64,000 nucleotides of DNA, from IMG/VR virus record IMGVR_UViG_3300024350_000006; one strand, written 5' to 3'. How positions within the stretch are numbered: position 1 is the stretch's first letter; each line of letters begins with the position of its first letter. The notes beneath the pieces are model-generated. The model made no database searches. It was not told where the DNA came from and worked only from the letters and a program-made list of their open reading frames with translations. Shown here piece after piece: positions 1 to 64,000 of the stretch. This DNA is from a virus. The translations under genes and the position numbers were made by a program.

Positions 1-1
1 A

Positions 2-1845
2 ACAACTGTTCGTAGAGAAATAACTAACCTAGGACCTACCCCAGGATATAGTGCAGAAGTAGCTCTACTGCAAAGTAATAATGTAGCAATAACTGGTAAT
101 CTGCTACCAAGTGCAAATGTAACCTACGATCTAGGTAGCAATACTGCACGTTGGAACGATTTGTATATGTCTGGAACTACGATTTATCTAGGCAACATAC
201 AGTTGTCCAGCGCAGGTGGCGTATTAAATGTAACAGATAGTGCTAATAGCCCAGTTGCATCTAATGTATCCGCTCTAAATGCTACTGGCAATATTACTAC
301 ATCAGGCGGTTGGTTTATAGGTAACGGTGCCTTCCTAACAGGGCTACCAGCTGGATATACTAACTCAAATGTAGCTGCCTACTTACCAACCTACACAGGT
401 ACAATTACAGCGGCTACAGTTAATGCTGCCACTATTGGTAATGCAGGAGCTATTATTACTGGCACCAATGTTACAGCTACAAGCACAGTAACCGCTGCTA
501 CAGTAAACGCAGCCACAATTGGTAACGCAGGTGCAGCAATAACTGCTGCTAGTGTAAGTGCTGCTACAATTGGTAACTCAGGAGCCATTATTACTGGTAC
601 TAATGTTACTGCTACAAGCACAATGACAGCAGCAACAGTTAATGCTAATACAATTGGTAACACAGGCGCCACAATAATTGCTGGTACTGTTAGCGCAGGT
701 ACAGTAGGTAACACAGGAACTACCTTGGTTGGTACCTTGACAACTGCTGCACAGCCCAATATAACAAGTGTTGGTAACCTAACTTCACTAGTTGTTAATG
801 GCCCAACAACGCACGTTGGTAATATTGACATTACTGGTAACATTAATGTTTACAGTGGCAACCTAAACTACTCAAATGTCTCCAGCTTTGTCGTTGGTGA
901 TCCGCTAGTGTACTTTGGCGATAATAACCAATCTAACATTGTAGACCTAGGTTTTGTAGTTGGTTATAATCCTGGAGTTTACCAACACGGTGGTTTTGTA
1001 CGCGATGCAACTGATGGCGTTTGGAAACTATTTGGCAATGTTGTAGCAGAACCTACAACTACAGTAGACTTTACAAACGCAATCTATCAACCCATACAGA
1101 CTGGTGCTATCACTGCTAACGGTAATATCACTACAACAAGTAATGTTAGCGTAGGTAATCTATTATTGAGCGGTAACATTATAGATACCGGCGCTCTAGG
1201 CATTAACTCTGGTGCCAATGGTGACATAATACTAAATGCTGGTTCTGGAAGTGTTGTCCTTAATAGTGGCGTACTAAACGGACAAGCAAACACAGTTGGT
1301 AACATTGGTAGTAGTACTAGCGTCTTTAATACTATTTTTGCAGTAAATGGTAATTTTGGTAGCGGTACAGTAACACTAAACAACATTGTAAATGGTGGCG
1401 CTAATGCTACTGTAATATTGGTAGTAGCACTACTTACTTTAACACAGTGTTTGCAAAAGCAACCAGCGCACAATACGCTGACTTAGCTGAACATTATTCA
1501 ACAGATGCTGAGTACGAACCAGGCACAGTTGTGATGTTTGGTGGCGATAAAGAAGTTACAATTTGCGCTGAAGATATGAGCCGTAGAATTGCTGGTGTAG
1601 TATCCACCAACCCTGCTTATATTATGAATGCCGGCATCCTAGAAACTAGCGTGGCTGTGGCACTCCAAGGTCGAGTACCAACCAAGGTCAAAGGTCCAGT
1701 GCGCAAAGGTGATATGATGGTCAGTGCAGGTGATGGTTATGCGAGAGCCGAAGACGCTCCTGTACTTGGTAGCGTTATAGGTAAAGCACTTGAAAACTTT
1801 GACGGAGACCTAGGCGTAATAGAAGTAGTAGTAGGTAGAATTTAA
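2..1845 (+). CDS. tail fibre / virion structural protein, 5'-truncated by the window, apparent 1-nt frameshift near 1412
   Basis: Frame open from base 2; G/N/T/A-rich repeats (TAATVNAATIGNAGA); C-terminal 'ATSAQYADLAEHY...GTVV...GVVST.PAY.MN...VAL.GRVP.KV.G' domain typical of these tail fibres lies in another frame (ORF 1447..1845). Confidence 0.7.
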
Positions 1846-1904
1846 ACTTCTAGAACTTTGTATTAATAGCAGGGGCTAGGCCCCTGCTAAATTAAGGCTA
1901 TTAA

Positions 1905-2654
1905 ATGCAAAAATTATACAGAAAAGATTATCTAGGTGAGTATTTAATCACTGGCCTGGATCGTGTAGGCGGTAGAACAATCTATGATAGAGTGTGGATG
2001 CCCAACACAATTAACAATTACAATACTGGCTATGCGGTTGTATTAGGTAATGGTCCTAGCAGACAGTACCTTAATCCCCATACTGAAATGTATTACCAGC
2101 ATATGGGCGGAATGAACGCTAGTAAAAAATTAACAGTATATGGTTGCAATTCAGTTTTTAAAGAAGCAAAAGTACATTTTTTAGTAGTTAACAATCCAGA
2201 AATTGCAAGACAAACTGTAAATTCAGGATATGCTGACAATAATGTAGTACTAACAGGTAGGGCAAATATTGAACTTTTTCCTAATAAATTTCATTTAGTG
2301 CCCTATAATGTTAAAATGAATGCCGGTGCTATAGCTACATATCTAGCAGCATTTGATGGACATCACACTGTTTATCTAGTAGGAGTAGATCTAGACAATT
2401 ATCCTCGAGGGCAAAATTCAATCTATCACGATACACCAGGTTACCCAAACGGTCATAAACCCATTAATTACAGACGTTGGGTTCAAGAATACAAAGAAAT
2501 TTTTGAAACTTATAATGATGTAAACTTTGTAAGAGTGTCGCGTGGTGTTAACAGTCCTATTCCCGAAGAATGGGCTAGATTGCCTAACGTAGAACAAATG
2601 CCCTACGATAGATGGAAAAAGATAATTGATCTTGGAGCACAGGGAGCAGGCTAA
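1905..2654 (+). CDS. MptE-like / sialyltransferase-like fold protein
   Basis: VVLGNGPS, YGCN and YLVGVD motifs. Confidence 0.45.
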   Translation: MQKLYRKDYLGEYLITGLDRVGGRTIYDRVWMPNTINNYNTGYAVVLGNGPSRQYLNPHTEMYYQHMGGMNASKKLTVYGCNSVFKEAKVHFLVVNNPEIARQTVNSGYADNNVVLTGRANIELFPNKFHLVPYNVKMNAGAIATYLAAFDGHHTVYLVGVDLDNYPRGQNSIYHDTPGYPNGHKPINYRRWVQEYKEIFETYNDVNFVRVSRGVNSPIPEEWARLPNVEQMPYDRWKKIIDLGAQGAG

Positions 2655-3097
2655 TTCTGTTCTTGTTCTCGAATTTTATCTCTGTTTGCTTTTACATTAA
2701 AGGTTCGCCAAACTCCTGGGTGCAAAGGTTTAGGATAATCGTCTAATTTAACCCAGCAGTATCCCTTGTGCTCTTGATTTAGTTCAGGAACAAACTCTTC
2801 ATCTACTTTAATTAAAAAAGTATGATAGGTAAAATTATTTTTTGTATTATGGTAAGTTTCTATTGGTACAAAGATAGCATCACTAATACTGCCGCCAAGC
2901 TCCTCGCCAATTTCTCTACGTAATCCGTCAAGCACAGTTTCATTAGCTTCTATTTTTCCACCAACAATACCCCATTTGTTAGCTTGACGCCCATTGTTGC
3001 GCAACAAAAACAAATATCTCATAGTTTTTGTGCATAGGATAAGGGAACCACAATTAATACTGGGCTGTTGATCTGATTTTAAATTATTAACTGCCAT
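2651..3097 (-). CDS. NUDIX hydrolase
   Basis: Nudix box GGKIEANETVLDGLRREIGEELG; true start may lie slightly downstream. Confidence 0.85.
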   Translation of the reverse strand: MAVNNLKSDQQPSINCGSLILCTKTMRYLFLLRNNGRQANKWGIVGGKIEANETVLDGLRREIGEELGGSISDAIFVPIETYHNTKNNFTYHTFLIKVDEEFVPELNQEHKGYCWVKLDDYPKPLHPGVWRTFNVKANRDKIREQEQN

Positions 3098-4692
3098 TGG
3101 CCACCTTTGTAGATTCCTTCGTAGGTCTTAGACCAATTGCCATTGAAGAATCTATAATGCATATTGGTGTTAAGATTTACGACATATTCTACACTATCTG
3201 CCAGGGTACTGTCAAAACTTACTACCCAGTGTGTGCCTGTATATTGAATAATATCATTTGCGTGAGCAGTTATTCTTGTACCATCCACTCCTAACCAATT
3301 ATAACTGTAATCATCTACATCGTAGCCTTCAGCATCAACATTGTAGTCATAGGCTAACAAATAACGTGTGCCCTGAACGGGCTCAGGAAGTTCTTTGCTG
3401 GGTCTATTTTTCCTAGGATCAATTATAGCGTTTACTGGATTTAAGGTGGTCTGGGGTACACTGTCTATATCAGCAGTCCATAGTAAAACATTGTTATTGT
3501 TGGGGTGGTAGGCTACAGTGCCTACTAGTGTATTTTCACTGTCTATTTCATATTTAATTCTAGTACTACCGCTTACTAGATTACCATATAACACTACCAG
3601 ATCTCGCCAATTGTGACTTTGCCCTATTTTTTCTGGCATTGCAGTAAAGCTAAGTCTATCATCCACGCTTACATTAACAAATTTATTAACAGTAACCACG
3701 TTTTCGTCCACACTGACTACTGTTGTTAATACTCCACCTATATTGCTTACCATTCCGGGATTTATATCAAAACCGGAACTTAAGGTAATACTAGTATTAC
3801 TAGACGTATTTGCGGTTGCCCTTTTCCATATATTAACACCCAGGGGGTCTACCGTGGGACTAGAATATTTTACCAGTTGGATTTCCGCAGTGGGATTAGC
3901 GTAATCGGAACTGTTTACTTTAGTTACTAATATACTATAATCTAAAGGTGTATAGTAATTTCTAGTAAACAAATTACTGTCATCCAAGATAGCGTCTGAT
4001 ATTTCACCATTAACGTCATAGATACTTGAAATAATTTTATGTATTACTCCCTGGCGTTTCACAATAGCAGGTGGGCTAATCCAAATTGGAACTTCAAATG
4101 TCAAAGTACTAACATCAATATTGTCTCCAGTTCCAACTGGTACCGTTCTGTTAGTAAATCCTGTATCAGTTAACAGTACATAACTAAGGCTACTCCAGTC
4201 TATATAATTATCAGTGCTTTGCACCTCAATCGCTGGATTAAAGATACTACATATCTGTTCTAAAAGCTGAAGTTTTTGCTCAGTATTACTAGTCCAAATA
4301 TCTAATTTTATTGTCAGTGTGTAGGGCACTGGCATCATTCTTTCTACTGTGACTGCGTCCCCCTGTTGCGTAGTGTAGGCGCCGGTCAAAGGATCAATAG
4401 CACGTTGTGTTAGGTGTAATTTGCTTACAAAACTAGGATTCTGTACTCGGTTACGATCGTAACGCATAGCAGCAATATAAGCTGACATAGCTGGAACACT
4501 GTTTAAATAGTTTTCACTATTATTTTTAAGAATAGCTAATGCCTGTTTAGTGCCGTCACCATAAATTACAGGAACTCTTTTTAAAGACTTTACATTATCT
4601 GTATTAAACTCAACATAAAAATTACTTAAAAGCCTTATAAACTGTGTTAAAAAACGTCTTACCTGACCGTCGTAAAAATAACCGCTGTGCAT
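3079..4692 (-). CDS. tail sheath stabiliser / terminator (T4 gp15-like)
   Basis: N-terminal YFYDGQVRRFLTQF, VPVIYG, MPVPY..LDIWT..QKLQLLEQI..FNP; next to neck genes. Confidence 0.7.
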   Translation of the reverse strand: MHSGYFYDGQVRRFLTQFIRLLSNFYVEFNTDNVKSLKRVPVIYGDGTKQALAILKNNSENYLNSVPAMSAYIAAMRYDRNRVQNPSFVSKLHLTQRAIDPLTGAYTTQQGDAVTVERMMPVPYTLTIKLDIWTSNTEQKLQLLEQICSIFNPAIEVQSTDNYIDWSSLSYVLLTDTGFTNRTVPVGTGDNIDVSTLTFEVPIWISPPAIVKRQGVIHKIISSIYDVNGEISDAILDDSNLFTRNYYTPLDYSILVTKVNSSDYANPTAEIQLVKYSSPTVDPLGVNIWKRATANTSSNTSITLSSGFDINPGMVSNIGGVLTTVVSVDENVVTVNKFVNVSVDDRLSFTAMPEKIGQSHNWRDLVVLYGNLVSGSTRIKYEIDSENTLVGTVAYHPNNNNVLLWTADIDSVPQTTLNPVNAIIDPRKNRPSKELPEPVQGTRYLLAYDYNVDAEGYDVDDYSYNWLGVDGTRITAHANDIIQYTGTHWVVSFDSTLADSVEYVVNLNTNMHYRFFNGNWSKTYEGIYKGGQWQLII

Positions 4693-4705
4693 TATCTATC
4701 CTTGA

Positions 4706-6085
4706 TTAATTATCTGCTTCGGGTGTTAGGCCCTTGCTCAATGACACCTGTGTGGGATGTTGACGGCCATCATAACCAGTATAGGTGCCTGCTGTAGTTC
4801 TAAAATATTCTCTTTGTGTTTTATTTTCGTGACTATTTGGCGTTAGATCTGTTCTACGGAAATCTTCTACTTTGGTCCAGCGACGCCCATCATATCTAAA
4901 TAATCGGTTAGGCACGTAGTCAGTACGTAAAACGTAATCTCCTATGTTAGCACTAGCAGGAAAACTTGTTCTTGCAGCAACATCCAGGCCATTGGGAGTA
5001 GAACTTCCACTTATATAGGCGTCTAGTGCCTTTTGGGGAGTGAGCAAACCAGCATCAGATTGTGTGACCCTACTATCTGTGTGCAGTGTAGTGCTGTCAG
5101 TTCTAGTACCTAAAGTGTCACCACTACCCTCATCTATCCGTTTACTTCCAATAAAAAATGGAGTCGTATCATAACCTGAAGCAGGTACGTCAATATCTGC
5201 TTGATTTATTATTGCATCATTGATGTTTAGTAACTTGTCGTAGTTACTTAAATAGTTACCCACTGGTGTGGTTTCATCAGTGCCAGTAATCTTGTTAATA
5301 ATATCCTTGTATTCCTGACTATCCACCAGGGGTGTCATTTTTACACGTACAAGGTGAGGCCACCAGGTTTGGCTAAAGCCCTCGGCTGCAAATATTACCT
5401 CTTGAACTACGTAAAATCTTTTTAGGGCCAGTGGTATATCATTGTCTAGGGGATAATAGTCTGTGAGGTGTGGTAGTTCTATAACATCTCCACTAAGTAT
5501 TTTTCTACCTAGTGCAGCCACAGTGTCATTTAAATGAAAAGTCATTAGCACTGTATCAGCACTTAAAAATAGACCAAATTGTGACAGGTCGTAATCGTGG
5601 TCACTTACCTGATAAATTCCTCTTAGGCTATAGATACTGCTATCATATTTTCTATCACGATTTTCTAAGAATAATAAATCCTGGATGTTCTGTTCTGTTT
5701 GATTAGTGTACACTGGGCGATCAGCACTACGCCAAAAAATACTAATGGGCTGCGTTGTACTGATAGTTTCTGTTGTATTAATACTTAAATTCACTGTGTT
5801 CGCCACAGTGTTTACAGCAGTAATTGTGGTATTCGCTGCTAGCCCTGGGCCCTGTACTACTTGCCCTATAGATAAATTCACCACCGTGTTATGGCTAAAA
5901 CTTAAACTTGACACATTGGCATTTGCGGTGCTGGTCAGGGTATAACTATTGGCATAGTTGTTGCTACCAAGATATTTGTGTAAATATACTCCAGTACCAC
6001 CAATTGTAAATATTTCGCTCACACGGCGATCTATAAACTTATAATCGTTACTATGAGCATTTTTCCATAATGATAAGCGTGGCAC
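4706..6085 (-). CDS. neck / head-closure protein (T4 gp14-like)
   Basis: MPRLSLW start, QDLLFLENRDRKYD, LSQFGLF, GDVIELPH motifs; synteny. Confidence 0.6.
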   Translation of the reverse strand: MPRLSLWKNAHSNDYKFIDRRVSEIFTIGGTGVYLHKYLGSNNYANSYTLTSTANANVSSLSFSHNTVVNLSIGQVVQGPGLAANTTITAVNTVANTVNLSINTTETISTTQPISIFWRSADRPVYTNQTEQNIQDLLFLENRDRKYDSSIYSLRGIYQVSDHDYDLSQFGLFLSADTVLMTFHLNDTVAALGRKILSGDVIELPHLTDYYPLDNDIPLALKRFYVVQEVIFAAEGFSQTWWPHLVRVKMTPLVDSQEYKDIINKITGTDETTPVGNYLSNYDKLLNINDAIINQADIDVPASGYDTTPFFIGSKRIDEGSGDTLGTRTDSTTLHTDSRVTQSDAGLLTPQKALDAYISGSSTPNGLDVAARTSFPASANIGDYVLRTDYVPNRLFRYDGRRWTKVEDFRRTDLTPNSHENKTQREYFRTTAGTYTGYDGRQHPTQVSLSKGLTPEADN

Positions 6086-6141
6086 TTTGTAGAATCCTTG
6101 GGTTATTATATATTTACTTATATTTACCCTATTTGAAAGCT

Positions 6142-6170
6142 TTGACTTTTACGCTGAGTCAGTGTATAAT
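6142..6170 (+). promoter_or_regulatory. sigma70-type promoter
   Basis: TTGACT-17 nt-TATAAT. Confidence 0.75.
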
Positions 6171-6182
6171 GGATCTAGAAAA

Positions 6183-6443
6183 ATGAATTCCTACGCAGAA
6201 TATCGGGAAAAATTAGAAAATTTAACCAAATTGGCAAAGTCTATTGCCAATGGTGAAGCTAGCAGTCAGCTGCTGAAAATGTTAAATTCTAGTTATTCTA
6301 TACTCAACGATATCAATCAGGAATCAGTTACTTGTCGTAGACTGAGGCGAGAAACACCGGATTTTATTAATTTGAAAAACAAGTTGGACCAATATATAAA
6401 AGATGTAGAATATTGGTTGACTATTGCTCAACTTACTTACTAG
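6183..6443 (+). CDS. hypothetical protein
   Basis: ORF directly after the promoter. Confidence 0.6.
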   Translation: MNSYAEYREKLENLTKLAKSIANGEASSQLLKMLNSSYSILNDINQESVTCRRLRRETPDFINLKNKLDQYIKDVEYWLTIAQLTY

Positions 6444-6451
6444 GAGTTATT

Positions 6452-7582
6452 ATGGTTAAAGTTGCCCGAGTTAAAAATGATCTTAGATCAAGCCATCTGG
6501 GAGACGAAAAATATACAGGTTCCGAGCCACATTGGGATACTGAACTAGCTTTAGAAATGTCTCAATCTGAGTTTGATGGCCATCTTAGGAAAAGTTTTTT
6601 CTATTATAACTACCATTTTACACAAAAAGACCTTAAAAAATATGTTGTAGAATGGATGCAACAAAATAACTATTCTAAGTCTGATCTATCTGCTTTTATT
6701 AGGAGTCCTGATCGCAGCATACCTATAACAGCCTGTAGTATTGCTAGAGCTCATAAACGAGGTATGCCATTGCGGAAGCGTGAGATAGATTTTCTTAAAA
6801 CCAGTATTATAAACGCTATTGAACAAGCTGAGCCTGTTGTTGTAGAGGAAATTAAAACTCCCAATCAGGTAGTAACGATCCAGGATAGGCTTAATGAAAA
6901 AACAAGTTTGACTATTGGGGAACTGGAAGGCTACTATGATGACCTGGAATCTATTAAGTTTTATGATTTTCTAACTACGCAGAACGTTGCACAGGCACAA
7001 TTGGGCAAAATTGAAAAAGTTTATCTAGATAGGCGTGCGGAATTAGAGACTGCTCAGACCAAGAAAGATGCACAGTTAGCAGAAGCCTATGGTCATTTTA
7101 AAGCAGCCGACTTTAAAAAACGCTATGCCTGGATAGATGGTTTATTGGAAGCAATAGATCAGTATAGGAATGTTAAACGTGCAACCAAGAAAACAAGAGT
7201 TAAACGAGCGCCCAACAAAGAGAAACTTGTTGCCAAATTAAAATATCTTAAAGAAGAAAAAACACTTAAACTAGTAAGCATTGACCCTACTAGTATACTA
7301 GGGGCACAGCAACTTTGGGTCTACGATAGCAAGACCCGAAAGCTTATACAGTATATTGCTGACGCAGTAACGGGGCCGTTGGGAGTCAAAGGAACTAGTT
7401 TAACTGGTTATGATGCTGCAAAGAGTGTGTGTAAAACACTGCGCAAGCCTGAAGAACAACTAAAGTTGTTTGCTAAAGCTGGTAAGGTAGAACTACGGAA
7501 GTTTTTGGCAGGAATTAAGGCTGTGGAAACACAGGCTTCTGGACGTATTAACGAGAATCAAATATTACTTAAAGTTGTATAA
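6452..7582 (+). CDS. conserved hypothetical phage protein
   Basis: Long basic ORF with AGGAG RBS. Confidence 0.65.
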   Translation: MVKVARVKNDLRSSHLGDEKYTGSEPHWDTELALEMSQSEFDGHLRKSFFYYNYHFTQKDLKKYVVEWMQQNNYSKSDLSAFIRSPDRSIPITACSIARAHKRGMPLRKREIDFLKTSIINAIEQAEPVVVEEIKTPNQVVTIQDRLNEKTSLTIGELEGYYDDLESIKFYDFLTTQNVAQAQLGKIEKVYLDRRAELETAQTKKDAQLAEAYGHFKAADFKKRYAWIDGLLEAIDQYRNVKRATKKTRVKRAPNKEKLVAKLKYLKEEKTLKLVSIDPTSILGAQQLWVYDSKTRKLIQYIADAVTGPLGVKGTSLTGYDAAKSVCKTLRKPEEQLKLFAKAGKVELRKFLAGIKAVETQASGRINENQILLKVV

Positions 7583-7584
7583 TA

Positions 7585-8271
7585 ATGGATATTGCAGCAG
7601 ATTTAAAAAATAAAAGAGTGCTAGTAACCCAGGCCAACGATATGATGGGCCCTGCCATTGTGCAGGTGTTTCAAGAGCTGGGAGCAAGAGTTACTGCGGA
7701 CATCAATACCCTTGAAGATCCTGACTATCCCCAAACTCTTATTAGCAAAGTAGGAATAGTTGACGTCCTAATAATTGGGGCAGGAATACCTGGAGATAGC
7801 AATAAAGCTGAAAATGTAACCGATGAAATTTGGCGTAAAACTTTTGCCTATACGGTTGATCCCTTGCCTAGACTGGTAAAAGCAGTTCTTCCACAAATGT
7901 TGTTACGTAAATCAGGAAAAATTATTGTAATAGGAAGTGCCGCAGCTCTAAAAGGTCAAGATAGATCTACAGTATATAGTGCAGCTAGGGGAGCTCAATT
8001 ATCCTATATACAGGCACTTGGGGTAGAATTAGCCGAGCACAATATACAGGCAAATGCTATAGCACAAAATTTTGTAGAAACTGAAATGTATTATCCTAAA
8101 GAAACGATATCTACAGAAGCACTACAACAAACAATAAAACACACTGTACCCCTTGGGCGTATGATGTCACCCTTCGAAAGTGCCCATTTTGTTGCCTACC
8201 TAGCTAGCTCATACGCAGACTGTTTTGTGGGGCAAATATTTCCAATATCAGGAGGTTGGGTCACACGCTAG
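7585..8271 (+). CDS. short-chain dehydrogenase/reductase
   Basis: Rossmann-type N-terminus, GKIIVIGS, YSAAR (YxxxK-like), ISGG end. Confidence 0.8.
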   Translation: MDIAADLKNKRVLVTQANDMMGPAIVQVFQELGARVTADINTLEDPDYPQTLISKVGIVDVLIIGAGIPGDSNKAENVTDEIWRKTFAYTVDPLPRLVKAVLPQMLLRKSGKIIVIGSAAALKGQDRSTVYSAARGAQLSYIQALGVELAEHNIQANAIAQNFVETEMYYPKETISTEALQQTIKHTVPLGRMMSPFESAHFVAYLASSYADCFVGQIFPISGGWVTR

Positions 8272-8302
8272 GTCAAAATAAATAAAGTCAAGGACAACCA
8301 AT

Positions 8303-9490
8303 ATGCCACAAACACTTAATTTATCTACTGCCTATAACAGATCCAATCTGGACAATCAAACTCTTAACCAACAAGACAATCTTAGTGTTTATGCCCTAAG
8401 CTTAGACGGCCCCGGGGTCATTAGCCAAGATCAAGCTATAGCAGTTAACGAACAAATCCAGACGCTGAATCAACTAAGAAATGATATCATTGATTATGTT
8501 AGATTGAGATTGGGTGATCAAATAGTAGACGTAGAATTGGATAAAGAGCACTACGATATAGCCATTAAACAAGCACTTACTAGATATCGTCAACGTGCTG
8601 GCAATGCAGTAGAAGAAAGCTTTGTGTTTCTAGACTTACTGCCTGAAACTCAGGAATATATACTACCTAACTATATAGACACAGTCAAGGCTATCTACAG
8701 ACGAGGCATAGGAAGTGTGACAGGCACTACAGCTAGCCAATTTGAACCGTTTGCGTCAGGATATCTTAACACCTATATGCTAGTAGCTGGAAGAGTGGGC
8801 GGATTAGTTAACTATGAACTGTTTAGTCAGTACCAGGAACTTGCAATGACTATGTTTGGTGGCTATATTAATTTTACCTGGAACAAAGTTACTAAAAAAC
8901 TATCGCTTGTAAGAAAACTGCCCTCTCAGAGCATAACCTATTTCAGGATCGCAAATGTTAATATAACTGGCACAGCGGTGGGTTCGGATATTACATTTGT
9001 TCTTTCTCAAGCACAACCTGTTATAGCTGGGGATACTTTATTTGTTAAAAATTGCCAACTAGAAGGATACAATGCTCAGTATAGAGTAAAAAGCGTAGCT
9101 AACAATAATACAGAAATCACAGTGGAAGCCCTGCAAGAGCTAGGATCAAGTCTTACTAGTGGCCAAATAGCCGAGCTAAAAGTACATAGCCCACAGATTG
9201 ATGGTTTTACGGAAAGTGTAATTTTGCACGTTTACAATACTAAACCCGACAGTATGTTAATAAGTGATCCACAGATCCTACCCTGGATTCAGGATTATAC
9301 TCTTGCATTCTGTAAAAGTATTCTGGGGCAAGCTCGTAGTAAATTTACTAGTGTAGCAGGTCCTCAAGGAGCAGGGCAATTAAATGGAACTGCACTTCTT
9401 GCTGAATCACAGCAAGAAATGGATCGCCTAGACGAAGAACTAAAGCGATATATTGACGGTTCTCAGCCACTTACTTGGGTAGTTGGTTAA
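8303..9490 (+). CDS. neck protein (T4 gp13-like)
   Basis: YVRLRLGDQIVDVEL, WIQDYTLAFCK.ILGQARSKF, GAGQLNG motifs. Confidence 0.8.
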   Translation: MPQTLNLSTAYNRSNLDNQTLNQQDNLSVYALSLDGPGVISQDQAIAVNEQIQTLNQLRNDIIDYVRLRLGDQIVDVELDKEHYDIAIKQALTRYRQRAGNAVEESFVFLDLLPETQEYILPNYIDTVKAIYRRGIGSVTGTTASQFEPFASGYLNTYMLVAGRVGGLVNYELFSQYQELAMTMFGGYINFTWNKVTKKLSLVRKLPSQSITYFRIANVNITGTAVGSDITFVLSQAQPVIAGDTLFVKNCQLEGYNAQYRVKSVANNNTEITVEALQELGSSLTSGQIAELKVHSPQIDGFTESVILHVYNTKPDSMLISDPQILPWIQDYTLAFCKSILGQARSKFTSVAGPQGAGQLNGTALLAESQQEMDRLDEELKRYIDGSQPLTWVVG

Positions 9491-9514
9491 CATCGTCTAA
9501 TAGATTGACTAGTG

Positions 9515-9547
9515 ATCCTGTATAGTATATCCTATACAGGATTTTTC
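9515..9547 (+). terminator. intrinsic terminator
   Basis: ATCCTGTATAG/CTATACAGGAT hairpin plus T-run. Confidence 0.6.
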
Positions 9548-9557
9548 TTGGATTGTT

Positions 9558-10208
9558 ATGAATAAAAAAATTATAGGACTAGCTGGCTGGATAGGAGCAG
9601 GTAAGGACACCGTTGCGGATTATTTGGCAACACATCATCATTTTAGAAGGGAAAGCTGGGCAGGATCTCTTAAAGATGCTGTGGCTACTATTTTTGGCTG
9701 GGATAGGGAAATGCTGGAAGGACTAACTTCTGAACACCGAGCCCAAAGGGAGATCGTAGACGATTGGTGGGCTACGAGACTAAAAATACCAAATCTGACT
9801 CCTCGCTGGGTATTACAAAAATGGGGCACTGAAGTTGCAAGAACAGCTTTTCACAATGATATCTGGATAGCCAGTTTAGAAAATAAGCTAAGAAATACCC
9901 AACAAAATATAGTTATTAGCGACTGTCGCTTCCCCAATGAAATTAAAACAATACAAAAACTAGGTGGAGAAGTCTGGTGGGTATCCCGAGGTGAATTGCC
10001 TGAATGGTATAATGTAGCCTATAGACAAAATACCACAAGCTACGATGCTCATTGGATACTACAGGATCAGACTCAATTGATGGAACAGTTATATCCCGAT
10101 GTACATCTAAGTGAATGGGCCTGGGTGGGCTCGGAATTCGATGTTATTATAGAAAACAATGGTTCAATCCAGGATCTTTGCCTAAGCATTGATCAAAAAA
10201 TAAACTAA
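9558..10208 (+). CDS. deoxynucleoside monophosphate kinase (T4 gp1-like)
   Basis: GWIGAGKDT P-loop, TPRWVLQKWGTE, ISDCRFPNE. Confidence 0.9.
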   Translation: MNKKIIGLAGWIGAGKDTVADYLATHHHFRRESWAGSLKDAVATIFGWDREMLEGLTSEHRAQREIVDDWWATRLKIPNLTPRWVLQKWGTEVARTAFHNDIWIASLENKLRNTQQNIVISDCRFPNEIKTIQKLGGEVWWVSRGELPEWYNVAYRQNTTSYDAHWILQDQTQLMEQLYPDVHLSEWAWVGSEFDVIIENNGSIQDLCLSIDQKIN

Positions 10209-10561
10209 TCAGATCTAACATTACTTTCTCGCCAGTGTAATTTACTATATTGAAGTTCCACTCTACAATTTAGACACACAGTTTTTAAGTTGTTGTGATC
10301 ACAGTTTCTAAGATCTCCATCTAGATGAAATACACTGGACTGTTCGGGGTATTTTACTTTAAATCCGCACCTTTCACATAGGTTCTTTTTCCTGTAACCA
10401 GCCTTGATCCAGCCCTGAAGTTGTGGTGGGACTTTTTTACCTATTCGTATACACGCATCACATAATTTTCTATAGTAGATTCTGCCTGTATTATGATTAT
10501 GTTTGTTGACTGCTACTGGGCGTAGGTGACAAGTTGGGCAAATTTTACGTCGTTCTATCAT
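10205..10561 (-). CDS. Zn-finger / HNH-like protein
   Basis: Several CxxC pairs; VFHLDGD..N...NLKTVCLNC. Confidence 0.6.
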   Translation of the reverse strand: MIERRKICPTCHLRPVAVNKHNHNTGRIYYRKLCDACIRIGKKVPPQLQGWIKAGYRKKNLCERCGFKVKYPEQSSVFHLDGDLRNCDHNNLKTVCLNCRVELQYSKLHWRESNVRSD

Positions 10562-10620
10562 ACATTTATTTAACGAAACCGTAAGTAAGGGCATTTTAGT
10601 ACCATTTTTTCTAGCCAAGT

Positions 10621-10628
10621 GCTAAATA
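10621..10628 (+). promoter_or_regulatory. late-promoter-like (GC)TAAATA; copies also at 14758, 17771, 26686, 29812 and TATAAATA at 37394 and 44105
   Basis: Recurs just upstream of structural genes; resembles the T4 late promoter TATAAATA. Confidence 0.6.
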
Positions 10629-10665
10629 ACTATAACGACTATTAAGTTAGTATTAGGAGAACAAA

Positions 10666-13600
10666 ATGGCATTAGTGAGCCCTGGCGTACAAGTACAAAT
10701 TATTGATGAGAGCATTTATGCGCCCACAGCAGTTGGTACTGTACCTTACATACTTATCGCTACAGCAGAAAATAAAACACAACCTGGAAGTTCAGCACTA
10801 GCTGTTGGAACATTAGCAGAAAATGCAGACAAAGTTTATAATATAACCAGCCAAAGAGATCTAGTTACAACATTTGGTGCACCAAACTTTGAAAACATTG
10901 ACAATGTTCCTGTCAACGGTAGCGAACTAAACGAATACGGCCTAATGGCTGCCTACAGCGCACTAGCAGTTTGCAACAGTGCCTACGTACAAAGAGCAAA
11001 TGTTGACCTAGCTAAGTTAGCAGGCAGCACTGCTAGACCCACAGACAATCCTGTCACAGGAACCTATTGGTTAGATACAGACGCTAGCAATTATGGTATC
11101 TTTGAATGGAACGCAACTACACAGCGTTTTACAGAAAAACAAGTCCTTCGTATTTTTAGTGCTGTTGATACAACTACTAGTCCAGAGGACGAGACAGTAA
11201 GTTTTTTAAGTGCTGATGTAATTGGTACAGTTCCAGCGTCTACTACTGGAGAAGTAGGTGATTATGCTGTAATGGAACTAGAAGAATATCATCCTATTTT
11301 TTATAAAGCGTATGATGGCACGTGGGTATTAGTAGGAAGTCAAGGCTGGCAACAAAAAGTACCAACTGCGGCATTTACTTTTACTACACCTGCATCTAGC
11401 GGCAATTTATTCATAAACGGTGATAGCGTAAGCATCACAGCCAACTCTAACATTAGTGTAGTTAATTCTGCAATTAATAGTGCAAGCATAACTGGTGTTA
11501 CTTCTAGAGTAAGCGGTTCTACTTTAATAGTTACAGCAACACAGGAAGCAGGATTTGGTGGCAATAGTGGAGTTTTAGTAATTAATCGCACAGGTGGTTC
11601 AGTTACTAGCAACGCTATAATGACAATGTTAGGTTTACCTTTAAGTGCAACTAATATTACTTACCAAGCAGCAGTTACAGCCCAGGCTCCTTTCAATCAG
11701 GTCCCAAGATGGCAAACCACAGCTAATAACAAGCCCACTGGTAGTGTTTGGCAAAAAACAAGCACAAGTGGTGGTGGAGTAAGTATTAGTGTTAAAAGAT
11801 ATAACGAGCTTACCGAACAATGGCAAGCTCAAAATGTTACAAGTTGGATAGGCGTATTTGACGCTACTTACAATTTAGACAAAACAGGTGGTGGAAAAAA
11901 TATCCCACAAGGAACTATATTTAATGCTTACAGTGCTTTAGATTCTAATGCAACAGAAGGCAACTTACCACGTCTAGGTGGTCAGCTTTTCCGCAGACGC
12001 CTAGCAGCTGGTGCTGCATTGACAGTTGCAAGCACAAATACCTATGCTAACACATCTGTTAACATTAGAACGGGCTTAGTTGCTACTAGCACATTTAGCC
12101 TAACATTTAGAGCATCACCTAGTGATACTAGTACTACTACTGTAAGTGGTAGTATAACTGGCAGTTCATTCACTGTTGCAGATTTTATCAATGCTGTTAA
12201 TGCAGTTGGTAGTCAGGTGGTTTACGCTAGTTTCAACAGCGATGGAAAAATTGTAATTACACACAAAGATGGCGGCGATGTTCAGGTTGAAGATGGCACA
12301 AATCTTCCATTTACCTATGCAGGTTTTGGAACTGCTGCGGACGATACTTATCCATCTCTAGAGCTAGGAGACACATTTGCACTTACTGGATGGACAGACC
12401 TTGCTTCTTACAATAATGGTGAAGGCTACAGTTCACAGGACACAGCACCCACAGTAGAACCAGCAAATAACACGCTTTGGTATAACGACAGTGCAACTAG
12501 GGTGGACATCCTTGTCAAGGACGGTGCAGGTAACTGGAGAAATTATAGAGCCCTAGACGCAGATTATCGCGGTTACGATCTAACTGCTACTGATCCAGAA
12601 GGACCAATTATAAGTGCAAGTGAGCCTAGCACACAAAGTGATGGTGAAACAGCACTTGCCTACGGTGATCTTTGGGTTGATACTGGTGACCTCGACAACT
12701 TCCCAATGATTTATCGTTGGCAGATACAGGATGGCGCAGATCAGTGGGTACTAATAGACAAAACTGATAGCACAAGTCCAGCCGGTATTATTTTTGCAGA
12801 TGCACGTTGGGCAAGATATGGAAACGTTAACCCTGCAACTGGTGCCCTACCAACAATCGCAGATTTAAGCAGCGCAGCCTGGGAAACAACTAATAGTAGC
12901 GGAGAAGACACTGCCTACCTAGATCTAGATGCACCTGATCCTGCACTCTATCCTGAAGGTATGCTACTGTTTAACACAAGAGCAAGTAGCTACGGTGTAA
13001 AACAATATCGTTCAAATTACTTTAGCCCAGCTAATTGGCCAGAAACGGCAGCAGATGCTGGAAGTGATATGAACACAGATCCAAATTGGCAGACTGGCGC
13101 CTGGGTAAATGTAAGTGGTGTGGATAGCCGTGGATTGCCTAATTTTGGTAGAAAAGCTCAACGTGGATTTGTAGTTGCTAAACTACAGGCAGCAATTGAT
13201 GCAAGTGATGGACTACGTGAAGAATCAAATATCTTTAATATTATCTGCTGCCCAGGTTATCCTGAGCTATTAGATAATATGGTAGCTCTTAATACAGACA
13301 GAGAAGAAACAGCTTTTGTTATTGGTGACGTTCCATTACGTTTACCAGCAACTGGAACAGCTATCCAGGCCTGGGCCACAAACACCAATAGTTATGATGT
13401 TGTTGGTGAAGCAGGACTTACAGTAGCAAGTCCCTACGCTGCTGTCTATTTCCCACACGCTCAGACTAATGACTTATCTGGAAATGAAATCGTTGTACCA
13501 GCAAGTCACGTAGCTCTACGTAATATGATCAAGAGTGATAATCAGAGCTATCCTTGGTTCGCTCCAGCAGGTACACGTCGTGGACTAGTAGACAATGCTA

Positions 13601-14085
13601 GTGCAATTGGTTACATTGACAGTGTGACAGGAAGATTTGTAAGTGTTGGTGTAACGCAGGGACTAAGAGATGTTATGTACAATAACAAAGTTAATCCATT
13701 GTCTGTATTACCAGGCGCTGGTTTGATGGTTTATGGACAAAAAACTCTCAACCCAAATGCAAGTTCACTGGATCGTATCAATGTTGCACGTCTAGTTAAC
13801 TATGTTCGCAGACAATTAACTATTGCTACAAGACCGTTCATTTTTGAACCAAACGACACTATTACACGTAATAGTGTACAAACAGTTGTTAGTGGATTCC
13901 TAGTTGATCTAGTAGCTAAACGAGGCATTTATGATTTCCTAGTAGTTTGTGACGATAGTAACAATACTGCTAGCAGAATAGCAAACAATGAACTATGGGT
14001 AGATGTAGCTATACAGCCTATTAAAGCTGTTGAGTTTATCTACATTCCAATTAGATTAAAGAACCCAGGAGACCTAGAGGTATAA
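10666..14085 (+). CDS. tail sheath protein (gp18-like)
   Basis: MALVSPGV start; PWFAPAGTRRG, YGQKTL, LDRINVARL, FEPND, IQPIKAVEFIYIP. Confidence 0.95.
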   Translation: MALVSPGVQVQIIDESIYAPTAVGTVPYILIATAENKTQPGSSALAVGTLAENADKVYNITSQRDLVTTFGAPNFENIDNVPVNGSELNEYGLMAAYSALAVCNSAYVQRANVDLAKLAGSTARPTDNPVTGTYWLDTDASNYGIFEWNATTQRFTEKQVLRIFSAVDTTTSPEDETVSFLSADVIGTVPASTTGEVGDYAVMELEEYHPIFYKAYDGTWVLVGSQGWQQKVPTAAFTFTTPASSGNLFINGDSVSITANSNISVVNSAINSASITGVTSRVSGSTLIVTATQEAGFGGNSGVLVINRTGGSVTSNAIMTMLGLPLSATNITYQAAVTAQAPFNQVPRWQTTANNKPTGSVWQKTSTSGGGVSISVKRYNELTEQWQAQNVTSWIGVFDATYNLDKTGGGKNIPQGTIFNAYSALDSNATEGNLPRLGGQLFRRRLAAGAALTVASTNTYANTSVNIRTGLVATSTFSLTFRASPSDTSTTTVSGSITGSSFTVADFINAVNAVGSQVVYASFNSDGKIVITHKDGGDVQVEDGTNLPFTYAGFGTAADDTYPSLELGDTFALTGWTDLASYNNGEGYSSQDTAPTVEPANNTLWYNDSATRVDILVKDGAGNWRNYRALDADYRGYDLTATDPEGPIISASEPSTQSDGETALAYGDLWVDTGDLDNFPMIYRWQIQDGADQWVLIDKTDSTSPAGIIFADARWARYGNVNPATGALPTIADLSSAAWETTNSSGEDTAYLDLDAPDPALYPEGMLLFNTRASSYGVKQYRSNYFSPANWPETAADAGSDMNTDPNWQTGAWVNVSGVDSRGLPNFGRKAQRGFVVAKLQAAIDASDGLREESNIFNIICCPGYPELLDNMVALNTDREETAFVIGDVPLRLPATGTAIQAWATNTNSYDVVGEAGLTVASPYAAVYFPHAQTNDLSGNEIVVPASHVALRNMIKSDNQSYPWFAPAGTRRGLVDNASAIGYIDSVTGRFVSVGVTQGLRDVMYNNKVNPLSVLPGAGLMVYGQKTLNPNASSLDRINVARLVNYVRRQLTIATRPFIFEPNDTITRNSVQTVVSGFLVDLVAKRGIYDFLVVCDDSNNTASRIANNELWVDVAIQPIKAVEFIYIPIRLKNPGDLEV

Positions 14086-14086
14086 T

Positions 14087-14704
14087 ATGGCAAATTTAAA
14101 TAATTTTACAGTACCCATTAAAGGGGAAACAGCAACACAGGGCCTATTGATGCCTAAATTAAAGTTCCGCTTTAGAGGATACTTTTACGGGTTCGGATCA
14201 GATGGCACAAATAGTAACACACTGGAAATTAGCAAACAAATTGTAACATTTGCTAGACCACAAATTACTTTTGATCCAATCGAACTACCTGTGTATAACA
14301 GCAAGGCTTACATTGCAGGTCGTCCAACTTGGAACCCAGTGAGCGTAACACTAAGAGATGATGCTGCTGGTGGTGTAGCCAAGGCGATTGCCGAGCAACT
14401 ACAAAAGCAATATGATTTCTATGAGCAAGCTAGTGCCGCTAGCGGTGTAGACTACAAGTTCCGTACAGTGCTTGAAGTACTAGACGGTGGCAATGGTGTA
14501 GTAGAACCAGAAGTTCTAGAAAGCTGGGAACTATTTGGTTGCTTCCTAACAGACGTAAACTACAATGATATGGATTACGGTAGTAATGATCCAGTGACAA
14601 TTACATTAAGTATTCGTTACGATAACGCTCTACAAGATGTAACACCTAGAGCGCCAGTTAAGACCAGAACAACAAGAGGTTCTGTAACCGGTGGTGCAGT
14701 GTAA
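14087..14704 (+). CDS. tail tube protein (gp19-like)
   Basis: Follows sheath; PKLKFRFR, AGRPTW.P.SVTLRDD, W.L.GCF, TLSIRYDNA. Confidence 0.9.
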   Translation: MANLNNFTVPIKGETATQGLLMPKLKFRFRGYFYGFGSDGTNSNTLEISKQIVTFARPQITFDPIELPVYNSKAYIAGRPTWNPVSVTLRDDAAGGVAKAIAEQLQKQYDFYEQASAASGVDYKFRTVLEVLDGGNGVVEPEVLESWELFGCFLTDVNYNDMDYGSNDPVTITLSIRYDNALQDVTPRAPVKTRTTRGSVTGGAV

Positions 14705-14731
14705 AAACAATAACAGTAGCAGTAAACAAAC

Positions 14732-14753
14732 AACCCGCGGAAGCGGGTTTTTT
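14732..14753 (+). terminator. intrinsic terminator
   Basis: AACCCGC-GGAA-GCGGGTT plus T-run. Confidence 0.85.
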
Positions 14754-14770
14754 GTTGGCTAAATATCATT

Positions 14771-16429
14771 ATGGGACTAGACATTGGAAGTATAACAAAA
14801 GCAGCAAGTAATCCTGCATCTTTGTTCAAGAGTGGTAATAAACCACTCAAGGGTAAAACACACCCCTACGATCACGCGACAAAGTTATATATTGCAGATG
14901 GACTAAAACTTGCTCCTAAAAACAGATATCTCTACTATGTAAGTATTAACATAGGAGTAGGAGCTCAAACAGCATCTGGTATTTTAGATAGTGTACTAGG
15001 CGGTGGCGGTGGTGTATCCAGTCTAAGCTTAATACAACAGTACGAAGCAGGAATGCTGGTAAAAAGTGTGGACCTACCTAAGTTTTCAATGGACGTTAAA
15101 ACAATTAATTCTTATAATAAAAAGAATATTGTACAAACTGCCATTAAGTATGAACCAATTAGTATAACATTTCACGATGACAGTGCAGATATAGTTACTA
15201 GACTCTGGAATGATTATTATACCTATTATTACCGCGATAGCGACTACAGTAGGGAAAGCTACCAACAACATCATATCAATACTGGCATCTATGCAGGTAG
15301 AACTGACGATCGCTGGGGTTACACGATACGCAATGCAGGCTTAGAGCCTTTTTTACGTAATATTCAAATATTCAGTTTGCATAATAAAAGGTTCACTGAA
15401 TACACTCTTATTAATCCCTACATCACAAGCTGGCGCCACGGCACACATAGCGCCGAGGCTGGCAATGACATAATGGAAAATCAAATGACCATTATGTATG
15501 AAACTGTAAAATATAAAACAGGTTCAGTTAATGCTATAGATGTGAACGGCTTTGGAACATTACACTATGACAACACTGCTAGTCCTATCTCCGGTGGTGG
15601 TATGTTCGGACAGATAGTGGGTGGTATAGCGGAAAGTGTGCTTGGCGGTGGTGGCGATCTAGCAAGACCGGATGGAAGTGAAAATAAAGGTAGTATATTT
15701 TCTCAAATTGCTGGTGCTGCTGGTGCCATTAATGCACTTGGTGGAGTAAATCTGGCTCAAGTAGGCGCAGGGGTACTGGGAAAAATAGGTGGAGATGCAC
15801 TCAAAGGTGCAACAAACGGAATAAGTATACCTAGTTTAAGTGATGTGTTAAAAGGCGCCGGAGAAAAAATAAGTCAGTCTCCCACATTAAGTAAATTGTC
15901 TAATAAAATTAGCGGAGCTTTGCAGGGAGGATTAAACGGAGCCAATGTGCCTACTAATGGCGTTCCGACAGGTGGACTTGGTCTCACTGGTGGGCTTGGT
16001 TTAAACGCAGTTCCTGGAGTAAGTAACGCAGCCTTTACTGGCGGCCTAAATGATAAATTACAAAACTCTTTAAACAATGGTAATCTTGCAAGCATAAAAA
16101 ACAATTTCAGCGGCAGTATACCAGGTGTCCAAAATATGAGTCAATTGGGTTTTAACAATCTAGTGCAACCAACGTCTAATAATTTAATTGCTAGGGGTAC
16201 AAATAGTACAGGCGGTGGATTTATTAACGGTGGATATGGTAGTGTGGGCACAGCAAGCCCCTCAGTATTTGCAGGCGGTAGTGGAGTTACCCCTAACCCA
16301 TCATCTTCACAATTAGCTGGTGTAGCTGGTATTGTAAACAGCGGATCAGTAAGTGCTTTTAGTGCAGCAGGTGGAGCACCTCCCTCGTTAGCATCACCAA
16401 ATATCCCCACTGATGAATTCTTTATATAA
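14771..16429 (+). CDS. tube-fold baseplate / tail-tube initiator (gp54-like) with Gly-rich tail
   Basis: VKSVDLPKF, YEPISITFHDD, MTIMYE; low-complexity C-terminus. Confidence 0.65.
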   Translation: MGLDIGSITKAASNPASLFKSGNKPLKGKTHPYDHATKLYIADGLKLAPKNRYLYYVSINIGVGAQTASGILDSVLGGGGGVSSLSLIQQYEAGMLVKSVDLPKFSMDVKTINSYNKKNIVQTAIKYEPISITFHDDSADIVTRLWNDYYTYYYRDSDYSRESYQQHHINTGIYAGRTDDRWGYTIRNAGLEPFLRNIQIFSLHNKRFTEYTLINPYITSWRHGTHSAEAGNDIMENQMTIMYETVKYKTGSVNAIDVNGFGTLHYDNTASPISGGGMFGQIVGGIAESVLGGGGDLARPDGSENKGSIFSQIAGAAGAINALGGVNLAQVGAGVLGKIGGDALKGATNGISIPSLSDVLKGAGEKISQSPTLSKLSNKISGALQGGLNGANVPTNGVPTGGLGLTGGLGLNAVPGVSNAAFTGGLNDKLQNSLNNGNLASIKNNFSGSIPGVQNMSQLGFNNLVQPTSNNLIARGTNSTGGGFINGGYGSVGTASPSVFAGGSGVTPNPSSSQLAGVAGIVNSGSVSAFSAAGGAPPSLASPNIPTDEFFI

Positions 16430-16788
16430 TGCAAAATCCTAATATTGTAGACACTCCGGAATCTAGCACTGGTAGATATTTTAACAATGTCTATAAAAAT
16501 AGAAGTGCTATTAGCCCTGCTATTAGTAGCAGTATAATTAGTTGGTTTCAGGAGCAAACAGGTAGTAGAGAAACTGCTACTCTACTAGCCAGAACTTTAA
16601 TTAACACAGCAGAATCAATAGGAGAAGATCCTAGAAAAATATTACAAGAGTTTACTAAACTCCCCTCAGGTGAACTTAATTCTTATCTGGCCTTGTTTCT
16701 TAATTCAGGCAGGGTTCCCACTAGCCTACTAGGGATCAAAAATCAACCTACACCTACAGATCTAGTGTCTCGAACTTTGATATTTTAA
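16429..16788 (+). CDS. hypothetical protein
   Basis: Coupled ORF in the structural operon. Confidence 0.65.
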   Translation: MQNPNIVDTPESSTGRYFNNVYKNRSAISPAISSSIISWFQEQTGSRETATLLARTLINTAESIGEDPRKILQEFTKLPSGELNSYLALFLNSGRVPTSLLGIKNQPTPTDLVSRTLIF

Positions 16789-17219
16789 TGTCTAAATTTG
16801 CTCAGGGAAAATTTGAAATTCAGAATCCCGCAAAGTATGTGGGAAAGAAAACTCCCACCTACAGAAGTAGTTGGGAGTATGCATTTATGAGATTTTGCGA
16901 TAACAACCCTGCTGTATTACAATGGGCTAGTGAAGCTATACATATTAATTACAGAAATCCCTTTACAAATAAAAATACAATTTATGTGCCTGACTTTTTA
17001 ATAATTTATCAGGACAAAAATGGTAAACGTCACGGTGAAGTTATAGAAGTTAAGCCTAGTAAGGAAACTAGTCTTACAGAAGCTAAATCTATGAGGGATA
17101 AAGCTGCTGTAGCTCTTAATTTACATAAATGGCAAGCAGCTAAAAAATTTTGTGACGCACAGGGGTTAAAATTTAGAGTGGTCACTGAACACGATATATT
17201 TGTAAATACCAAAAAATAA
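16788..17219 (+). CDS. head completion nuclease (T4 gp4-like, TnsA fold)
   Basis: YRSSWE..FMRFCD, WASE, YVPDF, IEVKP. Confidence 0.85.
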   Translation: MSKFAQGKFEIQNPAKYVGKKTPTYRSSWEYAFMRFCDNNPAVLQWASEAIHINYRNPFTNKNTIYVPDFLIIYQDKNGKRHGEVIEVKPSKETSLTEAKSMRDKAAVALNLHKWQAAKKFCDAQGLKFRVVTEHDIFVNTKK

Positions 17220-17249
17220 AAAACTCCGGATCTACCAATAAATATTCCT

Positions 17250-17753
17250 ATGACTAAAAAGTTATCGGAATTATTCAATTTACCCAATCAAGAGGCTATT
17301 CCCGAGACAACTGTGGATGCCCAGGCCGCCCTAGAGCTCACTGAACAACAGCGAGAAACAATCAGTCTAGTAGACGAGGCTATAGACAAAATAGATGCTG
17401 CTCTTCCTGGGGTTCGTGGCCTAGACACAAGTGACAGTGAGCTTGACGACCTAGCTGAACTAGCAAAAAAGTCAGCTCAGGATCTTATGGATCTGGGATT
17501 GGCAATGGAAGCTAGATTTAGTGGCGCAGTACTTCAGACTGCTGGCACAATGTTAGGACACGCCATAGCAGCCAAACAAGCTAAAATTGACAAAAAACTT
17601 CGCACTGTGGATTTACAGTTAAAGAAAATGAGGCTAGACCATCAAATAGCCAAAGATTCCAAGGGAGAAATTACTGACGATCCTATAGAAACACAGGGAC
17701 AATTAGTGGACAGGAACACTCTACTAGCAGAGATTCTCAAGAGTTCCAAGTAA
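17250..17753 (+). CDS. putative terminase small subunit / helical protein
   Basis: Helical acidic protein of typical size after gp4; no diagnostic motif. Confidence 0.4.
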   Translation: MTKKLSELFNLPNQEAIPETTVDAQAALELTEQQRETISLVDEAIDKIDAALPGVRGLDTSDSELDDLAELAKKSAQDLMDLGLAMEARFSGAVLQTAGTMLGHAIAAKQAKIDKKLRTVDLQLKKMRLDHQIAKDSKGEITDDPIETQGQLVDRNTLLAEILKSSK

Positions 17754-17799
17754 CTAATTGGCAAAAAAACGCTAAATAACATAATAACGGATATTGTTT

Positions 17800-18414
17800 A
17801 TGAAGACCTTTAAATCTTACCTTACGGAATCTATCGGCACTTACGATTTCAAAGTAAAAATCGCTTGTGATGTTACCGATAAAGATATTACTAAAATTAA
17901 GTCTGCTCTAGAAGAATTTAAAGTGAATAACTTTAAAAAATCTCGCAGCCTACCTATACAAGAAACTCCAGAATTTCCACAGCTAGGACCAGTAGAGGTT
18001 AGAATTTATGATCTAAGCCTTGAATACCCGGCTAATAATGATCAGGTGTTTTCCACTATTATGAATACTGGATGCTGTCAGCCTGGGGCACTTAAAGTGA
18101 TCCCCCTAAACAGTCCCTACAACGCTATACTAGATGGACTAGAAGTAAGTAATGTGGGCGGTAAAGAGGGTGAAGCAGTACTAGATCAACAAGAGATGAA
18201 AACGGAAAAACCCAAGGCAATATCTGGACAAGAATATTTAGACAATATGCCTAGTCTAATTAAAGAATTACAGGCAGCTAGGAAATATGAATATCCTGAT
18301 GCCGCCGGCGGCAAAACTGCCATTGCCAAGACATCGGGACTTACTCCTGAACAAAACAAGAGCCCTGTGGGCTCACAACAAAACAAAATCCCTAGCCCAA
18401 GAAAAGGAAAATAA
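17800..18414 (+). CDS. probable internal head protein
   Basis: N-terminal MKTFKSYLTE resembles the T4 capsid-targeting sequence; late promoter. Confidence 0.55.
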   Translation: MKTFKSYLTESIGTYDFKVKIACDVTDKDITKIKSALEEFKVNNFKKSRSLPIQETPEFPQLGPVEVRIYDLSLEYPANNDQVFSTIMNTGCCQPGALKVIPLNSPYNAILDGLEVSNVGGKEGEAVLDQQEMKTEKPKAISGQEYLDNMPSLIKELQAARKYEYPDAAGGKTAIAKTSGLTPEQNKSPVGSQQNKIPSPRKGK

Positions 18415-18416
18415 TT

Positions 18417-19694
18417 ATGAGCAATATGTCAGATATATTAAAAAAATTAAATGCGATTGAACAGACCGCTGAGAGCGCAGTTAAACCAAACTTAAAAGAA
18501 GGTATTGAAGCTGTTGCCGAAGTAACTCCTCCTGGAAGAGAGAAACAAGTTAAAGCTCTTAAAAAAGTTCCTGGCATTGACAATCCTTACGCAGTATCTT
18601 GGGCTTCCTATAACAAGAGCCATAAAAAAGAAGAAAGCATTGAGGAAAGCAATCTAGAAGAAGGCTTTGCAGATTTAGACAAGTATATGCAAGACAAAGA
18701 AAAAGCCAAGGGTACAGGTAAATTTGATAAAACTGTTACCGCCACCGGCACAAAGTATACTAAAAAGCTAGATCCAGAAAATAACGATGCTGAGGACGAT
18801 GATGAAGGCGAGAAAAAAGATAAAAAAGATAAAGAACCGAATAAAGGCGGCCGCAAGGTTGGCAGCAAGAGCGGTGCAAGGCACAGCTACAAAAAAATAG
18901 ACGAGTATATTGCTGAAGCCTACGGTGATTTCTTTGAAGGTGATCTTGAAGAAGAAGAATTAGAAGAAGACGATATGGAAGAAGGTAATAGGTTTACCCA
19001 TAATCTTATGAAGGCTCGAGAGGCCGGTAAAAAAGAAGCTGATCTAGACGGCGATGGTGATATGGAGCCAGTAAAAGAAAATGAATCAGTGGAAGAGGAA
19101 GCTGTAGAGGAGGCCAAGTCCTGTAACCAGACTATGGAAGGCGAGGAGTGTCCAGTACACGGCGAAAGCAAATGTCCAATGGCAGAAGCTCAAGATAACA
19201 GTCTGGAAGAAGTCAAGGCACTAGCTGGTCTTAAAGAGTGCGGTGATATGTCTCCTATGGGCAGCATAGACGCTGATCAAGGTAAAATGAATATAAGTAC
19301 CAACGCTAGTAGCGATGGAACAAAGACAGTTACAATTACTGCTGATGGCGACACTGCTGTAGCTCTAATGCAGATGCTTAAACTAGCTGGTATGAAAGGT
19401 GCTATGGCAGCTCCAGAGCAGTCCACGGACGGCGATACCTACGATGTGGCTGTAGCAGAAAAAGAAATGGAAGAAGACCATATTCCTGGGCATCTAGTTG
19501 GTAATGGTACAGAACCTCAGGAAATGCCAGTGCAGGCATTGACCAAGGGTGGTACTGGTGAAGTCGCTGGTAAAGAAAAAACTATGCATCCACACGGTTA
19601 TAAATTTAGTGACAACCCCCTAGCAATGGAAAACAAACTAGGTGGCCGTTTTATGCAGGAATACGAGAGTATTAAACTAGCCCGAGGAAAATAA
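18417..19694 (+). CDS. acidic low-complexity probable head / core protein
   Basis: E/K/D-rich with many (L/I/V)xE motifs. Confidence 0.55.
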   Translation: MSNMSDILKKLNAIEQTAESAVKPNLKEGIEAVAEVTPPGREKQVKALKKVPGIDNPYAVSWASYNKSHKKEESIEESNLEEGFADLDKYMQDKEKAKGTGKFDKTVTATGTKYTKKLDPENNDAEDDDEGEKKDKKDKEPNKGGRKVGSKSGARHSYKKIDEYIAEAYGDFFEGDLEEEELEEDDMEEGNRFTHNLMKAREAGKKEADLDGDGDMEPVKENESVEEEAVEEAKSCNQTMEGEECPVHGESKCPMAEAQDNSLEEVKALAGLKECGDMSPMGSIDADQGKMNISTNASSDGTKTVTITADGDTAVALMQMLKLAGMKGAMAAPEQSTDGDTYDVAVAEKEMEEDHIPGHLVGNGTEPQEMPVQALTKGGTGEVAGKEKTMHPHGYKFSDNPLAMENKLGGRFMQEYESIKLARGK

Positions 19695-20116
19695 TGAAAC
19701 TGGACGAGGTTATTATTGATCTAGAGCCTAGCCAAGGTGATAGAATTTTTTTGGAACTGGGTGACACACTGCTAGAAACTAACATACTGGAAGTTGATAA
19801 CGATAATATTATCTTAGAAGCTGATGAAAAAATGTTAGTTTTACTTAATCTAGCTGGCGCATTTAATAATCTCACAGAAGCAGAATATCGTGGTCGTAAA
19901 GTCCCCCTTGGTAAAAGAATGCAGGGTGACGTGAAAAAATTTAAAGTCTATGTTAAAGGTCCCAAGGGCAACGTAGTAAAAGTAAACTTTGGTGATCCAA
20001 ATATGCGGATTAAAAAATCCAACCCTGCACGTCGTAAAAGCTTTCGTGCAAGACATCGTTGTGATAACCCTGGACCACGCTGGAAAGCAAGGTACTGGAG
20101 TTGCAGAGCTTGGTAA
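19694..20116 (+). CDS. hypothetical virion protein with basic C-terminal module
   Basis: EAEYRGRKV...KVNFGDP...RRKSFRARHRC...ARYWSC. Confidence 0.6.
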   Translation: MKLDEVIIDLEPSQGDRIFLELGDTLLETNILEVDNDNIILEADEKMLVLLNLAGAFNNLTEAEYRGRKVPLGKRMQGDVKKFKVYVKGPKGNVVKVNFGDPNMRIKKSNPARRKSFRARHRCDNPGPRWKARYWSCRAW

Positions 20117-20128
20117 TCAAGGTATACA

Positions 20129-20479
20129 ATGAAAATTAACGAAATTATCACTGAAGCAACAAATAAAGGACTGCCTAAAGTTTCTCAGGCAGGTGCGGTT
20201 CACGCCAAGCGTTTTGATGAGCTTGATACCTACTATCATATGTACAGATTTGGCATTGCCCTAGCCAATCACAATGCAGATAATCCACCAGTGGGTCCTG
20301 CTCGTGATAAATTTACAGTCTGGGCCTATACTGATGGTGACGAGCAAATTATCAAAGCAGCAGAAAAAAATATGGGCACCAAGGGCACTGAAATATCAAA
20401 ATCTCCCTCTACAGAAACTGAAAATATATACACCACAAGCCCAGTTGCCAAAGTTAACCGCAACAAATACGGCGTATGA
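20129..20479 (+). CDS. probable internal head protein (paralog 1)
   Basis: MKINEIITE start; C-terminus SPVAKVNRNKYGV. Confidence 0.6.
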   Translation: MKINEIITEATNKGLPKVSQAGAVHAKRFDELDTYYHMYRFGIALANHNADNPPVGPARDKFTVWAYTDGDEQIIKAAEKNMGTKGTEISKSPSTETENIYTTSPVAKVNRNKYGV

Positions 20480-20874
20480 AAATTAGAGAAATTGTTCGTG
20501 AGTCTAGAAGTCTTGTAAAAACTGGTATAAAACCTATTACCAAGGATCACGAATATGCTATGCCCAATGCACATCGTGTTGCGGGCACTGCTGATAGAAT
20601 TTACGACCTTAATAGATTAATGATGTTAGTAGCAGCAGCAGATGGGCGTACAATGCCAGTAGTTCCTGAGGAAAGTTGGGCTGGTAGAAATAATATGGCC
20701 TTTCCTTTTACTCCACAAGAAGCCCAAATGCTAAAACATTGTTATCAAGTTTTAGGTCAAGAATGGGATGATGTGTTATTTCCTAACACGCACGATCGCA
20801 GCGAAGAGTTCAAAAAAGATATCAATATCAACAGCCCTGTGGCTAAAATCAAGAAAAATAAGTACGGAGTATAA
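20476..20874 (+). CDS. probable internal head protein (paralog 2)
   Basis: MKIREIVRE start; C-terminus SPVAKIKKNKYGV. Confidence 0.6.
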   Translation: MKIREIVRESRSLVKTGIKPITKDHEYAMPNAHRVAGTADRIYDLNRLMMLVAAADGRTMPVVPEESWAGRNNMAFPFTPQEAQMLKHCYQVLGQEWDDVLFPNTHDRSEEFKKDININSPVAKIKKNKYGV

Positions 20875-22077
20875 ATGTTTTCAAAAACTATTCCTAGTGC
20901 AAGCTTTTGTAGTTTGCCGTTCACGCACCAGTACAGAAATACTAACGGAGAAATAGCTCTATGCTGTGATAACGCTTTTAATGTACTGGAAAAAACTCCA
21001 CAGGAATCTATGCTGGATGTTTTTAATTCTCATCGTATGAACAGTCTTAGGAATATGATGTTGAATGGGGAAAGATCTAGTGACTGTGCTGTTTGTTATA
21101 AAATGGAAGATAAGGGTCTATATAGTCCACGACAACGAGCTAACGAATGGTGGTGCAATAGAGAACCATCTGCACTGGATGACCAAATTACAAAATTTAA
21201 AAATGATGAAACATTAACACCGGTTAGTCTTGATATAAGATTTAGTAGTAAATGCGCACTAAAATGTAGAACCTGTAATCCACATAATAGCAGCACAATA
21301 GCTGCTGAGGTAAACACATTTAGAGAAAATAAACTAAACATACCTGTAAGTATAGATCAAGAATATTTTCTAGAACATACCACACGCCCTGCTCCCTGGA
21401 CTGCTCAGGAAGTCCCACTTAGTCCCAACCTAAAAGTACTTAATATAGTTGGTGGCGAACCTTTAATAGAAGAAGAAAATAATAATCTACTAGAACGAGT
21501 AGCAGAATTGAACGCAGACCCTGAAATAAGAATAAACACAAGCTTTGCGAGAAAAAATAATAAACTTAAAGAAATAATTAAAAATTTTAATCACGTATTG
21601 TTTATTGTAAGTCTAGACGGGATTGGTAGTTTAAATGATTATATAAGACACGGCAGCAATTTTCTGGAAGTCTTGGAAAATATAGAACTTAATAGAAAAA
21701 ACCTCTGCGCTTTTAATACTACAGTCAGTATCTATAATGTTCTGTATCTAGCTGATATAATAGAGTACATTTCGGAGAATTATCCGAACACTTACCATCT
21801 TATAAATCTTACAAGTAATCATAGTCCTACTGAATTACACAATACACCACCAGAATTCCGTAATATTATTATAGAAAAGCTTGAGCAAATTAAAAGCAAA
21901 AAACTTAATACTATAATAGAACTTACAGAACTAGATAATGTAATTAATGTACTTAAACAAGACAACTTTAATACAGATAGTTTTCAGAAATTTATAGATT
22001 TTACTAGATTTATTGACCAGCAGCGTGGAGAGTTGATAGGCAATATAGTACCAGATTATAATAAATACTTTGAATAA
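20875..22077 (+). CDS. radical SAM protein with N-terminal SPASM/twitch domain
   Basis: CALKCRTC, GGEP, SLDG; N-terminal FCSLPF..LCC..CAVC. Confidence 0.85.
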   Translation: MFSKTIPSASFCSLPFTHQYRNTNGEIALCCDNAFNVLEKTPQESMLDVFNSHRMNSLRNMMLNGERSSDCAVCYKMEDKGLYSPRQRANEWWCNREPSALDDQITKFKNDETLTPVSLDIRFSSKCALKCRTCNPHNSSTIAAEVNTFRENKLNIPVSIDQEYFLEHTTRPAPWTAQEVPLSPNLKVLNIVGGEPLIEEENNNLLERVAELNADPEIRINTSFARKNNKLKEIIKNFNHVLFIVSLDGIGSLNDYIRHGSNFLEVLENIELNRKNLCAFNTTVSIYNVLYLADIIEYISENYPNTYHLINLTSNHSPTELHNTPPEFRNIIIEKLEQIKSKKLNTIIELTELDNVINVLKQDNFNTDSFQKFIDFTRFIDQQRGELIGNIVPDYNKYFE

Positions 22078-22087
22078 AGGATCTATT

Positions 22088-22897
22088 ATGAAAAAAATAC
22101 TGTTGTTTCTATTATTAACTTTAAGTAATTTAGCTTATGCCTGGGACCAGACTCCGCCATTACCAGTGGAACGCTGTCAGGTACATAATCCCTGGGGCTG
22201 GGCACAGACTACCAAACAAGTGACCGCTATATGCCGTCGAGCTTATTTTGTTGCCTACGATGCTGCTGCAAAAATACCTAATTATGTAACATATACACTA
22301 ACACCAGCTAACGCTCTTGGCTGCTGGCCACGGACTAATGCTTTTGTAGCAGATGAAAGTGTCCCCAATGGTCCAACTCCCAGCGACTACGCTGGCACAG
22401 GCTACGACAAAGGACACGCAGTACCAGATGGTGATCTAAGCTGGGACCAACAAGTAGAGTACGAAAGCTTTTTGATGACAAATATGTATCCACAACTAGG
22501 TGGACTCAATAGAGGCATTTGGAAACTATTAGAAACATCAGTGCGTGGCTGGGCAGTGCAGACCAATAATGTCTACACTATCTACGTTGGTGGTGTTTAT
22601 GACACAGCTACCGATAAAAAAATTGGACGTGGCGTAGTAGTACCCACAGGATTTTATAAGATAGTTATAAATCAAAATACAGGAGCTATGGCTGGTTGGT
22701 ATTTTAAACACGAAGGCGGTCAGGGAAATGATCTAACTAAAGTTCGTGCAAGTATTGCAGCTATTCAACAAAAGGCTGGCGTTACTTTTTCTTTTCCAGC
22801 CAATGCCAGGGAATTACCAGTGGGCCAAGAATGGCCAGTTGACTACGGAGCTCTAACCAATGCAAAACGTCAAAAATGTAAAGGATCCGGGGAATAA
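22088..22897 (+). CDS. DNA/RNA non-specific endonuclease (NucA family) with signal peptide
   Basis: YDKGH, NMYPQ...LNRGIWKLLE, VPTGFYK; MKKILLFLLL...AYA signal. Confidence 0.9.
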   Translation: MKKILLFLLLTLSNLAYAWDQTPPLPVERCQVHNPWGWAQTTKQVTAICRRAYFVAYDAAAKIPNYVTYTLTPANALGCWPRTNAFVADESVPNGPTPSDYAGTGYDKGHAVPDGDLSWDQQVEYESFLMTNMYPQLGGLNRGIWKLLETSVRGWAVQTNNVYTIYVGGVYDTATDKKIGRGVVVPTGFYKIVINQNTGAMAGWYFKHEGGQGNDLTKVRASIAAIQQKAGVTFSFPANARELPVGQEWPVDYGALTNAKRQKCKGSGE

Positions 22898-22939
22898 TCC
22901 AGACGACGATCGTCCAGTTATTCCCTACGGAGAACATTA

Positions 22940-23218
22940 ATGCGAGAAATAAAATTTACTACACAGGATTTCGTTAAAAACGAAACTGACGATGCAGTGC
23001 TAGATCCCAACGATCCCATTTATGAAATGATGCATCTAGCTGGAATAAAGCCAGTGGACCAAACTCCTAAGTTTAGTGAAGGTAGTAACATTAGTAAAAC
23101 AGCAGCAGAAAAAGCAGCATTAATGAAAAAACACAAAATTAAACCAGGTACTGATGCCTGGTTTAAGCTTTGGTTTAGTTTACCTTATCTCACAGGAGAA
23201 AAGCCCCTAGATAAATAA
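22940..23218 (+). CDS. hypothetical protein
   Basis: ORF with GGAG RBS. Confidence 0.6.
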   Translation: MREIKFTTQDFVKNETDDAVLDPNDPIYEMMHLAGIKPVDQTPKFSEGSNISKTAAEKAALMKKHKIKPGTDAWFKLWFSLPYLTGEKPLDK

Positions 23219-23238
23219 TATGCTAACTTAATTTATCT

Positions 23239-23733
23239 ATGAGTTCTGAAACTATCAAATTCCGTTTTACTTTTTTAGCAGAATACTGGGACAAACCGCC
23301 AGCAATTATTCTTAGGCTAGACGACAAAGAACTTTTTAATGGTGTTATTACTCAAGAACAAAGTATCCTGGAATTCAAAGAAACAATCACCTTCGGCAGA
23401 CACAAACTTAGTATAGATCGACAGGGAAAAGATAATAGTCAAACCAAATTATTACCTGATGGTGGTTACCAAGATCAATTGTTAACTCTAGATAAACTTG
23501 TTATAGATGATGTAGACATTAGAGACATAGTAAATCATTACAGTTATACGAAACCTATCTATCCAGAGCCCTGGGCAAGTTTAGAAAGAAGAAAGGGTAA
23601 TGATCTTCCGGAATATGTGAGAGGACAAACCTGTTGGGGACACAACTTAACCTGGACTTTAAAGTTTACTAGCCCGTTTTATCTTCACGTAATGAACTGG
23701 ATGCGAGGAAATTTAAATGAACAGTTCCATTGA
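23239..23733 (+). CDS. hypothetical protein, similar to 32783..33310
   Basis: Shared pattern H.L.I...GK....T.......DQ..TL..L..DD. Confidence 0.6.
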   Translation: MSSETIKFRFTFLAEYWDKPPAIILRLDDKELFNGVITQEQSILEFKETITFGRHKLSIDRQGKDNSQTKLLPDGGYQDQLLTLDKLVIDDVDIRDIVNHYSYTKPIYPEPWASLERRKGNDLPEYVRGQTCWGHNLTWTLKFTSPFYLHVMNWMRGNLNEQFH

Positions 23734-24535
23734 ACTCTCCAATAAATTATATACTATAGAAGATAACTTTCTTCGTAAATTAAAAAATGAATGGTTTACT
23801 GGCAGCCAAAAGCTTGTTACCAACGCACAGTTTATTCCCTTGGCTAATGAATGGTTTCAATCTACTAAAATTAATGATATTAGAGGCTGGGAAAAATTTC
23901 CCTATAAAGATGTCATAATGGGTTGTACTCAATACATTGAAAGTTTTTTTATTAAGTACGGTCTGGATGGTTTTCAAATACTGGAAGATGAATATGCCTA
24001 TTACAGATTAATGGGGAAACACGGTGTAAAATTAGGCAGTCTAGAGCCAAATAAACCACTGGTAGTAAGCTTCCCTAACTTTAAATATATTGATGATAGG
24101 CCCGGCTGGCAGGACTTGTTTTCCGAATGTGAGCAAAAAGATATTGATATACATCTAGATATGGCCTGGATCACCACCGCCCGAGACGTCGCCATAGATC
24201 TAGATCACCCCAATATAAAATCTCTGGCAATGAGCCTGAGTAAATATTCTCTACACTGGAATAGGGTGGGATTACGTTGGACAAAACAACGTACTATGGA
24301 TAGTATAACAATTTTTAATCATTACTACGGTGACGTAAACAGTGGCATAACCAGTTGTGGTAATTTTATGATAGAAAACTTGCCTCGTGATTACGGATGG
24401 AATACTTATCGCAACAAACACTTTCAAATTTGTAGAGATAACAATCTAGAAAGTACAAAAATGATACACGTGGTCAAGCGTCCAGGTGACACTGAAAGTT
24501 ATGGCATAGCCAAGTACTTAACTCAAGATGAATGA
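23717..24535 (+). CDS. PLP-dependent transferase-like protein
   Basis: IHLDMAW and SLSK...RVG motifs. Confidence 0.55.
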   Translation: MNSSIELSNKLYTIEDNFLRKLKNEWFTGSQKLVTNAQFIPLANEWFQSTKINDIRGWEKFPYKDVIMGCTQYIESFFIKYGLDGFQILEDEYAYYRLMGKHGVKLGSLEPNKPLVVSFPNFKYIDDRPGWQDLFSECEQKDIDIHLDMAWITTARDVAIDLDHPNIKSLAMSLSKYSLHWNRVGLRWTKQRTMDSITIFNHYYGDVNSGITSCGNFMIENLPRDYGWNTYRNKHFQICRDNNLESTKMIHVVKRPGDTESYGIAKYLTQDE

Positions 24536-25088
24536 TAATCACATAAATCAACACCTAGCAAATTGTTTGAAAAACAGACAAACAGTAACTCCAGGTCTAT
24601 GTTTTGTAAAAGATTTTTTACCCCAAGAATTATTAGCAGAATTATTAAACTATATAAACACGACTAATGATTGGAAACCTTACAATGTTCCCAGCCAAAA
24701 AAATAGAAACGTAATACAAGGCTCAGAGCTTCTTGCTAGATTATACCCATATTTTGACCGAATTACGCCCCAAATAAAATATATATTTAGAAAACCTAAA
24801 TTAATTTTAGAAGGAATCACACTGTGGCAGGACAAATACAAATATTATATAAGCAAACATACTGATAATCCCGAGATAGAAGTTGCTATACAAATTTATC
24901 TGAGTAATAATTCCTATCCTCTTGCAACTACATTTGTAATTGAAGGACAAGATGTGCAGCCAGAATATCAAGTAAACTCAGGGTATATTATGGATAATGC
25001 GGCTAGTATTACACATTATCTTTGGCCCCCAGTTCCACAAGAAGAATTACGCCACAGTTTACATATAATTTGGAAACTAGACAACTAA
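24528..25088 (+). CDS. 2OG-Fe(II) oxygenase-like
   Basis: HTD, IQIYL, distal H and RxS. Confidence 0.65.
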   Translation: MNDNHINQHLANCLKNRQTVTPGLCFVKDFLPQELLAELLNYINTTNDWKPYNVPSQKNRNVIQGSELLARLYPYFDRITPQIKYIFRKPKLILEGITLWQDKYKYYISKHTDNPEIEVAIQIYLSNNSYPLATTFVIEGQDVQPEYQVNSGYIMDNAASITHYLWPPVPQEELRHSLHIIWKLDN

Positions 25089-25118
25089 TAAATAAAAAGA
25101 TTTAGAATTTTATATAAA

Positions 25119-26684
25119 ATGGCCACACAGAATACTGTAAATCTAATTAAAACCCCACACCAGGCACAGCTCTGGAGTGCGGACCAGATGCGAGAGATGG
25201 TAAAATGTGCTGATCCTATAAATGGGCCGCAGTATTTTCTCGAAACTTATTTTTATATACAACACCCTACCAAGGGAAGATTACTCTATAAACCTTTCGA
25301 ATATCAAAGAAGATTAGTAGACGTTTATCACAACTATAGGTTTAACATAAGCCTTATGCCCCGACAGACTGGTAAATCTACCACGGCTGCTGGTTATCTC
25401 TTGTGGTATGCTATGTTTGTTCCAGATAGCACCATATTAATTGCGGCACACAAATATTCCGGTGCGCAGGAAATTATGCAACGTATTAGGTATGCATATG
25501 AAAACGTTCCTGATCATATTCGTGCAGGTGTAGTTACTTACAATAAAGGCAGTATTGATTTTGATAACGGCAGTAGAATAGTTAGTGCTACCACTACCGA
25601 AACAACTGGCCGAGGTATGTCTATATCATTACTTTATTGCGACGAGTTTGCGTTCGTCCGTCCAACTATTGCCAAAGAGTTTTGGACTTCTATCAGTCCT
25701 ACGTTGGCAACGGGTGGTAAGTGTATGATTACCTCCACACCCAACAGTGATGAAGATCAATTCGCGCAAATTTGGAGATTGGCAAACAAAACTTTTGATG
25801 AATATGGTAATGAAGTAGAGCTTGGTGTTAACGGATTCAAGGCTTTTAAATCTAGTTGGCAAGAACATCCTGAACGTGATGAAGCCTGGGCTAGGCAGAT
25901 GCGGGAGCAACTAGGCGAAGAAAGATTTAGAAGAGAGATGGATTGTGAATTTATTATCTTTGATGAAACTTTAATTAATCCTATTAAGCTAACGGAACTA
26001 GCTGGTATAGACCCATTACAAAAACAAGGACAAATACGTTGGTATAAACGTCCAGAAAAAGACTGTGTTTATATTGTAGCTCTTGATCCTAGCTTGGGCA
26101 CAGGCGGAGATCCCAGTGCTATACAAGTATTAGAACTTCCCAGCCTCTGCCAAATAGCCGAATGGCAACATAATAAAACAACTGTGCAAGAACAAGTTAG
26201 ATTATTAGCGAGTATCACAGAAACTTTAGCTGAAGCGAGTGGGAGCCCTAATAATGTCTATTACAGCCTAGAGAATAATACACTAGGCGAAGCTGCTCTT
26301 GTGGCTCTGGCTGAATATGGAGAAGAAAAGATATCAGGTATATTTTTAAGCGAACCAGCTAAGGCAGTTTCCGGGCGCAGATTCCGCAAGGGGTTTAACA
26401 CTACGCACAAAAGTAAGTTAGCTGCCTGTAGCAAATTTAAAAATTTAGTGGAAACTGGTAAGCTGAAAATAGCTAGTAAAAGTTTAATAAGCGAGCTAAA
26501 AGTGTTTGTGGCTAGTGGTGGTAGTTTCAAGGCTAAAATTGGCGAGACTGACGATCTAGTAATGTCTATGCTTTTGGCAGTTAGGATAGCCACCTTTTTA
26601 AGAGAATTTGACCCAGCCCTAGACCAGCAGCTGAAAGATAGCACGGAAACTGAAGTTATGCCTCTACCGTTTATAATGAGCTAG
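25119..26684 (+). CDS. terminase large subunit (gp17-like)
   Basis: PRQTGKST Walker A, LLYCDEFAF Walker B, ITSTPN, nuclease LDPS.G, TDDLVM. Confidence 0.95.
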   Translation: MATQNTVNLIKTPHQAQLWSADQMREMVKCADPINGPQYFLETYFYIQHPTKGRLLYKPFEYQRRLVDVYHNYRFNISLMPRQTGKSTTAAGYLLWYAMFVPDSTILIAAHKYSGAQEIMQRIRYAYENVPDHIRAGVVTYNKGSIDFDNGSRIVSATTTETTGRGMSISLLYCDEFAFVRPTIAKEFWTSISPTLATGGKCMITSTPNSDEDQFAQIWRLANKTFDEYGNEVELGVNGFKAFKSSWQEHPERDEAWARQMREQLGEERFRREMDCEFIIFDETLINPIKLTELAGIDPLQKQGQIRWYKRPEKDCVYIVALDPSLGTGGDPSAIQVLELPSLCQIAEWQHNKTTVQEQVRLLASITETLAEASGSPNNVYYSLENNTLGEAALVALAEYGEEKISGIFLSEPAKAVSGRRFRKGFNTTHKSKLAACSKFKNLVETGKLKIASKSLISELKVFVASGGSFKAKIGETDDLVMSMLLAVRIATFLREFDPALDQQLKDSTETEVMPLPFIMS

Positions 26685-26717
26685 TGCTAAATACTGGGTA
26701 TTCTTTAAATTTTAATT

Positions 26718-29700
26718 ATGATCAACCTAGAAAAAGTATCTGATAACCTTTTTAACAAAATTCGCAGCAGATTTGATGGGGTAACTCTTTACGACGCTGC
26801 CTTGAAAAAAACGGAAGATCAGGAGAAAGCTAGATATTTTGTCTTTAATTTCAAAGCTAGCGACAATGTAGAGTATGGTCAAATTACTATGCATCTAGGA
26901 GAGGATAGAAATCTTTTAGTATTTTATGATATGACTCTGGATGATAAAATGCCAGATAATATCAAGGATGAATGGTATAACTTTGTAAGATCGATGAGGC
27001 AATTCGCACGACGTAATCGTTGCAGTTATGATGTTCGCGACATAACCGTAGCTGGACTTGAACTAAGAGATTTAAAACACGTAAGCAAAGATCAGGACAT
27101 CTTTAATACATCAGAAGTTGTAAATGAAGCCAAAATGTCGGGGACTTCACGAAGTAGTTACGAACATCTAGGGCCTACTAAAATAATTGTAAGACACAGT
27201 AAGAAGGTGGACGAGGAAATACTCGGCGCAAGAAGCAGAAATGTAGCGGCCATCTACGTCGAGAACCACCTTGGTGAACGTTTTAGATTACCAGAAGGAA
27301 CTTCGGTAAGTGAAGCAAGAGCCTATGCTAGACACGTAAAAAATGGCGGCAGGGTGGACGATGAGTTTGGCAAACACATCACTAATATTATATCTGAGAT
27401 GAAAAGTCTTAGAACTTTTGTGCGTAATATGCGTGGCCGTCAATTTGAAGATGCTGAAACACAAACTATGGTAGAAACAGCAATTGATTATTACGGCGGA
27501 TTGCATAGAGACCTACATAGTTTAAGAGGACAACGTGGCTACACCAAATACATAGAAAATTGGGAACCACCTCAGGAAGTTCTTGCAGATGATGTCAATC
27601 TAGAAGAATTACGTGCAAGATTTGAACGAAGAATTTTTGATGAGCGTATGAGTTCAGCTCTGCCTATAGTTGCTAGAGCCTATAAACAAAGACGCAACTG
27701 GGCAGAATCAGAATTTAAAGAATGGGCTAGTGGCATAATTGGCCAATTTGATGAAGACCTAGAAGAAGAATCAGAAGCCTATAAAGATCACCAGAAGATC
27801 CGTAAGCAGAGTGGATTACCTAATCCTGACTACTATGCAGCACTTAAAAAATTATATGATAGAAATTTAAATAACGAAATTAGCGACCAGGAATTAGACA
27901 CACTGCGTAAACAATTGAAACAAAAGTATAATATTAAAGAAAATTTAGTTGTTGATGTTGTTGAAGAAACATTTGAGGCACAAACTACAGAGACTAAAAG
28001 TGTAGCCAATATTAAGACTAGGTTAGAACAAGCTCTTAGAGAAAGTTGGAAGTCTAAACTAGCAGGCGCAGCTCTTGCAGCTACTAATTTTGTAACACCA
28101 AGTGCTGATAGTGCAGAGTTAGAAACTAAACCCATTACTATTGCTGTTGTAACTATTGGTGACGAAGTCAGACGTTATAATCTAGGAGATAAGTTTTCTA
28201 GTGCCAAGGAAGCTGAGCAATTTATTAGTAGCGTTCTAGATAAACAAGGACTGTCTGGATATACATTAGATATCAAACACGGGTATCCTAAAAAAGATCC
28301 AGAGTTAAAGGAAGATTTAAGAAAATGGTTCAAGGAAAAGTGGGTAAGATTTGGTCCTGACGGCAAAATCCGCGGGGATTGTGCTAGAGGAAGTGATAGT
28401 GAAGGTAAACCCAAGTGTCTGCCCCAGAGTAAAGCACACGCTCTTGGTAAAAAAGGTCGTGCAAGTGCCGCAGCAAAAAAACGCAGAGAAGATCCAAATC
28501 CCGAGAGAAGAGGAGCTGCCAAGAATGTTGCTACTAAAACTAACGAACAAGAACTAGAAGAAAAGTGGTCAGAAAAATATAAACGCAGTATTAACTGCAA
28601 TAATCCCAAGGGATTTAGTCAACGTGCTCATTGTCAGGGCAAGAAAAAACAAGAAGAATCTACTAAAAAGAAATCCAAAACACCTGCCTACTACGGCTAT
28701 TGGTATCCAGGATTTGGATATTATGCTACCAATGACCAAGGCGGTGAAGGGGGCGGTGATGCTGGTGGAGAAAGTGTAAAAGAAAATACCTGCCCTGCTT
28801 GTGGTGGACTTATGCTAGAGCATACAGCCCTCAACGAAAAGAAAGACGCCTGCTATTACAAAGTTAAAAGCAGATACAAAGTTTGGCCCAGTGCCTATGC
28901 TAGTGGTGCTCTAGTTAAGTGCCGTAAAAAAGGCGCAAAAAATTGGGGGAGCAAAAAAGAATCCATACAGGAAGCTAACCTAATTAATATGCTACCCTGG
29001 CCAGAATTGTTAGACAAAATAAGTAGACAATTAAAAGCAATGGGATGGAACGGTCCTAGTCGCAGAAATGACGACACATATTTGTTCAGTATGGAAGGAC
29101 GACTGGACGATGAATGGTATATGATAATACTTAACAACGAGGGAAATGGTTGGTTCGAGTATGCCCTTGGCACTGTGGAAGAAGGTGACCCCTATATAGG
29201 ATTCAAGCAACAGTTACCTACCACAGAACCCAGTGTTAGTATGGTAATTGAAGAGGTAAAAGAAGGATTTGATCTTAAAGAGTCCTTAGACCCTGAACAA
29301 ATACGGGTGGGACAACTAGCCCAAGACGCTAAAATTAAAACAGGTAGAGTGATAGGTAACCCACCACAAAAGCAACACGGTTTAACAGGGAAGTTAGTGG
29401 GTGAGCTAGATAGTAGTATTCAAGCTCCAGGCCCTCTGTTATATGAACTCTTTAAAACACCTAAAAAATTAACAGAACAGGATCTGGATCTAGCCAATGA
29501 AGGTACCTTTGATAAATTATTCCAAGATAATGAAATTAACTTTACCTATCTAGATAGCAAGTACATATTGGACAGTGCAGCAGAAGTTGCTAGAGCTAAA
29601 GACCTAATTGCTCATTATGCTCTTAACAATAATAAAAAAATCAAATATCCTAAATTTGATATCAAAAAGGACAATGAGCTTACTGGAGCAAGTACCTGGG

Positions 29701-29729
29701 AACGAAGTCCCGTAAGCGGCGCCAAATAA
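26718..29729 (+). CDS. large modular virion-associated protein (polyprotein-like)
   Basis: 1003 aa; globular N-terminal third, then short basic modules separated by (L/I/V)xE motifs. Confidence 0.7.
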   Translation: MINLEKVSDNLFNKIRSRFDGVTLYDAALKKTEDQEKARYFVFNFKASDNVEYGQITMHLGEDRNLLVFYDMTLDDKMPDNIKDEWYNFVRSMRQFARRNRCSYDVRDITVAGLELRDLKHVSKDQDIFNTSEVVNEAKMSGTSRSSYEHLGPTKIIVRHSKKVDEEILGARSRNVAAIYVENHLGERFRLPEGTSVSEARAYARHVKNGGRVDDEFGKHITNIISEMKSLRTFVRNMRGRQFEDAETQTMVETAIDYYGGLHRDLHSLRGQRGYTKYIENWEPPQEVLADDVNLEELRARFERRIFDERMSSALPIVARAYKQRRNWAESEFKEWASGIIGQFDEDLEEESEAYKDHQKIRKQSGLPNPDYYAALKKLYDRNLNNEISDQELDTLRKQLKQKYNIKENLVVDVVEETFEAQTTETKSVANIKTRLEQALRESWKSKLAGAALAATNFVTPSADSAELETKPITIAVVTIGDEVRRYNLGDKFSSAKEAEQFISSVLDKQGLSGYTLDIKHGYPKKDPELKEDLRKWFKEKWVRFGPDGKIRGDCARGSDSEGKPKCLPQSKAHALGKKGRASAAAKKRREDPNPERRGAAKNVATKTNEQELEEKWSEKYKRSINCNNPKGFSQRAHCQGKKKQEESTKKKSKTPAYYGYWYPGFGYYATNDQGGEGGGDAGGESVKENTCPACGGLMLEHTALNEKKDACYYKVKSRYKVWPSAYASGALVKCRKKGAKNWGSKKESIQEANLINMLPWPELLDKISRQLKAMGWNGPSRRNDDTYLFSMEGRLDDEWYMIILNNEGNGWFEYALGTVEEGDPYIGFKQQLPTTEPSVSMVIEEVKEGFDLKESLDPEQIRVGQLAQDAKIKTGRVIGNPPQKQHGLTGKLVGELDSSIQAPGPLLYELFKTPKKLTEQDLDLANEGTFDKLFQDNEINFTYLDSKYILDSAAEVARAKDLIAHYALNNNKKIKYPKFDIKKDNELTGASTWERSPVSGAK

Positions 29730-29732
29730 GTT

Positions 29733-29757
29733 AAACCGGGCAATGCCCGGTTTTTTA
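29733..29757 (+). terminator. intrinsic terminator
   Basis: AAACCGGGC-AAT-GCCCGGTTT plus T-run. Confidence 0.85.
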
Positions 29758-29891
29758 TTGGTAAAAATTGCCTTGACTTTACCAAATAAAATCTATATTC
29801 TGTCTATCTATGCTAAATAGTTATGTTACATCTTGCAAGGGGCTTGATGTATCAAGGAAACTAACTAAGACCATCTTAAGGAGAATATATA

Positions 29892-30896
29892 ATGGCAACA
29901 TCACTAGCAGAAATTCGTGCCAAACTACAGGCACAAGAATCAAAAAAATCCGGCAACAAAGAATCACAAACTTCCGATAACACAATTTTCCCACACTGGA
30001 ATATTCCCGAGAATAGCACAGCTCGTGTGAGATTTCTTCCCGACGCTGACCCCAAGAACAGCTTTTTCTGGTTAGAGCGTCTAACTATTAAATTACCTTT
30101 CAGTGGAATCAAAGGCCAGGCTGATAGTAAGCCTGTTATTGTTCAAGTACCCTGTGTGGAAATGTATGGCGACGCTTGTCCTATTCTGGCAGAAGTTCGC
30201 AACTGGTATAAAGACGACAGTCTTAAAGAAACAGCCAATAAGTACTGGAAAAAACGTAGTTATCTTTTCCAGGGTTTTGTTCGTGATAATCCACTGGGCG
30301 AAGAAAAGGCTCCAGAAAATCCAATTCGACGTTTTGTCATTAGTCCGCAAATTTTCAAGACCATCAAGGACAGCCTTATGGATCCTGAATTAGAAAGTAT
30401 TCCCACTGACTATGCCAGCGGCCTTGATTTCAATATTAAAAAATCTAAAAAGGGTGAATACGCTGATTACAGTACTAGCGGTTGGGCACGTAAGGAGTCT
30501 GCACTAACACAGGACGAGGCCAATGCCATTGAACAATTTGGTTTGTTTAATCTGTCTGATTTCCTACCCAAACGTCCTAATGAGGAAGAACTCCGCATTA
30601 TCAAGGAAATGTTTGAAGCAAGTGTAGATGGTGAGGCCTATGATCCTGAACGTTGGGGCAATTATTACAAACCCTATGGCCTTAGCACTGGTGGTGACGA
30701 TTCTGGCACTGCGACAACTAGTGCAGCGGCAAAGCCAACGACTAGTCGTCCAGTAGAAGTAGCTGATGAGGATACTGACCCTCCTTTTGAACCTACTAAA
30801 CCAGTGGCCACAGTTACAGCACAGCCTGCTACGAAACCTGCTGCACAAAAGGCTGAAGACATCCTAGCGATGATCCGCAACAGAAAAACTCAGTAA
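29892..30896 (+). CDS. single-stranded DNA-binding protein (T4 gp32-like)
   Basis: RVRFLPD, C....G..CP, ADYSTS, charged tail; upstream of uvsX. Confidence 0.85.
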   Translation: MATSLAEIRAKLQAQESKKSGNKESQTSDNTIFPHWNIPENSTARVRFLPDADPKNSFFWLERLTIKLPFSGIKGQADSKPVIVQVPCVEMYGDACPILAEVRNWYKDDSLKETANKYWKKRSYLFQGFVRDNPLGEEKAPENPIRRFVISPQIFKTIKDSLMDPELESIPTDYASGLDFNIKKSKKGEYADYSTSGWARKESALTQDEANAIEQFGLFNLSDFLPKRPNEEELRIIKEMFEASVDGEAYDPERWGNYYKPYGLSTGGDDSGTATTSAAAKPTTSRPVEVADEDTDPPFEPTKPVATVTAQPATKPAAQKAEDILAMIRNRKTQ

Positions 30897-31714
30897 TGAA
30901 ACTTACTGTGTTACTGGGCTCTTCAGGAGAAGAGTCTTTTGACATCAATCTGTACGATAATTCCTTTGCTCGAAAATGGGCAAAGGAATTTCAATGGTGT
31001 CTGGAAAACTGTGAAATCAATCAAGATGAAGCTTTTAGTGGATTATTATCTCTGGAAGAATCTTGTAAAATTTTGATGGATAGTTGTCTAATAATAAACA
31101 AGTATCTTAAAAATTTTATAGAAGTTAGAGATAATATTCTAGATCAGCCTCAGGATTATTTCAATTATCTACACAGTAAGTTTGAAAAACTAAGCGGGGG
31201 ATTTGGTAGCCCAACCAGAATCTTTAGCTTGGCCAACAAGGAACTTAAAGATGCTATTAGAAATTTAAACTTTTATCTGCACAGAGTAGAAACTAAAATA
31301 CCTGAAGTACCCTATCTCTATTTTAGTTTCAATAAAGATCAATATAGAAGAATAAGTTTAGATCCACAAGACTATGATTTTTTTGAATTTGATCTGCCTG
31401 CTGGTACATTATACCTGCATTATGCAGAGTTAGGCAAAGAGTTCCTAGATCTATATCAAGACAACCTCCCCATCGATTACCCTGGACTTCAAAATCTCCA
31501 TTATTACAGTGGCGAGGCCAGTTTGATATTTTTTCCGTATAGTTTGCTTTCTGACGAGAATTATGTACAATGGATGAAAGATAATAGCATAGATCCCTGT
31601 GATAAAAAACTAGGGCACGGAAGAATACCATTGGGGTTAGTAGAAGATCTGGAACACTCTTTACAAAAAATAAAAAATCAAAAAAATATATTTAAAATTT
31701 TAATCAAGGAATAA
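30896..31714 (+). CDS. hypothetical protein
   Basis: Coupled 272-aa ORF. Confidence 0.65.
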   Translation: MKLTVLLGSSGEESFDINLYDNSFARKWAKEFQWCLENCEINQDEAFSGLLSLEESCKILMDSCLIINKYLKNFIEVRDNILDQPQDYFNYLHSKFEKLSGGFGSPTRIFSLANKELKDAIRNLNFYLHRVETKIPEVPYLYFSFNKDQYRRISLDPQDYDFFEFDLPAGTLYLHYAELGKEFLDLYQDNLPIDYPGLQNLHYYSGEASLIFFPYSLLSDENYVQWMKDNSIDPCDKKLGHGRIPLGLVEDLEHSLQKIKNQKNIFKILIKE

Positions 31715-31716
31715 TT

Positions 31717-32781
31717 ATGGCAACCAAACCTTTTGATGTAAGTAAATTTAGGAAAAACATTACTAAGAGCATAGACGGCATATCTGTGGGATTTCAAGAT
31801 CCAACAGATTGGATTAGCACAAACAACTATGCTTTAAACTATCTCATTAGTGGAGATTTTAACCGTGGGGTTCCGCTAGGCAAAGTGACTGTATTCGCAG
31901 GAGAATCTGGAGCAGGTAAAAGTTTTATCTGTTCGGGAAATCTTGTCAAGAACGCTCAACAACAGGGCATTTATGTTATTCTCATTGATACTGAGAACGC
32001 ACTTGATGAAGCCTGGTTACACGCACTGGGTGTAGACACTAGTGAAGATAAACTATTAAAACTGAATATGGCGATGATCGACGACGTGGCCAAGGTTATA
32101 AATGATTTTGTCAAAGAATACAAAACGCTTCCGGAAAATGATCGACCCAAAGTGTTGTTTATTATTGACAGTTTAGGTATGTTATTAACTCCCACTGATG
32201 TTAATCAGTTTGAAGCAGGTGATTTGAAGGGTGATATGGGCCGTAAGCCCAAGGCTTTAACAGCACTAGTTCGTAACTGTGTAAATATGTTCGGCAGTTT
32301 GAATATAGGACTAATTGCAACTAACCACACTTACGCATCACAGGATATGTTTGATCCTGACGATAAAATTTCAGGTGGTCAGGGCTTTATCTATGCAAGC
32401 TCAATCGTTGTCGCTATGCGTAAACTCAAACTTAAAGAGGATGAGGACGGCAACAAAGTCAGTGACGTCAAAGGTATTCGAGCTGCCTGTAAGATTATGA
32501 AAACTCGTTATGCTAAACCTTTTGAAAGTGTTCAAGTAAAGATTCCCTATGAAACAGGTATGAATCCCTATAGCGGGTTGGTAGATCTTTTTGAAGAAAA
32601 GGGGTTACTGGCCAAGGAAGGCAACAGTCTTAAATACACCCTAGCAGATGGTACTGTGATCAAACAGTTCCGTAAGGCGTGGGAACGTAACGAGGATGGT
32701 AGCCTAGACCAAGTAATGGCTGACTTCACAGCAAATCCACATAAAAAAGCTAAACTGGAAGAACTAGCGACAGAAGAATAA
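31717..32781 (+). CDS. uvsX: RecA-like recombinase
   Basis: GESGAGKS, IDTENA, IIDSLG, TNHTY, ISGGQG. Confidence 0.92.
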   Translation: MATKPFDVSKFRKNITKSIDGISVGFQDPTDWISTNNYALNYLISGDFNRGVPLGKVTVFAGESGAGKSFICSGNLVKNAQQQGIYVILIDTENALDEAWLHALGVDTSEDKLLKLNMAMIDDVAKVINDFVKEYKTLPENDRPKVLFIIDSLGMLLTPTDVNQFEAGDLKGDMGRKPKALTALVRNCVNMFGSLNIGLIATNHTYASQDMFDPDDKISGGQGFIYASSIVVAMRKLKLKEDEDGNKVSDVKGIRAACKIMKTRYAKPFESVQVKIPYETGMNPYSGLVDLFEEKGLLAKEGNSLKYTLADGTVIKQFRKAWERNEDGSLDQVMADFTANPHKKAKLEELATEE

Positions 32782-32782
32782 A

Positions 32783-33310
32783 ATGGATATTTTAACCCTG
32801 GAGTTTACAGCAACTGAATCTCTGGGTTGGCCCAAGATTAAACTCTACGTTAATGACGATCTTTATGAGGACTTTAGTTTTGAATCGGACTATGCCAGGG
32901 TAAATATACCTCTTGATTTAATGGAGGGAGACCACGTATTACGAATAGAATTATACGGAAAACATCCCAATAGTACAGTCCTAGTTGACAATACTATTGT
33001 TAAAGATCAATCTGTAACATTGATAAATCTTTATCTTGATGACATTTTGGTCCCAGATCTAATTAAATATCAGGGAGTATATTTTACTCCCAATGGTCCT
33101 TATCCACAGGCGCTAACCTGGGCGTTAAATAATGCTTACTGGGAATTAAAATTTAAGTTTCCTGTCAAAACCTGGGTATTAGACGAAAAATTAAATCATA
33201 GTTTAAAATTCAATGAATTATATTCTGAAAACTATTCGGAAGAACGACAGAAAGTTATACTAGAAAAAATAGAAAAAATAGAAGCACTATTGCAAAATGT
33301 CAAAGTTTAA
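32783..33310 (+). CDS. hypothetical protein, similar to 23239..23733
   Basis: See paralog. Confidence 0.6.
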   Translation: MDILTLEFTATESLGWPKIKLYVNDDLYEDFSFESDYARVNIPLDLMEGDHVLRIELYGKHPNSTVLVDNTIVKDQSVTLINLYLDDILVPDLIKYQGVYFTPNGPYPQALTWALNNAYWELKFKFPVKTWVLDEKLNHSLKFNELYSENYSEERQKVILEKIEKIEALLQNVKV

Positions 33311-34835
33311 CAATGTCTTGATTATAACGTCAGGATTAATTTCTGTGGACAGGCCACCACCAGGCGCTGCATTTGTAGCTGGCGTCTGCGAGAATAACAA
33401 TATAAATTACAATTTTTTTGACTTTAATATATTTTTTAGAAATAATGTAAATGCAGATATCACAGAAAAAATATATGTAGCTAGATCAGAAAAGGATTTA
33501 GAAAATCTAGAACTAGCAAACCCTGGCTCCTTGAGTGTTCTTGAGAATGTTCTAGATCTAGCAGTGGAAAAAATAAAGTCATACCAAGCAGATCTTATTG
33601 CTGCAACAGTTTTTAGTGTGATGCAACACTTACTAGCTAAAAGGCTATTAGAACGTATCAAACATAATTTAGACATAAAAATAATAGCAGGTGGCCCTGG
33701 TGTGTCAGCGGGCTATGGGAATAAATCGCTAGTTGGCCAAGAAAAAAACGGTAGATCTTTTGGTAAGTTTCTTTTAGAAAATAATCTAGTTGATTATTAT
33801 GTTATGGGCGAAGGTGATGTCGTCTTAGATGAATTTTTTAAAGGCAACAATGTTCTGGGATTAAATGATAAGTCAACAGAATATGAAACTTGGGCTCCTC
33901 AAATAGATAATTTAGATGCACTGGCATTGCCTTCCTATAATAAAATAAATTTTCAGGATTATGTAAATCCTGGCAACCCTACTAGAACAGTGACAATCAC
34001 TGCTAGCCGTGGCTGTGTGCGTAGATGCACTTTTTGTGACGTGGGAGCTATTTGGAAAAAGTTCAGATTCAGATCAGGTCAAAATGTAGTACGGGAAATA
34101 ACACAAAATTATCTAAAACACGGAGTAACTGATTATTTTTTCTCTGATAGTTTACTAAATGGATCTCTTAAACAACTTAATGATCTCACAACAGGATTAA
34201 TAGATCTACATAAAACACATCCTGGTCTTAAAAATATAAAATATAGCGGTCAGTTTATTATTAGACCTAGATCACAGCATCCGGAAAAAATGTTTGCATT
34301 GTTAAAAGAGTCAGGGTGTAAACAAATACAGATAGGAGTAGAATCTGGTAGTGAACGTGTACGCGAACATCTTGGGAAAAAATTTAGTAACCAAGATATA
34401 GACTGGCATCTGGAAATGTGCAGTAAGTATAAAATAGAAAACTTTTTATTAATGTTTACTGGTTATCCTACAGAAACTTTAGAAGATCACAATGACACCC
34501 TTAACTTGTTAAAAAAATATCAAAAATATCTAATAGACGATACCATAATAGGTATAAGTCTAGATAGTCCACTTGTAATACTACCTGATACTCCTCTGTC
34601 TAATATGTCGACAGAACTAGGCATTCACTTGTATAATAATGAATACGGTAATCTTTGGACTGCTGACTCTAATCCCGAGCTAACTATTAAAGAAAGATTT
34701 TTGAGATATGCTGAGACAACTAAATTAGTTATGAAGCTAAGATATAATAGATTTCCCACAACATTGACCACTATGGAATACCAAATACACGATTTACTTA
34801 AACTTAATAAAAAGGAATTTGAAAATGAGTATTGA
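33297..34835 (+). CDS. B12-binding-domain radical SAM protein
   Basis: IIAGGPG, GEGD, SRGCVRRCTFC, GVESGS, GYPTET. Confidence 0.88.
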   Translation: MSKFNNVLIITSGLISVDRPPPGAAFVAGVCENNNINYNFFDFNIFFRNNVNADITEKIYVARSEKDLENLELANPGSLSVLENVLDLAVEKIKSYQADLIAATVFSVMQHLLAKRLLERIKHNLDIKIIAGGPGVSAGYGNKSLVGQEKNGRSFGKFLLENNLVDYYVMGEGDVVLDEFFKGNNVLGLNDKSTEYETWAPQIDNLDALALPSYNKINFQDYVNPGNPTRTVTITASRGCVRRCTFCDVGAIWKKFRFRSGQNVVREITQNYLKHGVTDYFFSDSLLNGSLKQLNDLTTGLIDLHKTHPGLKNIKYSGQFIIRPRSQHPEKMFALLKESGCKQIQIGVESGSERVREHLGKKFSNQDIDWHLEMCSKYKIENFLLMFTGYPTETLEDHNDTLNLLKKYQKYLIDDTIIGISLDSPLVILPDTPLSNMSTELGIHLYNNEYGNLWTADSNPELTIKERFLRYAETTKLVMKLRYNRFPTTLTTMEYQIHDLLKLNKKEFENEY

Positions 34836-35055
34836 AATTGATACACTTACAGAAACATATAGTATACTCAAACAGTATATTCCTGCCAAGGATAGGCAAG
34901 AGGCTAGCGACAACTTAATGAGTGTACTAGTTGATTTGCTGGGTGATCTAGATCTAAATGAATTCGCAATGACAGATCAATATACTAAACGCAGTTATCA
35001 ACAATATGCATCAGAATCTGAAGATGATGATGAAAATTACGATTATGAAGATTAA
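34825..35055 (+). CDS. small acidic hypothetical protein
   Basis: ORF upstream of uvsY. Confidence 0.6.
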   Translation: MSIEIDTLTETYSILKQYIPAKDRQEASDNLMSVLVDLLGDLDLNEFAMTDQYTKRSYQQYASESEDDDENYDYED

Positions 35056-35059
35056 TTAA

Positions 35060-35512
35060 ATGTGGTATAATCAAATAGTTTCCGATCTAGGTAAAATACC
35101 AGACTTTATAAGTTACTATGAATCTGAATTAATTCAGGCCAAACAGGACTGTACGGTCAAAGGAAACTTAGAAAAAAATGTTGCGAATCTTCCTGGAATA
35201 ACTGAACACAGATTTAATCAACTTCAAGAAATAGAAGCAGTATTAAATTACCTAAATATACAACTTAAAAAAATACGACGTAGGCATTTTCAAAAATATC
35301 TAGAAAATTATAACAGATCTTTGACTAGTAGAGATGCAGAAAAATATACTGACGGAGAAGACGAAGTAATTGACTATGAGACTATTATTAATGAAGTAGC
35401 TCTGATTAGAAATAAATGGCTAGGTCTTATGAAGGGATTAGAAAGTAAAAACTTTATGCTTGGTCACGTAGCTAGATTACGCACTGCTGGTATGGAAGAT
35501 ATTGTTATATGA
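35060..35512 (+). CDS. uvsY: recombination mediator
   Basis: 150-aa helical protein, Y.R.LTSRDAEKY.DGE; near uvsX. Confidence 0.7.
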   Translation: MWYNQIVSDLGKIPDFISYYESELIQAKQDCTVKGNLEKNVANLPGITEHRFNQLQEIEAVLNYLNIQLKKIRRRHFQKYLENYNRSLTSRDAEKYTDGEDEVIDYETIINEVALIRNKWLGLMKGLESKNFMLGHVARLRTAGMEDIVI

Positions 35513-36276
35513 ATGCTAGATCTAGGAATAGACTATTTGCTAGCGATGAAGAAAGTCATCAACACAGTCTGGAAACATTACAGCTTCTTGAAAAATACGA
35601 AGATTTTATGCAGAGTGTAAGTGTAGTCTATGATATGGGCTGCGGTGCTGGTTTTGATACACAATGGTGGGCCACACAAATTAATCCTAGAACAGAAAGA
35701 CCCTACAATATACAATGTTATGCGCTGGACATAGATAAAAGATTGAAAATACATTTAAGAGATAATCTTAAGTTTGTACAAGGAGATTTTGAACAATATG
35801 ATCCAGGAATCAAGGCAGATTTAATTTGGAGTCACGATAGTTTTAGATTCAGCGTTAATCCACTTACCACTTTAAAAACTTGGAATAAACAACTTAACCC
35901 TGGCGGTGCTATAATATTGATTACTCCACAATCATCTATTAAAGATGATCAAGGTGTACAGCATCCCAGGACACTTAGCTATAGTTACTTTAACTATAAT
36001 ATTACAAATCTGATGTATATGTTAGCAGTTGCGGGTTTCGATTGTAGGACAGGGCATTTTTATAAAAAACCCAATGATCCCTGGATTTATAGTATGGTAT
36101 ATAAGACAAACAATCCCGAGCTTGATCCCAAAAATACTAGCTTAGGAGATTTGGTAGATTTAAATGTATTACCAGACAGTGCAGTGGTGGGAATAAAAAC
36201 CACTGGAGAAATAAGACAGGAAGATATTTTTACACATTGGATATCAGGACATTATTGCCGTTGGAGTCAAGTATGA
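35509..36276 (+). CDS. class I SAM-dependent methyltransferase
   Basis: YDMGCGAG, LNPGG. Confidence 0.8.
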   Translation: MNARSRNRLFASDEESHQHSLETLQLLEKYEDFMQSVSVVYDMGCGAGFDTQWWATQINPRTERPYNIQCYALDIDKRLKIHLRDNLKFVQGDFEQYDPGIKADLIWSHDSFRFSVNPLTTLKTWNKQLNPGGAIILITPQSSIKDDQGVQHPRTLSYSYFNYNITNLMYMLAVAGFDCRTGHFYKKPNDPWIYSMVYKTNNPELDPKNTSLGDLVDLNVLPDSAVVGIKTTGEIRQEDIFTHWISGHYCRWSQV

Positions 36277-37082
36277 AAAATCAAAATGAAATAGAAGATA
36301 AAGATATTATAGTTTTAGTTACAGGTGGTTTCGATCCAGTACATTCTGGGCATATTGCCTATTTTAAAGAAGCAAAAAAACTAGGGCACTATTTGATAGT
36401 GGGGCTTAACAGTGATGAATGGCTGGAACGTAAAAAAGGCCGTGCGTTTATGCCCTGGAACGAAAGATTGTGTATAGTAAACAATCTAGCTATGGTTGAT
36501 GAAGTATATACATTCGATGATGATGATGGGTCTGCTAAAGAATTTATACGTCAAGTAAGGGCACATTATCCAAATAATAAATTAATTTTTGCCAACGGTG
36601 GAGATCGTACTGCAAAAAACATTCCCGAAATGGATGTAAATGATCCTAATTGTGAGTTTGTATTTGGGGTAGGTGGTGAAGATAAAAAGAATTCAAGTAG
36701 CTGGATACTAGAAGAATGGAAAGCACCTAAAACAGATCGTAATTGGGGCTATTACAGAGTATTACACACTGTGGGTGATCATACAAAAGTTAAAGAATTG
36801 ACCGTAGAACCTGGTTGTAGTTTAAGTATGCAACGTCACCAGGATCGTGCTGAGCATTGGTTCGTTGTAGAAGGCACTGCTGAAGTTTATACAATTAATG
36901 ACAGAAGCACAGATTATGAGTTACGTGGTATCTACGGAAAACATCAAAGTCTACATATAGCAAAAAATCAATGGCACCAATTATGTAATCCCAAGAATCA
37001 GCCATTAAAATTAGTGGAAATTCAATATGGTGCCCGTTGCGACGAAGATGACATTGAGCGTAAAACTAGGACTAGCGTATAA
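36273..37082 (+). CDS. cytidylyltransferase-like domain fused to mannose-6-phosphate isomerase-type cupin
   Basis: TGGFDPVHSGH, GLNSD; WGYY..., LSMQRH..RAEHW, EIQYG...EDDIER. Confidence 0.85.
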   Translation: MKNQNEIEDKDIIVLVTGGFDPVHSGHIAYFKEAKKLGHYLIVGLNSDEWLERKKGRAFMPWNERLCIVNNLAMVDEVYTFDDDDGSAKEFIRQVRAHYPNNKLIFANGGDRTAKNIPEMDVNDPNCEFVFGVGGEDKKNSSSWILEEWKAPKTDRNWGYYRVLHTVGDHTKVKELTVEPGCSLSMQRHQDRAEHWFVVEGTAEVYTINDRSTDYELRGIYGKHQSLHIAKNQWHQLCNPKNQPLKLVEIQYGARCDEDDIERKTRTSV

Positions 37083-37154
37083 CTAGATGGTCTAGGTACT
37101 CAGCAGCCTTTTTACAACGATACTCAATGATGTAATCTAATAATTTTCTAAACA

Positions 37155-37316
37155 TTATAGCCAGCATCTTTCCTGGCTATAATTCCATTGTTTAATTAAA
37201 TGTTCTACATCAGCCGCATTTTTAGGATTATTGCGAGCTATAAAAGCCTCGATTTCTGTGTGCGGCCCGGATCTCAGCCATTTCGTTAAATTATCTAGTG
37301 TATTTTTGATTGACAT
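37155..37316 (-). CDS. small hypothetical protein (53 aa, not in the ORF track)
   Basis: MSIKNTLDNLTKWLRSGPHTEIEAFIARNNPKNAADVEHLIKQWNYSQERCWL fills the intergenic gap. Confidence 0.5.
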   Translation of the reverse strand: MSIKNTLDNLTKWLRSGPHTEIEAFIARNNPKNAADVEHLIKQWNYSQERCWL

Positions 37317-37405
37317 ATTGGTTTTTATTGTATAAAGTTAGGTTGTAATAATATTTATTGCGCTGCAACATACATAATATTTTACTTTTAAACTATAAAT
37401 ACAGG

Positions 37406-38932
37406 ATGAATCTTATGGAACTTTTTAACTTGCAGGAACTAGCTGTGGATGCAAGATATGCTACCCGGGCAGAACTTGGTATTCTTGCTGCTAACCTAGG
37501 CTCAGTGATGCCGGGGATTCGTTTTGAAGTAGAAAAGAAAGCAGAGAGTCCTGTGATCTATATAAGGATTAAAGGTGCTCAGCGCGAGGATATAACCAAC
37601 TACTTCGCCAGTCTGGGACTGGACGAGCTACCACCTGATCCTGATCAACTTAGAATTAGCGGTCAATATCGTGCCAACATCCTAAGCTACAGCACAACTA
37701 GTAACGTTATTGATCAAATTAAACCAGGCAAGGCACATCAACTACCCAGCGACGATCAAGATATAAAGAACATAATCTACACCCTAGTAGTAGCCGGAGT
37801 TGGTGATCAAGGAAGTATTAGTGTAGGTAAAAAAGAATTAACACCAGTTAGTCTGGGACTAGCTGTTAGAACTTATAACAAGGACGAATTAGTAGGCGCC
37901 ACAAAACAAGCCCTAGCAGATAAAATTAAAACACGACCTGAATTAATTGAAATTTGTTCACAACTATTAGACATAGCCGCGGCTGGAGGGCAAGGAACTA
38001 TATCCCCTGAGTTAAATAAAAAACTAGGTAGTAAAGCACGTAATCAACTCAGTGTTGATTTCGGAGAGATACTTGCACCCATAATGTTTTCCCAGGGAGG
38101 AGAACTTATAGAGTTTCCTGCAGAAGGAAACTTCCCTTTAATTGATGTAATAGTGGGGAAAAATAATTATAGCGTAAAAAGTCTTACTGGGTCTGGGACA
38201 AGCTTTGCTAGCATTGCTGATCTAATGGATAGCTATGAAGACAAACTTAAAAAATCCGGAAGTAAAGACAGTAAAAAAGTAGAAAAACTATTTCAACTTT
38301 TTAAAGGTTATCACCCCAGTGCTGGTGGCAAAAACGTTGACAAGATTATCCGCGGTGCAGCCTTTGTAAAAACAGCAGAGTATGTCAAACTAACGGAAAT
38401 TTTAGGTGGAAGTTTTAACGACTATGATGGCCTACAAGCTCTAGTTAATGAATTAATTAAAAAAATTTATAGTAAGGACAAAGTTCAAAATCCTACCGAA
38501 TACTATTCAGATTTTTTAAATACTGTTTATCCAGCAATGACAGCTGGTGGTTGGGAAAAGCCCGCAGGATTACCAGCTGATGGTGCTTACTATATGGGCA
38601 AAGCCAAGGAGCTTAAAGCAGAAAAAACTGCGGGATACCCTAGCTTTAGAACCAACACAGTCAAAGCAGCAACAGATATTTTAACTTATGTATTAGGCGT
38701 TGGTACGCTTAATTTAGTCACACGTGGCAGTGATGCAGAACAATATGCTGAAATGATGACAAACATTGTAAATCAAAGCCCAGCTTATCTAGGTCGATTG
38801 GACATCACTGGTAATGGTGGTTTGGTTGCCGTCAAAACAGCATTTACTGATCTAAAATTTAAATTCCAGTATCACGCTCCAAGTCATATACCTGGTAATA
38901 ACTTACCTGGGTTTATGATTGTGATGGATTAA
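37406..38932 (+). CDS. putative PD-(D/E)XK nuclease-like late protein
   Basis: TATAAATA promoter; FGEIL...NFPLIDV......SVKS. Confidence 0.5.
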   Translation: MNLMELFNLQELAVDARYATRAELGILAANLGSVMPGIRFEVEKKAESPVIYIRIKGAQREDITNYFASLGLDELPPDPDQLRISGQYRANILSYSTTSNVIDQIKPGKAHQLPSDDQDIKNIIYTLVVAGVGDQGSISVGKKELTPVSLGLAVRTYNKDELVGATKQALADKIKTRPELIEICSQLLDIAAAGGQGTISPELNKKLGSKARNQLSVDFGEILAPIMFSQGGELIEFPAEGNFPLIDVIVGKNNYSVKSLTGSGTSFASIADLMDSYEDKLKKSGSKDSKKVEKLFQLFKGYHPSAGGKNVDKIIRGAAFVKTAEYVKLTEILGGSFNDYDGLQALVNELIKKIYSKDKVQNPTEYYSDFLNTVYPAMTAGGWEKPAGLPADGAYYMGKAKELKAEKTAGYPSFRTNTVKAATDILTYVLGVGTLNLVTRGSDAEQYAEMMTNIVNQSPAYLGRLDITGNGGLVAVKTAFTDLKFKFQYHAPSHIPGNNLPGFMIVMD

Positions 38933-39611
38933 TCTGTTTTTTTAACGCTGCGCGGTAACTACTACGTACTACTTTCTGCCAATCACTAGCAAATGTGCCG
39001 TGAACTATAATATGAAATCTATCCTGATGACTGTTATTATAAACGGCGTGTGTATAATTTGTGTTAAACAAAAACGCTGATCCAGAATCTTTAAAGGGCA
39101 CTTCACCGCTAGTGGTAACCAATCTACAATTCTCGGGATTGTTAAGACTTATATTAACTGCACTTCCTAAAAAACTCTCAGGGTTATCAAAATGTGGAGA
39201 GATATATCCATCGGGCTCCAGTAACATATACCTTATTCTATCGTAATTTTGATAGGGAAATTTATTTTTAAAATAGTCCACTGTCACAGGACACAACGGT
39301 GCTATATCTGTCCAAGAATAAGGAACTTGATCTGAAGTATAGCCATATTCTTCTGGAACTCCGGTCTTTTCTGCACTGATTCCGTGTACACAAAGACTTC
39401 GCCAACCCTCGCCGTCCTGTGGCCTGTGTGTTACAAATCTATCTTTTAATGCACGAGCTTCCTGTAACATTCCTGCATAGGGTGCATCTAGTAATAATTC
39501 CAAATAGGGAGCTTTACTCTGGAATAGAGGATCAGAGATATCTGTTTCATAGACAAACGTATTACTTTTGTTTGCTTCTATAAATTTTATAGTTTGATCA
39601 AGTGCTGACAT
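38913..39611 (-). CDS. Asp/Asn beta-hydroxylase-like 2OG-Fe(II) oxygenase
   Basis: RYMLLEPDGYISPHFD, HAVYN....RFHIIVH. Confidence 0.8.
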   Translation of the reverse strand: MSALDQTIKFIEANKSNTFVYETDISDPLFQSKAPYLELLLDAPYAGMLQEARALKDRFVTHRPQDGEGWRSLCVHGISAEKTGVPEEYGYTSDQVPYSWTDIAPLCPVTVDYFKNKFPYQNYDRIRYMLLEPDGYISPHFDNPESFLGSAVNISLNNPENCRLVTTSGEVPFKDSGSAFLFNTNYTHAVYNNSHQDRFHIIVHGTFASDWQKVVRSSYRAALKKQINPSQS

Positions 39612-39687
39612 TTATCCAAATTGGTAAGAAAGAGCTAGACATTAAAATATTTATCGTGCATAATGTGGTTGTTGCTTGTGCAGCACT

Positions 39688-39765
39688 GGGCCTTTAGCTC
39701 ACGGTGGTTAGAGCATCCGACTCATAATCGGGTGGTAGTTGGTTCGACTCCAACAAGGCCCACCA
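39688..39765 (+). tRNA. tRNA-Ile2(CAU) (lysidine type likely)
   Basis: Cloverleaf, loop CT-CAT-AA, Ile2-like body, CCA. Confidence 0.85.
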
Positions 39766-39811
39766 AAGAATTCTTGACACTAAATAAACTACGCTGTAAT
39801 ATAATGAATAT

Positions 39812-39896
39812 GCGACTGTGGTGAAATCGGTATACACAGCAGACTTAAAATCTGCCGCCGCAAGGCGTGCCGGTTCGATTCCGGCCAGTCGCACCA
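39812..39896 (+). tRNA. tRNA-Leu(UAA)
   Basis: Long variable arm, CCA; TTGACA-17-TAATAT upstream. Confidence 0.95.
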
Positions 39897-39932
39897 AAAT
39901 ATAGTTCTGCTAACTTTTTATAAATTTACAAA

Positions 39933-40508
39933 ATGACAATCGAAAATTGGTTTAGTGTACCTGTTCTGTATTACGATTTGTCAGAGGAAGAATTTGAAAA
40001 AGTTCAGGATTCAATACAACTAGCTATGCCCAAGATTCTCGAATTAGATCTTGGAAATCCCTGGGGTGATTCAGTAGAAACTTCATTTAAGTACAAAACT
40101 GATTGTAACTTAATAGAAGATTTGGGGCTAGAAGTTTTGAAAACAGTTATAATGGATCAGGCAACTTTATTTTGCCAGTCCTATGATTTAAATTACACAT
40201 TAAGGCTTAAAGAAAGCTGGGTGAATATTTCTAAAAAACAAGGGTTCCAATACCCTCATAATCACCTTCCTTTTTTGTTTTCTGGTGTATATTTTTATCA
40301 GACTAATGGAGAAGATGGCTCATTGCAGTTTAAGAGCCCCAATCCCTGGTTAAATGCAATGACATATCCTTTTGGCTACGATAAAGTAACCTATCGTCCT
40401 ATTGAGGGTAGATTGATAATGTTTCCAGCATATTTGGAGCATCTAGTTAATCTAAATAATACTGCATCTACTAGGATATCTTTATCCTTTAATATAGAAT
40501 GTAATTAA
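39933..40508 (+). CDS. 2OG-Fe(II) oxygenase (phage type)
   Basis: SWVN...PHNH..FSGVYF...FPAYLEH.V...RISLSFN. Confidence 0.85.
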   Translation: MTIENWFSVPVLYYDLSEEEFEKVQDSIQLAMPKILELDLGNPWGDSVETSFKYKTDCNLIEDLGLEVLKTVIMDQATLFCQSYDLNYTLRLKESWVNISKKQGFQYPHNHLPFLFSGVYFYQTNGEDGSLQFKSPNPWLNAMTYPFGYDKVTYRPIEGRLIMFPAYLEHLVNLNNTASTRISLSFNIECN

Positions 40509-40513
40509 ATTAT

Positions 40514-40588
40514 CTGGCGTTCGTTCAACGGATAGGACAACAGTCTTCTAAACTGTGAATGGGGGTTCGATTCCCTCACGCCGGACCA
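40514..40588 (+). tRNA. tRNA-Arg(UCU)
   Basis: Cloverleaf, CCA. Confidence 0.92.
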
Positions 40589-40594
40589 TACACA

Positions 40595-41140
40595 ATGTTA
40601 CTAACTAATTTGCTGGATTTACCCACTGCAATTTATATAGAAAATAAACTAGGGGATGATTATTTTCCTTGGTATTGGAACGAAAATACACTCACAGATC
40701 AAGAAGTGAGCAGTTTAAAAAATTTTCAGTTTACACATAATTTTTATATCAACGGAGCAATTAATTCAACCTATGCACGTATGCTAGATCCCATACTTGC
40801 AAGTATTGAAAGCAAAGCAGATATAAAAATAAAAAATATTTTCAGGGCAAAAGCTAATTTGTTAACTAATATGCAAATGTCCGAGCAGGAGCTAGCTAAC
40901 GAAATACATACTGATCACGATTCTACTGACTATAGAAGTTTTGTTTATTATGTTTCCACTAGCGATGGCGACACTATAATATATGATGAGAATGAAACAA
41001 TTTTAGAACAGGCAAGTCCTGTGTTTAATAGTGGTATATTGTTTCCCTCTAGGTTACAGCACAGAGGAACACCACCCCTGCTGCACAAAAGACGCATAGT
41101 AATAAATTTTATATTGGAAATACAAAATGAACGAAACTGA
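40595..41140 (+). CDS. 2OG-Fe(II) oxygenase
   Basis: HTD, YYV..SDGDT, H.G......RIVINF. Confidence 0.8.
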   Translation: MLLTNLLDLPTAIYIENKLGDDYFPWYWNENTLTDQEVSSLKNFQFTHNFYINGAINSTYARMLDPILASIESKADIKIKNIFRAKANLLTNMQMSEQELANEIHTDHDSTDYRSFVYYVSTSDGDTIIYDENETILEQASPVFNSGILFPSRLQHRGTPPLLHKRRIVINFILEIQNERN

Positions 41141-41399
41141 TAGAGAAATACTTGTAATCACCCAGGAAGAATGCGCTGAAGTCATACAGGAAATCAGCAA
41201 GTGTTTTCGTTTTGGTATAGATAAATTACACAAAAGTGGGCTTCCGCACAGACAGGTTTTAACCCAGGAAGTGGGAGATCTAATGTGTATGCTACAGTTA
41301 ATGATGGAGCATAATATTGTAGACTCCCAGGAAGTAGAAGTTGCTAGACTAGCAAAATTGCAAAAATTGCAAGTTTTTTCAAATATTTTTAAAAAGTAG
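41127..41399 (+). CDS. MazG-like nucleotide pyrophosphohydrolase
   Basis: QEECAEVIQEISK...EVGDL. Confidence 0.8.
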   Translation: MNETDREILVITQEECAEVIQEISKCFRFGIDKLHKSGLPHRQVLTQEVGDLMCMLQLMMEHNIVDSQEVEVARLAKLQKLQVFSNIFKK

Positions 41400-41428
41400 T
41401 TGACAAAAAGACTAAATAAATTTACAAT
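41400..41428 (+). promoter_or_regulatory. sigma70 promoter of the leader / attenuator
   Basis: TTGACA-17 nt-TACAAT; CTAAATA within the spacer. Confidence 0.85.
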
Positions 41429-41437
41429 ACGACAATT

Positions 41438-41560
41438 ATGAAAACTAACCTACAACACTTGTTTATATCAAAACCCTGCTCAGTGCAGCCAGCTGGCTAT
41501 TGGGTTGCGATTACACGCGAGATTAGTAATCTAGACCAGGGGCTTTGTAGAGTCTTATAA
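41438..41560 (+). CDS. putative attenuator leader peptide containing all 20 amino acids
   Basis: MKTNLQHLFISKPCSVQPAGYWVAITREISNLDQGLCRVL*; 35 distinct codons in 40. Confidence 0.75.
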   Translation: MKTNLQHLFISKPCSVQPAGYWVAITREISNLDQGLCRVL

Positions 41561-41618
41561 TTGTAATTAAATAGAATTCTACAAAACCCCAGGACTCGAA
41601 ACCCTGGGGTTTTTGTTT
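41536..41618 (+). terminator. attenuator: antiterminator (41539-41553 with 41576-41590) competing with terminator (41583-41593 with 41603-41613 plus U-tract)
   Basis: Mutually exclusive helices share AAAACCCC. Confidence 0.8.
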
Positions 41619-41632
41619 ATATAAAGGGAGAA

Positions 41633-41797
41633 ATGACAACTGAACAGGAAATTCTGTCGTTTCAAAAAAAGTTAGAAGAACGTAATTTTGTTTTTAACGA
41701 TCGATTGCTTGAACAATTGTTTAAAGAAAAAATGGAACGTTTGCGCAGGCAAACAGAACTTAATCAAGAATTACGTCGGCTAATAAAGAGGCGATAA
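41633..41797 (+). CDS. small charged coiled-coil protein (54 aa, not in the ORF track)
   Basis: AAGGGAG RBS; MTTEQEILSFQKKLEERNFVFNDRLLEQLFKEKMERLRRQTELNQELRRLIKRR. Confidence 0.65.
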   Translation: MTTEQEILSFQKKLEERNFVFNDRLLEQLFKEKMERLRRQTELNQELRRLIKRR

Positions 41798-41799
41798 AG

Positions 41800-42063
41800 C
41801 AGTAAAGTGCAATGTGGAACGAGGCCACTGCTCACTATAAAAAGCTAAACGGGCGGACAGTATATATGAAATCACGGCGAGAACGTTGAGAGTAAGACTA
41901 CTGGTTGGGGTGTCGACCCCAACATAATGCGAGGTAACTCGCATTATTCTAAAGCACACTGGGCTAAGTACACGCCTATGCTCTGGACGCAGCCGGGCCG
42001 CCGTAAGGGGGCCTTTAAGGTGGACGGTTCGAATCCGTTAGTGTGTTTTAGAATAGTTCACCA
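41800..42063 (+). ncRNA. unrecognised structured RNA(s), including conserved-stem element A with a tRNA T-arm
   Basis: Hairpins GTTGGGG/CCCCAAC and ATAATGCGAG-GTAA-CTCGCATTAT; 17-bp stem 41945-41961 with 42039-42055. Confidence 0.55.
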
Positions 42064-42109
42064 AATATACTTTACAATTAGTGAGTTTGGCTATATACTA
42101 GAAAAATAC

Positions 42110-42204
42110 GGAGCGTTGGCCGAGTTGGTCGAAGGCACTTTCCTGCTAAGAAAGCATCTGGACAAAAATCTGGATCGTTGGTTCGAATCCAACACGCTCC
42201 GCCA
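42110..42204 (+). tRNA. tRNA-Ser(GCU)
   Basis: Long variable arm, G73, CCA. Confidence 0.92.
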
Positions 42205-42223
42205 AATTATTAAGTGATGATAT

Positions 42224-42844
42224 ATGGTAAATAAAAGTTTCTTATATAAGAATATATTTTCTCAAGAAGAAGTTAATCAAATTTTAAATTTTTTTAAAAA
42301 TCAGCCAATAGCTACAAAAAATTATTTAAATTTTGATAAAAACCTTGATTACCATATTGAAGATAGTTTTGCCCATACTTTTATTAAACCAAAGATACAA
42401 GCTCTAATAGGTGATCATCATTTTGAAAACGGTAGCTACAAAGAATGTATCCAACCCTATACTATACATATAGACAATTATGCTTGGTGGGACGATACCT
42501 ATACTTTTAAAGCAGAAGAAAACCATCAATGTTTTTTGTTGATACCTCTCGTTACTAGTCCTAAATTACGTACTGTAACATTTGATATATTTTACGAAAA
42601 ACGTTATGAAATGGGAGAACCAATGCCCAGTGAATGGTTAGGTGTTAAAAATACACTAGATCTAGAAGACTTTTCGCATTGTAAGCCTGAAACCCGAGAG
42701 CAAATACAGTATCTTCCAGTTGATAGAGATTTAGAATGGCAAGCAGGCGATGTTATTAGATGGCATAAAAACCAATTACATTGCAGCACTGATTTTGCCA
42801 AATACGATTTAGTTAAAAAATTTGTATTATTGGGTCTAGCATAA
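42224..42844 (+). CDS. 2OG-Fe(II) oxygenase-like
   Basis: IHID...W.AGD......LHCS. Confidence 0.55.
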   Translation: MVNKSFLYKNIFSQEEVNQILNFFKNQPIATKNYLNFDKNLDYHIEDSFAHTFIKPKIQALIGDHHFENGSYKECIQPYTIHIDNYAWWDDTYTFKAEENHQCFLLIPLVTSPKLRTVTFDIFYEKRYEMGEPMPSEWLGVKNTLDLEDFSHCKPETREQIQYLPVDRDLEWQAGDVIRWHKNQLHCSTDFAKYDLVKKFVLLGLA

Positions 42845-42853
42845 CAAAATAAA

Positions 42854-42943
42854 GGAAGTGTGGCAGAGTCCGGTTTAATGCACCTGTCTTGAAAACAGAC
42901 GATCAGAAATGGTCCGTGGGTTCGAATCCTACCACTTCCGCCA
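42854..42943 (+). tRNA. tRNA-Ser(UGA)
   Basis: Long variable arm, CCA. Confidence 0.93.
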
Positions 42944-42969
42944 GAATGTTCAAAAACTATCAATACCTA

Positions 42970-42998
42970 TTGACTTAAATTAGAACTTAAAGTAATAT
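42970..42998 (+). promoter_or_regulatory. sigma70-type promoter
   Basis: TTGACT-17-TAATAT. Confidence 0.6.
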
Positions 42999-43029
42999 GT
43001 GAACTTCATTAACTAAGTAGGAGTTCATA

Positions 43030-43287
43030 ATGAACATTAAACTTCGAGCAGCAGGTCGCACAGTGGGTATGATTGCCATAGCTACACTGGCTCCTCTGTT
43101 TGTAATGCTCTTGTTTAGGCTAGATAGTGATACACTTTTTGGTCTATTTACAATTTCCTTTTTCGCCTGGATGATCTGGGTAGTCTATTCAATTAATTTA
43201 ACGCAGTTGGAATCGGAAGAAAAAATTAAAGAGATTCAGGAACGTCGTAGTACAATGATTTCTGGTATGATTAAAGATCCGGAGTAG
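43030..43287 (+). CDS. small membrane protein
   Basis: AGGAG RBS, two hydrophobic segments; stop lies inside tRNA-Trp. Confidence 0.65.
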   Translation: MNIKLRAAGRTVGMIAIATLAPLFVMLLFRLDSDTLFGLFTISFFAWMIWVVYSINLTQLESEEKIKEIQERRSTMISGMIKDPE

Positions 43288-43351
43288 TATAGTGGCAGTG
43301 CGGCGGTCTCCAAAACCGTTAGTGGGGGTTCGATTCCCTCCTCCGGAGCCA
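43278..43351 (+). tRNA. tRNA-Trp(CCA)
   Basis: Cloverleaf, CCA. Confidence 0.9.
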
Positions 43352-43374
43352 ACAATTTTTCTAGGAGTATAATT

Positions 43375-43554
43375 ATGAAGTATCTAAGACTTGCAGTTCC
43401 TACTAGCATTTTTATTTTGTGTTTTCTTAATCTTGCCTTGGCTGTACATCAACACAATGATATGGCGATATGGGCTAATGTAACAGCCCTGTTTGGTTGG
43501 TTAATTGTCAGCGCAGACGAATACACCTATTTTAAGACTAGAGGGACATTGTGA
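43375..43554 (+). CDS. small 2-TM protein (59 aa)
   Basis: AGGAG RBS; shares GWLIV with the next ORF. Confidence 0.55.
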   Translation: MKYLRLAVPTSIFILCFLNLALAVHQHNDMAIWANVTALFGWLIVSADEYTYFKTRGTL

Positions 43555-43742
43555 AAGGCAGTATATTAAAAATAATTGTACCCGTGCTTTTAGTAATAAT
43601 GGGGGCGATTGGTATAGGCACGTATTATGTGCAGGGGAATATGCCAGCAGTGTCTGGATATTTTAGTGCAACACTGGGTTGGCTTATTGTAGCTGGTTTC
43701 AATACAGTCAATTATATTAAAGAGAAAGAATATCTTGTTTAA
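43551..43742 (+). CDS. small 2-TM protein
   Basis: GTGA-coupled to the upstream paralog. Confidence 0.55.
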   Translation: MKGSILKIIVPVLLVIMGAIGIGTYYVQGNMPAVSGYFSATLGWLIVAGFNTVNYIKEKEYLV

Positions 43743-43923
43743 ATTTCCTCTACGTGAATGGCCACATTATATTAAATGGAAATGGCAACAGTTGTTTAGA
43801 CGTAAAAATTTTATGTAATAAAGATAGTCCGGCCTGTAGTTGGGGTATAGCTAGAATTTACTAGTGAACGTATAGGACGCTATGCGCTACGGACATCTAG
43901 GAGGTAATAAGCCTCCAACCTAT

Positions 43924-44001
43924 GCATCGGTACCAGAGAGGCCTAATGGCGGGGTCTGCAAAACCTTCGATTCGCTGGTTCGAATCCAGCCCGATGCTCC
44001 A
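43924..44001 (+). tRNA. tRNA-Cys(GCA)
   Basis: U73, CCA. Confidence 0.92.
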
Positions 44002-44012
44002 GGATACTTTGA

Positions 44013-44085
44013 TGCGGGTTAGGGAAGAGGTCATCCCGTTAGGCTCATAACCTGAAGATCGTTGGTTCGAATCCAGCACCCGCTT
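44013..44085 (+). tRNA. tRNA-Met(CAU), initiator-like
   Basis: 1:72 mismatch; followed by CAA rather than CCA. Confidence 0.8.
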
Positions 44086-44117
44086 CAAAGTATCTTGCCA
44101 ATCTTATAAATATTTTT

Positions 44118-44354
44118 ATGTTATGGGATTGGCATATCTTCCAGTACCGAGCGGAAATACCCTGGCCACAGATGCCCGATGCGCAACTGGACTGGGTCTG
44201 GGGGTTATACTCCGTGGAAAACTGGTTGACCTCTAATGTGGGCCCTAGATATTCTAACTGGGCTTTTGAACCCACTGATCAAATTTACAATATAGGTGTC
44301 GCTTTCCGCTGGGAGCGAGATCAAGTTCTTTTCGTCCTTAAATGGACTCAGTAA
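44118..44354 (+). CDS. hypothetical protein
   Basis: TATAAATA directly upstream. Confidence 0.55.
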   Translation: MLWDWHIFQYRAEIPWPQMPDAQLDWVWGLYSVENWLTSNVGPRYSNWAFEPTDQIYNIGVAFRWERDQVLFVLKWTQ

Positions 44355-44364
44355 AATAATTTAT

Positions 44365-44457
44365 ACTTGGGTAGTGTAACGGTAGCACGACGAGATTTAT
44401 AACCTCGATACGCTAGATGGGCGGTTAGAGAGGGTTCGAATCCCTCCCCAAGTACCA
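44365..44457 (+). tRNA. tRNA(UAU), Ile-like, long variable arm
   Basis: ACTTGGG/CCCAAGT acceptor, loop TT-TAT-AA, about 22-nt variable region, CCA. Confidence 0.8.
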
Positions 44458-44464
44458 AAACAAT

Positions 44465-44540
44465 GCGGGCGTAGCTCAGTTGGTAGAGCGTTACCTTGCC
44501 AAGGTAAATGTCGTCAGTTCGAACCTGATCGCCCGCTCCA
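44465..44540 (+). tRNA. tRNA-Gly(GCC)
   Basis: Canonical. Confidence 0.95.
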
Positions 44541-44637
44541 GTTACTTTAAGGGGAAACAAAATGGGGCAATCGCAGTTTTTATTCTTGTAGTGTACTTAC
44601 TGGTCCTAATCGATAATAATGTAAAATAAATATTTGG

Positions 44638-44859
44638 ATGATTTATGTTGACTATGATAACACTGGACTAGAGATTTATATGGTCACTAATGATTACAAC
44701 GAATGTTTAATTAGGACTACCAATCGCGGCCTAGCCTATTTTGTAGATAAACACAGTCGCGGTCTTAAACAGGGGATGTTTCTTGTAGTTGGAGGAGACC
44801 CTGGATCAAGAAAAGCTAGGCGCCCAATATTTCATCATATAAGGCGTTATTCCAGGTAG
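44638..44859 (+). CDS. hypothetical protein
   Basis: ORF after TAAATA. Confidence 0.5.
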   Translation: MIYVDYDNTGLEIYMVTNDYNECLIRTTNRGLAYFVDKHSRGLKQGMFLVVGGDPGSRKARRPIFHHIRRYSR

Positions 44860-44922
44860 TTGTTCAAAAAACTTGTGTTAAATGTATTTTCAAGTATAAT
44901 GTAAGGCAGTTAGGAAAAAATT

Positions 44923-45192
44923 ATGGATATTACAGTAGCAACAAATTTTGTAACAAGTACTTTATTGATTAGCGTGGCCTGTATGATAGTAGCAGGTTGT
45001 GCAATTTTAATTAACAATATGATTCACAGATGGTGGAAGCCTTTAAGCTGGAGTATTGTGCCGCAGAGTATAAAGGATGTTATATCAGGAAACTTTGAAC
45101 AACCTGCCAAGGAAGTTAAAGAACCTGTAAAACAAGAACCACACATTGAACATCAGGAAAATACAGTAACACAAGTACGAGTTAAAGATTAA
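44923..45192 (+). CDS. small membrane protein
   Basis: AGGA RBS, N-terminal hydrophobic helix. Confidence 0.6.
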   Translation: MDITVATNFVTSTLLISVACMIVAGCAILINNMIHRWWKPLSWSIVPQSIKDVISGNFEQPAKEVKEPVKQEPHIEHQENTVTQVRVKD

Positions 45193-45198
45193 TTTCTA

Positions 45199-45274
45199 GC
45201 CGCTGTAGCTCAGTTGGTAGAGCGCCTGATTTGTAATCAGGATGTCGAGGGTTCGATTCCTTTCGGCGGCACCA
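45199..45274 (+). tRNA. tRNA-Thr(UGU)
   Basis: Canonical. Confidence 0.95.
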
Positions 45275-45278
45275 AGAA

Positions 45279-45476
45279 CCTCGTAGTCCCATCTACGTTA
45301 TTAACTGGGGGTAAATTGGCTTCACCATAATGCCAGGGCTCATACGATGATAGCCTCAAGGCCCGCTATATGGGCGACTTGAAAAATCGTAGGTGGGTAC
45401 TACGCCTTGCCAGAAGTAAATGTAGAGGACGGAGTAACAGCCCAGTCTGGGGCTGATGAGGATCAGTAGCCAGACA
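45279..45476 (+). ncRNA. unrecognised multi-stem RNA
   Basis: Stem 45282-45297 with 45388-45404 enclosing three hairpins; terminal GTCTGG...CCAGAC stem. Confidence 0.6.
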
Positions 45477-45488
45477 ACTTATTTTTTT

Positions 45489-45523
45489 AACCTAGGTACT
45501 ATTGTAGTATGCTAGGTTTTTTT
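45489..45523 (+). terminator. intrinsic terminator inside the tRNA island
   Basis: AACCTAG-GTACTA...TAGTATG-CTAGGTT plus T-run; TTGACA follows at 45529. Confidence 0.7.
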
Positions 45524-45648
45524 ATGCGTTGACAACAAGGAGATCCTGTTATGGATAGTGACAAGAAGGGTCTATTAAGATATGGTTGGACATATCGCGA
45601 TAGGCTTAAACGAGCAGCAATAATGTTCCAACTATATGGTATTACAAT

Positions 45649-45725
45649 GGGTGCGTAACTCAACTGGTTAGAGTAATCGGCTTTTAACCGATAAGTTGTG
45701 AGTTCGAGTCTCACCGCACCTACCA
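45649..45725 (+). tRNA. tRNA-Lys(UUU)
   Basis: Canonical. Confidence 0.95.
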
Positions 45726-45811
45726 TATAAAAACACATTCGAATATAATAATAATAGCGCCCGGGGCTATGGAGAGTATACGACTGTCCAGGAATGTGTT
45801 TTTATATGGTA
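45721..45811 (+). ncRNA. conserved-stem element B
   Basis: Perfect 20-bp stem TACCATATAAAAACACATTC / GAATGTGTTTTTATATGGTA. Confidence 0.6.
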
Positions 45812-46177
45812 CTAGTAAAAACTTATCTAGGGCCTAGCCCTATACACGGACTGGGAGTATTTGCAGATGAATTTGTCCCACAAGGAACTAAAATCTGGCA
45901 GCTAACACCAGGTCTAGATCTAGAGTGGTGTTATTTGGATTTTATTTCTCTACCACTCGCCGCACGAGAGTACATATTACATTGGGGATACAAAGATCCT
46001 GAATCTCAAATGTACAGATTAAGTTTTGACAATGACAGATTTATGAATTGGAGTCGAACTCCAAATGTCGTAGGTAATAGCAATGAAACATTTGCGGCTA
46101 GAGATATTGACAAAGGTGAAGAATTAACTTATCCATATTCCGAAGATTTATTAGGAGATCAAGATGCCAATGTATGA
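45806..46177 (+). CDS. SET-domain protein
   Basis: SPIHGLGVFA, RFMNWSRTPN, AARDIDKGEELTYPY. Confidence 0.85.
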   Translation: MVLVKTYLGPSPIHGLGVFADEFVPQGTKIWQLTPGLDLEWCYLDFISLPLAAREYILHWGYKDPESQMYRLSFDNDRFMNWSRTPNVVGNSNETFAARDIDKGEELTYPYSEDLLGDQDANV

Positions 46178-46313
46178 AACTACTGTGCGTACTCCTCAGG
46201 GAGAGACTAAAGATAGGGTGTATGCCAAGGATCTTCAAGAAGCTCGTCAACTATTTGAGCAGCGACACGGTCCTAGGAATGTACCTTATATTCCCAAAGT
46301 TATACCTAGTTAA
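46164..46313 (+). CDS. small hypothetical protein (49 aa)
   Basis: AGGAG RBS; MPMYETTVRTPQGETKDRVYAKDLQEARQLFEQRHGPRNVPYIPKVIPS. Confidence 0.6.
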   Translation: MPMYETTVRTPQGETKDRVYAKDLQEARQLFEQRHGPRNVPYIPKVIPS

Positions 46314-46317
46314 TAAA

Positions 46318-46392
46318 GGAAGCGTAGCATAATGGTAGTGCAACACCTTCATACGGTGCGCTGTGGGGGTTCGACTCCCTCCGCTTCTACCA
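46318..46392 (+). tRNA. tRNA-Met(CAU), elongator-like
   Basis: Loop TT-CAT-AC, CCA. Confidence 0.88.
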
Positions 46393-46411
46393 ATTTAACT
46401 AAAATAAATTT

Positions 46412-46729
46412 ATGAAAAAATGTCTTCATTGTGGTATTAAACATTCTCAAAAAATATCCACCTGCACAGTATGTAGAAACGGCCTACGCAGATATGGGAT
46501 GACTAGATTGGATATGTTAGCTCTGCACAAAAAACAAAAAGAAAAATGTTATTTGTGTGGGGTAAAATTAGAAATGTTTGTGGGTGCCCGCGGCGGTATG
46601 ATAGATCACTGCCACAAGACTGGGCAAGTAAGAAGTATCCTGTGCTGTAAATGCAACACCGCAGTGGGTGGAATAGAAACTCACAAAAATGTCAAAAAGT
46701 TATTAGAATATGTAAAACTCGGGGAGTAG
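46412..46729 (+). CDS. endonuclease VII-like (His-Me) domain protein
   Basis: CYLC...IDHCHKTGQVRSILCCKCN..VG. Confidence 0.8.
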   Translation: MKKCLHCGIKHSQKISTCTVCRNGLRRYGMTRLDMLALHKKQKEKCYLCGVKLEMFVGARGGMIDHCHKTGQVRSILCCKCNTAVGGIETHKNVKKLLEYVKLGE

Positions 46730-46797
46730 CTTAGTCTGGTTAAAGCGCCTGCTTTGGGAGCAGGAGATCGAGAGTTCGAATCCCTCTTCCCCGACCA
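46720..46797 (+). tRNA. tRNA-Pro(UGG)
   Basis: Canonical. Confidence 0.93.
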
Positions 46798-46798
46798 A

Positions 46799-47230
46799 TT
46801 ATTTAGGTGCCCAGGCGTTACAGCAAGCTCTGGGTTTCACCTTAGTATCTAGATTGAAAAAATCAGGAATTTTTTGGTTTAAAGTTTCAAAAAACGTACA
46901 AGTAGTTCCTTCTAGTGCCACACAGTTTTCACATCTAACCTTGGCAACTACGTAGCCTGCATCCTTGGGTGTAATAGAGTCCATTATAACCTGATTATCT
47001 GCAGGTACACCCTGTACGTAGAGACTACAACTGCCTTCAGCAACCACCTTGTAGTTTTTGCTAAACAGTGTGCATCTTTCACTGTCCGGCATAAAATGAG
47101 AACAGCTACTACACTGAGCAAAGTCCTTGATGTTATTCCTGGGTTCTAGGTAGATAAATGCGTCCCTACGAACTTTGTCAGAACTTTTTGTTGCTTCGGT
47201 AATTATGTTTATGTAGGATCTTAAATTCAT
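46799..47230 (-). CDS. tandem HiPIP-like Cys-motif protein
   Basis: CSSCSHF..CTLF..VVAEGSCSLY and CENC..CTFF..VKPRACCNAW; ATAAATA upstream on the minus strand. Confidence 0.6.
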   Translation of the reverse strand: MNLRSYINIITEATKSSDKVRRDAFIYLEPRNNIKDFAQCSSCSHFMPDSERCTLFSKNYKVVAEGSCSLYVQGVPADNQVIMDSITPKDAGYVVAKVRCENCVALEGTTCTFFETLNQKIPDFFNLDTKVKPRACCNAWAPK

Positions 47231-47247
47231 AGTAATATTTATTTTAT

Positions 47248-47322
47248 GCCTTCGTAGCTCAGTGGTAGAGCATCGTCTTGATAAGGCGAGGGTCGGTGGA
47301 TCGTTCCCACCCGGAGGTACCA
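47248..47322 (+). tRNA. tRNA-Ile(GAU)
   Basis: Cloverleaf, atypical T-loop ATCGTTC. Confidence 0.88.
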
Positions 47323-47329
47323 GAACAAT

Positions 47330-47406
47330 TGGGGATTCGCCAAGTTGGTCAAGGCATCGGATTTTGATTCCGACATTCATAGGTTCGAATCCTATATCCC
47401 CTACCA
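47330..47406 (+). tRNA. tRNA-Gln(UUG)
   Basis: Cloverleaf, CCA. Confidence 0.92.
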
Positions 47407-47413
47407 TAACAAT

Positions 47414-47489
47414 GGTGACTGTAGCATAACGGTAGTGCCACGGATTGTGATTCCGTACAGTGTGAGTTCGACTCTCATCAGTCACCCCA
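47414..47489 (+). tRNA. tRNA-His(GUG)
   Basis: G-1:C73, CCA. Confidence 0.93.
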
Positions 47490-47495
47490 ATTTAA

Positions 47496-47571
47496 GCCGT
47501 CCAAGCTAACCTAGTGGAAGCGTCTGTCTGAAGAACAGAATGGCCTGGAGCGTAACCAGGGGTCGGCACCA
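47496..47571 (+). tRNA. tRNA-Phe(GAA), atypical
   Basis: A at position 8, T-loop AGCGTAA, CCA. Confidence 0.8.
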
Positions 47572-47575
47572 ATTA

Positions 47576-47650
47576 CGGTCCGTAGCTCAGCGGAAGAGTT
47601 CTGGTCTTCGAAACCAGCTGTCGGGAGTTCGAATCTCTCCGGACCGGCCA
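47576..47650 (+). tRNA. tRNA-Arg(UCG)
   Basis: Cloverleaf, CCA. Confidence 0.9.
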
Positions 47651-47822
47651 GCAAAATAAAATTAGTCTTGCTAGGTGATAAATACAAGTGCAACGCCAAG
47701 TTAATTGACGTCGGCAATTCAAACGACGCTTGACATATTGATGTCTTTACTGTATTGTTAATACAGAACGCCAGCCGTGAGCAGGATGCACTGCGAGCAC
47801 TACACCAACACAAGGACAAATA

Positions 47823-48866
47823 ATGAAAACTAGACCATTGAAAAATTATGGTGCTAGTGTTGGACTTGAAGCTTATGATATTGATTGGAACTCTCAAGAA
47901 GAAATTCTTGAACTAGGTCGTCTAGCAGCCAGTCAGTGTGTAGTAGTTGTCAATGAACACATTAGCACCGAGCAACTTTATAAAACTATGATTAACTGGG
48001 GCGATGTAAGTCATCCCATTATAACTGACTATGTAAGTCGTAAACTATTAACAGGCAGTCACTGGCGCGAGCTAACACTTAATCTGCGCTATATAACAAG
48101 TGAAGTTCCTGAACTTAAATCCGTAGCACTAGTAAGTTACCTTAAAAAAGAAAAAGATAGACCACGCGGTTTATTTTCCAATGGAGAACTTGACTGGCAC
48201 AGTGATCAATGCGCTATAGACGACGGACAACGAGTTATTGGTCTTCAAAGTATAAGTGATACAGCAAACAGCCAGACACAATTTTTATGCACACACGATG
48301 CCTACGAGTCATTAAGCTCGGATATGCGTAGTATGATCAAGGAATTGGTCTGTAAGCACCGTTGGTATGAGGGACTTATGGCACCTGGCTTAAACAGGGC
48401 TCAGTCAATGATGCTTAGATATAATATGGTACCCATTGACGGACTTGAAACAAACTTATATTCAGAAACTGCCAGCGGCTTAACTGGAATAAAAATTCCT
48501 AGTCATACCTTTGATGGATTTGTGGGTATGAGCCGTGAAGAAAGTATTAAATTACTAGATGAAATTAAATCAGTAGTCTACAACGATCGTTACGTGCATA
48601 CACAAGACTGGCAGGATGGGCAGATTGTGTTTATGGACCAAGAGATTACTCTACACAAACGACCAACTAATGTAAAAGACGGTGATCGTCGTACAATGGC
48701 ACGTAGTATTACCTATGTTAACTATTTGTACCCTGACAGCGCATACGCCATAAGAAGATCAACTTACAAATATCAAGGTTCAGTTTATACTGAAGAAGAT
48801 TTTGTAAAATTAGTTGATCAAGACCGTCGCACACAATATGAACAAGAATTGGAGTTTGCAGAATGA
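47823..48866 (+). CDS. TauD/TfdA-family dioxygenase (paralog 1)
   Basis: LDWHSD, TQF..T, W..G.IV.MD...TLH.R. Confidence 0.85.
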   Translation: MKTRPLKNYGASVGLEAYDIDWNSQEEILELGRLAASQCVVVVNEHISTEQLYKTMINWGDVSHPIITDYVSRKLLTGSHWRELTLNLRYITSEVPELKSVALVSYLKKEKDRPRGLFSNGELDWHSDQCAIDDGQRVIGLQSISDTANSQTQFLCTHDAYESLSSDMRSMIKELVCKHRWYEGLMAPGLNRAQSMMLRYNMVPIDGLETNLYSETASGLTGIKIPSHTFDGFVGMSREESIKLLDEIKSVVYNDRYVHTQDWQDGQIVFMDQEITLHKRPTNVKDGDRRTMARSITYVNYLYPDSAYAIRRSTYKYQGSVYTEEDFVKLVDQDRRTQYEQELEFAE

Positions 48867-49921
48867 AAATAAGACCATTAAAAAATTACCAGGGTAGCAT
48901 AGGTGTAGAAGTCTATGACATAGACCTCACACAGGACGATGAAATATTTGAGCTTGGTAAGCTAGTAGCAGATCAATGTGTGGTATTCATTGATCAGGGA
49001 GTACCAACACAACGGTTATACGATGTAATGACTCAGTGGGGAAGTCCTAGTCGAGCTCTAATCCATAACTACATAGTAAGTCAGAGACTAAGTGGACGCC
49101 ATTGGCGTGATTTATTCCTACAATTAGGTTACATCAATAATGGTATGGGTGAACTTGCTGGCGCAGTTAGTCGTGTTAGCTACCTAAAAGATGATCGAGG
49201 CCGGCCTAAAGGAATTTTTAGTAACGGAGAATTAGATTGGCACAGTGATCAGTGTGCATTTGATGATGCACCTCGTATGATTGGCCTAATGAGTGTGAGC
49301 GACAGTGCAGGTAGTCAGACACAGTTTATGCCCACACACGATCAATTTATGTCCTTGAGTTCAGATATGCAAAGTATGGTAAAAGAACTTGTAGTGCGTC
49401 ATAAATGGCGTGAAGGGGAAGAAGGATGTGCCCCGGGACTAAATCGTGAACAGACTATGATTATTCATTATAACGGTGTGCCACTAGACGGAATGGAAAC
49501 AAAGTTATACAGCGAAACAGTCACTGGACGCCCGGGGGTAAAATTCCCTCACTTTGATTTTGATGGGTTTGTGGGAATGAGCCAGGAAGAAAGCTGGCGC
49601 CTTTACCGTGAATTAAAGAAACATTTTTATGATGATCGTTATGTCTACACGCAGGATTGGCAGGATGGACAGATTGTGTTTATGGATCAAGAGATCACTC
49701 TACACAAGCGACCAACAAATATTCTAGATGGCGACAAAAGGATGATGCATAGGGTAATAACTTATCTTAATAAAATTAATCCCAACATTCAACCAGCGCA
49801 GACTGTCCGATATCGTGGTGAGATTTACACTCACGATGAATTTGCAAAATTAGTTGATGCAGACCGTCGCAGACAATATGAACAGGAACTTGATGAACAA
49901 GCAAGACTCCAACCATATTAA
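48863..49921 (+). CDS. TauD/TfdA-family dioxygenase (paralog 2)
   Basis: Same motifs; tandem duplicate. Confidence 0.85.
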   Translation: MKIRPLKNYQGSIGVEVYDIDLTQDDEIFELGKLVADQCVVFIDQGVPTQRLYDVMTQWGSPSRALIHNYIVSQRLSGRHWRDLFLQLGYINNGMGELAGAVSRVSYLKDDRGRPKGIFSNGELDWHSDQCAFDDAPRMIGLMSVSDSAGSQTQFMPTHDQFMSLSSDMQSMVKELVVRHKWREGEEGCAPGLNREQTMIIHYNGVPLDGMETKLYSETVTGRPGVKFPHFDFDGFVGMSQEESWRLYRELKKHFYDDRYVYTQDWQDGQIVFMDQEITLHKRPTNILDGDKRMMHRVITYLNKINPNIQPAQTVRYRGEIYTHDEFAKLVDADRRRQYEQELDEQARLQPY

Positions 49922-50615
49922 TAACACAGATAGGCCCTTGATATTTCTTGGGTCTAACAGTGTTATGGAAAAATATACCGAGCTCTGCGAAGAGCTTGGT
50001 ATTGTAGTAGCTGGTCTGTTAGATAATGATTACTGGGGTAATACCGCCGAGCTTGGTGGAGTCAAGGTCCTTGACACAGAAAAAAACATTGATCAGTACT
50101 TAAATAATTATAATTTTTTCTGTGCCACTAACTGGAACCCTATTGATGATCCCATAATGGTGAGAAACAGACAAAAAAGACAGTATCTAATAGATTTGGT
50201 AAGACAAAAAAACATACAATGTATAAGCCTAGTAGATCCCACTGCTAGAATTTCCAAATATAGTAGACTGGGCAATGGGTGTTTCATTGATTGTCACGTT
50301 ATGGTTGAAAGTGGCAGTATAGTGGGCGACTTTACTAATATCTATGGACAGGTACAAGTGGGCCATAATACCACCATTGGTGAAAACTGTGTGCTGCAAC
50401 GAGCAGTAGGACTAGCCTCAGCTCAGATCTTAGAAAATGATGTCTATCTAAGTTCCGGAGTTAAAGCCCTTAAGCCTGGTGTCAAGATCAGTCAGGGAAC
50501 TTTTGTACACGAACTCGTCTACTTAGCTCGAGGCACAGTGTCCAATGAAGTAGTACAGTTTGGCACCAACAATACCAAAAGAGTTGAACGACCTTACAAT
50601 AGTGTATTAGGATAA
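49893..50615 (+). CDS. left-handed beta-helix acyltransferase (PglD/NeuD-like)
   Basis: LVDPTARIS..LGNGCFI...VGHNTTIGENC hexapeptide repeats. Confidence 0.75.
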   Translation: MNKQDSNHINNTDRPLIFLGSNSVMEKYTELCEELGIVVAGLLDNDYWGNTAELGGVKVLDTEKNIDQYLNNYNFFCATNWNPIDDPIMVRNRQKRQYLIDLVRQKNIQCISLVDPTARISKYSRLGNGCFIDCHVMVESGSIVGDFTNIYGQVQVGHNTTIGENCVLQRAVGLASAQILENDVYLSSGVKALKPGVKISQGTFVHELVYLARGTVSNEVVQFGTNNTKRVERPYNSVLG

Positions 50616-50636
50616 TGTTATAAACAAGAGGAAATT

Positions 50637-50882
50637 ATGAAAGAACAAATTAAGCAAGAAGTCAAACAAATCTTGGCCAAGCAGTTTGGTAAAACACTAG
50701 ATGAAATTTCCGATGATCTGGATCTAGAAACTCTAGGCGCAGACAGTCTAGACACAGTGGAAATTGTAATGGAACTAGAACATCATTTTCAAATCGTTAT
50801 TGAAGAAGATGAATACGAAGGCAAGTCTTCACTGACCAGCATTGTAGACCTTGTCTGCAAAAAGAAAAATCTTGAGTCCTAA
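50637..50882 (+). CDS. acyl carrier protein
   Basis: LGADSLDTVEIVMELE phosphopantetheine site. Confidence 0.9.
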   Translation: MKEQIKQEVKQILAKQFGKTLDEISDDLDLETLGADSLDTVEIVMELEHHFQIVIEEDEYEGKSSLTSIVDLVCKKKNLES

Positions 50883-52392
50883 AAAGTATCAGGTCGTTCT
50901 GTTTACAGATTTTACTGACGAGGTTTTAACTGTTAAAGCTCTAGGTGCCTATAAAATAGCCAGCGCACTACGCGAACAGGGGTATAGTTGTCTAGTAGTT
51001 GATAAACTTAGTCAGTGGACTCTTGAAGAGATTACTTCACTTGTCAACCTTGCAGTGGGACAAGAAACACTGTTTGTGGGCTTTAGCACGACTTTTCTAA
51101 AAAATTTAGACAGGATAGACAACCTATTTTTTGGTTATGCGCCTAATCTCAGTATTTTCCCACAGGGTAAGGATTTTGAAAATAGCGTAATTAAAGAAAT
51201 ACACAAGCTTAGTCCTGATTGTAAAATTTTACTGGGTGGCCACAAAATTAATCAGGACTGCGCCAACAAGAATGTCAACATAGTGGTAAGAGGTCTAGCT
51301 GAACAGGCCATTATGGATGTTGCTAACAGCCTTAGTAACAAAACTGAGATTCCCAATAGTTATAGGAATATTCACGGTGTAACGGTGGTACATCGCGATC
51401 AGGAAAAAACCTATGATTTTGCCAACAGTGCAATGCACTGGCAGGCTAGTGATATTTTAAACTATCGTGTACTGCCTTTTGAGCCAGCTCGTGGTTGTAT
51501 TTTTAATTGCAGATTTTGTAGTTTCCCACAACGTGGCAAAAAAACTCTAGACTACGTACTAACAGAAGAAATAATCTATAATGAGTTACAGAGCAATTAT
51601 GACAGATTTGGTATTACTACCTATCAGTTACTAGATGATACGTTTAATGACAGCGATCACAAACTTGATAGAATGTTATCAGTGGTTAAGCAGTTAAGCT
51701 TTCAGCCAGTATTCTGGTCCTACAACAGACTGGATCTGCTAGCTACCAAGCCCGAGCGCATTAAAAAATTATTTGATATTGGCCTAAGGGCCACTAGCTT
51801 TGGTATAGAAACTCTGAAAAAAGAGACTGGACTGGTAGTAGGTAAAGGCTTTGATGCTGCTAGACAGATACAGACTGTCAAGGATATTAAAAAAACCTAC
51901 GGCAATAATCTCTTGATGCACGGACTGTTTATAATAGGTCTACCACACGAAACTCTAGAAGAAGTGCAGCATACATTTGACTTAATAGATAGTGGTGAGT
52001 TTCCCTTACACTCGGCTTATTTCGAAGCATTGATGATAGCCAAGCCTAACCAGTATTTTTTACAGAGCGATTTTGACAAAAAATGGCCTGAGTATGGATA
52101 CAGAGATCTAGGTAGTGAGGGTCAGGGCATACTCAACTGGGCTAACGATCATATGAACTTTGACCAGGCTAGAGAAAAGAAAACAGAACTAGTGACTAGG
52201 TTGCAGCAAAGCAGTCGTTACCATATCCCTGGGCAAACCGCCTGGGCTCTAATGAACTATAATAATTTTACGCTGGACAGAGTGCAAAATTTAAAAAACA
52301 TAGAAATAGACTGGCAGGAAGTCAAGGACAGCAAACAGGCTTTTGTAACAGAATACAAGCAGAAAATGCTTGCTTTTTTAGCAACTAATTAG
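50851..52392 (+). CDS. B12-binding-domain radical SAM protein
   Basis: ILLGG, RGCIFNCRFC, DDTFND, FGIET, IGLPHET; start uncertain. Confidence 0.85.
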   Translation: MSAKRKILSPKKYQVVLFTDFTDEVLTVKALGAYKIASALREQGYSCLVVDKLSQWTLEEITSLVNLAVGQETLFVGFSTTFLKNLDRIDNLFFGYAPNLSIFPQGKDFENSVIKEIHKLSPDCKILLGGHKINQDCANKNVNIVVRGLAEQAIMDVANSLSNKTEIPNSYRNIHGVTVVHRDQEKTYDFANSAMHWQASDILNYRVLPFEPARGCIFNCRFCSFPQRGKKTLDYVLTEEIIYNELQSNYDRFGITTYQLLDDTFNDSDHKLDRMLSVVKQLSFQPVFWSYNRLDLLATKPERIKKLFDIGLRATSFGIETLKKETGLVVGKGFDAARQIQTVKDIKKTYGNNLLMHGLFIIGLPHETLEEVQHTFDLIDSGEFPLHSAYFEALMIAKPNQYFLQSDFDKKWPEYGYRDLGSEGQGILNWANDHMNFDQAREKKTELVTRLQQSSRYHIPGQTAWALMNYNNFTLDRVQNLKNIEIDWQEVKDSKQAFVTEYKQKMLAFLATN

Positions 52393-52406
52393 CAAAATTA
52401 CAACAG

Positions 52407-52435
52407 TTGACATTAATGCACCAAATCGTTAAAAT
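52407..52435 (+). promoter_or_regulatory. early sigma70 promoter
   Basis: TTGACA-17-TAAAAT followed by AGCGGTATAGTAA. Confidence 0.8.
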
Positions 52436-52465
52436 AGCGGTATAGTAAACGATAAGGAGCAAGCA

Positions 52466-52708
52466 ATGTTAACAACTAAACAAGCACGTGAAATTGTTAA
52501 TAAACAAATTAAATATTTTCAGAGCTGGACGGATAAAAGTCGCGCTAGTGATGGTGAAGCGATGCGTAATGTTTGTTTTCACGTGGGCTACCTTACTAAA
52601 GAAAGTGATATTGCTAAAATTAAAAATAGTCTAGAGCTTGCTGGGCATACTGGCAAGACTAGGTTGATGGGTGGTTATCTGCGTTTAACCAACTTGGAAA
52701 TAAATTAA
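52466..52708 (+). CDS. small early protein
   Basis: AAGGAG RBS after the promoter. Confidence 0.65.
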   Translation: MLTTKQAREIVNKQIKYFQSWTDKSRASDGEAMRNVCFHVGYLTKESDIAKIKNSLELAGHTGKTRLMGGYLRLTNLEIN

Positions 52709-52720
52709 TTAAAAAAGTAG

Positions 52721-52749
52721 TTGACAGTAATTGCACTAGATGATATAAT
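52721..52749 (+). promoter_or_regulatory. consensus sigma70 promoter
   Basis: TTGACA-17-TATAAT. Confidence 0.9.
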
Positions 52750-52755
52750 ATAAGA

Positions 52756-52805
52756 CTGCACTAAACGATGCAGCCCAAGTAGTAGAAAAAAGTTCTATAA
52801 CAATT
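52756..52805 (+). promoter_or_regulatory. boxB/boxA-like antitermination signal
   Basis: CTGCA/TGCAG hairpin, then GTTCTATAACAATT. Confidence 0.5.
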
Positions 52806-52816
52806 AGTAAAACAAT

Positions 52817-52900
52817 GCCCTGGTGGTGGAATGGTAGACACGCTAGTCTTAGGAACTAGTATCGCAAGGTGTGGGAGTTCGAGTCTCCCCTGGGGCACCA
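52817..52900 (+). tRNA. tRNA-Leu(UAG)
   Basis: Long variable arm, CCA. Confidence 0.95.
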
Positions 52901-53125
52901 TATTAAAATATATTAGGTTACCTAGCCAGTAGGGGGCCTAGAAGAGGATAACCACTTGACGGAGTGGCTCTTGCTAGGTCTCACGAAACCTTGAGATAAT
53001 ATCAGGAGGACGCTGGAACAACTAGGAACGTAATGTGTGACACAGACAAATCCGTGGACGGCACGGTTGGGCAGAGTTCAAAGGCTGCGATCTCTGTGAA
53101 GCATCCTAATATATTTTAATATGGT
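52897..53125 (+). ncRNA. conserved-stem element C with 187-nt structured cargo
   Basis: Perfect 21-bp stem 52897-52917 with 53105-53125. Confidence 0.6.
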
Positions 53126-53127
53126 AC

Positions 53128-53291
53128 AAGACTGTTCATATAACACTGCAATGGGATATGACAGGCTGCGTAAGTGTATTGGCTGGCACAGAAGCCCCAG
53201 TAGCGGAGAGTTGAAGCACTTGCAGGTGTGGATGAGTTCCGTGACCGGGCGTCTAGGTTGGGTTCGAATCCCATCGCATTTGTTTGCACCA
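53128..53291 (+). ncRNA. tRNA-like RNA of unknown class
   Basis: TGGG-TTCGAAT-CCCA T-arm and ACCA end, but no cloverleaf. Confidence 0.45.
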
Positions 53292-53426
53292 TATTGAAGC
53301 ACATTTCTGTCATTGCCGTGCCAGCTTCACGGTGAGTACAAGAGTACGGAAGTAGCTACCCGACAGGTTGTACAAAGTTACAAGTGGGTTAATGACAGCC
53401 CCTTGGGAGTGTGTTTCAATATGGTG
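53287..53426 (+). ncRNA. conserved-stem element D
   Basis: CACCATATTGAAGCACATTT / GAGTGTGTTTCAATATGGTG. Confidence 0.6.
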
Positions 53427-53427
53427 G

Positions 53428-53456
53428 TTGACATTAAAAGAATTTAGCTGTAATAT
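53428..53456 (+). promoter_or_regulatory. sigma70 promoter of the giant RNA
   Basis: TTGACA-17-TAATAT. Confidence 0.75.
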
Positions 53457-53462
53457 AGATAC

Positions 53463-54347
53463 TTAGGGAGTTTAATCTCTTGTTAGGCGGTTCGCCGTCT
53501 AACTAAGGATAAGTGGCGTGAGTCACCCAAAGCAGAATCCTCCTACAGGACTGCGCCAGAGATGGTCCAGTTAAACAAGCCTGCTCACTACCGCGAGGTA
53601 GCGATCACTGATAAGACCGGTGGTTGTAACAATGAAGCTGGTGTAGTGGAAAGAACTTGTATCGACTAGCCCGCAAGGGAACTAGGGTGCAAGGAAAGTA
53701 ACAGGTGGTGCTGACTTCACTACAAAACCAACCAGTTAGTTGGTATGAGAAAGGGTAGTGCATTTGTCCAAGGTTTCGCAGCCAAGGGCTTGTGTGCAGT
53801 ATGAATGGTACTTGGGGCTGCTGTGAGGCGTCACAAGAATCGTGAAATACTACTGAGTAGCCGGCAGGCGAAAGGTACGTGGTGTGTTGTATCGTGTATT
53901 CCAAAAGAGTATGCGGCAACTGGAGCAGCACATCATAGTAGGTTGATATAGCTCATTGGTAGAGCAACAGTCCTTTTAAACTGTAGGCAGTTGGTTCAAA
54001 TCCAACTATCATTAAACAAAAACGCAAAGACTGCTCCGGTTGTATGTGAAAAGCATCTAACACTTAGGGCGTAAGCTAACTAAGTTCAGTCTAACCCGCA
54101 AGGTGAAACTGATTTGTACTAGAAGATTCGTAGCTCGCAAGGCTTAATGGACCGCAAGTTCAACGGGTAATAAGGTACAGAGTAGCATACAATGACAAGA
54201 CTACTGCCTGTCTTTAAACGGCGATGCTGCAAGCAGACTGGATCACATAGCGATATGGATCTTGTGGATGTCGTGGAGAAGATTGGCTCGCAAGGCTGAC
54301 TATAATACCCGAGGTGCTTGTAGTTAAGATGTAATCTCAGTCTTAAC
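53463..54347 (+). ncRNA. GOLLD-like giant structured RNA
   Basis: About 885 nt with no credible ORF; many GNRA (GCAA, GCGA, GAAA) hairpins; AGGTGGTGCTG, GAGTAG and terminal GTAATCTCAG segments recalled from GOLLD; tRNA-array context. Confidence 0.7.
53942..54014 (+). tRNA. tRNA-like (Lys-like) domain embedded in the giant RNA
   Basis: D arm GCTC/GAGC, ACAGT/ACTGT stem with 8-nt loop CCTTTTAA, T arm; no CCA. Confidence 0.7.
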
Positions 54348-54438
54348 ACTTTCTAAAACACATTGTAGTGGATTTCACAAGTATGAGTCGCATTCTAAAG
54401 AGTGCCCTTGAGATTGGATATAGTGTGTTTCAGAAAGT
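54348..54438 (+). ncRNA. conserved-stem element E
   Basis: ACTTTCTAAAACACATTGTA / TATAGTGTGTTTCAGAAAGT. Confidence 0.55.
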
Positions 54439-54440
54439 CA

Positions 54441-54631
54441 AGAATCCGGTTACTACTTTCCTAAAAGTAGCGTATGGCACACGACAAGGCCCGGTGGCTA
54501 GGGCACCGTTAGCGTTACTAGAGACAGACGACCTAGCAGCGTGGACACTTCGTCGGCCGTCTGCCAAACAGTGTTCGGACAGGGTAACAACTCCAGGATA
54601 GGGGCGACCGTGGAAAAGCGTGGCCTAACCA
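54441..54631 (+). ncRNA. unrecognised structured RNA related to 45279..45476
   Basis: Shared GGAC.G.GTAACA..C.CAG...GGGG motif. Confidence 0.45.
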
Positions 54632-54632
54632 A

Positions 54633-54791
54633 TATATTAGCAAGTGTTATCGATGAAACATTGGGTATCGTAAACTGATCATTTACTATGCGGGCCTAAC
54701 TGGCGTGGAACAGGTCCTGACATAACCAGCCATACGCTCTGGAACGGAAGCACCGGACTCCTAAATTGGCACGATAGCACTTACTAATATA
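54633..54791 (+). ncRNA. long-stem element F (divergent arms)
   Basis: 20-bp stem 54633-54652 with 54772-54791, one mismatch. Confidence 0.5.
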
Positions 54792-54803
54792 ATACTAATA
54801 TAA

Positions 54804-54878
54804 GGTTCCATAGTATATCGGTTAGTACACCGCCCTGTCACGGCAGAAGGAGGGGTTCGACTCCCCTTGGGACCGCCA
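54804..54878 (+). tRNA. tRNA-Asp(GUC)
   Basis: G73, CCA. Confidence 0.92.
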
Positions 54879-54953
54879 AGTTTCTCTACACTACATCTAA
54901 GCCTTGATAGGTAGGGGAAGGCAGGTGGCTTAGGCTTGCCGAGAGTTTTTATT

Positions 54954-55030
54954 GCACCGTTAGACATCTGGTTGAGGTCACCACCCTTTCAAGGTGGCTA
55001 GAGCGGGTTCGAATCCCCTACGGTGTACCA
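54954..55030 (+). tRNA. tRNA-Glu(UUC)
   Basis: Cloverleaf, CCA. Confidence 0.9.
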
Positions 55031-55141
55031 AGATGCACAGTGTCGCTTTACGCTGTGGCAGGACGGCCTCTGTATCCTAGGACTCAAGCCTCTCAGACTG
55101 CAACTAGAGTTCTCGCAAAAGAACATAGCAAGATTTAGATT

Positions 55142-55228
55142 GGGTGCTTAGTCCCGTAATGGTATCGGGGGCAGACTGTAAATCTGTTGTCTTTGGCCTT
55201 CTCTGTTCGAATCGGAGAGCACCCACCA
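55142..55228 (+). tRNA. tRNA-Tyr(GUA)
   Basis: Long variable region, CCA. Confidence 0.88.
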
Positions 55229-55244
55229 AGTTAAGAAAGTAGAT

Positions 55245-55448
55245 ATGTATAAAGTATATTGGACCTACGGTGATGAAACCTACGGTCAAGAATTTGAAGA
55301 TATGACAGAAGCACTTAATTATTGTCAGCATCTTAGAAGTACTGGTAGAAAGTATGTTACTATGTGCAGCGAGCTTGCTGATATGGTTGGCGAGTTTGGT
55401 GTAACGGAAACTGGACCTGGTTATGATTGGAAAAAACGTAGAGATTAA
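55245..55448 (+). CDS. hypothetical protein
   Basis: ORF fills the inter-tRNA gap. Confidence 0.6.
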   Translation: MYKVYWTYGDETYGQEFEDMTEALNYCQHLRSTGRKYVTMCSELADMVGEFGVTETGPGYDWKKRRD

Positions 55449-55449
55449 T

Positions 55450-55527
55450 CCGTCCTTAGCTCAGTAGGATTAGAGCATCAGGCTACGAACTTGAAGGTCG
55501 GGGGTTCGACTCCCTCAGGACGGTCCA
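55450..55527 (+). tRNA. tRNA-Arg(ACG)
   Basis: Cloverleaf, CCA. Confidence 0.93.
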
Positions 55528-55538
55528 AAAATAATTAA

Positions 55539-55784
55539 ATGGATTTAATAAAAAACATTTCAGAGAAAGCCAAGGAGTCAGTGCCCAAGGGAGTACTGGC
55601 TCCTGACCTTTGGATAGAACATTATAATAAAATATTTGCTAGGTTAGTTGTACAGGAATGTCTAGACATTTTAAATGAACACATTCGGGAAGACAGTAAA
55701 GAAGAGAGGGATATATACTTAAAAAGTTTTAGACAGGATCTAAAACAACATTTTGGTCTAGGGAGAAATCAAGACAATGAATAG
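55539..55784 (+). CDS. hypothetical protein
   Basis: FARLVVQEC, similar to the next ORF. Confidence 0.55.
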   Translation: MDLIKNISEKAKESVPKGVLAPDLWIEHYNKIFARLVVQECLDILNEHIREDSKEERDIYLKSFRQDLKQHFGLGRNQDNE

Positions 55785-56073
55785 CAATCTATTGGACGAC
55801 CTTATGTATCAAGCAGGTATGACTGCTCAGGGTTGCTGGGACAATCTTGACGATTATGATAAAGAGGCCATACTGAGATTGGCTAAATTAATAGTGCAAG
55901 AGTGTGTAAAATCTTGCGGTAGCCAGGCAGACAAGGCTAACATCTTAAAAACTTTTGGCCTGCCTGTGGAATCCAATGTTAAATATATTAGTCCTGAAGC
56001 ATCAGGTAGTGTGGACTCTCAATATAGAAGAAGATATAACCTAGCACCCACTCAGGGAGTAAATAATGACTAA
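55777..56073 (+). CDS. hypothetical protein
   Basis: LAKLIVQEC. Confidence 0.55.
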   Translation: MNSNLLDDLMYQAGMTAQGCWDNLDDYDKEAILRLAKLIVQECVKSCGSQADKANILKTFGLPVESNVKYISPEASGSVDSQYRRRYNLAPTQGVNND

Positions 56074-56214
56074 GAAAAAAGTCAAAACTGATACTGAACT
56101 AGATAAAAAATGTAATGCAGCAATAAAAAGAGTTAATAAACATATAGATACACTTGTTGCACGACATTTAAAAGAGATGGGACTTGTCGTAACTGATACT
56201 AAAAAAATAATTTA

Positions 56215-57267
56215 ATGAAACCCAGTCATTTTTATTTCGACGATAAAATATTAGAACGCGAACAATTACTTTTTAAACAGGCAAGATATCTAGGACACGA
56301 ACTATCTGTCAATAACTATCGCACACTTCCACAGGACAATAGTGGTAGAGTGTTAGTTAAAAACAACAACGGTATAGAGTGTATAGAAAATGTCTGCCGC
56401 CACCGCCAAGCAGTAATGCTAACAGGCAGTGGAGAAACATCAAACATTATTTGTCCATTACACGGCTGGACCTACAATCTAGAAGGCGAACTTGTTGGCG
56501 CCCCACATTTTGATCCTTGCCCTAATAGACCACTAAGAAAATTTAGCACACAGAGCTGGAACGGTCTATTTTTTGAATCAGGTAAGTTTAACATTGTTCG
56601 AGATCTTATTGGTATGAGAGCTGGTAAGTATTTTGATTTTAACAATTACCAGTACCATAGCACTCAGGAACATCATTGTGATTACAACTGGAAGACCTTT
56701 ATAGAAGTCTACCTAGACGATTATCACGTGGTACCTTTCCATCCTGGCCTTGGTAATTTTGTAGATTGTAATAAACTAGACTGGCAGTTTGGTGACTGGT
56801 ATAGTGTGCAGACTGTGGGAGTTCATAATGAATTGCGCACTCCCGGTACACCAGTTTATCGTCGCTGGCACGATGTATTAATGAATTATCGTAAGGGACA
56901 AATACCTGAATTTGGGGCAATATGGCTGACCATCTATCCTAATGTAATGGTGGAATGGTATCCTGAAGTTTTAGTAATTTCTAGTCTGTGGCCGGAAACA
57001 CCACAGCGCACAAAAAATATTGTTGAATTTTATTATCCCGAGGATATAGCTTTATTTGAACCTGAGTTTGTTCAAGCTCATCAGGCTGCCTATATGGAAA
57101 CCTGTTATGAAGATGATGAAATAGCAAGGCGTATGGATCAGGGTAGATGTCATCTTAATAACAATAATTATAGTGATTACGGACCTGTACACAATCCTAT
57201 GGAACTAGGTCTAGAATATTTTTACAAGTATTACAACAATTATGTTTTTGGTTTATTTGGCGAATAA
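56215..57267 (+). CDS. Rieske non-haem iron oxygenase alpha subunit
   Basis: NVCRHR...CPLHGWTY; NWKTFIEVYLDDYHVVPFH; EDD. Confidence 0.92.
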   Translation: MKPSHFYFDDKILEREQLLFKQARYLGHELSVNNYRTLPQDNSGRVLVKNNNGIECIENVCRHRQAVMLTGSGETSNIICPLHGWTYNLEGELVGAPHFDPCPNRPLRKFSTQSWNGLFFESGKFNIVRDLIGMRAGKYFDFNNYQYHSTQEHHCDYNWKTFIEVYLDDYHVVPFHPGLGNFVDCNKLDWQFGDWYSVQTVGVHNELRTPGTPVYRRWHDVLMNYRKGQIPEFGAIWLTIYPNVMVEWYPEVLVISSLWPETPQRTKNIVEFYYPEDIALFEPEFVQAHQAAYMETCYEDDEIARRMDQGRCHLNNNNYSDYGPVHNPMELGLEYFYKYYNNYVFGLFGE

Positions 57268-57307
57268 CAATTCGACTTAATAAACTTTTAGTAGTAAAAT
57301 GTTATAT

Positions 57308-57383
57308 GGGAAGTTAGCTCAGTTGGTAGAGCGTCTGCTTTACACGCAGAATGTCGGCGGTTCGATCCCGTCACTTCCTACCA
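57308..57383 (+). tRNA. tRNA-Val(UAC)
   Basis: Canonical. Confidence 0.95.
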
Positions 57384-57390
57384 ATTTTAT

Positions 57391-57466
57391 TCCAGCGTAG
57401 CTCAGTGGTAGTAGCAGTTGACTGTTAATCAATTGGTCGTTGGTTCGATCCCAACCGCTGGAGCCA
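57391..57466 (+). tRNA. tRNA-Asn(GUU)
   Basis: Canonical. Confidence 0.93.
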
Positions 57467-57485
57467 ATTTTATAAGGGGAAAGTA

Positions 57486-57695
57486 ATGCTAATAACGGAA
57501 GCTCAGGGTTATAAACTCTATTGTGAAGTCACGCCAGTGGATTTTCCCCCGGCACTTTTTAGAGTGCATATTTTTACTAAGTTCGACTGGGCCAAGGACC
57601 CCGAGGCCATACAGACCAAGATGGAACTGTTTTTTGATGAGGCTGAACTGGAAGCTTTTAGAACCGCTTTGAGCGTACCACGCCTAGATCAGTAA
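57486..57695 (+). CDS. hypothetical protein
   Basis: AAGGGG RBS. Confidence 0.55.
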   Translation: MLITEAQGYKLYCEVTPVDFPPALFRVHIFTKFDWAKDPEAIQTKMELFFDEAELEAFRTALSVPRLDQ

Positions 57696-57714
57696 TTCCC
57701 TGTTAAATACAGGT

Positions 57715-57963
57715 ATGAAAGACCTGTTAAAGAATTTACCTCAAATATTAAGTGCTCTTCCCGAAATAGTTAAGTATTTAAAATATATACCTATTTTAAT
57801 GTTACTAGCGGGCATAGGCTATGGGGTATTGTATTATATGGACAATCACAAAGATCCCTACAAATGTGTCAATAACCACGTTTTTGAACAGTTAAGAATA
57901 GACAGTGATGTCTATGTGTTCAAGGGCGGTACTTGCATTGATGCCAAGGACCTAGAACAATGA
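57715..57963 (+). CDS. small membrane protein
   Basis: One TM segment; TAAATA upstream. Confidence 0.55.
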   Translation: MKDLLKNLPQILSALPEIVKYLKYIPILMLLAGIGYGVLYYMDNHKDPYKCVNNHVFEQLRIDSDVYVFKGGTCIDAKDLEQ

Positions 57964-58244
57964 TAGTTTACCGTGTGCCTAGTTCTTTACTAACTGACTA
58001 TGCTCAAGTTGGCCAACATCAACAAGTGTTAGCCAAGTATAAAAGACAAGATGCTGAATTACAAAATTACAACGAACTTGTCAAGCTTATTTCTATGCAG
58101 GAAGGTCTTAGGTTATTAAGAAATTACAATTATATGAAGGACACTGAATTTTTAACTCAGTATGCCTATGCCGAAAGCATCAAGGAACAACGACTAGTAC
58201 AAAGAGCTGCTAGTGTTGGTCTCTATATAGACAGATACATATAA
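57960..58244 (+). CDS. hypothetical protein
   Basis: ATGA-coupled ORF. Confidence 0.5.
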   Translation: MIVYRVPSSLLTDYAQVGQHQQVLAKYKRQDAELQNYNELVKLISMQEGLRLLRNYNYMKDTEFLTQYAYAESIKEQRLVQRAASVGLYIDRYI

Positions 58245-58249
58245 TATTA

Positions 58250-58417
58250 TCGCGTGTGAGGAAGTCGCCTTTACTGACGGCGTACAGTAGGATAAATTGT
58301 CAGTAGTCTACAGACCCCGTCTTAGCAGTCTCGGACGATAAACGAGACTGCATATTGAAGCACATTGCGATGCCGTTCCGCGGCGGCGACCACAACGAGA
58401 GTAGTGTGTTTCAATAT
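58250..58417 (+). ncRNA. hairpin cluster plus conserved-stem element G (58352-58417)
   Basis: ATATTGAAGCACATTGC / GTAGTGTGTTTCAATAT; GCAGTCTCG/CGAGACTGC hairpin. Confidence 0.55.
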
Positions 58418-58953
58418 TAATACCAAAGATGGTAAGGTTCAGGTTTAAATCTCATTGAGAATATAGCTCTAAGTTTATCCTGGTTATTTTCCACACTGTG
58501 TGGTATATCTACTCTAACTAGATGTGGTGTGGTAAGAGCAAGGCCAGCTAATTTAATTTTATTCTCACCGTCCATTTTGGCAATATTGTTACCGTAGGAT
58601 TGATGACTACGATATTCCACAATATCTACATTATCCCACCAGATCATTTCCGACTGATCGCAGTTTAGTAGTGGTAAGTTAAGACTAAAAATTCTGGAAA
58701 CTTCCGAATTTCCGTCTACGTGGATGTATAACCCATCTCTAGGTGGAGTTACAAAAAATCTTCCTACATCTAGTACAAGATTGTTTGCGTTAAAAAACTT
58801 TACTAGTTCTGGGCAATATTGTTCTATAAGATCGTGACTGGTAGCCTTGGTGTTTGTAGAATCGAAGTCTGTGATAGTCTTGTACATAAGATCTATCAGC
58901 TTAGGTTTAATAATTTGAAAGTCAGGAAGGTCTATGGCTTTGTAGGGAAGCAT
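58417..58953 (-). CDS. cupin / 2OG-Fe(II) oxygenase-like
   Basis: IHVD...LNLP...IPHSV.N...R...SMRF. Confidence 0.6.
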   Translation of the reverse strand: MLPYKAIDLPDFQIIKPKLIDLMYKTITDFDSTNTKATSHDLIEQYCPELVKFFNANNLVLDVGRFFVTPPRDGLYIHVDGNSEVSRIFSLNLPLLNCDQSEMIWWDNVDIVEYRSHQSYGNNIAKMDGENKIKLAGLALTTPHLVRVDIPHSVENNQDKLRAIFSMRFKPEPYHLWY

Positions 58954-58991
58954 AAAAATATTTATAGTGAGTTGTTATAGTAAAAGAAAAT

Positions 58992-59067
58992 GGGGGTGTA
59001 GCTCAGCTGGGAGAGCAGGACCTTTGCAAGGTCAAGGTAGCGGGTTCGAGTCCTGTCACCTCCACCA
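58992..59067 (+). tRNA. tRNA-Ala(UGC)
   Basis: G3:U70, CCA. Confidence 0.95.
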
Positions 59068-59083
59068 TTTTAAGGAGTGTATT

Positions 59084-59479
59084 ATGTGGATAGAAAATGT
59101 AGCCGCCATTGATGTCAAAAACGGGCATCATTTCGATGCTGGCCCCAATAGTATGTTGATACAAATAGCCGATCCTGCAGGCTGGTTTCCTACCCCCAAA
59201 CACTCTTTTAAAGAAGTCCATAGGTTTGAATTTCTAGATGCCGACGATCAAGATGGCTTCCCTGAAGAAACCAAGATATCTAGAACACAGGCACAGGATA
59301 TCACTTTGTTACTTAAACGTGCAGTGTCTGACAGAATGAATGTAGTAGTACATTGCACAGCAGGTCTCTGTCGTAGTGGTGCAGTTTGTGAAGTAGGTAT
59401 TGTTCTAGGACTAGCTGATACTGGAAAGTTTAGACTACCCAATGTGCGTGTCAAAAAGTTTTTGTTGGATGCCATTTAA
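59084..59479 (+). CDS. dual-specificity / tyrosine phosphatase-like protein
   Basis: HCTAGLCRSG (HCx5R); AAGGAG RBS. Confidence 0.85.
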   Translation: MWIENVAAIDVKNGHHFDAGPNSMLIQIADPAGWFPTPKHSFKEVHRFEFLDADDQDGFPEETKISRTQAQDITLLLKRAVSDRMNVVVHCTAGLCRSGAVCEVGIVLGLADTGKFRLPNVRVKKFLLDAI

Positions 59480-60154
59480 CCGTAGCCAATCCTCATAAAA
59501 CTTTATACTAGTATTGGTAAAGGGAAATCCTAAAGTTTCTAGCCAGTTGTTAAATTTTTGCGGGTTAATAAGGTCTAAATAATCTATAGTATAGTCTGAA
59601 TCTAAATTAAAACAAGCAGGCAATAATTCTTGTTCATCAAAACTTTTAAGATAGTATTGTTTAAGTTCTTCTAGAGTTAGATTTTCTAGATTAAATTTAT
59701 CCTGTGGTGTTATTTCTATACCTGAAGTCTTTAAAAGATGTATGTGATGATCCACAAGGTGTTCTAATAAAGCGGGATAACTTCCTTGTGTGTAGGTTAC
59801 TGCCAGAGTACAACATCTATCCTGGTACTTTGCTACTATAAAGTTATACTGTTCTAGAGAATTAGTTCCAAACATAAGATGTTTACCCTGCTTAAATGCA
59901 GTATTAATTATACTATCTAGATAATCTTGACTAGATTGCCAGTCAACATTACGGAAGTTTCTGTAATTGCCTTCAATTCTTGGTAAAAAGTTTGTAACGA
60001 TTTCTCCCAGGGCACGTATTTTTAAAAATTTGTCCTCTAGAATATAATCACATATATTATAAAATTGATCCGGTGCATTTTTAATAATTTGAGCTCCAGC
60101 TATTTCAAACATATTAAGTCTTTGTGTTTTGAATAGATAGATAAAATTTGACAT
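59435..60154 (-). CDS. hypothetical protein
   Basis: 239-aa ORF. Confidence 0.55.
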   Translation of the reverse strand: MSNFIYLFKTQRLNMFEIAGAQIIKNAPDQFYNICDYILEDKFLKIRALGEIVTNFLPRIEGNYRNFRNVDWQSSQDYLDSIINTAFKQGKHLMFGTNSLEQYNFIVAKYQDRCCTLAVTYTQGSYPALLEHLVDHHIHLLKTSGIEITPQDKFNLENLTLEELKQYYLKSFDEQELLPACFNLDSDYTIDYLDLINPQKFNNWLETLGFPFTNTSIKFYEDWLRLNGIQQKLFDTHIG

Positions 60155-60199
60155 CTTGATAGTTTAATAGTAAAATATTTATAATAAGAGACTTGTATA

Positions 60200-60832
60200 A
60201 TGAACAAAATACCAATCTGGCTGCATCAGCCCGCGAATATAGATCCTAATGCGTTAGCTGATATAAAACTAGAAATTTTAAATCTGTTCAATGAAACTAA
60301 GACAAGTAGGTTATTCAGCGAAAAAACAATGGGATACAGTACTAAAGATCTCTACAGTAAAGTAGAGCTACTGAAAAAATTGCCAAGTTTGACGAGAGAA
60401 TTGAATAGGTTAAAAATTTTAAAATACTTTGACGTGCTGTGTTTATTCTGGCTGAGACCAGAATATTCCGAATTACCAATACATATAGACGATCCTGAAT
60501 TTAATGTTAATGTAGCTCTTAATATACCCGTGCAAGGTTGCACAGGCAGTTACACAGTGTGGTACGATGCTGAAATAGATTTTAATGCTAAAATACCCGA
60601 CTATGCCACTGATGGTATCTATGATCCTGGCGGCAGAACAATCACAGGTACTGCAAAAGAAATAGCTAGAATTGACAGCGGAGTGCCCAGCTGGGTAAAT
60701 ATTGCTGTACCACACAGAGGTATGTATATAAGTGGTCAGGAAAGAATAAACGCTAGTTTAAGATTTACTTCTGAAATATATGATATTTTAGACAGTGAGT
60801 TTTTTAACCAGCAATTAGTTATGCGGGCGTAG
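60200..60832 (+). CDS. cupin / 2OG-Fe(II) oxygenase-like, similar to 58417..58953
   Basis: IHID...ALNIP...VPH.......R..ASLRF; stop inside tRNA-Gly. Confidence 0.6.
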   Translation: MNKIPIWLHQPANIDPNALADIKLEILNLFNETKTSRLFSEKTMGYSTKDLYSKVELLKKLPSLTRELNRLKILKYFDVLCLFWLRPEYSELPIHIDDPEFNVNVALNIPVQGCTGSYTVWYDAEIDFNAKIPDYATDGIYDPGGRTITGTAKEIARIDSGVPSWVNIAVPHRGMYISGQERINASLRFTSEIYDILDSEFFNQQLVMRA

Positions 60833-60898
60833 CTCAGTTGGTAGAGCACTTGCCTTCCAAGCAAGACGTCGAGAGTTCGAACCTCTTCGCCCGCTCCA
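60823..60898 (+). tRNA. tRNA-Gly(UCC)
   Basis: Canonical. Confidence 0.95.
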
Positions 60899-60917
60899 AG
60901 TTTCAAGGAGATAGTAA

Positions 60918-61100
60918 ATGAAACCTATTACATTTATTGTAGAACGTAGTAAAGAACGTGTGATATGTGAGAACACTCGCGATGTTCGTGTGATAGATGG
61001 CGTAGAATATCTCACTGTTCACAAAGAAAACAATCCTAGACCTTTCCTAATGCGGCGTGACAGTCTTAAAAAACTTGAACGCAAGTCAATCAATTTTTAA
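60918..61100 (+). CDS. small hypothetical protein
   Basis: AAGGAG RBS. Confidence 0.6.
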   Translation: MKPITFIVERSKERVICENTRDVRVIDGVEYLTVHKENNPRPFLMRRDSLKKLERKSINF

Positions 61101-61156
61101 TCAATGTTGCTAATATTGTAACTTTTTTATTGTTAAAAAAGCAACAAAAATTCTGG

Positions 61157-61185
61157 TTGACATTATCCCCCAAATAGGTTATAAT
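61157..61185 (+). promoter_or_regulatory. early sigma70 promoter
   Basis: TTGACA-17-TATAAT followed by AGCGGTATAGTAA. Confidence 0.9.
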
Positions 61186-61215
61186 AGCGGTATAGTAATT
61201 AACAAGGAGCGGGCG

Positions 61216-61497
61216 ATGGAAATCTTCGCATATATCGGAATGGTAGCAGTGGGTATGGGAATATTTGGTATTGCCTGCGTGTTATATAGTTTGATCCGCG
61301 CCCTGTTTCTAGCACACGATTTTATTATGTGGCAGTATGCTATGAGCAAAGAGAGCAATCCTGACCTTAAGTTTGAATTTAAACTGTACTTCCGTGGCAT
61401 TGCCAAGAACTGGATTGATATGATAGGATACACATCTGACAGCTTTACCTGCCGCATTGGGTCTAGCGAGTGGTCAGGTTGGAGATCCTGGCGATAA
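61216..61497 (+). CDS. small early membrane protein
   Basis: AAGGAG RBS, N-terminal TM. Confidence 0.6.
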   Translation: MEIFAYIGMVAVGMGIFGIACVLYSLIRALFLAHDFIMWQYAMSKESNPDLKFEFKLYFRGIAKNWIDMIGYTSDSFTCRIGSSEWSGWRSWR

Positions 61498-61653
61498 TGT
61501 GGATCTTACTTAATATTTTACTAATTGCTGGACAGCCCGACATCACAGTAGTTGCCAAAACTACCACAATGACGGAATGCATTAACCTACTGAAACAGCA
61601 GCCCAGAAACTCTGGCCATTATTGTGTCTATGCAAAGACAGGTGACAAAACAA

Positions 61654-61932
61654 ATGAGAAGTAAATTTTCAATATACGACATTGATAGAGACCGTAAAAT
61701 TATTTTTATTGAAGATGACAACGGCCCTGTCTCAGTTACAAATGATGCAGAAAATGTTCTTCGATCTGTGCGCAATGCAACAGGAGATAGCTATCGTGTA
61801 GTGTATAAAGACAGCACGGGTGAGTGGTGGGAAATTGTTGAGAATCGCACCACTTGGATGGGCACAGGCATTGGATTCGAACCTTGGAATGGGTTAGCCT
61901 GGGACATACTAAACACCGAGGAGCCGCAATGA
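61654..61932 (+). CDS. hypothetical protein
   Basis: SVTNDAENV...VVYKDS.G.W. Confidence 0.55.
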   Translation: MRSKFSIYDIDRDRKIIFIEDDNGPVSVTNDAENVLRSVRNATGDSYRVVYKDSTGEWWEIVENRTTWMGTGIGFEPWNGLAWDILNTEEPQ

Positions 61933-62126
61933 ACAAATTTGAACAATGGATGCTAAAGCGTATTATCAGACAAGAAGTGCGCCAGGGAGGCCATCCCGAA
62001 CGAATAGTTAAACTCTACGCAATGATACGTGAAGCCTGTGAGCAAGAGTTTTATGAAGACAATATACCAACATTAAATTATTCCCTCTGTGGATGGTTTG
62101 AAGATAGTTTAAGAAAATTAAAATAA
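61929..62126 (+). CDS. hypothetical protein
   Basis: GAGGAG RBS, coupled. Confidence 0.55.
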   Translation: MNKFEQWMLKRIIRQEVRQGGHPERIVKLYAMIREACEQEFYEDNIPTLNYSLCGWFEDSLRKLK

Positions 62127-62136
62127 GGAGAGCAAA

Positions 62137-62700
62137 ATGCCAGCAGTGTTTTTAGTAAGTGACACGCATTTTGGTCACGCTGGCGTTTGCCGCTTTATGC
62201 GGAACGATGGAGTAACCAAACTGCGCCCCTGGGACAACCCCGAGGAAATGGATGAGTTTATGGTCAAAGCCTGGAACGAACGAGTTAGGCCCAACGACAA
62301 AGTCTATCATCTTGGTGACGTTGTTATTAACCGTCGAGCACTTGCTACACTTGCACGCCTAAACGGTGACAAAGTCTTGATACGTGGTAACCACGATATC
62401 TTCCGTGATGACGAATATAGAAAGTACTTCCGTGAACTACGTGCGTACCACGTTATGAACGGAATGATACTGAGCCATATTCCCATCCACGAGGAAAGCC
62501 TGGGTCGTTTTGGTACCAACATACACGGTCATCTTCACGCAAACCGCGTAATGAAAGATGGTGTAGTTGATACTCGCTATCACTGTGTGTGCGTAGAACA
62601 AACAGACTTTCGTCCCATACTGTTTGAAGATGTCATCAAGCGTATCGAGGCTGAGGGTGGTTCAGTGGGTTTTAAAAATGGGAACGGTCCTATTATGTAA
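62137..62700 (+). CDS. calcineurin-like metallophosphoesterase
   Basis: SDTHFGH, HLGD, GNHD, HGHLH. Confidence 0.9.
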   Translation: MPAVFLVSDTHFGHAGVCRFMRNDGVTKLRPWDNPEEMDEFMVKAWNERVRPNDKVYHLGDVVINRRALATLARLNGDKVLIRGNHDIFRDDEYRKYFRELRAYHVMNGMILSHIPIHEESLGRFGTNIHGHLHANRVMKDGVVDTRYHCVCVEQTDFRPILFEDVIKRIEAEGGSVGFKNGNGPIM

Positions 62701-62727
62701 ATACTAGGACTGTTTTCCAGGATTTTT

Positions 62728-63288
62728 ATGAAAAAAGACGAAAATTTTGATGCTAGGCAACGTATTGAATTAAAGTTACTGGAAAATTCCACACATTATA
62801 TCTACGGTGAAATTAACTCAGAAAACATAGCTGAAGCAATAAAATGGATTCTTTATGAAAATTTGCAAGCCAAAGAACAAAAAACACTGACGTTATATAT
62901 TAACAGTATAGGGGGAGATCTTTATGATGCCTTCGCTCTAATAGATGTTATGAAGAACAGCCCACATACTATCAGGACCGTGGGCATTGGGTCAGTGATG
63001 TCATCAGCATTTCTAATTTTTTCTGCAGGAACAAAGGGGGAACGCTGGGCCAGTGCCAATGCAAGTTTTATGAGTCATCAGTATTCTGACAATCTCAGTG
63101 GCAAGCATCACGATCTCAAGGCCACGATGAAAGACGGAGAACTTATGAATCAGCGTATGATTGATCTGCTTAAAACAGTCACCGGGCTACCCGCAAGCAA
63201 GGTTAAATCTAAATTATTACCACCCACGGATGTTTATCTGACTGCACAGGAGATCATTGACCTTGGTGTAGCGGATCATTTAATATAA
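62728..63288 (+). CDS. ClpP-like protease subunit
   Basis: LYINSIGG, G..MSSA, FMSHQ, D.YLTA.E....G..D. Confidence 0.85.
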   Translation: MKKDENFDARQRIELKLLENSTHYIYGEINSENIAEAIKWILYENLQAKEQKTLTLYINSIGGDLYDAFALIDVMKNSPHTIRTVGIGSVMSSAFLIFSAGTKGERWASANASFMSHQYSDNLSGKHHDLKATMKDGELMNQRMIDLLKTVTGLPASKVKSKLLPPTDVYLTAQEIIDLGVADHLI

Positions 63289-63289
63289 T

Positions 63290-63365
63290 GCTGCTATAGC
63301 TCTAGTGGTAGAGCGCCGCCTTGGTAAGGCGGAGGTCACTGGTTCGAATCCAGTTAGCAGCACCA
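63290..63365 (+). tRNA. tRNA-Thr(GGU)
   Basis: Canonical. Confidence 0.95.
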
Positions 63366-63384
63366 AATAATTCAAGAGGCGTAA

Positions 63385-63858
63385 ATGGAAAGAAAACTTG
63401 ATATCGATGCAGTAAAAAAATTTATAGACCAACAAAGTGATAGTACCAAAATTTATATCGGTGCAGACAGTGCCAGATATAAAGTTGGTAATAAGTGGTA
63501 TGCTGATTATACACTGGCTGTGGTAGTGCATATTGATGGTTGTCACGGTTGTAAGATTTTTGGTGAAGTACAGACAGAAGTTGATTATGATCACAAAGCC
63601 AGCCGTCCCAGTATGCGTCTTATGAACGAAGTCTACAAGGTGGCAGAACTCTATCAGAAGTTGGTAGACGTAATTGGTGATCGTGAGGTACAAATACATC
63701 TTGACATTAATCCTGATGAGCGCCATAATAGCAGCATTGTGATACAACAGGCTGTGGGTTATATTCGTGGTGTGTGCAATGTGATACCAATGGTGAAGCC
63801 TCGTGCCTTCGCTGCTAGTTATGCAGCAGATAGGTTAAAAGAAGTCCTAGCAGCCTAG
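63385..63858 (+). CDS. RNase H-like (YkuK-type) protein
   Basis: IYIGADS, RLMNEV, IHLDIN, KP.AFAASYAAD. Confidence 0.8.
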   Translation: MERKLDIDAVKKFIDQQSDSTKIYIGADSARYKVGNKWYADYTLAVVVHIDGCHGCKIFGEVQTEVDYDHKASRPSMRLMNEVYKVAELYQKLVDVIGDREVQIHLDINPDERHNSSIVIQQAVGYIRGVCNVIPMVKPRAFAASYAADRLKEVLAA

Positions 63859-63864
63859 AAATAA

Positions 63865-63939
63865 ACTTCGGTGGCAGAATGGTTGATGCTCCCATCTCTA
63901 AAATGGGCTAAATGGGTTCGAATCCCATCCGAAGTACCA
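63865..63939 (+). tRNA. amber suppressor tRNA(CUA)
   Basis: ACTTCGG/CCGAAGT acceptor, CCCAT-CT-CTA-AA-ATGGG anticodon arm, T arm, ACCA. Confidence 0.9.
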
Positions 63940-63945
63940 TAATTT

Positions 63946-63972
63946 AACCGCCCCTAGGGGCGGTTTTTCTTT
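63946..63972 (+). terminator. intrinsic terminator
   Basis: AACCGCCCC-TA-GGGGCGGTT plus T-run. Confidence 0.85.
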
Positions 63973-64000
63973 GACTATTTTTTTAATAACCTGTAAACTA

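Follow-up and report, generated by a model that had tools for sequence, protein, structure and literature searches.

A candidate transcription attenuator ahead of phage tRNA genes whose leader open reading frame samples all 20 amino acids

A common view of phage tRNA arrays is that they aid codon usage or counter host systems that cleave tRNAs. The locus described here raises the question of whether a phage could couple the supply of its tRNAs to the state of decoding itself. The window, by which we mean the whole 64,000-nucleotide stretch of IMG/VR record IMGVR_UViG_3300024350_000006 that was analysed, belongs to an uncultured, myovirus-like giant phage (tail sheath, tail tube and large terminase are present) to which none of 50,697 cultured phage records is closely related. 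It carries 29 tRNA genes, all on the plus strand between 39688 and 63939, and 26 of these lie downstream of a compact leader unit at 41400-41618. An earlier note had read this unit as a general attenuator responding to the tRNA pool, and the comparative sequence evidence presented below supports that reading: we consider it likely that the unit is a ribosome-mediated transcription attenuator with a leader ORF that samples all 20 amino acids.

Direct checking against the sequence confirmed all coordinates of the unit. It opens with a sigma-70-type promoter on the plus strand (TTGACA-17-TACAAT, 41400-41428) that matches 11 of 12 consensus positions, with TTGACA at 41400-41405 and TACAAT at 41423-41428 on either side of a 17-nt spacer, and that is the top promoter match across 39-48 kb in a consensus scan. 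Combined with its spacer motif CTAAATAAA (41406-41422), this promoter occurs a single time in the window and is conserved in homologous units. The spacer motif has a resemblance to the core of a T4-type late promoter (TATAAATA), and the leader unit may therefore be read by two polymerase forms. Downstream lies a near-leaderless ORF of 40 codons on the same strand (41438-41560), an open frame with more than 100 homologous ORFs, whose ATG at 41438 stands 9 nt past the -10 hexamer without a Shine-Dalgarno sequence before it and whose TAA stop codon occupies 41558-41560. Promoter and ORF are thus where the earlier note had placed them, and a recount of its composition agrees: all 20 amino acids are present, the last newcomer being Asp33, and 35 distinct codons are used.

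The RNA encoded by this region is predicted to be highly structured. In the minimum free energy fold of 41480-41602, a hairpin within the ORF, H0 (plus strand, 41503-41537; GGUU..GAUUAC / GUAAUC..GACC), has a predicted counterpart in the main family, where it underlies the conserved YW..SNDRTPE region, and may act as a pause or spacer element. The final coding stretch, 41539-41553, forms the 5' arm of the antiterminator hairpin H1 (plus strand, 41539-41590; called from folding and covariation), which holds the stop codon in its apical part and has its 3' arm at 41576-41590; the pairing between the arms, earlier counted as 14 of 15, consists of 13 Watson-Crick pairs, one G-U pair and one C/A mismatch. 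Over 8 nt the H1 3' arm overlaps the 5' arm of an intrinsic terminator predicted by folding (plus strand, 41583-41618), which has the 11-bp stem that had been proposed (41583-41593 with 41603-41613), a 9-nt A-rich loop and a U-tract running to 41618. A consensus terminator scan missed this element only because its loop exceeds the 8-nt limit of that scan.

Taken singly, the window locus is weak evidence and it is the comparative evidence that is decisive. With the amino-acid frequencies of the window, the probability that 40 codons contain all 20 amino acids, a simulation suggested in the earlier note, is 0.0057; the corresponding null probability is 0.0016-0.03 across lengths of 35-50 aa, and about 1% of the other 35-50 aa ORFs in family loci are complete. 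Given the peptide and the codon usage of the window, at least 35 distinct codons would be drawn with P = 0.033. Across the family the excess of distinct codons is modest (mean z = +1.6) and is confounded by RNA-structure constraints, so we do not count codon-choice diversity as support. Folded alone, H1 reaches -17.5 kcal/mol (z = -4.5, with 0 of 200 shuffles as good) and the terminator -17.0 kcal/mol (z = -3.1), and the fold of the entire leader RNA has z = -2.1.

Homologous leader units were recovered from more than 100 viral and metagenome contigs, which form a family whose members are related by descent, so that counts across it are not independent events. One contig, L001, was reached via the MazG-like gene that neighbours the unit and carries a homologous unit whose ORF keeps its frame despite a 9-nt indel. 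A pattern scan for the terminator hairpin returned approximately 80 genuine viral contigs, an independent pattern for the antiterminator arms that left the loop and 3' arm free added approximately 50 further peptide variants with other loop sequences, and a metagenome scan supplied extra members of the window's own short subfamily, which comprises 13 leaderless members of 39-43 codons. The ATG lies 6-10 nt past the -10 hexamer in 35 units, the window included, and across family units the position of the start AUG is fixed, either where transcription starts or following a leader rich in A and G. The ORF stops at TAA in 93 of 103 units and at TAG in the other 10. The earlier note had asked whether related units stand ahead of tRNA arrays, whether completeness outlasts peptide divergence and whether the antiterminator covaries, and the family bears out each of these points. 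Transfer RNA genes are present in the fetched DNA of 96 of 103 units, every one on the strand of the leader; a locus has 13 of them at the median and as many as 41, covering all 20 isotypes, and usually none or few are upstream of the unit. We also looked at co-variation between leader and array and discarded it as a line of support: leaders without one amino acid do not head arrays without that tRNA, and those without Leu still head arrays with tRNA-Leu, which counts against the attenuator reading.

Searches of reference collections placed the unit in no described group. Rfam, at gathering and E-value thresholds, returned no family for the leader or for the ncRNA that follows it; the His_leader model scored the leader at 18-19 bits against a cut-off of 49, other leader models were also far below threshold, and the leader had no T-box match. 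The leader peptide had no match in Pfam or PHROGs. Among cultured phages, megablast, blastn of the window region and blastn of the main-family unit found tRNA matches only or nothing, and tblastn with the 54-aa protein encoded downstream found no relative. Across representative prokaryote genomes from 185,579 species the terminator pattern had 0 matches; a looser H1 pattern gave 120 rows in representative genomes, all of them chance matches in GC-rich genomes, and was set aside.

If the leader ORF samples the full amino-acid set, completeness should be visible across the family, and we found all 20 amino acids in 90 of 106 unique homologous ORFs (52 of 62 in the initial set), which span 30-150 aa as called, with true family members mostly at 35-63. 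Among the 16 exceptions a few are false or shortened calls and most others are without exactly one residue; in the window subfamily 9 of 13 ORFs are complete and the remaining 4 lack one residue. When residues were shuffled within alignment columns, 8.9 +/- 2.5 ORFs were complete (maximum 20) compared to the 48 of 56 observed, and the five other reading frames yielded 0-2 complete of 56 with 1.3-4.3 stops each, leaving frame 0 as the only one free of stop codons, across whole-codon indels. The rare residues are distributed in a distinctive way. Cys averages 1.12 per ORF with a variance of 0.18 and is absent from 3.6% of ORFs, compared to 32% expected from a Poisson distribution, and His averages 1.11 with a variance of 0.10 and is never absent. 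These residues nonetheless change position: Cys is found in 20 alignment columns, His in 13 and Tyr in 17, and all three shift among columns and are almost never lost, the Cys codon within the window subfamily alone being found at position 8, 14, 32, 33, 37 or 38. Rare residues that are under-dispersed yet mobile indicate that selection acts on the presence of a residue and not on its position. Runs of codons for a single residue are absent from the leader ORFs, in which rare residues occur approximately once each and alanine averages 2.6 of about 47 residues, and the enrichment for the amino acid of a controlled pathway that typifies classical attenuators is not seen.

The second component of an attenuator is an antiterminator that is exclusive with the terminator, and this too is conserved. 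The nascent RNA of every member is predicted to form the long hairpin H1, the terminator stem is present throughout the family, and in all members the H1 3' arm ends in the CCCC with which the terminator stem CCCCAGG/CCUGGGG starts. In loci L080 and L088, CCCC has become CCC together with both of its partners. Between subfamilies the outer helix covaries (GGGGUCC/GGACCCC, GGGGCUU/AA.CCCC, GGGGUUU/AAACCCC, GGGGUCU/AGACCCC and GGGUUCC/GGAACCC), and within the window subfamily one H1 pair passes from G-C to G-U and then to A-U. With sequences aligned by plain MAFFT, the H1 helix exceeds every one of 500 shuffles both in covariation score and in double changes, and slid-partner controls all score below it. 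The window RNA lacking the terminator 3' arm, as it would be during transcription, folds into full H1.

The energetics of the two states gave a mixed answer to the earlier suggestion that both be folded. On the one hand, the window hairpins are isoenergetic when folded separately, and across the family the difference averages -2.2 kcal/mol in favour of the terminator, with a range of -9 to +3; such near-equal predicted energies are what a switch needs. On the other hand, the naked window RNA favours the terminator by 4.3 kcal/mol, and equilibrium folds in which a 28-nt ribosome footprint was masked do not cleanly separate the states, stalls at codons 5 and 25 giving the antiterminator and those at codons 10, 15, 20, 30 and 35 the terminator. 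We therefore do not use the equilibrium stall folds as support, and their ambiguity means that the attenuator model depends on co-transcriptional folding kinetics. The terminator loop, in the window (41594-41618) and in family loci, is A-rich (AYTAAAAAC or AYTAAACAC), and folds of the antiterminator state often have it paired to the U-tract (AAAAACC-CUGG-GGUUUUU); such pairing could be an additional lock against termination.

Next to be considered is the position of the ORF relative to these hairpins, which bears on the polarity of the proposed switch. The H1 5' arm begins 11-34 nt ahead of the stop codon, mostly 22 and in the window 19, and the 3' arm ends 24-38 nt past it, an arrangement in which a terminating ribosome would mask the 5' strand of the antiterminator. 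In the window subfamily the stop codon sits inside H1, 24-29 nt ahead of the terminator core, and at this distance a terminating ribosome is expected to clear H1 and leave the terminator free. A ribosome on the last codons or the stop would thus remove H1 without covering the terminator, which fits a geometry in which stalling means ON. The amino-acid set, in turn, is usually completed upstream of the H1 5' arm, at a median distance of 11 nt. This distance is at least 8 nt in 76% of complete units, compared to 18% after within-peptide shuffling of residues, and the last newcomer amino acid falls inside or past the arm in 9% of complete units. Nearly all amino acids would accordingly sit where a stalled ribosome is predicted to leave the arm free. 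The earlier note had cautioned that late stalls may still cover the strand, and this caution holds for Asp33 of the window: at a distance of only 5 nt ahead of the arm, a stall on this codon probably escapes sensing.

We turn to what read-through would deliver. The first gene past the switch (plus strand, 41633-41797) encodes a 54-aa protein behind a strong Shine-Dalgarno sequence, AAGGGAG, and the distance from the U-tract to its start, 14 nt in the window and approximately 15 nt in the family, leaves no room for a promoter; the terminator therefore precedes the first gene with no promoter between them, an arrangement that is alike in approximately 40 loci. Proteins of this family (50-60 aa) are conserved in 40 loci, are always encoded by the first gene behind the switch and share the motif LT.EQ..KLI..K.ERA with invariant Lys and Arg. 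The 54-aa protein is modelled as a two-helix hairpin (pLDDT 88), with no Pfam match, no PHROG function and no PDB match by Foldseek. It is followed by a conserved structured ncRNA (plus strand, 41798-41950) with 22 nhmmer matches in family loci, for which RNAalifold gives 31 pairs, 19 of them with compensatory changes, and in which the motifs AACG.G and GGGCG(G/T)AC are invariant; in loci without the 54-aa gene, this ncRNA lies directly 3' of the terminator. Between 41945 and 42055, a long closing stem (ATTCTAAAGCACACT / AGTGTGTTTTAGAAT) surrounds tRNA-like cargo with the T-loop GGTTCGAATCC, which neither ARAGORN nor Rfam calls as a tRNA. The first downstream tRNA, called by both, is Ser-GCT (plus strand, 42110-42204).

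How far the switch could act is limited by further signals within the island. The promoter at 42970 and the terminator at 45489 that the earlier note had named as limits are both present, the latter as a hairpin resembling a terminator (45489-45515), with TTGACA further on at 45530; a promoter-like site also occurs at 42071, and consensus promoters at 52721 and 61157. Given the sites at 42071 and 42970 and the hairpin at 45489, the window island is not one operon and is looser than in most relatives, and direct gating would reach at most from 41619 to approximately 45515, a stretch with at most nine tRNAs besides the small gene and the ncRNA. Elsewhere on the island, a GOLLD RNA at 53879-54343 (214 bits) embeds a tRNA-like gene at 53942-54014 whose anticodon ARAGORN could not read, and the tRNA at 63865-63939 has a CTA anticodon (Pyl according to ARAGORN) and is a candidate amber suppressor. 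On the other side of the switch, three oxygenase genes of the 2OG-Fe(II)/Asp-Arg-hydroxylase type and a short MazG-like gene lie at 38913-41399 among the three tRNAs that precede it.

In the mechanism that we propose, the strong promoter would produce an RNA starting at or beside the AUG, and during elongation the seven codons that end the coding stretch would fold together with the sequence past the stop into H1, which would sequester the CCCC of the terminator. Smooth translation to the stop codon would bring a ribosome onto the H1 5' arm, occupying or unwinding it, whereupon CCCC could pair with CCUGGGG and transcription would end at the U-tract. An early stall, caused by the lack of any charged tRNA or by a general failure of translation, would leave H1 intact and let polymerase read on, and the same would follow if no ribosome were loaded. 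In some hosts leaderless mRNAs are poor templates for translation, and read-through would be the default state there. Read-through would extend into the small gene that has no promoter of its own, then the structured ncRNA and the island's first tRNAs, and would thereby close a feedback loop in which limited decoding increases the output of phage tRNAs. We infer from sequence that the ORF is translated, that stalling means ON and that a physiological trigger exists; anticodon nucleases, starvation and host shut-off are conjectural candidates for it.

Other explanations have to account for the same features. The unit might be a stand-alone gene whose small peptide product is functional, for instance as a regulatory or anti-defence micro-protein; its terminator would then be constitutive, and the hairpin would do no more than stabilise the mRNA. 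Such a gene would be expected to show what is seen here: a promoter and a terminator of its own, and an ORF that stays open through more than 100 conserved variants sharing peptide motifs such as AKQAGFMPSYW and SNDRTPE. However, pN/pS is approximately 0.7 and variability at the third codon position does not exceed that at the other two, unlike in a folded protein, and from these values the peptide sequence appears weakly constrained; translation appears to matter and the product probably does not. Moreover, much of the peptide conservation, the motifs included, falls beneath predicted RNA helices, a full set of mobile residues makes no obvious sense for the function of a peptide, and a constitutive terminator would silence the next gene, which is promoterless and needs read-through. 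We regard this explanation as decidedly improbable. The unit might instead be a non-coding small RNA of approximately 180 nt that ends at its intrinsic terminator and acts in trans or as a structural RNA, with the open frame incidental; in favour are conservation largely at the nucleotide level and the z-scores of H1 and of the whole RNA, which mark it as highly structured. It is very hard to reconcile this with a frame that is the only one of six without stops across whole-codon indels, with the fixed position of the AUG, or with a level of completeness in that frame that goes beyond what RNA constraints alone would give, and we think it has little chance of being correct. Completeness and weak constraint on the peptide, taken together, fit neither a folded micro-protein nor a purely non-coding RNA.

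A further explanation keeps the coupling to translation and changes what the switch does: the position of the ribosome might control the stability, processing or translation of the message downstream, or completed translation might be what permits read-through, as in a licence that needs all 20 aminoacyl-tRNAs. The ambiguous stall simulations leave room for the opposite state to follow a stall, the pairing of the terminator loop with the U-tract hints at more than two conformers, and the unit is close to the downstream Shine-Dalgarno sequence. Against this, both the placement of the stop codon inside H1 ahead of the terminator core and the front-loading of the amino-acid set before H1 speak for stalling as the ON signal, and the experimentally studied whiB7 switch, to which we return below, works in that direction. 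We consider a different output or polarity unlikely.

Returning to the attenuator with an ORF sampling all 20 amino acids, its broadest form would be a universal decoding sensor, in which a near-minimal ORF, with a single codon or a few for each amino acid, switches on the supply of phage tRNAs together with a small protein and an ncRNA when any tRNA or amino acid is limiting, for example through host anticodon nucleases or host shut-off. We hold this claim tentatively, judging its chances to be respectable but somewhat short of even. If it is true, phage tRNA arrays would be an inducible, self-correcting counter-measure and not constitutive cargo, among known attenuators the unit would be the first that acts on tRNA genes, and its ORF would be a natural complete test message for translation. 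The unit also offers synthetic biology a compact general sensor of translation stress, and it flags two co-regulated products, the 54-aa two-helix protein and the structured ncRNA, as likely players in phage translation control.

In the literature we found no account of a 20-amino-acid leader ahead of tRNA genes, and several known systems share parts of its design. The leaders of amino-acid operons (trpL, hisL, leuL, pheL and the multivalent thrL and ilvL) contain runs of one to three cognate codons and regulate genes of the corresponding biosynthetic pathway. The phage leader resembles them in the logic of ribosome position, in its mutually exclusive helices, in a stop codon beside or inside the antiterminator 5' strand and in a U-tract terminator before the first gene; by contrast, it is without runs, contains all 20 amino acids and fronts phage tRNA genes. 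T-boxes bind one specific uncharged tRNA directly, have no ORF and control synthetase or amino-acid genes. As with a T-box, the state of tRNA or its aminoacylation would choose between terminator and antiterminator in the phage unit, but sensing would run through the ribosome and cover all amino acids at once.

The closest known system, by analogy, is the whiB7/wblC uORF attenuator of Actinobacteria. In that system efficient translation of the uORF leads to termination and stalling leads to read-through, and experiments showed that the amino-acid content of the uORF decides which starvation is sensed, the removal of Trp or His codons weakening the matching response (PMC10274678). The M. smegmatis uORF contains every amino acid except Cys, that of M. 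tuberculosis is without several amino acids, and whiB7 uORFs are 25-40% alanine (PMC10274678). Compared by description (PMC10274678), both systems combine a promoter, an upstream ORF of diverse composition (in the phage, predicted to be translated) and a coupled choice between terminator and antiterminator; we noticed no sequence relationship between them. They differ in that completeness is not conserved in whiB7 uORFs, whereas the phage ORF is kept complete across a large family while being short (35-63 codons), near-minimal for a complete set and without enrichment for a single residue such as the alanine of whiB7. They differ also in target, which for whiB7/wblC is a chromosomal transcription factor gene and for the phage unit a 54-aa gene, an ncRNA and tRNAs. 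Collectively, these comparisons support the view that the phage leader represents a form of ribosome-mediated attenuation that is new both in the logic by which it senses and in what it controls.

What the first reader, a model, noticed from the sequence alone, without database searches (positions are those of the whole stretch)
41945..58417. Family of conserved 17-21 bp closing stems bracketing unrelated RNA cargoes
Seen: seven elements, A 41945-42055, B 45721-45811, C 52897-53125, D 53287-53426, E 54348-54438, F 54633-54791 and G 58352-58417. Five share an AA(A/G)CACA(T/C)T ... A(G/A)TGTGTTT core flanked by (CC)ATAT/ATAT(GG) or TTCT/AGAA; C is an AT-rich variant and F is divergent. Inserts are 32-187 nt, mutually unrelated and mostly structured. 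G:U pairs recur at the same position in A, D and G, so pairing is best on the + strand RNA rather than as a DNA palindrome. In B, C and D the left arm starts inside the ACCA end of the preceding tRNA or tRNA-like RNA. Inference: a standard processing handle (two helical turns suits RNase III) that releases a cassette-like set of small RNAs and may couple this to tRNA 3' maturation.
Basis: partly seen in the sequence, partly recalled or inferred. Interest (0 to 1): 0.8.

Follow-up and report, generated by a model that had tools for sequence, protein, structure and literature searches.

The report
Conserved RNA handle carrying varied small RNAs
An uncultured giant phage and its relatives place one nearly fixed 20-base-pair RNA helix around more than a hundred different small folded RNAs inside their tRNA gene islands. 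This family appears undescribed and most likely marks where the long tRNA transcript is cut and small RNAs are released.

Summary
Five of the seven elements (A, B, D, E, G) belong to one sequence family. Its consensus is 5'-ACCAUAUUGAA(G/A)CACA(U/C)U ... A(G/A)UGUG(U/C)UUCAAUAUGGU-3'. C is a transition variant of the same helix. F is not shown to be a member.

Scans of IMG/VR found about 230 more copies, nearly all in phage tRNA islands. Of 189 copies that pair on one strand only, 188 pair on the tRNA-sense strand, so the selected structure is RNA, not a DNA palindrome. The helix is about 20 bp long (interquartile range 19-21), shows covariation and keeps two wobble pairs. It closes at least 111 unrelated cargo families. 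About a third of copies start inside the CCA of the upstream tRNA, and many end at the 5' end of the next tRNA. One copy has almost no cargo.

Nothing matches in Rfam, in cultured phages or in the searchable literature. There are no target-site duplications. Four complete related genomes encode no RNase III and no Ro-type protein.

Best reading (unproven, 0.4): a processing and carrier handle, probably cut by a host double-strand RNase, that separates tRNAs and releases stem-capped small RNAs. This scan has noted analogous conserved-stem, variable-cargo hairpin families in other phages, but not this handle.

The parts
41943..42057 (+). Element A. It carries the TTCT/AGAA variant of the handle. 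The 75-nt cargo ends in a canonical T-arm (GGUUCGAAUCC) that abuts the 3' arm.
   Evidence: R1 31.5 bits, E 2e-5. Fold -48.7 kcal/mol, z -4.6.
45649..45725 (+). tRNA-Lys(UUU). Its ACCA end forms the first pairs of element B.
   Evidence: ARAGORN and Rfam.
45721..45811 (+). Element B. The handle variant is CCAUAUAAAAACACAUU and the cargo is 51 nt. The same cargo follows tRNA-Lys in contig L148.
   Evidence: R1 47.3 bits. Cargo cluster of 2.
52817..52900 (+). tRNA-Leu(UAG). Its ACCA end forms the first pairs of element C.
52897..53125 (+). Element C. It is an AU-only transition variant of the handle (CCAUAUUAAAAUAUAUUAGG) closing a conserved 187-nt structured RNA.
   Evidence: Three IMG/VR relatives keep the stem, with a U.G wobble, and show 13 compensatory pairs in the cargo. 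R1 does not hit it.
53126..53290 (+). Unclassified RNA unit between C and D. It has a T-loop-like motif and ends in GCACCA, which runs into the left arm of D.
   Evidence: Read from the sequence. There is no ARAGORN or Rfam call, and the fold z-score is 0.
53287..53426 (+). Element D. It has the canonical handle and a 94-nt cargo with an 8-nt palindromic stretch (GUAGCUAC; the L177 homologue has UAGCUA in a predicted hairpin loop). The same cargo follows tRNA-Glu in L177.
   Evidence: R1 48.9 bits..
53879..54343 (+). Conserved 3' domain of GOLLD RNA, with an embedded tRNA-like unit at 53942-54014. A promoter-like site lies at 53428-53456, directly after D.
   Evidence: Rfam RF02032, 214 bits. 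Promoter scan.
54348..54438 (+). Element E. It carries the TTCT/AGAA handle variant and starts 4 nt after the GOLLD 3' end. The same GOLLD-handle junction occurs in contig L202.
   Evidence: R1 43.3 bits. L202 map.
54633..54791 (+). Element F. It is a 20-bp closing stem with one mismatch. Membership in the family is not shown, and the right arm overlaps a TTGGCA-16-TATAAT promoter for tRNA-Asp.
   Evidence: No R1 hit. No paired relatives. Promoter scan.
58352..58417 (+). Element G. It has the canonical handle without the CCA/UGG pairs. The 32-nt cargo is conserved in seven other contigs.
   Evidence: R1 51.6 bits. Cargo cluster of 8 with covariation.

Best explanation
The elements are RNA genes or spacers that share a sequence-conserved helix of about 20 bp, the 'handle'. 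The handle brackets many unrelated small structured RNAs within the polycistronic transcripts of phage tRNA islands.

The 5' arm usually begins with the ACCA of the upstream tRNA or another folded unit. The 3' arm often ends at the first base of the next tRNA.

I propose that the handle is an endonucleolytic processing module. A host double-strand-specific RNase, most likely RNase III, cuts the two-turn helix. The AU-rich lower half then melts. This leaves a short 3' tail on the upstream tRNA for exonuclease trimming back to CCA, and a short single-stranded leader on the next tRNA for RNase P. The GC-containing upper half stays closed and caps the released cargo RNA.

Shown here: the family exists, it is selected at the RNA level, it has a fixed length and fixed wobble pairs, it is coupled to tRNAs, and its cargoes are diverse.

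Inferred: the cleavage itself, the enzyme, and any function of the cargoes.
For: 1. Strand. Of 189 copies that pair on one strand only, 188 lie on the tRNA-sense strand. Sense-strand stems have 387 G.U pairs against 24 A.C pairs.
2. Covariation. On alignment A1, 98% of cells are paired, 9 of 17 pairs show double changes, and 0 of 500 shuffles reach the observed values. Detection anchored on the outer motif alone shows that the core also covaries through transitions: GCACAU, GUACAU, GCGCAU, GUGUAU, AUAUAU.
3. Measured length. The median stem is 20 bp, with interquartile range 19-21. RNase III accommodates about 22 bp (PMC6212723).
4. Sequence rule. The helix holds two W-S-S-W steps, ACCA:UGGU and A(G/A)CA. 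These match the in vivo E. coli RNase III preference for G-C pairs between the two cuts (PMC6212723).
5. Position. 66 of 184 unique copies start 2-4 nt inside the upstream tRNA end, and 33 end within about 1 nt of the start of the next tRNA.
6. Cargo independence. A nearly cargo-free copy sits exactly between tRNA-Lys and tRNA-His in L019.
7. Other RNAs. A handle directly follows the GOLLD 3' end both in the window and in L202.
8. Enzyme source. Four complete related genomes of 343-400 kb carry handles but no RNase III gene, so any such enzyme would come from the host.
Against: - No RNA ends were mapped.
- RNase III needs little sequence specificity, so it does not by itself explain a median 86% identity of the arms between contigs. 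Same-anticodon tRNAs are 66-70% identical, although retrieval by pattern inflates the figure for the arms.
- Above the central candidate site there are only 6-11 bp before the cargo, which is short for a symmetric RNase III dimer.
- The W-S-S-W rule comes from E. coli, and the host here is unknown.
- The ACCA conservation is partly explained simply by tRNA ends.
Confidence: 0.4

Rival explanations
1. The handle is a clamp and insulator, not a cleavage site. RNase P cuts at the next tRNA, and the tRNA 3'-end machinery (RNase E or RNase Z type) cuts at CCA. Together they excise the whole hairpin. The full helix then protects the cargo from exonucleases and keeps neighbouring tRNAs from misfolding.
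For: Handle boundaries coincide with tRNA ends within 1-4 nt in about a third of copies. Tandem arrays alternate handles with ACCA-ending units in L202. By way of precedent, from my own knowledge, the tRNA-linked pre-miRNA hairpins of murine gammaherpesvirus 68 are released by tRNase Z.
Against: More than half of the copies, including A, E and G, have no tRNA at either boundary. A protective clamp would be expected to be GC-rich and free to vary in sequence, whereas this helix is AU-rich and nearly fixed. CCA is buried in the duplex, which should hinder single-strand-specific RNases.
Confidence: 0.22
2. The handle is the binding site of a specific protein. It would be the constant part of a family of RNA-protein particles in the manner of Y RNAs with Ro60/Rsr, and the cargoes would be interchangeable effector modules.
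For: Sequence conservation is stronger than pairing alone requires, and two wobble pairs sit at fixed positions (G.U at pair 12 in 18 of 40 sequences, U.G at pair 17 in 34 of 40). About 5% of cargoes, including A, are tRNA-like with a T-arm, as in YrlA. A lead from this scan (e1-5650820) describes a different phage handle family that travels with one protein.
Against: No TROVE/Ro gene is present in four complete handle-bearing genomes. Rfam YrlA does not hit any element even at E<=5. No protein recurs next to handles apart from an RNase H-like DUF458 protein and a metallophosphoesterase. The DUF458 protein is absent from 2 of 4 complete genomes.
Confidence: 0.2
3. This is mainly a DNA-level feature. 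The conserved inverted arms would be recombination or transposition sites that shuffle small cassettes between phages, in the manner of MITEs, integron attC sites or the PeSL cassettes of T4-type phages.
For: The same cargo family sits next to different tRNAs in different contigs, for example the G-type cargo after tRNA-Ile, tRNA-Arg or tRNA-Asn, or with no tRNA directly upstream. Every left arm can pair or recombine with every right arm.
Against: The strand asymmetry is 188 to 1 and wobble pairs sit at fixed positions. No target-site duplications were found (0 of 180 at 4 nt or longer). No transposase or integrase recurs nearby. Shuffling may be a side effect of the repeats rather than their function.
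Confidence: 0.08

Closest known systems
RNase III processing stalks of bacterial rRNA operons and the RNase III hairpins of phage T7 early transcripts
   Same: Flanking sequences pair into a helix of about two turns that brackets an RNA to be released from a polycistronic transcript that also contains tRNAs. In T7 the sites are phage-encoded and resemble one another.
   Different: Here one nearly identical helix is reused around more than 100 unrelated small cargoes and fuses directly to the tRNA CCA. Cleavage is not shown.
Bacterial and phage Y RNAs (YrlA, Rfam RF02553) with Ro60/Rsr
   Same: A conserved closing stem formed by the 5' and 3' ends carries a variable module that is sometimes tRNA-like, and these RNAs are found near tRNAs in phages.
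   Different: There is no RF02553 match, no Ro/TROVE gene in four complete related genomes, and the stem sequence differs.
Phage T4 stable RNAs C and D (species 1 and 2) in the T4 tRNA cluster
   Same: Small non-tRNA RNAs of unknown function are co-transcribed and co-processed with phage tRNAs.
   Different: T4 has two RNAs without a shared handle.
tRNA-linked pre-miRNA hairpins of murine gammaherpesvirus 68, and yeast polycistronic snoRNAs released by Rnt1p
   Same: Small RNAs are punctuated by tRNA-like units or by stems cut by an RNase III-class enzyme.
   Different: Those are eukaryotic systems with different enzymes. This is an analogy only, and it rests on my own knowledge.
PeSL cassettes of T4-type phages and MITEs
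   Same: Repeated conserved stem-forming sequences flank variable cassettes.
   Different: Here the selection is on the RNA strand, there are no duplications, and the cargoes are non-coding and 19-246 nt long.

Membership tests
RNase III substrate hairpins | Uninterrupted double-stranded helix of about 20-22 bp | tested here: met
   The median is 20 bp with interquartile range 19-21, and 98% of cells are paired.
RNase III substrate hairpins | Paired W-S-S-W step with a G-C pair between the two staggered cuts (E. coli in vivo rule, PMC6212723) | tested here: inconclusive
   ACCA:UGGU and A(G/A)CA both fit the rule. However, the host is unknown and the scoring matrix from the paper's supplement is not held.
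RNase III substrate hairpins | Staggered cuts leaving 2-nt 3' overhangs, dependent on RNase III | not testable with these tools
Y RNA / YrlA with Ro60 (Rsr) | Match to Rfam RF02553 | tested here: not met
   The only weak YrlA hit (22.5 bits, E 0.7) lies on tRNA genes at 44430-44489, not on any element.
Y RNA / YrlA with Ro60 (Rsr) | Ro60/TROVE protein encoded with the RNA | tested here: not met
   PF05731 is absent from 4 complete handle-bearing genomes. The window itself is only 64 kb of a larger genome.
MITE or other mobile DNA palindrome | Target-site duplications and no strand preference | tested here: not met
   0 of 180 copies have a flanking repeat of 4 nt or longer. The strand bias is 188 to 1.
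Any described RNA family (Rfam 15) for the cargoes | Cargo reaches a family's gathering score | tested here: not met
   The window at E<=5 and 15 further loci give only tRNA, GOLLD and one tmRNA, none of them inside a handle.
This handle family (model R1) | Significant R1 match on the tRNA-sense strand | tested here: met
   Met for A, B, D, E and G at 31-52 bits. Not met for C or F. C fits the generalised transition consensus.

The most novel reading that the evidence does not exclude
The handle is a universal expression and processing cassette. Through it a clade of giant freshwater-type phages deploys a large, fast-diversifying set of small structured RNAs, with more than 100 cargo families so far, many of them pseudoknot-like or with self-complementary loops. 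These RNAs would be made alongside tRNAs and GOLLD and would act as decoys, sponges or RNA-protein modules against host functions.
Probability: 0.25. Interest if true: 0.85.

Novelty: new variant of a known kind. Interest (0 to 1): 0.68.

Why it matters
Phage tRNA islands are usually annotated as tRNAs plus empty spacers. This finding shows that, in one clade of giant phages, many spacers encode a modular small-RNA system. It has one conserved helix and more than 100 different conserved cargoes, and it sits directly against tRNA ends and the 3' end of GOLLD.

It offers three things:
- a concrete, testable handle for studying how long phage tRNA and GOLLD precursors are cut;
- a searchable signature for finding new phage non-coding RNAs;
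- a natural scaffold for presenting small RNAs.

If the cargoes have functions, this would be a new layer of interaction between phage and host.

Tried and rejected
- Rfam at gathering threshold and at E<=5 on the window, and at gathering threshold on 15 related loci. No family was found for any cargo or for the handle.
- Cultured phages (INPHARED). There is no megablast match to the window and no match to element G. Two separate 17-nt arms would fall below the BLAST threshold, so absence is not proven.
- Bacterial and archaeal genome scan with the paired pattern. The 120 rows returned were ordinary palindromes without the AUAUUGAA extension, as expected by chance.
- Phage-encoded RNase III (PF14622) and Ro/TROVE (PF05731). 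Both are absent from 4 complete related genomes.
- DUF458 RNase H-like protein (PF04308) as a dedicated nuclease. It is the most frequent neighbour (30 of 115 loci) but is absent from 2 of 4 complete genomes.
- Other window proteins as recurrent neighbours of handles. None was found.
- Enrichment of palindromic hairpin loops across cargoes. The signal is weak: 9 observed against 4 expected, and 4 of the 9 are T-loops.
- Literature search by sequence strings and by topic. Nothing was found on this helix.
- Search for sequencing runs to map RNA ends.
- Relatives of F. All 16 exact arm matches are chance matches without a paired partner.
Full report
**Context**

The window is part of an uncultured giant myovirus.
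- It encodes tail sheath, tail tube and large terminase.
- The nearest cultured relatives by terminase are Pseudomonas phage PA5oct, Sinorhizobium phage Phosso and Agrobacterium phage Atu_ph07, at 51-56% identity.
- There is no nucleotide match among cultured phages.
- From 39.6 kb to the window's end lies a tRNA island with 29 tRNA genes, all on the + strand.
- The island also holds a GOLLD RNA (Rfam RF02032, 214 bits, 53879-54343).
- No whole genome is held for the window.

**The observation**

All seven inverted repeats are real; exact spans and stem lengths are listed under the observation check.
- They are the longest and cleanest long-range stems in the window.
- Each whole element folds far better than shuffled sequence, with z-scores from -3.0 to -7.9.
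- The shared core occurs 7 times on the + strand of the window, and five of those are the left arms of A, B, D, E and G.

**A widespread family**

- An exact 14-mer from the left arm of D and G was scanned against IMG/VR. It returned many contigs where the 14-mer is matched 30-130 nt downstream by the complementary arm. These are typically preceded by a tRNA-like NCCA.
- Over 227 loci, a simple detector found 230 sites. It required the core RCACAY/RUGUGY plus at least 14 pairs.
  - 210 of the 230 sites lie within 3 kb of tRNA genes.
  - Of the 189 sites that qualify on only one strand, 188 are on the tRNA-sense strand.
  - This settles the question of RNA against DNA. The non-Watson-Crick positions are G.U in the sense transcript (387 G.U against 24 A.C).
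- No target-site duplications flank the arms.

**The handle**

- The position frequencies give 5'-ACCAUAUUGAA(G/A)CACA(U/C)U ... A(G/A)UGUG(U/C)UUCAAUAUGGU-3'.
- On a 40-sequence alignment the 17 pairs are 98% paired. Nine pairs show changes on both sides, for example UUGAA/UUCAA to UUUCA/UGAAA, UUCAA/UUGAA and AUAAAA/UUUUAU. No shuffle or slid register comes close.
- Two wobbles recur. Pair 12 is G.U in 18, A-U in 16 and G-C in 6 sequences. Pair 17 is U.G in 34 of 40.
- The core was fixed by my detector. I therefore repeated detection anchored only on CCAUA...UAUGG.
  - One third of 138 unique hairpins have transition variants of the core with compensating changes: GUACAU, GCGCAU, GCAUAU, GUGUAU, GUGCUA.
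  - Window element C (AUAUAU) falls in this series.
- Total stem length is tightly distributed, with median 20 bp and interquartile range 19-21.
- Model R1 finds A, B, D, E and G in the window and nothing else. It does not find C or F.
- C has three IMG/VR relatives with the same AU-rich stem, a sense-strand U.G wobble and 13 compensatory pairs in its roughly 190-nt cargo.
- F has no relatives, and its right arm overlaps a TTGGCA-16-TATAAT promoter for tRNA-Asp.

**Cargoes**

- 184 unique elements fall into 111 cargo clusters. Cargo length is 19-246 nt with a median of 45, although the second scan biased lengths toward 22-52 nt.
- Cargo families are conserved between contigs and show covariation. 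In the G type, GCCG...CGGC changes to GCUG...CAGC, and a loop palindrome changes from CCGCGG to CCUAGG.
- About 5% of cargoes, including A, end in a canonical T-arm.
- None reaches any Rfam family.
- The same cargo can sit next to different tRNAs in different phages.
- One copy in L019 has almost no cargo and lies exactly between tRNA-Lys and tRNA-His. The helix therefore has a role of its own.

**Position**

- 66 of 184 unique copies begin 2-4 nt inside the 3' end of an upstream tRNA, so that CCA, and often the discriminator base, pairs with UGG(U).
- 33 copies end within about 1 nt of the next tRNA's first base.
- ACCA and UGGU are also conserved in 71 copies with no detected upstream tRNA.
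- In L202, eleven handles lie in 8.7 kb. Some alternate with repeated 88-nt folded units that end in ACCA.
- In both the window and L202, a handle of the UUCUAAAACACAUU subtype starts 4-6 nt after the GOLLD 3' end.
- Promoter-like sites at 52721, 53428 and 54766 suggest the transcription units.
  - The first unit would carry tRNA-Leu, C, the unclassified unit and D.
  - The second would carry GOLLD, E, an unknown RNA and F.
  - The third would begin with tRNA-Asp.

**Partners**

- Four complete related genomes (343-400 kb) carry 1-3 handles each, clustered in one region.
- They encode neither RNase III nor a Ro/TROVE protein.
- The commonest proteins near handles are an RNase H-like DUF458 protein (window 63385-63858) and a metallophosphoesterase (window 62137-62700).
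- The DUF458 protein is missing from two of the four complete genomes. No other window protein recurs near handles.
- Any enzyme or binding protein is therefore of host origin or unrecognised.

**Mechanism**

- The features argue for a processing module recognised as double-stranded RNA. Those features are a measured two-turn helix without bulges, an AU-rich lower half, a central G/C step and a placement that buries both the upstream CCA and the next tRNA's leader.
- The in vivo rules for E. coli RNase III describe about 22 bp of contact. They also describe a paired W-S-S-W step with G-C pairs between the two cuts, resembling the ACC|U site of Mini-III (PMC6212723).
- The handle offers two such steps, ACCA:UGGU at its base and A(G/A)CA at its centre.
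- A central cut would leave a 9-nt tail after CCA and a 10-nt leader on the next tRNA. These two pieces would be held together only by AU-rich pairs. It would also release the cargo capped by the conserved upper stem.
- All of this is inference, because no ends were mapped.
- The degree of sequence conservation keeps a protein-binding reading alive. The arms are 86% identical in the median between contigs, against 66-70% for same-anticodon tRNAs and about 60% for shared proteins. Retrieval bias inflates the figure for the arms.
- Exact coincidence with tRNA ends keeps a pure RNase P and 3'-end excision model alive.

**Novelty**

- No paper in the searchable library contains the arm sequences or describes such a handle. 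A review of GOLLD context mentions only proximity to tRNA islands.
- This scan's earlier notes describe analogous conserved-stem, variable-cargo hairpin families in other phages: e1-252178, e1-166541, e1-5650820 and e1-5411011.
- I class the finding as a new variant of a known kind, namely phage processing or carrier hairpins. It is remarkable for its cargo diversity and for its fusion to tRNA ends.

Noticed in passing
window 44000-44097: tRNA-Met (44013-44086) lacks an encoded CCA. Its leader and trailer pair for about 13 bp beyond the acceptor stem, giving a 20-bp stem with one mismatch. This is a second kind of long closing stem, here bracketing a tRNA itself.
   Followed up: partly
window 60887-60902 with 61201-61216: The 3' end of tRNA-Gly(UCC), including CCA, has a 16-nt inverted copy about 300 nt downstream. 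The copies are 88% complementary.
   Followed up: no
window 63385-63858 and 62137-62700: An RNase H-like DUF458 protein (PF04308) and a calcineurin-like metallophosphoesterase lie inside the tRNA island. Homologues recur in 30 and 26 of 115 related tRNA-island loci. They are candidates for RNA-end processing or repair enzymes.
   Followed up: partly
L202 (reverse strand), about 2160-4520 and 6297-6429: Eleven handle elements lie in 8.7 kb. Some alternate with two near-identical 88-nt folded units that end in ACCA. A UUCU-type handle sits 6 nt after the GOLLD 3' end, as in the window.
   Followed up: partly
L019 6638-6676: A nearly cargo-free handle, with a loop of about 8 nt, lies exactly between tRNA-Lys and tRNA-His.
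   Followed up: yes
window 58369-58400 (G cargo) and 53340-53360 (D cargo): The cargo hairpins have self-complementary loops. In G-type cargoes the loop covaries from CCGCGG to CCUAGG in relatives. In D it is GUAGCUAC. These loops could allow kissing-loop dimers.
   Followed up: partly
L120 13913-14302: A related phage contig encodes a tmRNA of the betaproteobacterial type (Rfam RF01850, 137 bits). This may be a clue to the host.
   Followed up: no
window 53114-53130 with 53283-53299: The right arm of C can pair with the left arm of D, enclosing the unit between them. In general any right arm can pair with the next left arm, so arrays have alternative folds that would bracket tRNAs instead of cargoes.
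   Followed up: partly
window 54439-54632 and 45279-45476: These are unclassified non-coding stretches of about 200 nt, one between E and F and one after tRNA-Thr. They have no Rfam match. The fold of the first (54439-54632) is no better than shuffled sequence (z 0.3); the second was not folded.
   Followed up: partly

Follow-up and report, generated by a model that had tools for sequence, protein, structure and literature searches.

An RNA of about 885 nt, encoded by a large T4-like freshwater phage, genuinely belongs to the known GOLLD family and is expressed, and the tRNA-shaped domain carried in its linker is probably retained as part of the GOLLD RNA in a capacity other than decoding. The RNA was examined in its genomic setting within the window, by which we mean the whole 64,000-nt stretch of viral DNA analysed here (IMG/VR record IMGVR_UViG_3300024350_000006). 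GOLLD RNAs are among the largest non-coding RNAs of bacteria and phages and form cages made of RNA only; we know of no function established for them.

We propose that the phage would transcribe the ~885-nt GOLLD from its own promoter inside a tRNA array, and that the RNA, by homology to two solved GOLLD RNAs, would assemble into a many-copy RNA-only cage with its central linker facing the interior. Within the clade of this phage, the linker would always hold a single tRNA-shaped module, clamped at its base by a conserved helix of ~10 bp. The module appears to have retained the full cloverleaf core and to have lost the two top acceptor pairs and the CCA tail, both needed by a working tRNA, and is presumably not charged. 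Remaining covalently attached to GOLLD, it would act as a tethered mimic, present once in each chain and about a dozen times in each cage. The anticodon-type loop of the mimic may represent a fast-evolving surface that is still bound to resemble an anticodon loop, the 8-nt loop of the window being a real allelic state of that surface and not a reader of four-base codons. The most likely class of partner for such a mimic would be a factor that recognises the anticodon loops of tRNAs.

A GOLLD RNA expressed within a phage tRNA array

The 3' part of the unit matched the complete Rfam GOLLD model (RF02032, model positions 1-416 of 416; cmscan) with 214.4 bits (E = 3e-59), well above the gathering score of 150 bits, and the name GOLLD-like, given in the original prediction from the letters alone, is thereby borne out. 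The 416 nt upstream of this match correspond to the 5' domain of published GOLLD RNAs, which is their less conserved region (PMC12286853), and the RNA has the large 5' domain that marks membership among GOLLD RNAs of ~800-900 nt. Conservation extends over the whole 885-nt unit: nhmmer recovered 62 distinct full-length copies from freshwater phage/viral and metagenome contigs, with homologues aligning over query positions 4-883, and the open reading frames overlapping the unit were short, unconserved and spurious only. A non-coding unit of this length had been predicted, as had its richness in GNRA loops, and both descriptions hold, with five of the 14 CGCAAG sites of the window (GCAA tetraloop hairpins) lying inside the 885 nt (Table 1).

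For other Rfam families, positions 52600-55200 gave sub-threshold, chance-level matches only (E up to 1). A 16-mer scan of bacterial genome contigs returned at least 120 loci, which we regard as chance matches since GOLLD was found by nhmmer in none of the matches listed. The phage record collection held no near-identical record for the window, the only match being a chance-like one of 45 nt.

The window encodes a T4-type tail sheath, a gp15-type sheath stabiliser and a T4-type terminase, pointing to a large T4-like phage. GOLLD sits within a 25-kb tRNA gene array comprising 29 tRNA-type genes at 39.7-64 kb (ARAGORN), 28 of which are free-standing, so that the occurrence of GOLLD RNAs near phage tRNA genes, noted in the original prediction, applies at this locus as well. 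Metabolic-type genes are interleaved with the array (33297-34835, 39933-41140, 45794-46177, 47823-52392, 56215-57267 and 62728-63288). They code for two radical SAM proteins (one with a sub-threshold match to a B12-binding domain), two TauD-type dioxygenases, two 2OG-Fe(II) oxygenases, a Rieske ring-hydroxylating oxygenase, a SET-domain protein and a ClpP protease.

Directly upstream of the unit lies the predicted sigma-70-type promoter, with a perfect -35 hexamer, in agreement with the earlier claim that the RNA has a promoter of its own. A promoter-like match with the same spacing was present in 10/34 distinct upstream regions of homologues. The other 24 of these 34 regions had no promoter-like site, and at several of the loci concerned (e.g. 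L034, L282 and L255) GOLLD comes immediately after a tRNA, an arrangement suggestive of co-transcription with the array.

RNA-library depth reached about 270-4600 inside the GOLLD unit. In the upstream flank (53250-53469) it was 0 in X15 and 0-7 in X16, and just downstream (54350-54437) it was 0 in both. Since depth is high inside the unit and close to zero in its flanks, GOLLD is present as a discrete, abundant RNA and not as carried-over DNA. RNA contigs cover positions 53478-54312. The RNA contigs of two runs end at 54310 and 54312, 31 nt short of the 3' end of the Rfam GOLLD match, where DNA contigs continue; in one run, adapter letters abut this stop, and such contigs cannot define the ends of the RNA.

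Table 1 Features of the GOLLD locus in the window (coordinates are window positions)
Feature	Position	Strand	Basis or remark
Sigma-70-type promoter, TTGACA - 17 nt - TAATAT	53428-53456	+	10/12 consensus matches; predicted start near 53463
Whole GOLLD RNA gene (predicted extent)	53463-54347	+	nhmmer homologues; RNA-library depth
Variable 5' domain, outside the Rfam model	53463-53878	+	Conserved along its length in close homologues
Conserved 3' part, including linker and tRNA-like insert	53879-54343	+	RF02032 match
Clamp helix closing the linker, 5' strand	53919-53928	+	53917-53928 in the original prediction
tRNA-like domain	53942-54014	+	cmscan, ARAGORN, alignment covariation
Acceptor GUUGAUA / UAUCAUU	53942-53948 / 54007-54013	+	Read from sequence; G1.U72 and U2xU71 mismatch
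D arm GCUC-AUUGGUA-GAGC	53951-53965	+	Read from sequence
Anticodon stem ACAGU / ACUGU	53967-53971 / 53980-53984	+	Read from sequence
8-nt anticodon-type loop CCUUUUAA	53972-53979	+	Sequence; DNA and RNA contigs
T arm GUUGG-UUCAAAU-CCAAC	53990-54006	+	Read from sequence
Discriminator A, then AACAA, no CCA	54014	+	Read from sequence
Linker motif AAAAACGCAAAGACUG	54018-54033	+	Invariant in 25/25 aligned relatives
Clamp helix, 3' strand	54031-54040	+	54031-54042 in the original prediction

Structure of the tRNA-like domain and its linker

The tRNA-like fold that had been predicted inside the linker was matched by the Rfam tRNA model (RF00005) with 59.3 bits and labelled 'tRNA-???' by ARAGORN. In a 25-sequence alignment of relatives, pairing was kept in 100% of cases for the D stem, 96.8% for the anticodon stem, 98.4% for the T stem and 99% for the inner four acceptor pairs, and acceptor positions 1-2 were paired in only 42% of cells. 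Covariation of the stems was strong, with many changes on both sides of a pair; the observed values were reached by 0/500 shuffles, and sliding the partner columns lowered pairing to 30-43%. Covariation among homologues, on which the original prediction had made itself depend together with a GOLLD match, is found. The acceptor stem is absent from the minimum free energy (MFE) fold, and its first bases overlap the conserved GOLLD motif GUAGGUU in most of the clade. A tRNA-like domain occupies the same place in 32/32 homologues from viral contigs.

Enclosing this domain, a helix of 12 bp had been proposed (53917-53928 with 54031-54042), consisting of 11 Watson-Crick pairs and one G.U. The helix is present here and in the MFE fold, but only its inner 10 bp are kept among the 25 relatives. 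Pairing reaches 95% in the central 8 bp, where three pairs have changed on both sides, and the next 2 bp are paired and invariant, whereas the outermost 2 bp are paired in just 7-8/25 and were rejected as part of the conserved element. The last three bases of the invariant linker motif open the 3' strand of this clamp, and the motif agrees with the Rfam consensus AAaAAAGCAAAAGUCU.

The insert differs clearly from the free tRNAs of the same phage. CCA is encoded by 27/28 free tRNAs and not by the insert. All seven acceptor positions are paired in 26 of the 28, the remaining two having a mismatch at 1-72 only, and the insert alone combines the lack of CCA with an internal acceptor mismatch. The frayed, CCA-less acceptor end noted from the sequence is thus confirmed (Table 1). 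Among the features of a functional tRNA, the insert has the cloverleaf and lacks the 7-nt loop, the 7-bp acceptor and the encoded CCA. A normal free tRNA-Lys(UUU), not similar in sequence to the insert, is encoded at 45649-45725, and at seven further loci where enough of the array is visible, a free copy of the insert's isotype likewise occurs.

Further members of the array deserve mention. A free-standing tRNA with the amber-reading anticodon CUA (ARAGORN 'Pyl'), a 7-bp acceptor and an encoded CCA lies at 63865-63939 (+); the open reading frames of the window appear intact under the standard code, and a homologue locus (L111) has a cta tRNA at 4636. The tRNA-Ile(UAU) at 44365-44457 (+) is 93 nt in size, unusually long for Ile, with CCA and a 7-bp acceptor. 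At 53240-53292 (+), a T-arm-like GGUUCGAAUCC is followed by ...UUUGCACCA; neither ARAGORN nor Rfam called a tRNA or tmRNA there, RNA depth was 0-4, and the element could represent a fragment of a tRNA or else an acceptor-type piece that escaped recognition.

A distant subclade of homologues (L111, L233, L242, L268, L295, L317 and L280) has linker inserts with a 7-bp acceptor (UUGCAAA type) followed by CCA, which from their sequence look like true tRNA genes.

In two metatranscriptomes, both edges of the tRNA-like domain of the window are crossed without a break by RNA contigs, which extend beyond them by far more than 31 nt. Each of these bridging contigs forms one record, for which one depth figure (about 590) is given. 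Because they bridge both edges, an unprocessed form of GOLLD exists in which the domain and the 3' domain form one unit; such contigs show neither the RNA ends nor the share of processed molecules, and partial excision is compatible with them.

A real and fast-changing anticodon-type loop

The extra base in the loop had been flagged for confirmation in the original prediction, and it proved to be real. The stretch was found in about 14 riverine/freshwater DNA runs and six metatranscriptome runs, of which four runs were compared. Two of these were DNA runs, whose contigs (53703-54499 and 53572-54550) were identical to the window without gaps; the contigs of the two RNA runs (53893-54312 and 53694-54310) were likewise identical and gap-free, with no indel in the loop. 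The window itself may derive from one of the compared DNA runs; the remaining runs constitute independent support. The metagenome locus L301 has the same tRNA-like sequence. A sequencing or assembly error, considered as the origin of the 8-nt loop, was rejected given the base-for-base agreement of two DNA and two RNA contig sets.

To place this loop among its relatives, 55 distinct inserts were pooled from viral and metagenome matches. The 7-nt loops comprised CUGUUAA (Asn type, 11 distinct inserts), CUUUUAA (Lys, 7), CUAUUAA (AUU, 4), CUCUUAA (Lys, 3), CUUCUAA or AUUCUAA (Arg UCU, 5 together), and a dozen or so further sequences, each in one to four inserts. Loops of 8 nt occurred in 8/55 distinct inserts: CCUUUUAA in the window, CUUUUUAA with two distinct bodies, CUUUUGGA in two inserts, and CUUUAGGA, UAUUCAAA and UAUUUGAA. 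The body type of the window, as defined by its anticodon stem, was itself associated with four loops (AUUCUAA, AUUUCGC, CUCUUAA and CCUUUUAA). As judged from this comparison, the 8-nt loop is one of many states of a loop that changes fast throughout the clade and not a unique feature of the window.

Among 38 insert pairs with bodies no more than 10% different, which are not independent and give nominal significance only, the loop showed 0.26 differences per site and the body 0.053, a rate about five times higher in the loop. The GOLLD RNAs of Caulobacter phages Magneto and phiCbK differ at 8/915 positions, five of which are consecutive and correspond to loop positions 33-37; the loop reads CUCUUAA in Magneto and CGUCCUA in phiCbK. 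At the same time, U33 was kept in 45/47 seven-nt loops and a purine at position 37 in 45/47, which indicates that the loop is not drifting freely. The distribution of anticodons was a sensible one, with UUU in AT-rich freshwater phages and CUU in Magneto, whose genome is GC-rich.

Among the RNA runs, loose ends were seen at 53952-53966, where several GOLLD variants from the river agree with the window as far as the D arm and from there continue into other inserts, with loops CUUUUAA and CUAUUAA and, in one case, a match to the AUUCUAA-type body. By these loose ends in the RNA libraries, GOLLD variants with other loops are seen to be expressed in the same river samples.

A kissing partner of the loop elsewhere in its own GOLLD was not apparent, with 202 complementary five-mers observed against 192, and 57 six-mers against 51, when loops were shuffled among sequences. 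The best bin, a candidate internal pairing site at 53693-53704, was a conserved GAAAGUAACAG motif that remains constant while the loop changes, and such a partner is not supported.

Possible roles of the domain and relation to known systems

Several points tell against a non-decoding mimic. Canonical anticodon-loop features and sensible anticodon patterns are also expected of working tRNAs; the distant subclade, with its CCA-bearing inserts in the same position, implies that real tRNAs do occur in the linker; and contigs reveal neither the ends of the RNA nor its processed share. That the domain of the window is itself excised, given CCA and charged, serving as a Lys-type +1 frameshift (four-base) decoder through its 8-nt loop, is nevertheless highly improbable, and of the three roles offered in the original prediction it is the least likely. 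Such a role would fit the good tRNA score, the reality of the loop and its recurrence in eight distinct inserts, the occurrence of the classic extra-U form CUUUUUAA with two distinct bodies, and the complete tRNAs in the linker of the distant subclade. It is opposed by the missing CCA, by an acceptor whose pairs below the U2xU71 and G1.U72 positions are A-U except for one G-C and which is unformed in the MFE fold, by RNA contigs in which the domain and GOLLD are joined, by the free tRNA-Lys(UUU) starting at 45649, and by the long open reading frames of the window, which the standard code reads without interruption; a scan of 20 window proteins revealed no CCA-adding enzyme. An inert relic, that is, a former linker tRNA in decay with a freely drifting loop, we consider very unlikely. 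The loss of the acceptor top and CCA and the tolerance of odd loops (G33 in phiCbK, A34, the 8-nt loops) could be read in this way, but a relic is contradicted by the covariation seen in the alignment, the three inner stems and the inner acceptor having been kept through many compensating changes. The domain is, moreover, kept in every one of the 32 clade members from viral contigs, and the retention of U33 and of a purine at 37 is unlike drift.

A more specific version of the tethered mimic is that it acts as a decoy or bait, its many copies drawing in host anticodon-loop factors such as the anticodon nucleases of anti-phage defence; we hold this to be possible, on balance unlikely. The loop would then evolve fast owing to an arms race, which agrees with its rate of change relative to the body under retention of U33 and purine 37, and with the block of change between Magneto and phiCbK that is confined to loop positions 33-37. 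Most inserts resemble Lys, Asn or Arg(UCU) loops, and known anticodon nucleases, PrrC, colicin D and colicin E5 among them, target these isotypes; the insert also duplicates a free tRNA of the same phage. On the other hand, an 8-nt loop would copy a natural target poorly, the isotype bias comes from related sequences and could be explained by ancestry or codon demand, and no recognisable tRNA-repair or defence gene was found near GOLLD among the same 20 proteins. Taken to its full extent, with the loop as a specificity surface under diversifying selection, cages presenting a dozen or so baits that mislead host anticodon-loop factors, and 8-nt loops as escape or trap variants, the bait reading is similarly unlikely, and if true it would give GOLLD RNAs their first function. 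Unlikely, too, is a role as a processing signal, by which RNase P and the 3' tRNA-processing nuclease would split GOLLD and the clamp helix and tertiary contacts would join the pieces. The strictly kept cloverleaf core and T arm, which RNase P recognises, speak for this, and the conserved clamp of ~10 bp would hold the halves paired after a cut. Against it, both junctions are spanned by RNA contigs in two runs, at the single depth figure given above, conservation within the domain is lowest at the acceptor top, by which the cleavage site is set, and the solved env-38 GOLLD makes a cage with a plain 42-nt linker (PMC12286853).

Both the GOLLD family and tRNA-like inserts embedded in its linker are already published, and the present locus is a further member with an unusual, real loop. 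The GOLLD linker is located inside the cage, and tRNAs are 'sometimes present' in it (PMC12286853). The RNA of the window resembles the GOLLD RNAs of RF02032 (Weinberg et al. 2009; the env-38 14-mer and the Streptococcus agalactiae 12-mer) in its full-length model match, its variable 5' and conserved 3' domains, its location in a phage tRNA array and its variable linker. It differs from other GOLLD RNAs in belonging to a clade of freshwater T4-like phages, in an insert with a frayed acceptor and no CCA and, for the window copy, in the 8-nt loop. The mycobacterial GOLLD of M. aubagnense contains an internal pseudo-tRNA that yielded no excised product on northern blots (PMC6582537). Like the insert studied here, it is a tRNA-shaped element inside GOLLD judged non-functional; it comes from another host group and differs in sequence, and neither loop hypervariability nor an 8-nt loop is described there. 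A Mycolicibacterium GOLLD carries a tRNA-Phe in J13/15, as cited in PMC12990946.

Outside the GOLLD family, comparison can be made with two kinds of molecule. The +1 frameshift suppressor tRNAs (sufD, sufG and similar) have 8-nt anticodon loops and are complete and charged. They share with the insert a loop enlarged by one base, whereas the insert lacks CCA and an intact acceptor and apparently remains inside a 900-nt RNA. The mascRNA of MALAT1 is a tRNA-like module cut from a long RNA by RNase P and RNase Z; there, too, a cloverleaf is part of a long non-coding transcript, but here RNA contigs bridge the domain. Within 52600-55200, the Rfam mascRNA model gave sub-threshold matches only, located on neighbouring true tRNAs.

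A single locus adds little, and the comparison across the clade is more useful. In a large clade of freshwater and alphaproteobacterial phages, the insert is present throughout, the parts needed for charging are lost and the loop outpaces its scaffold several-fold but retains the look of an anticodon loop, a pattern that singles out the loop for probing GOLLD function. Among cultured phages, the closest relatives are the Caulobacter phiCbK-like phages and Sinorhizobium phage Phosso, whose GOLLD RNAs score 165-187 bits and have a homologous insert at the same site, with the same clamp and linker motif. They differ in an acceptor stem reduced to 4-5 bp and, for phiCbK, in a 7-nt loop with G33 and U37. 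The culturable Caulobacter phages Magneto and phiCbK, which differ almost only in this loop, would offer a testable system. In the records of these phages, GOLLD is unannotated, and the insert is annotated only as 'tRNA-Lys' or 'tRNA-Gly'. This applies to Magneto (L001, 1102-2016) and phiCbK (L002, 1102-2016), with GOLLD scores of 165-169 bits, the 'tRNA-Gly' of phiCbK being the insert. In both of these genomes, a permuted tmRNA adjoins GOLLD on the other strand.
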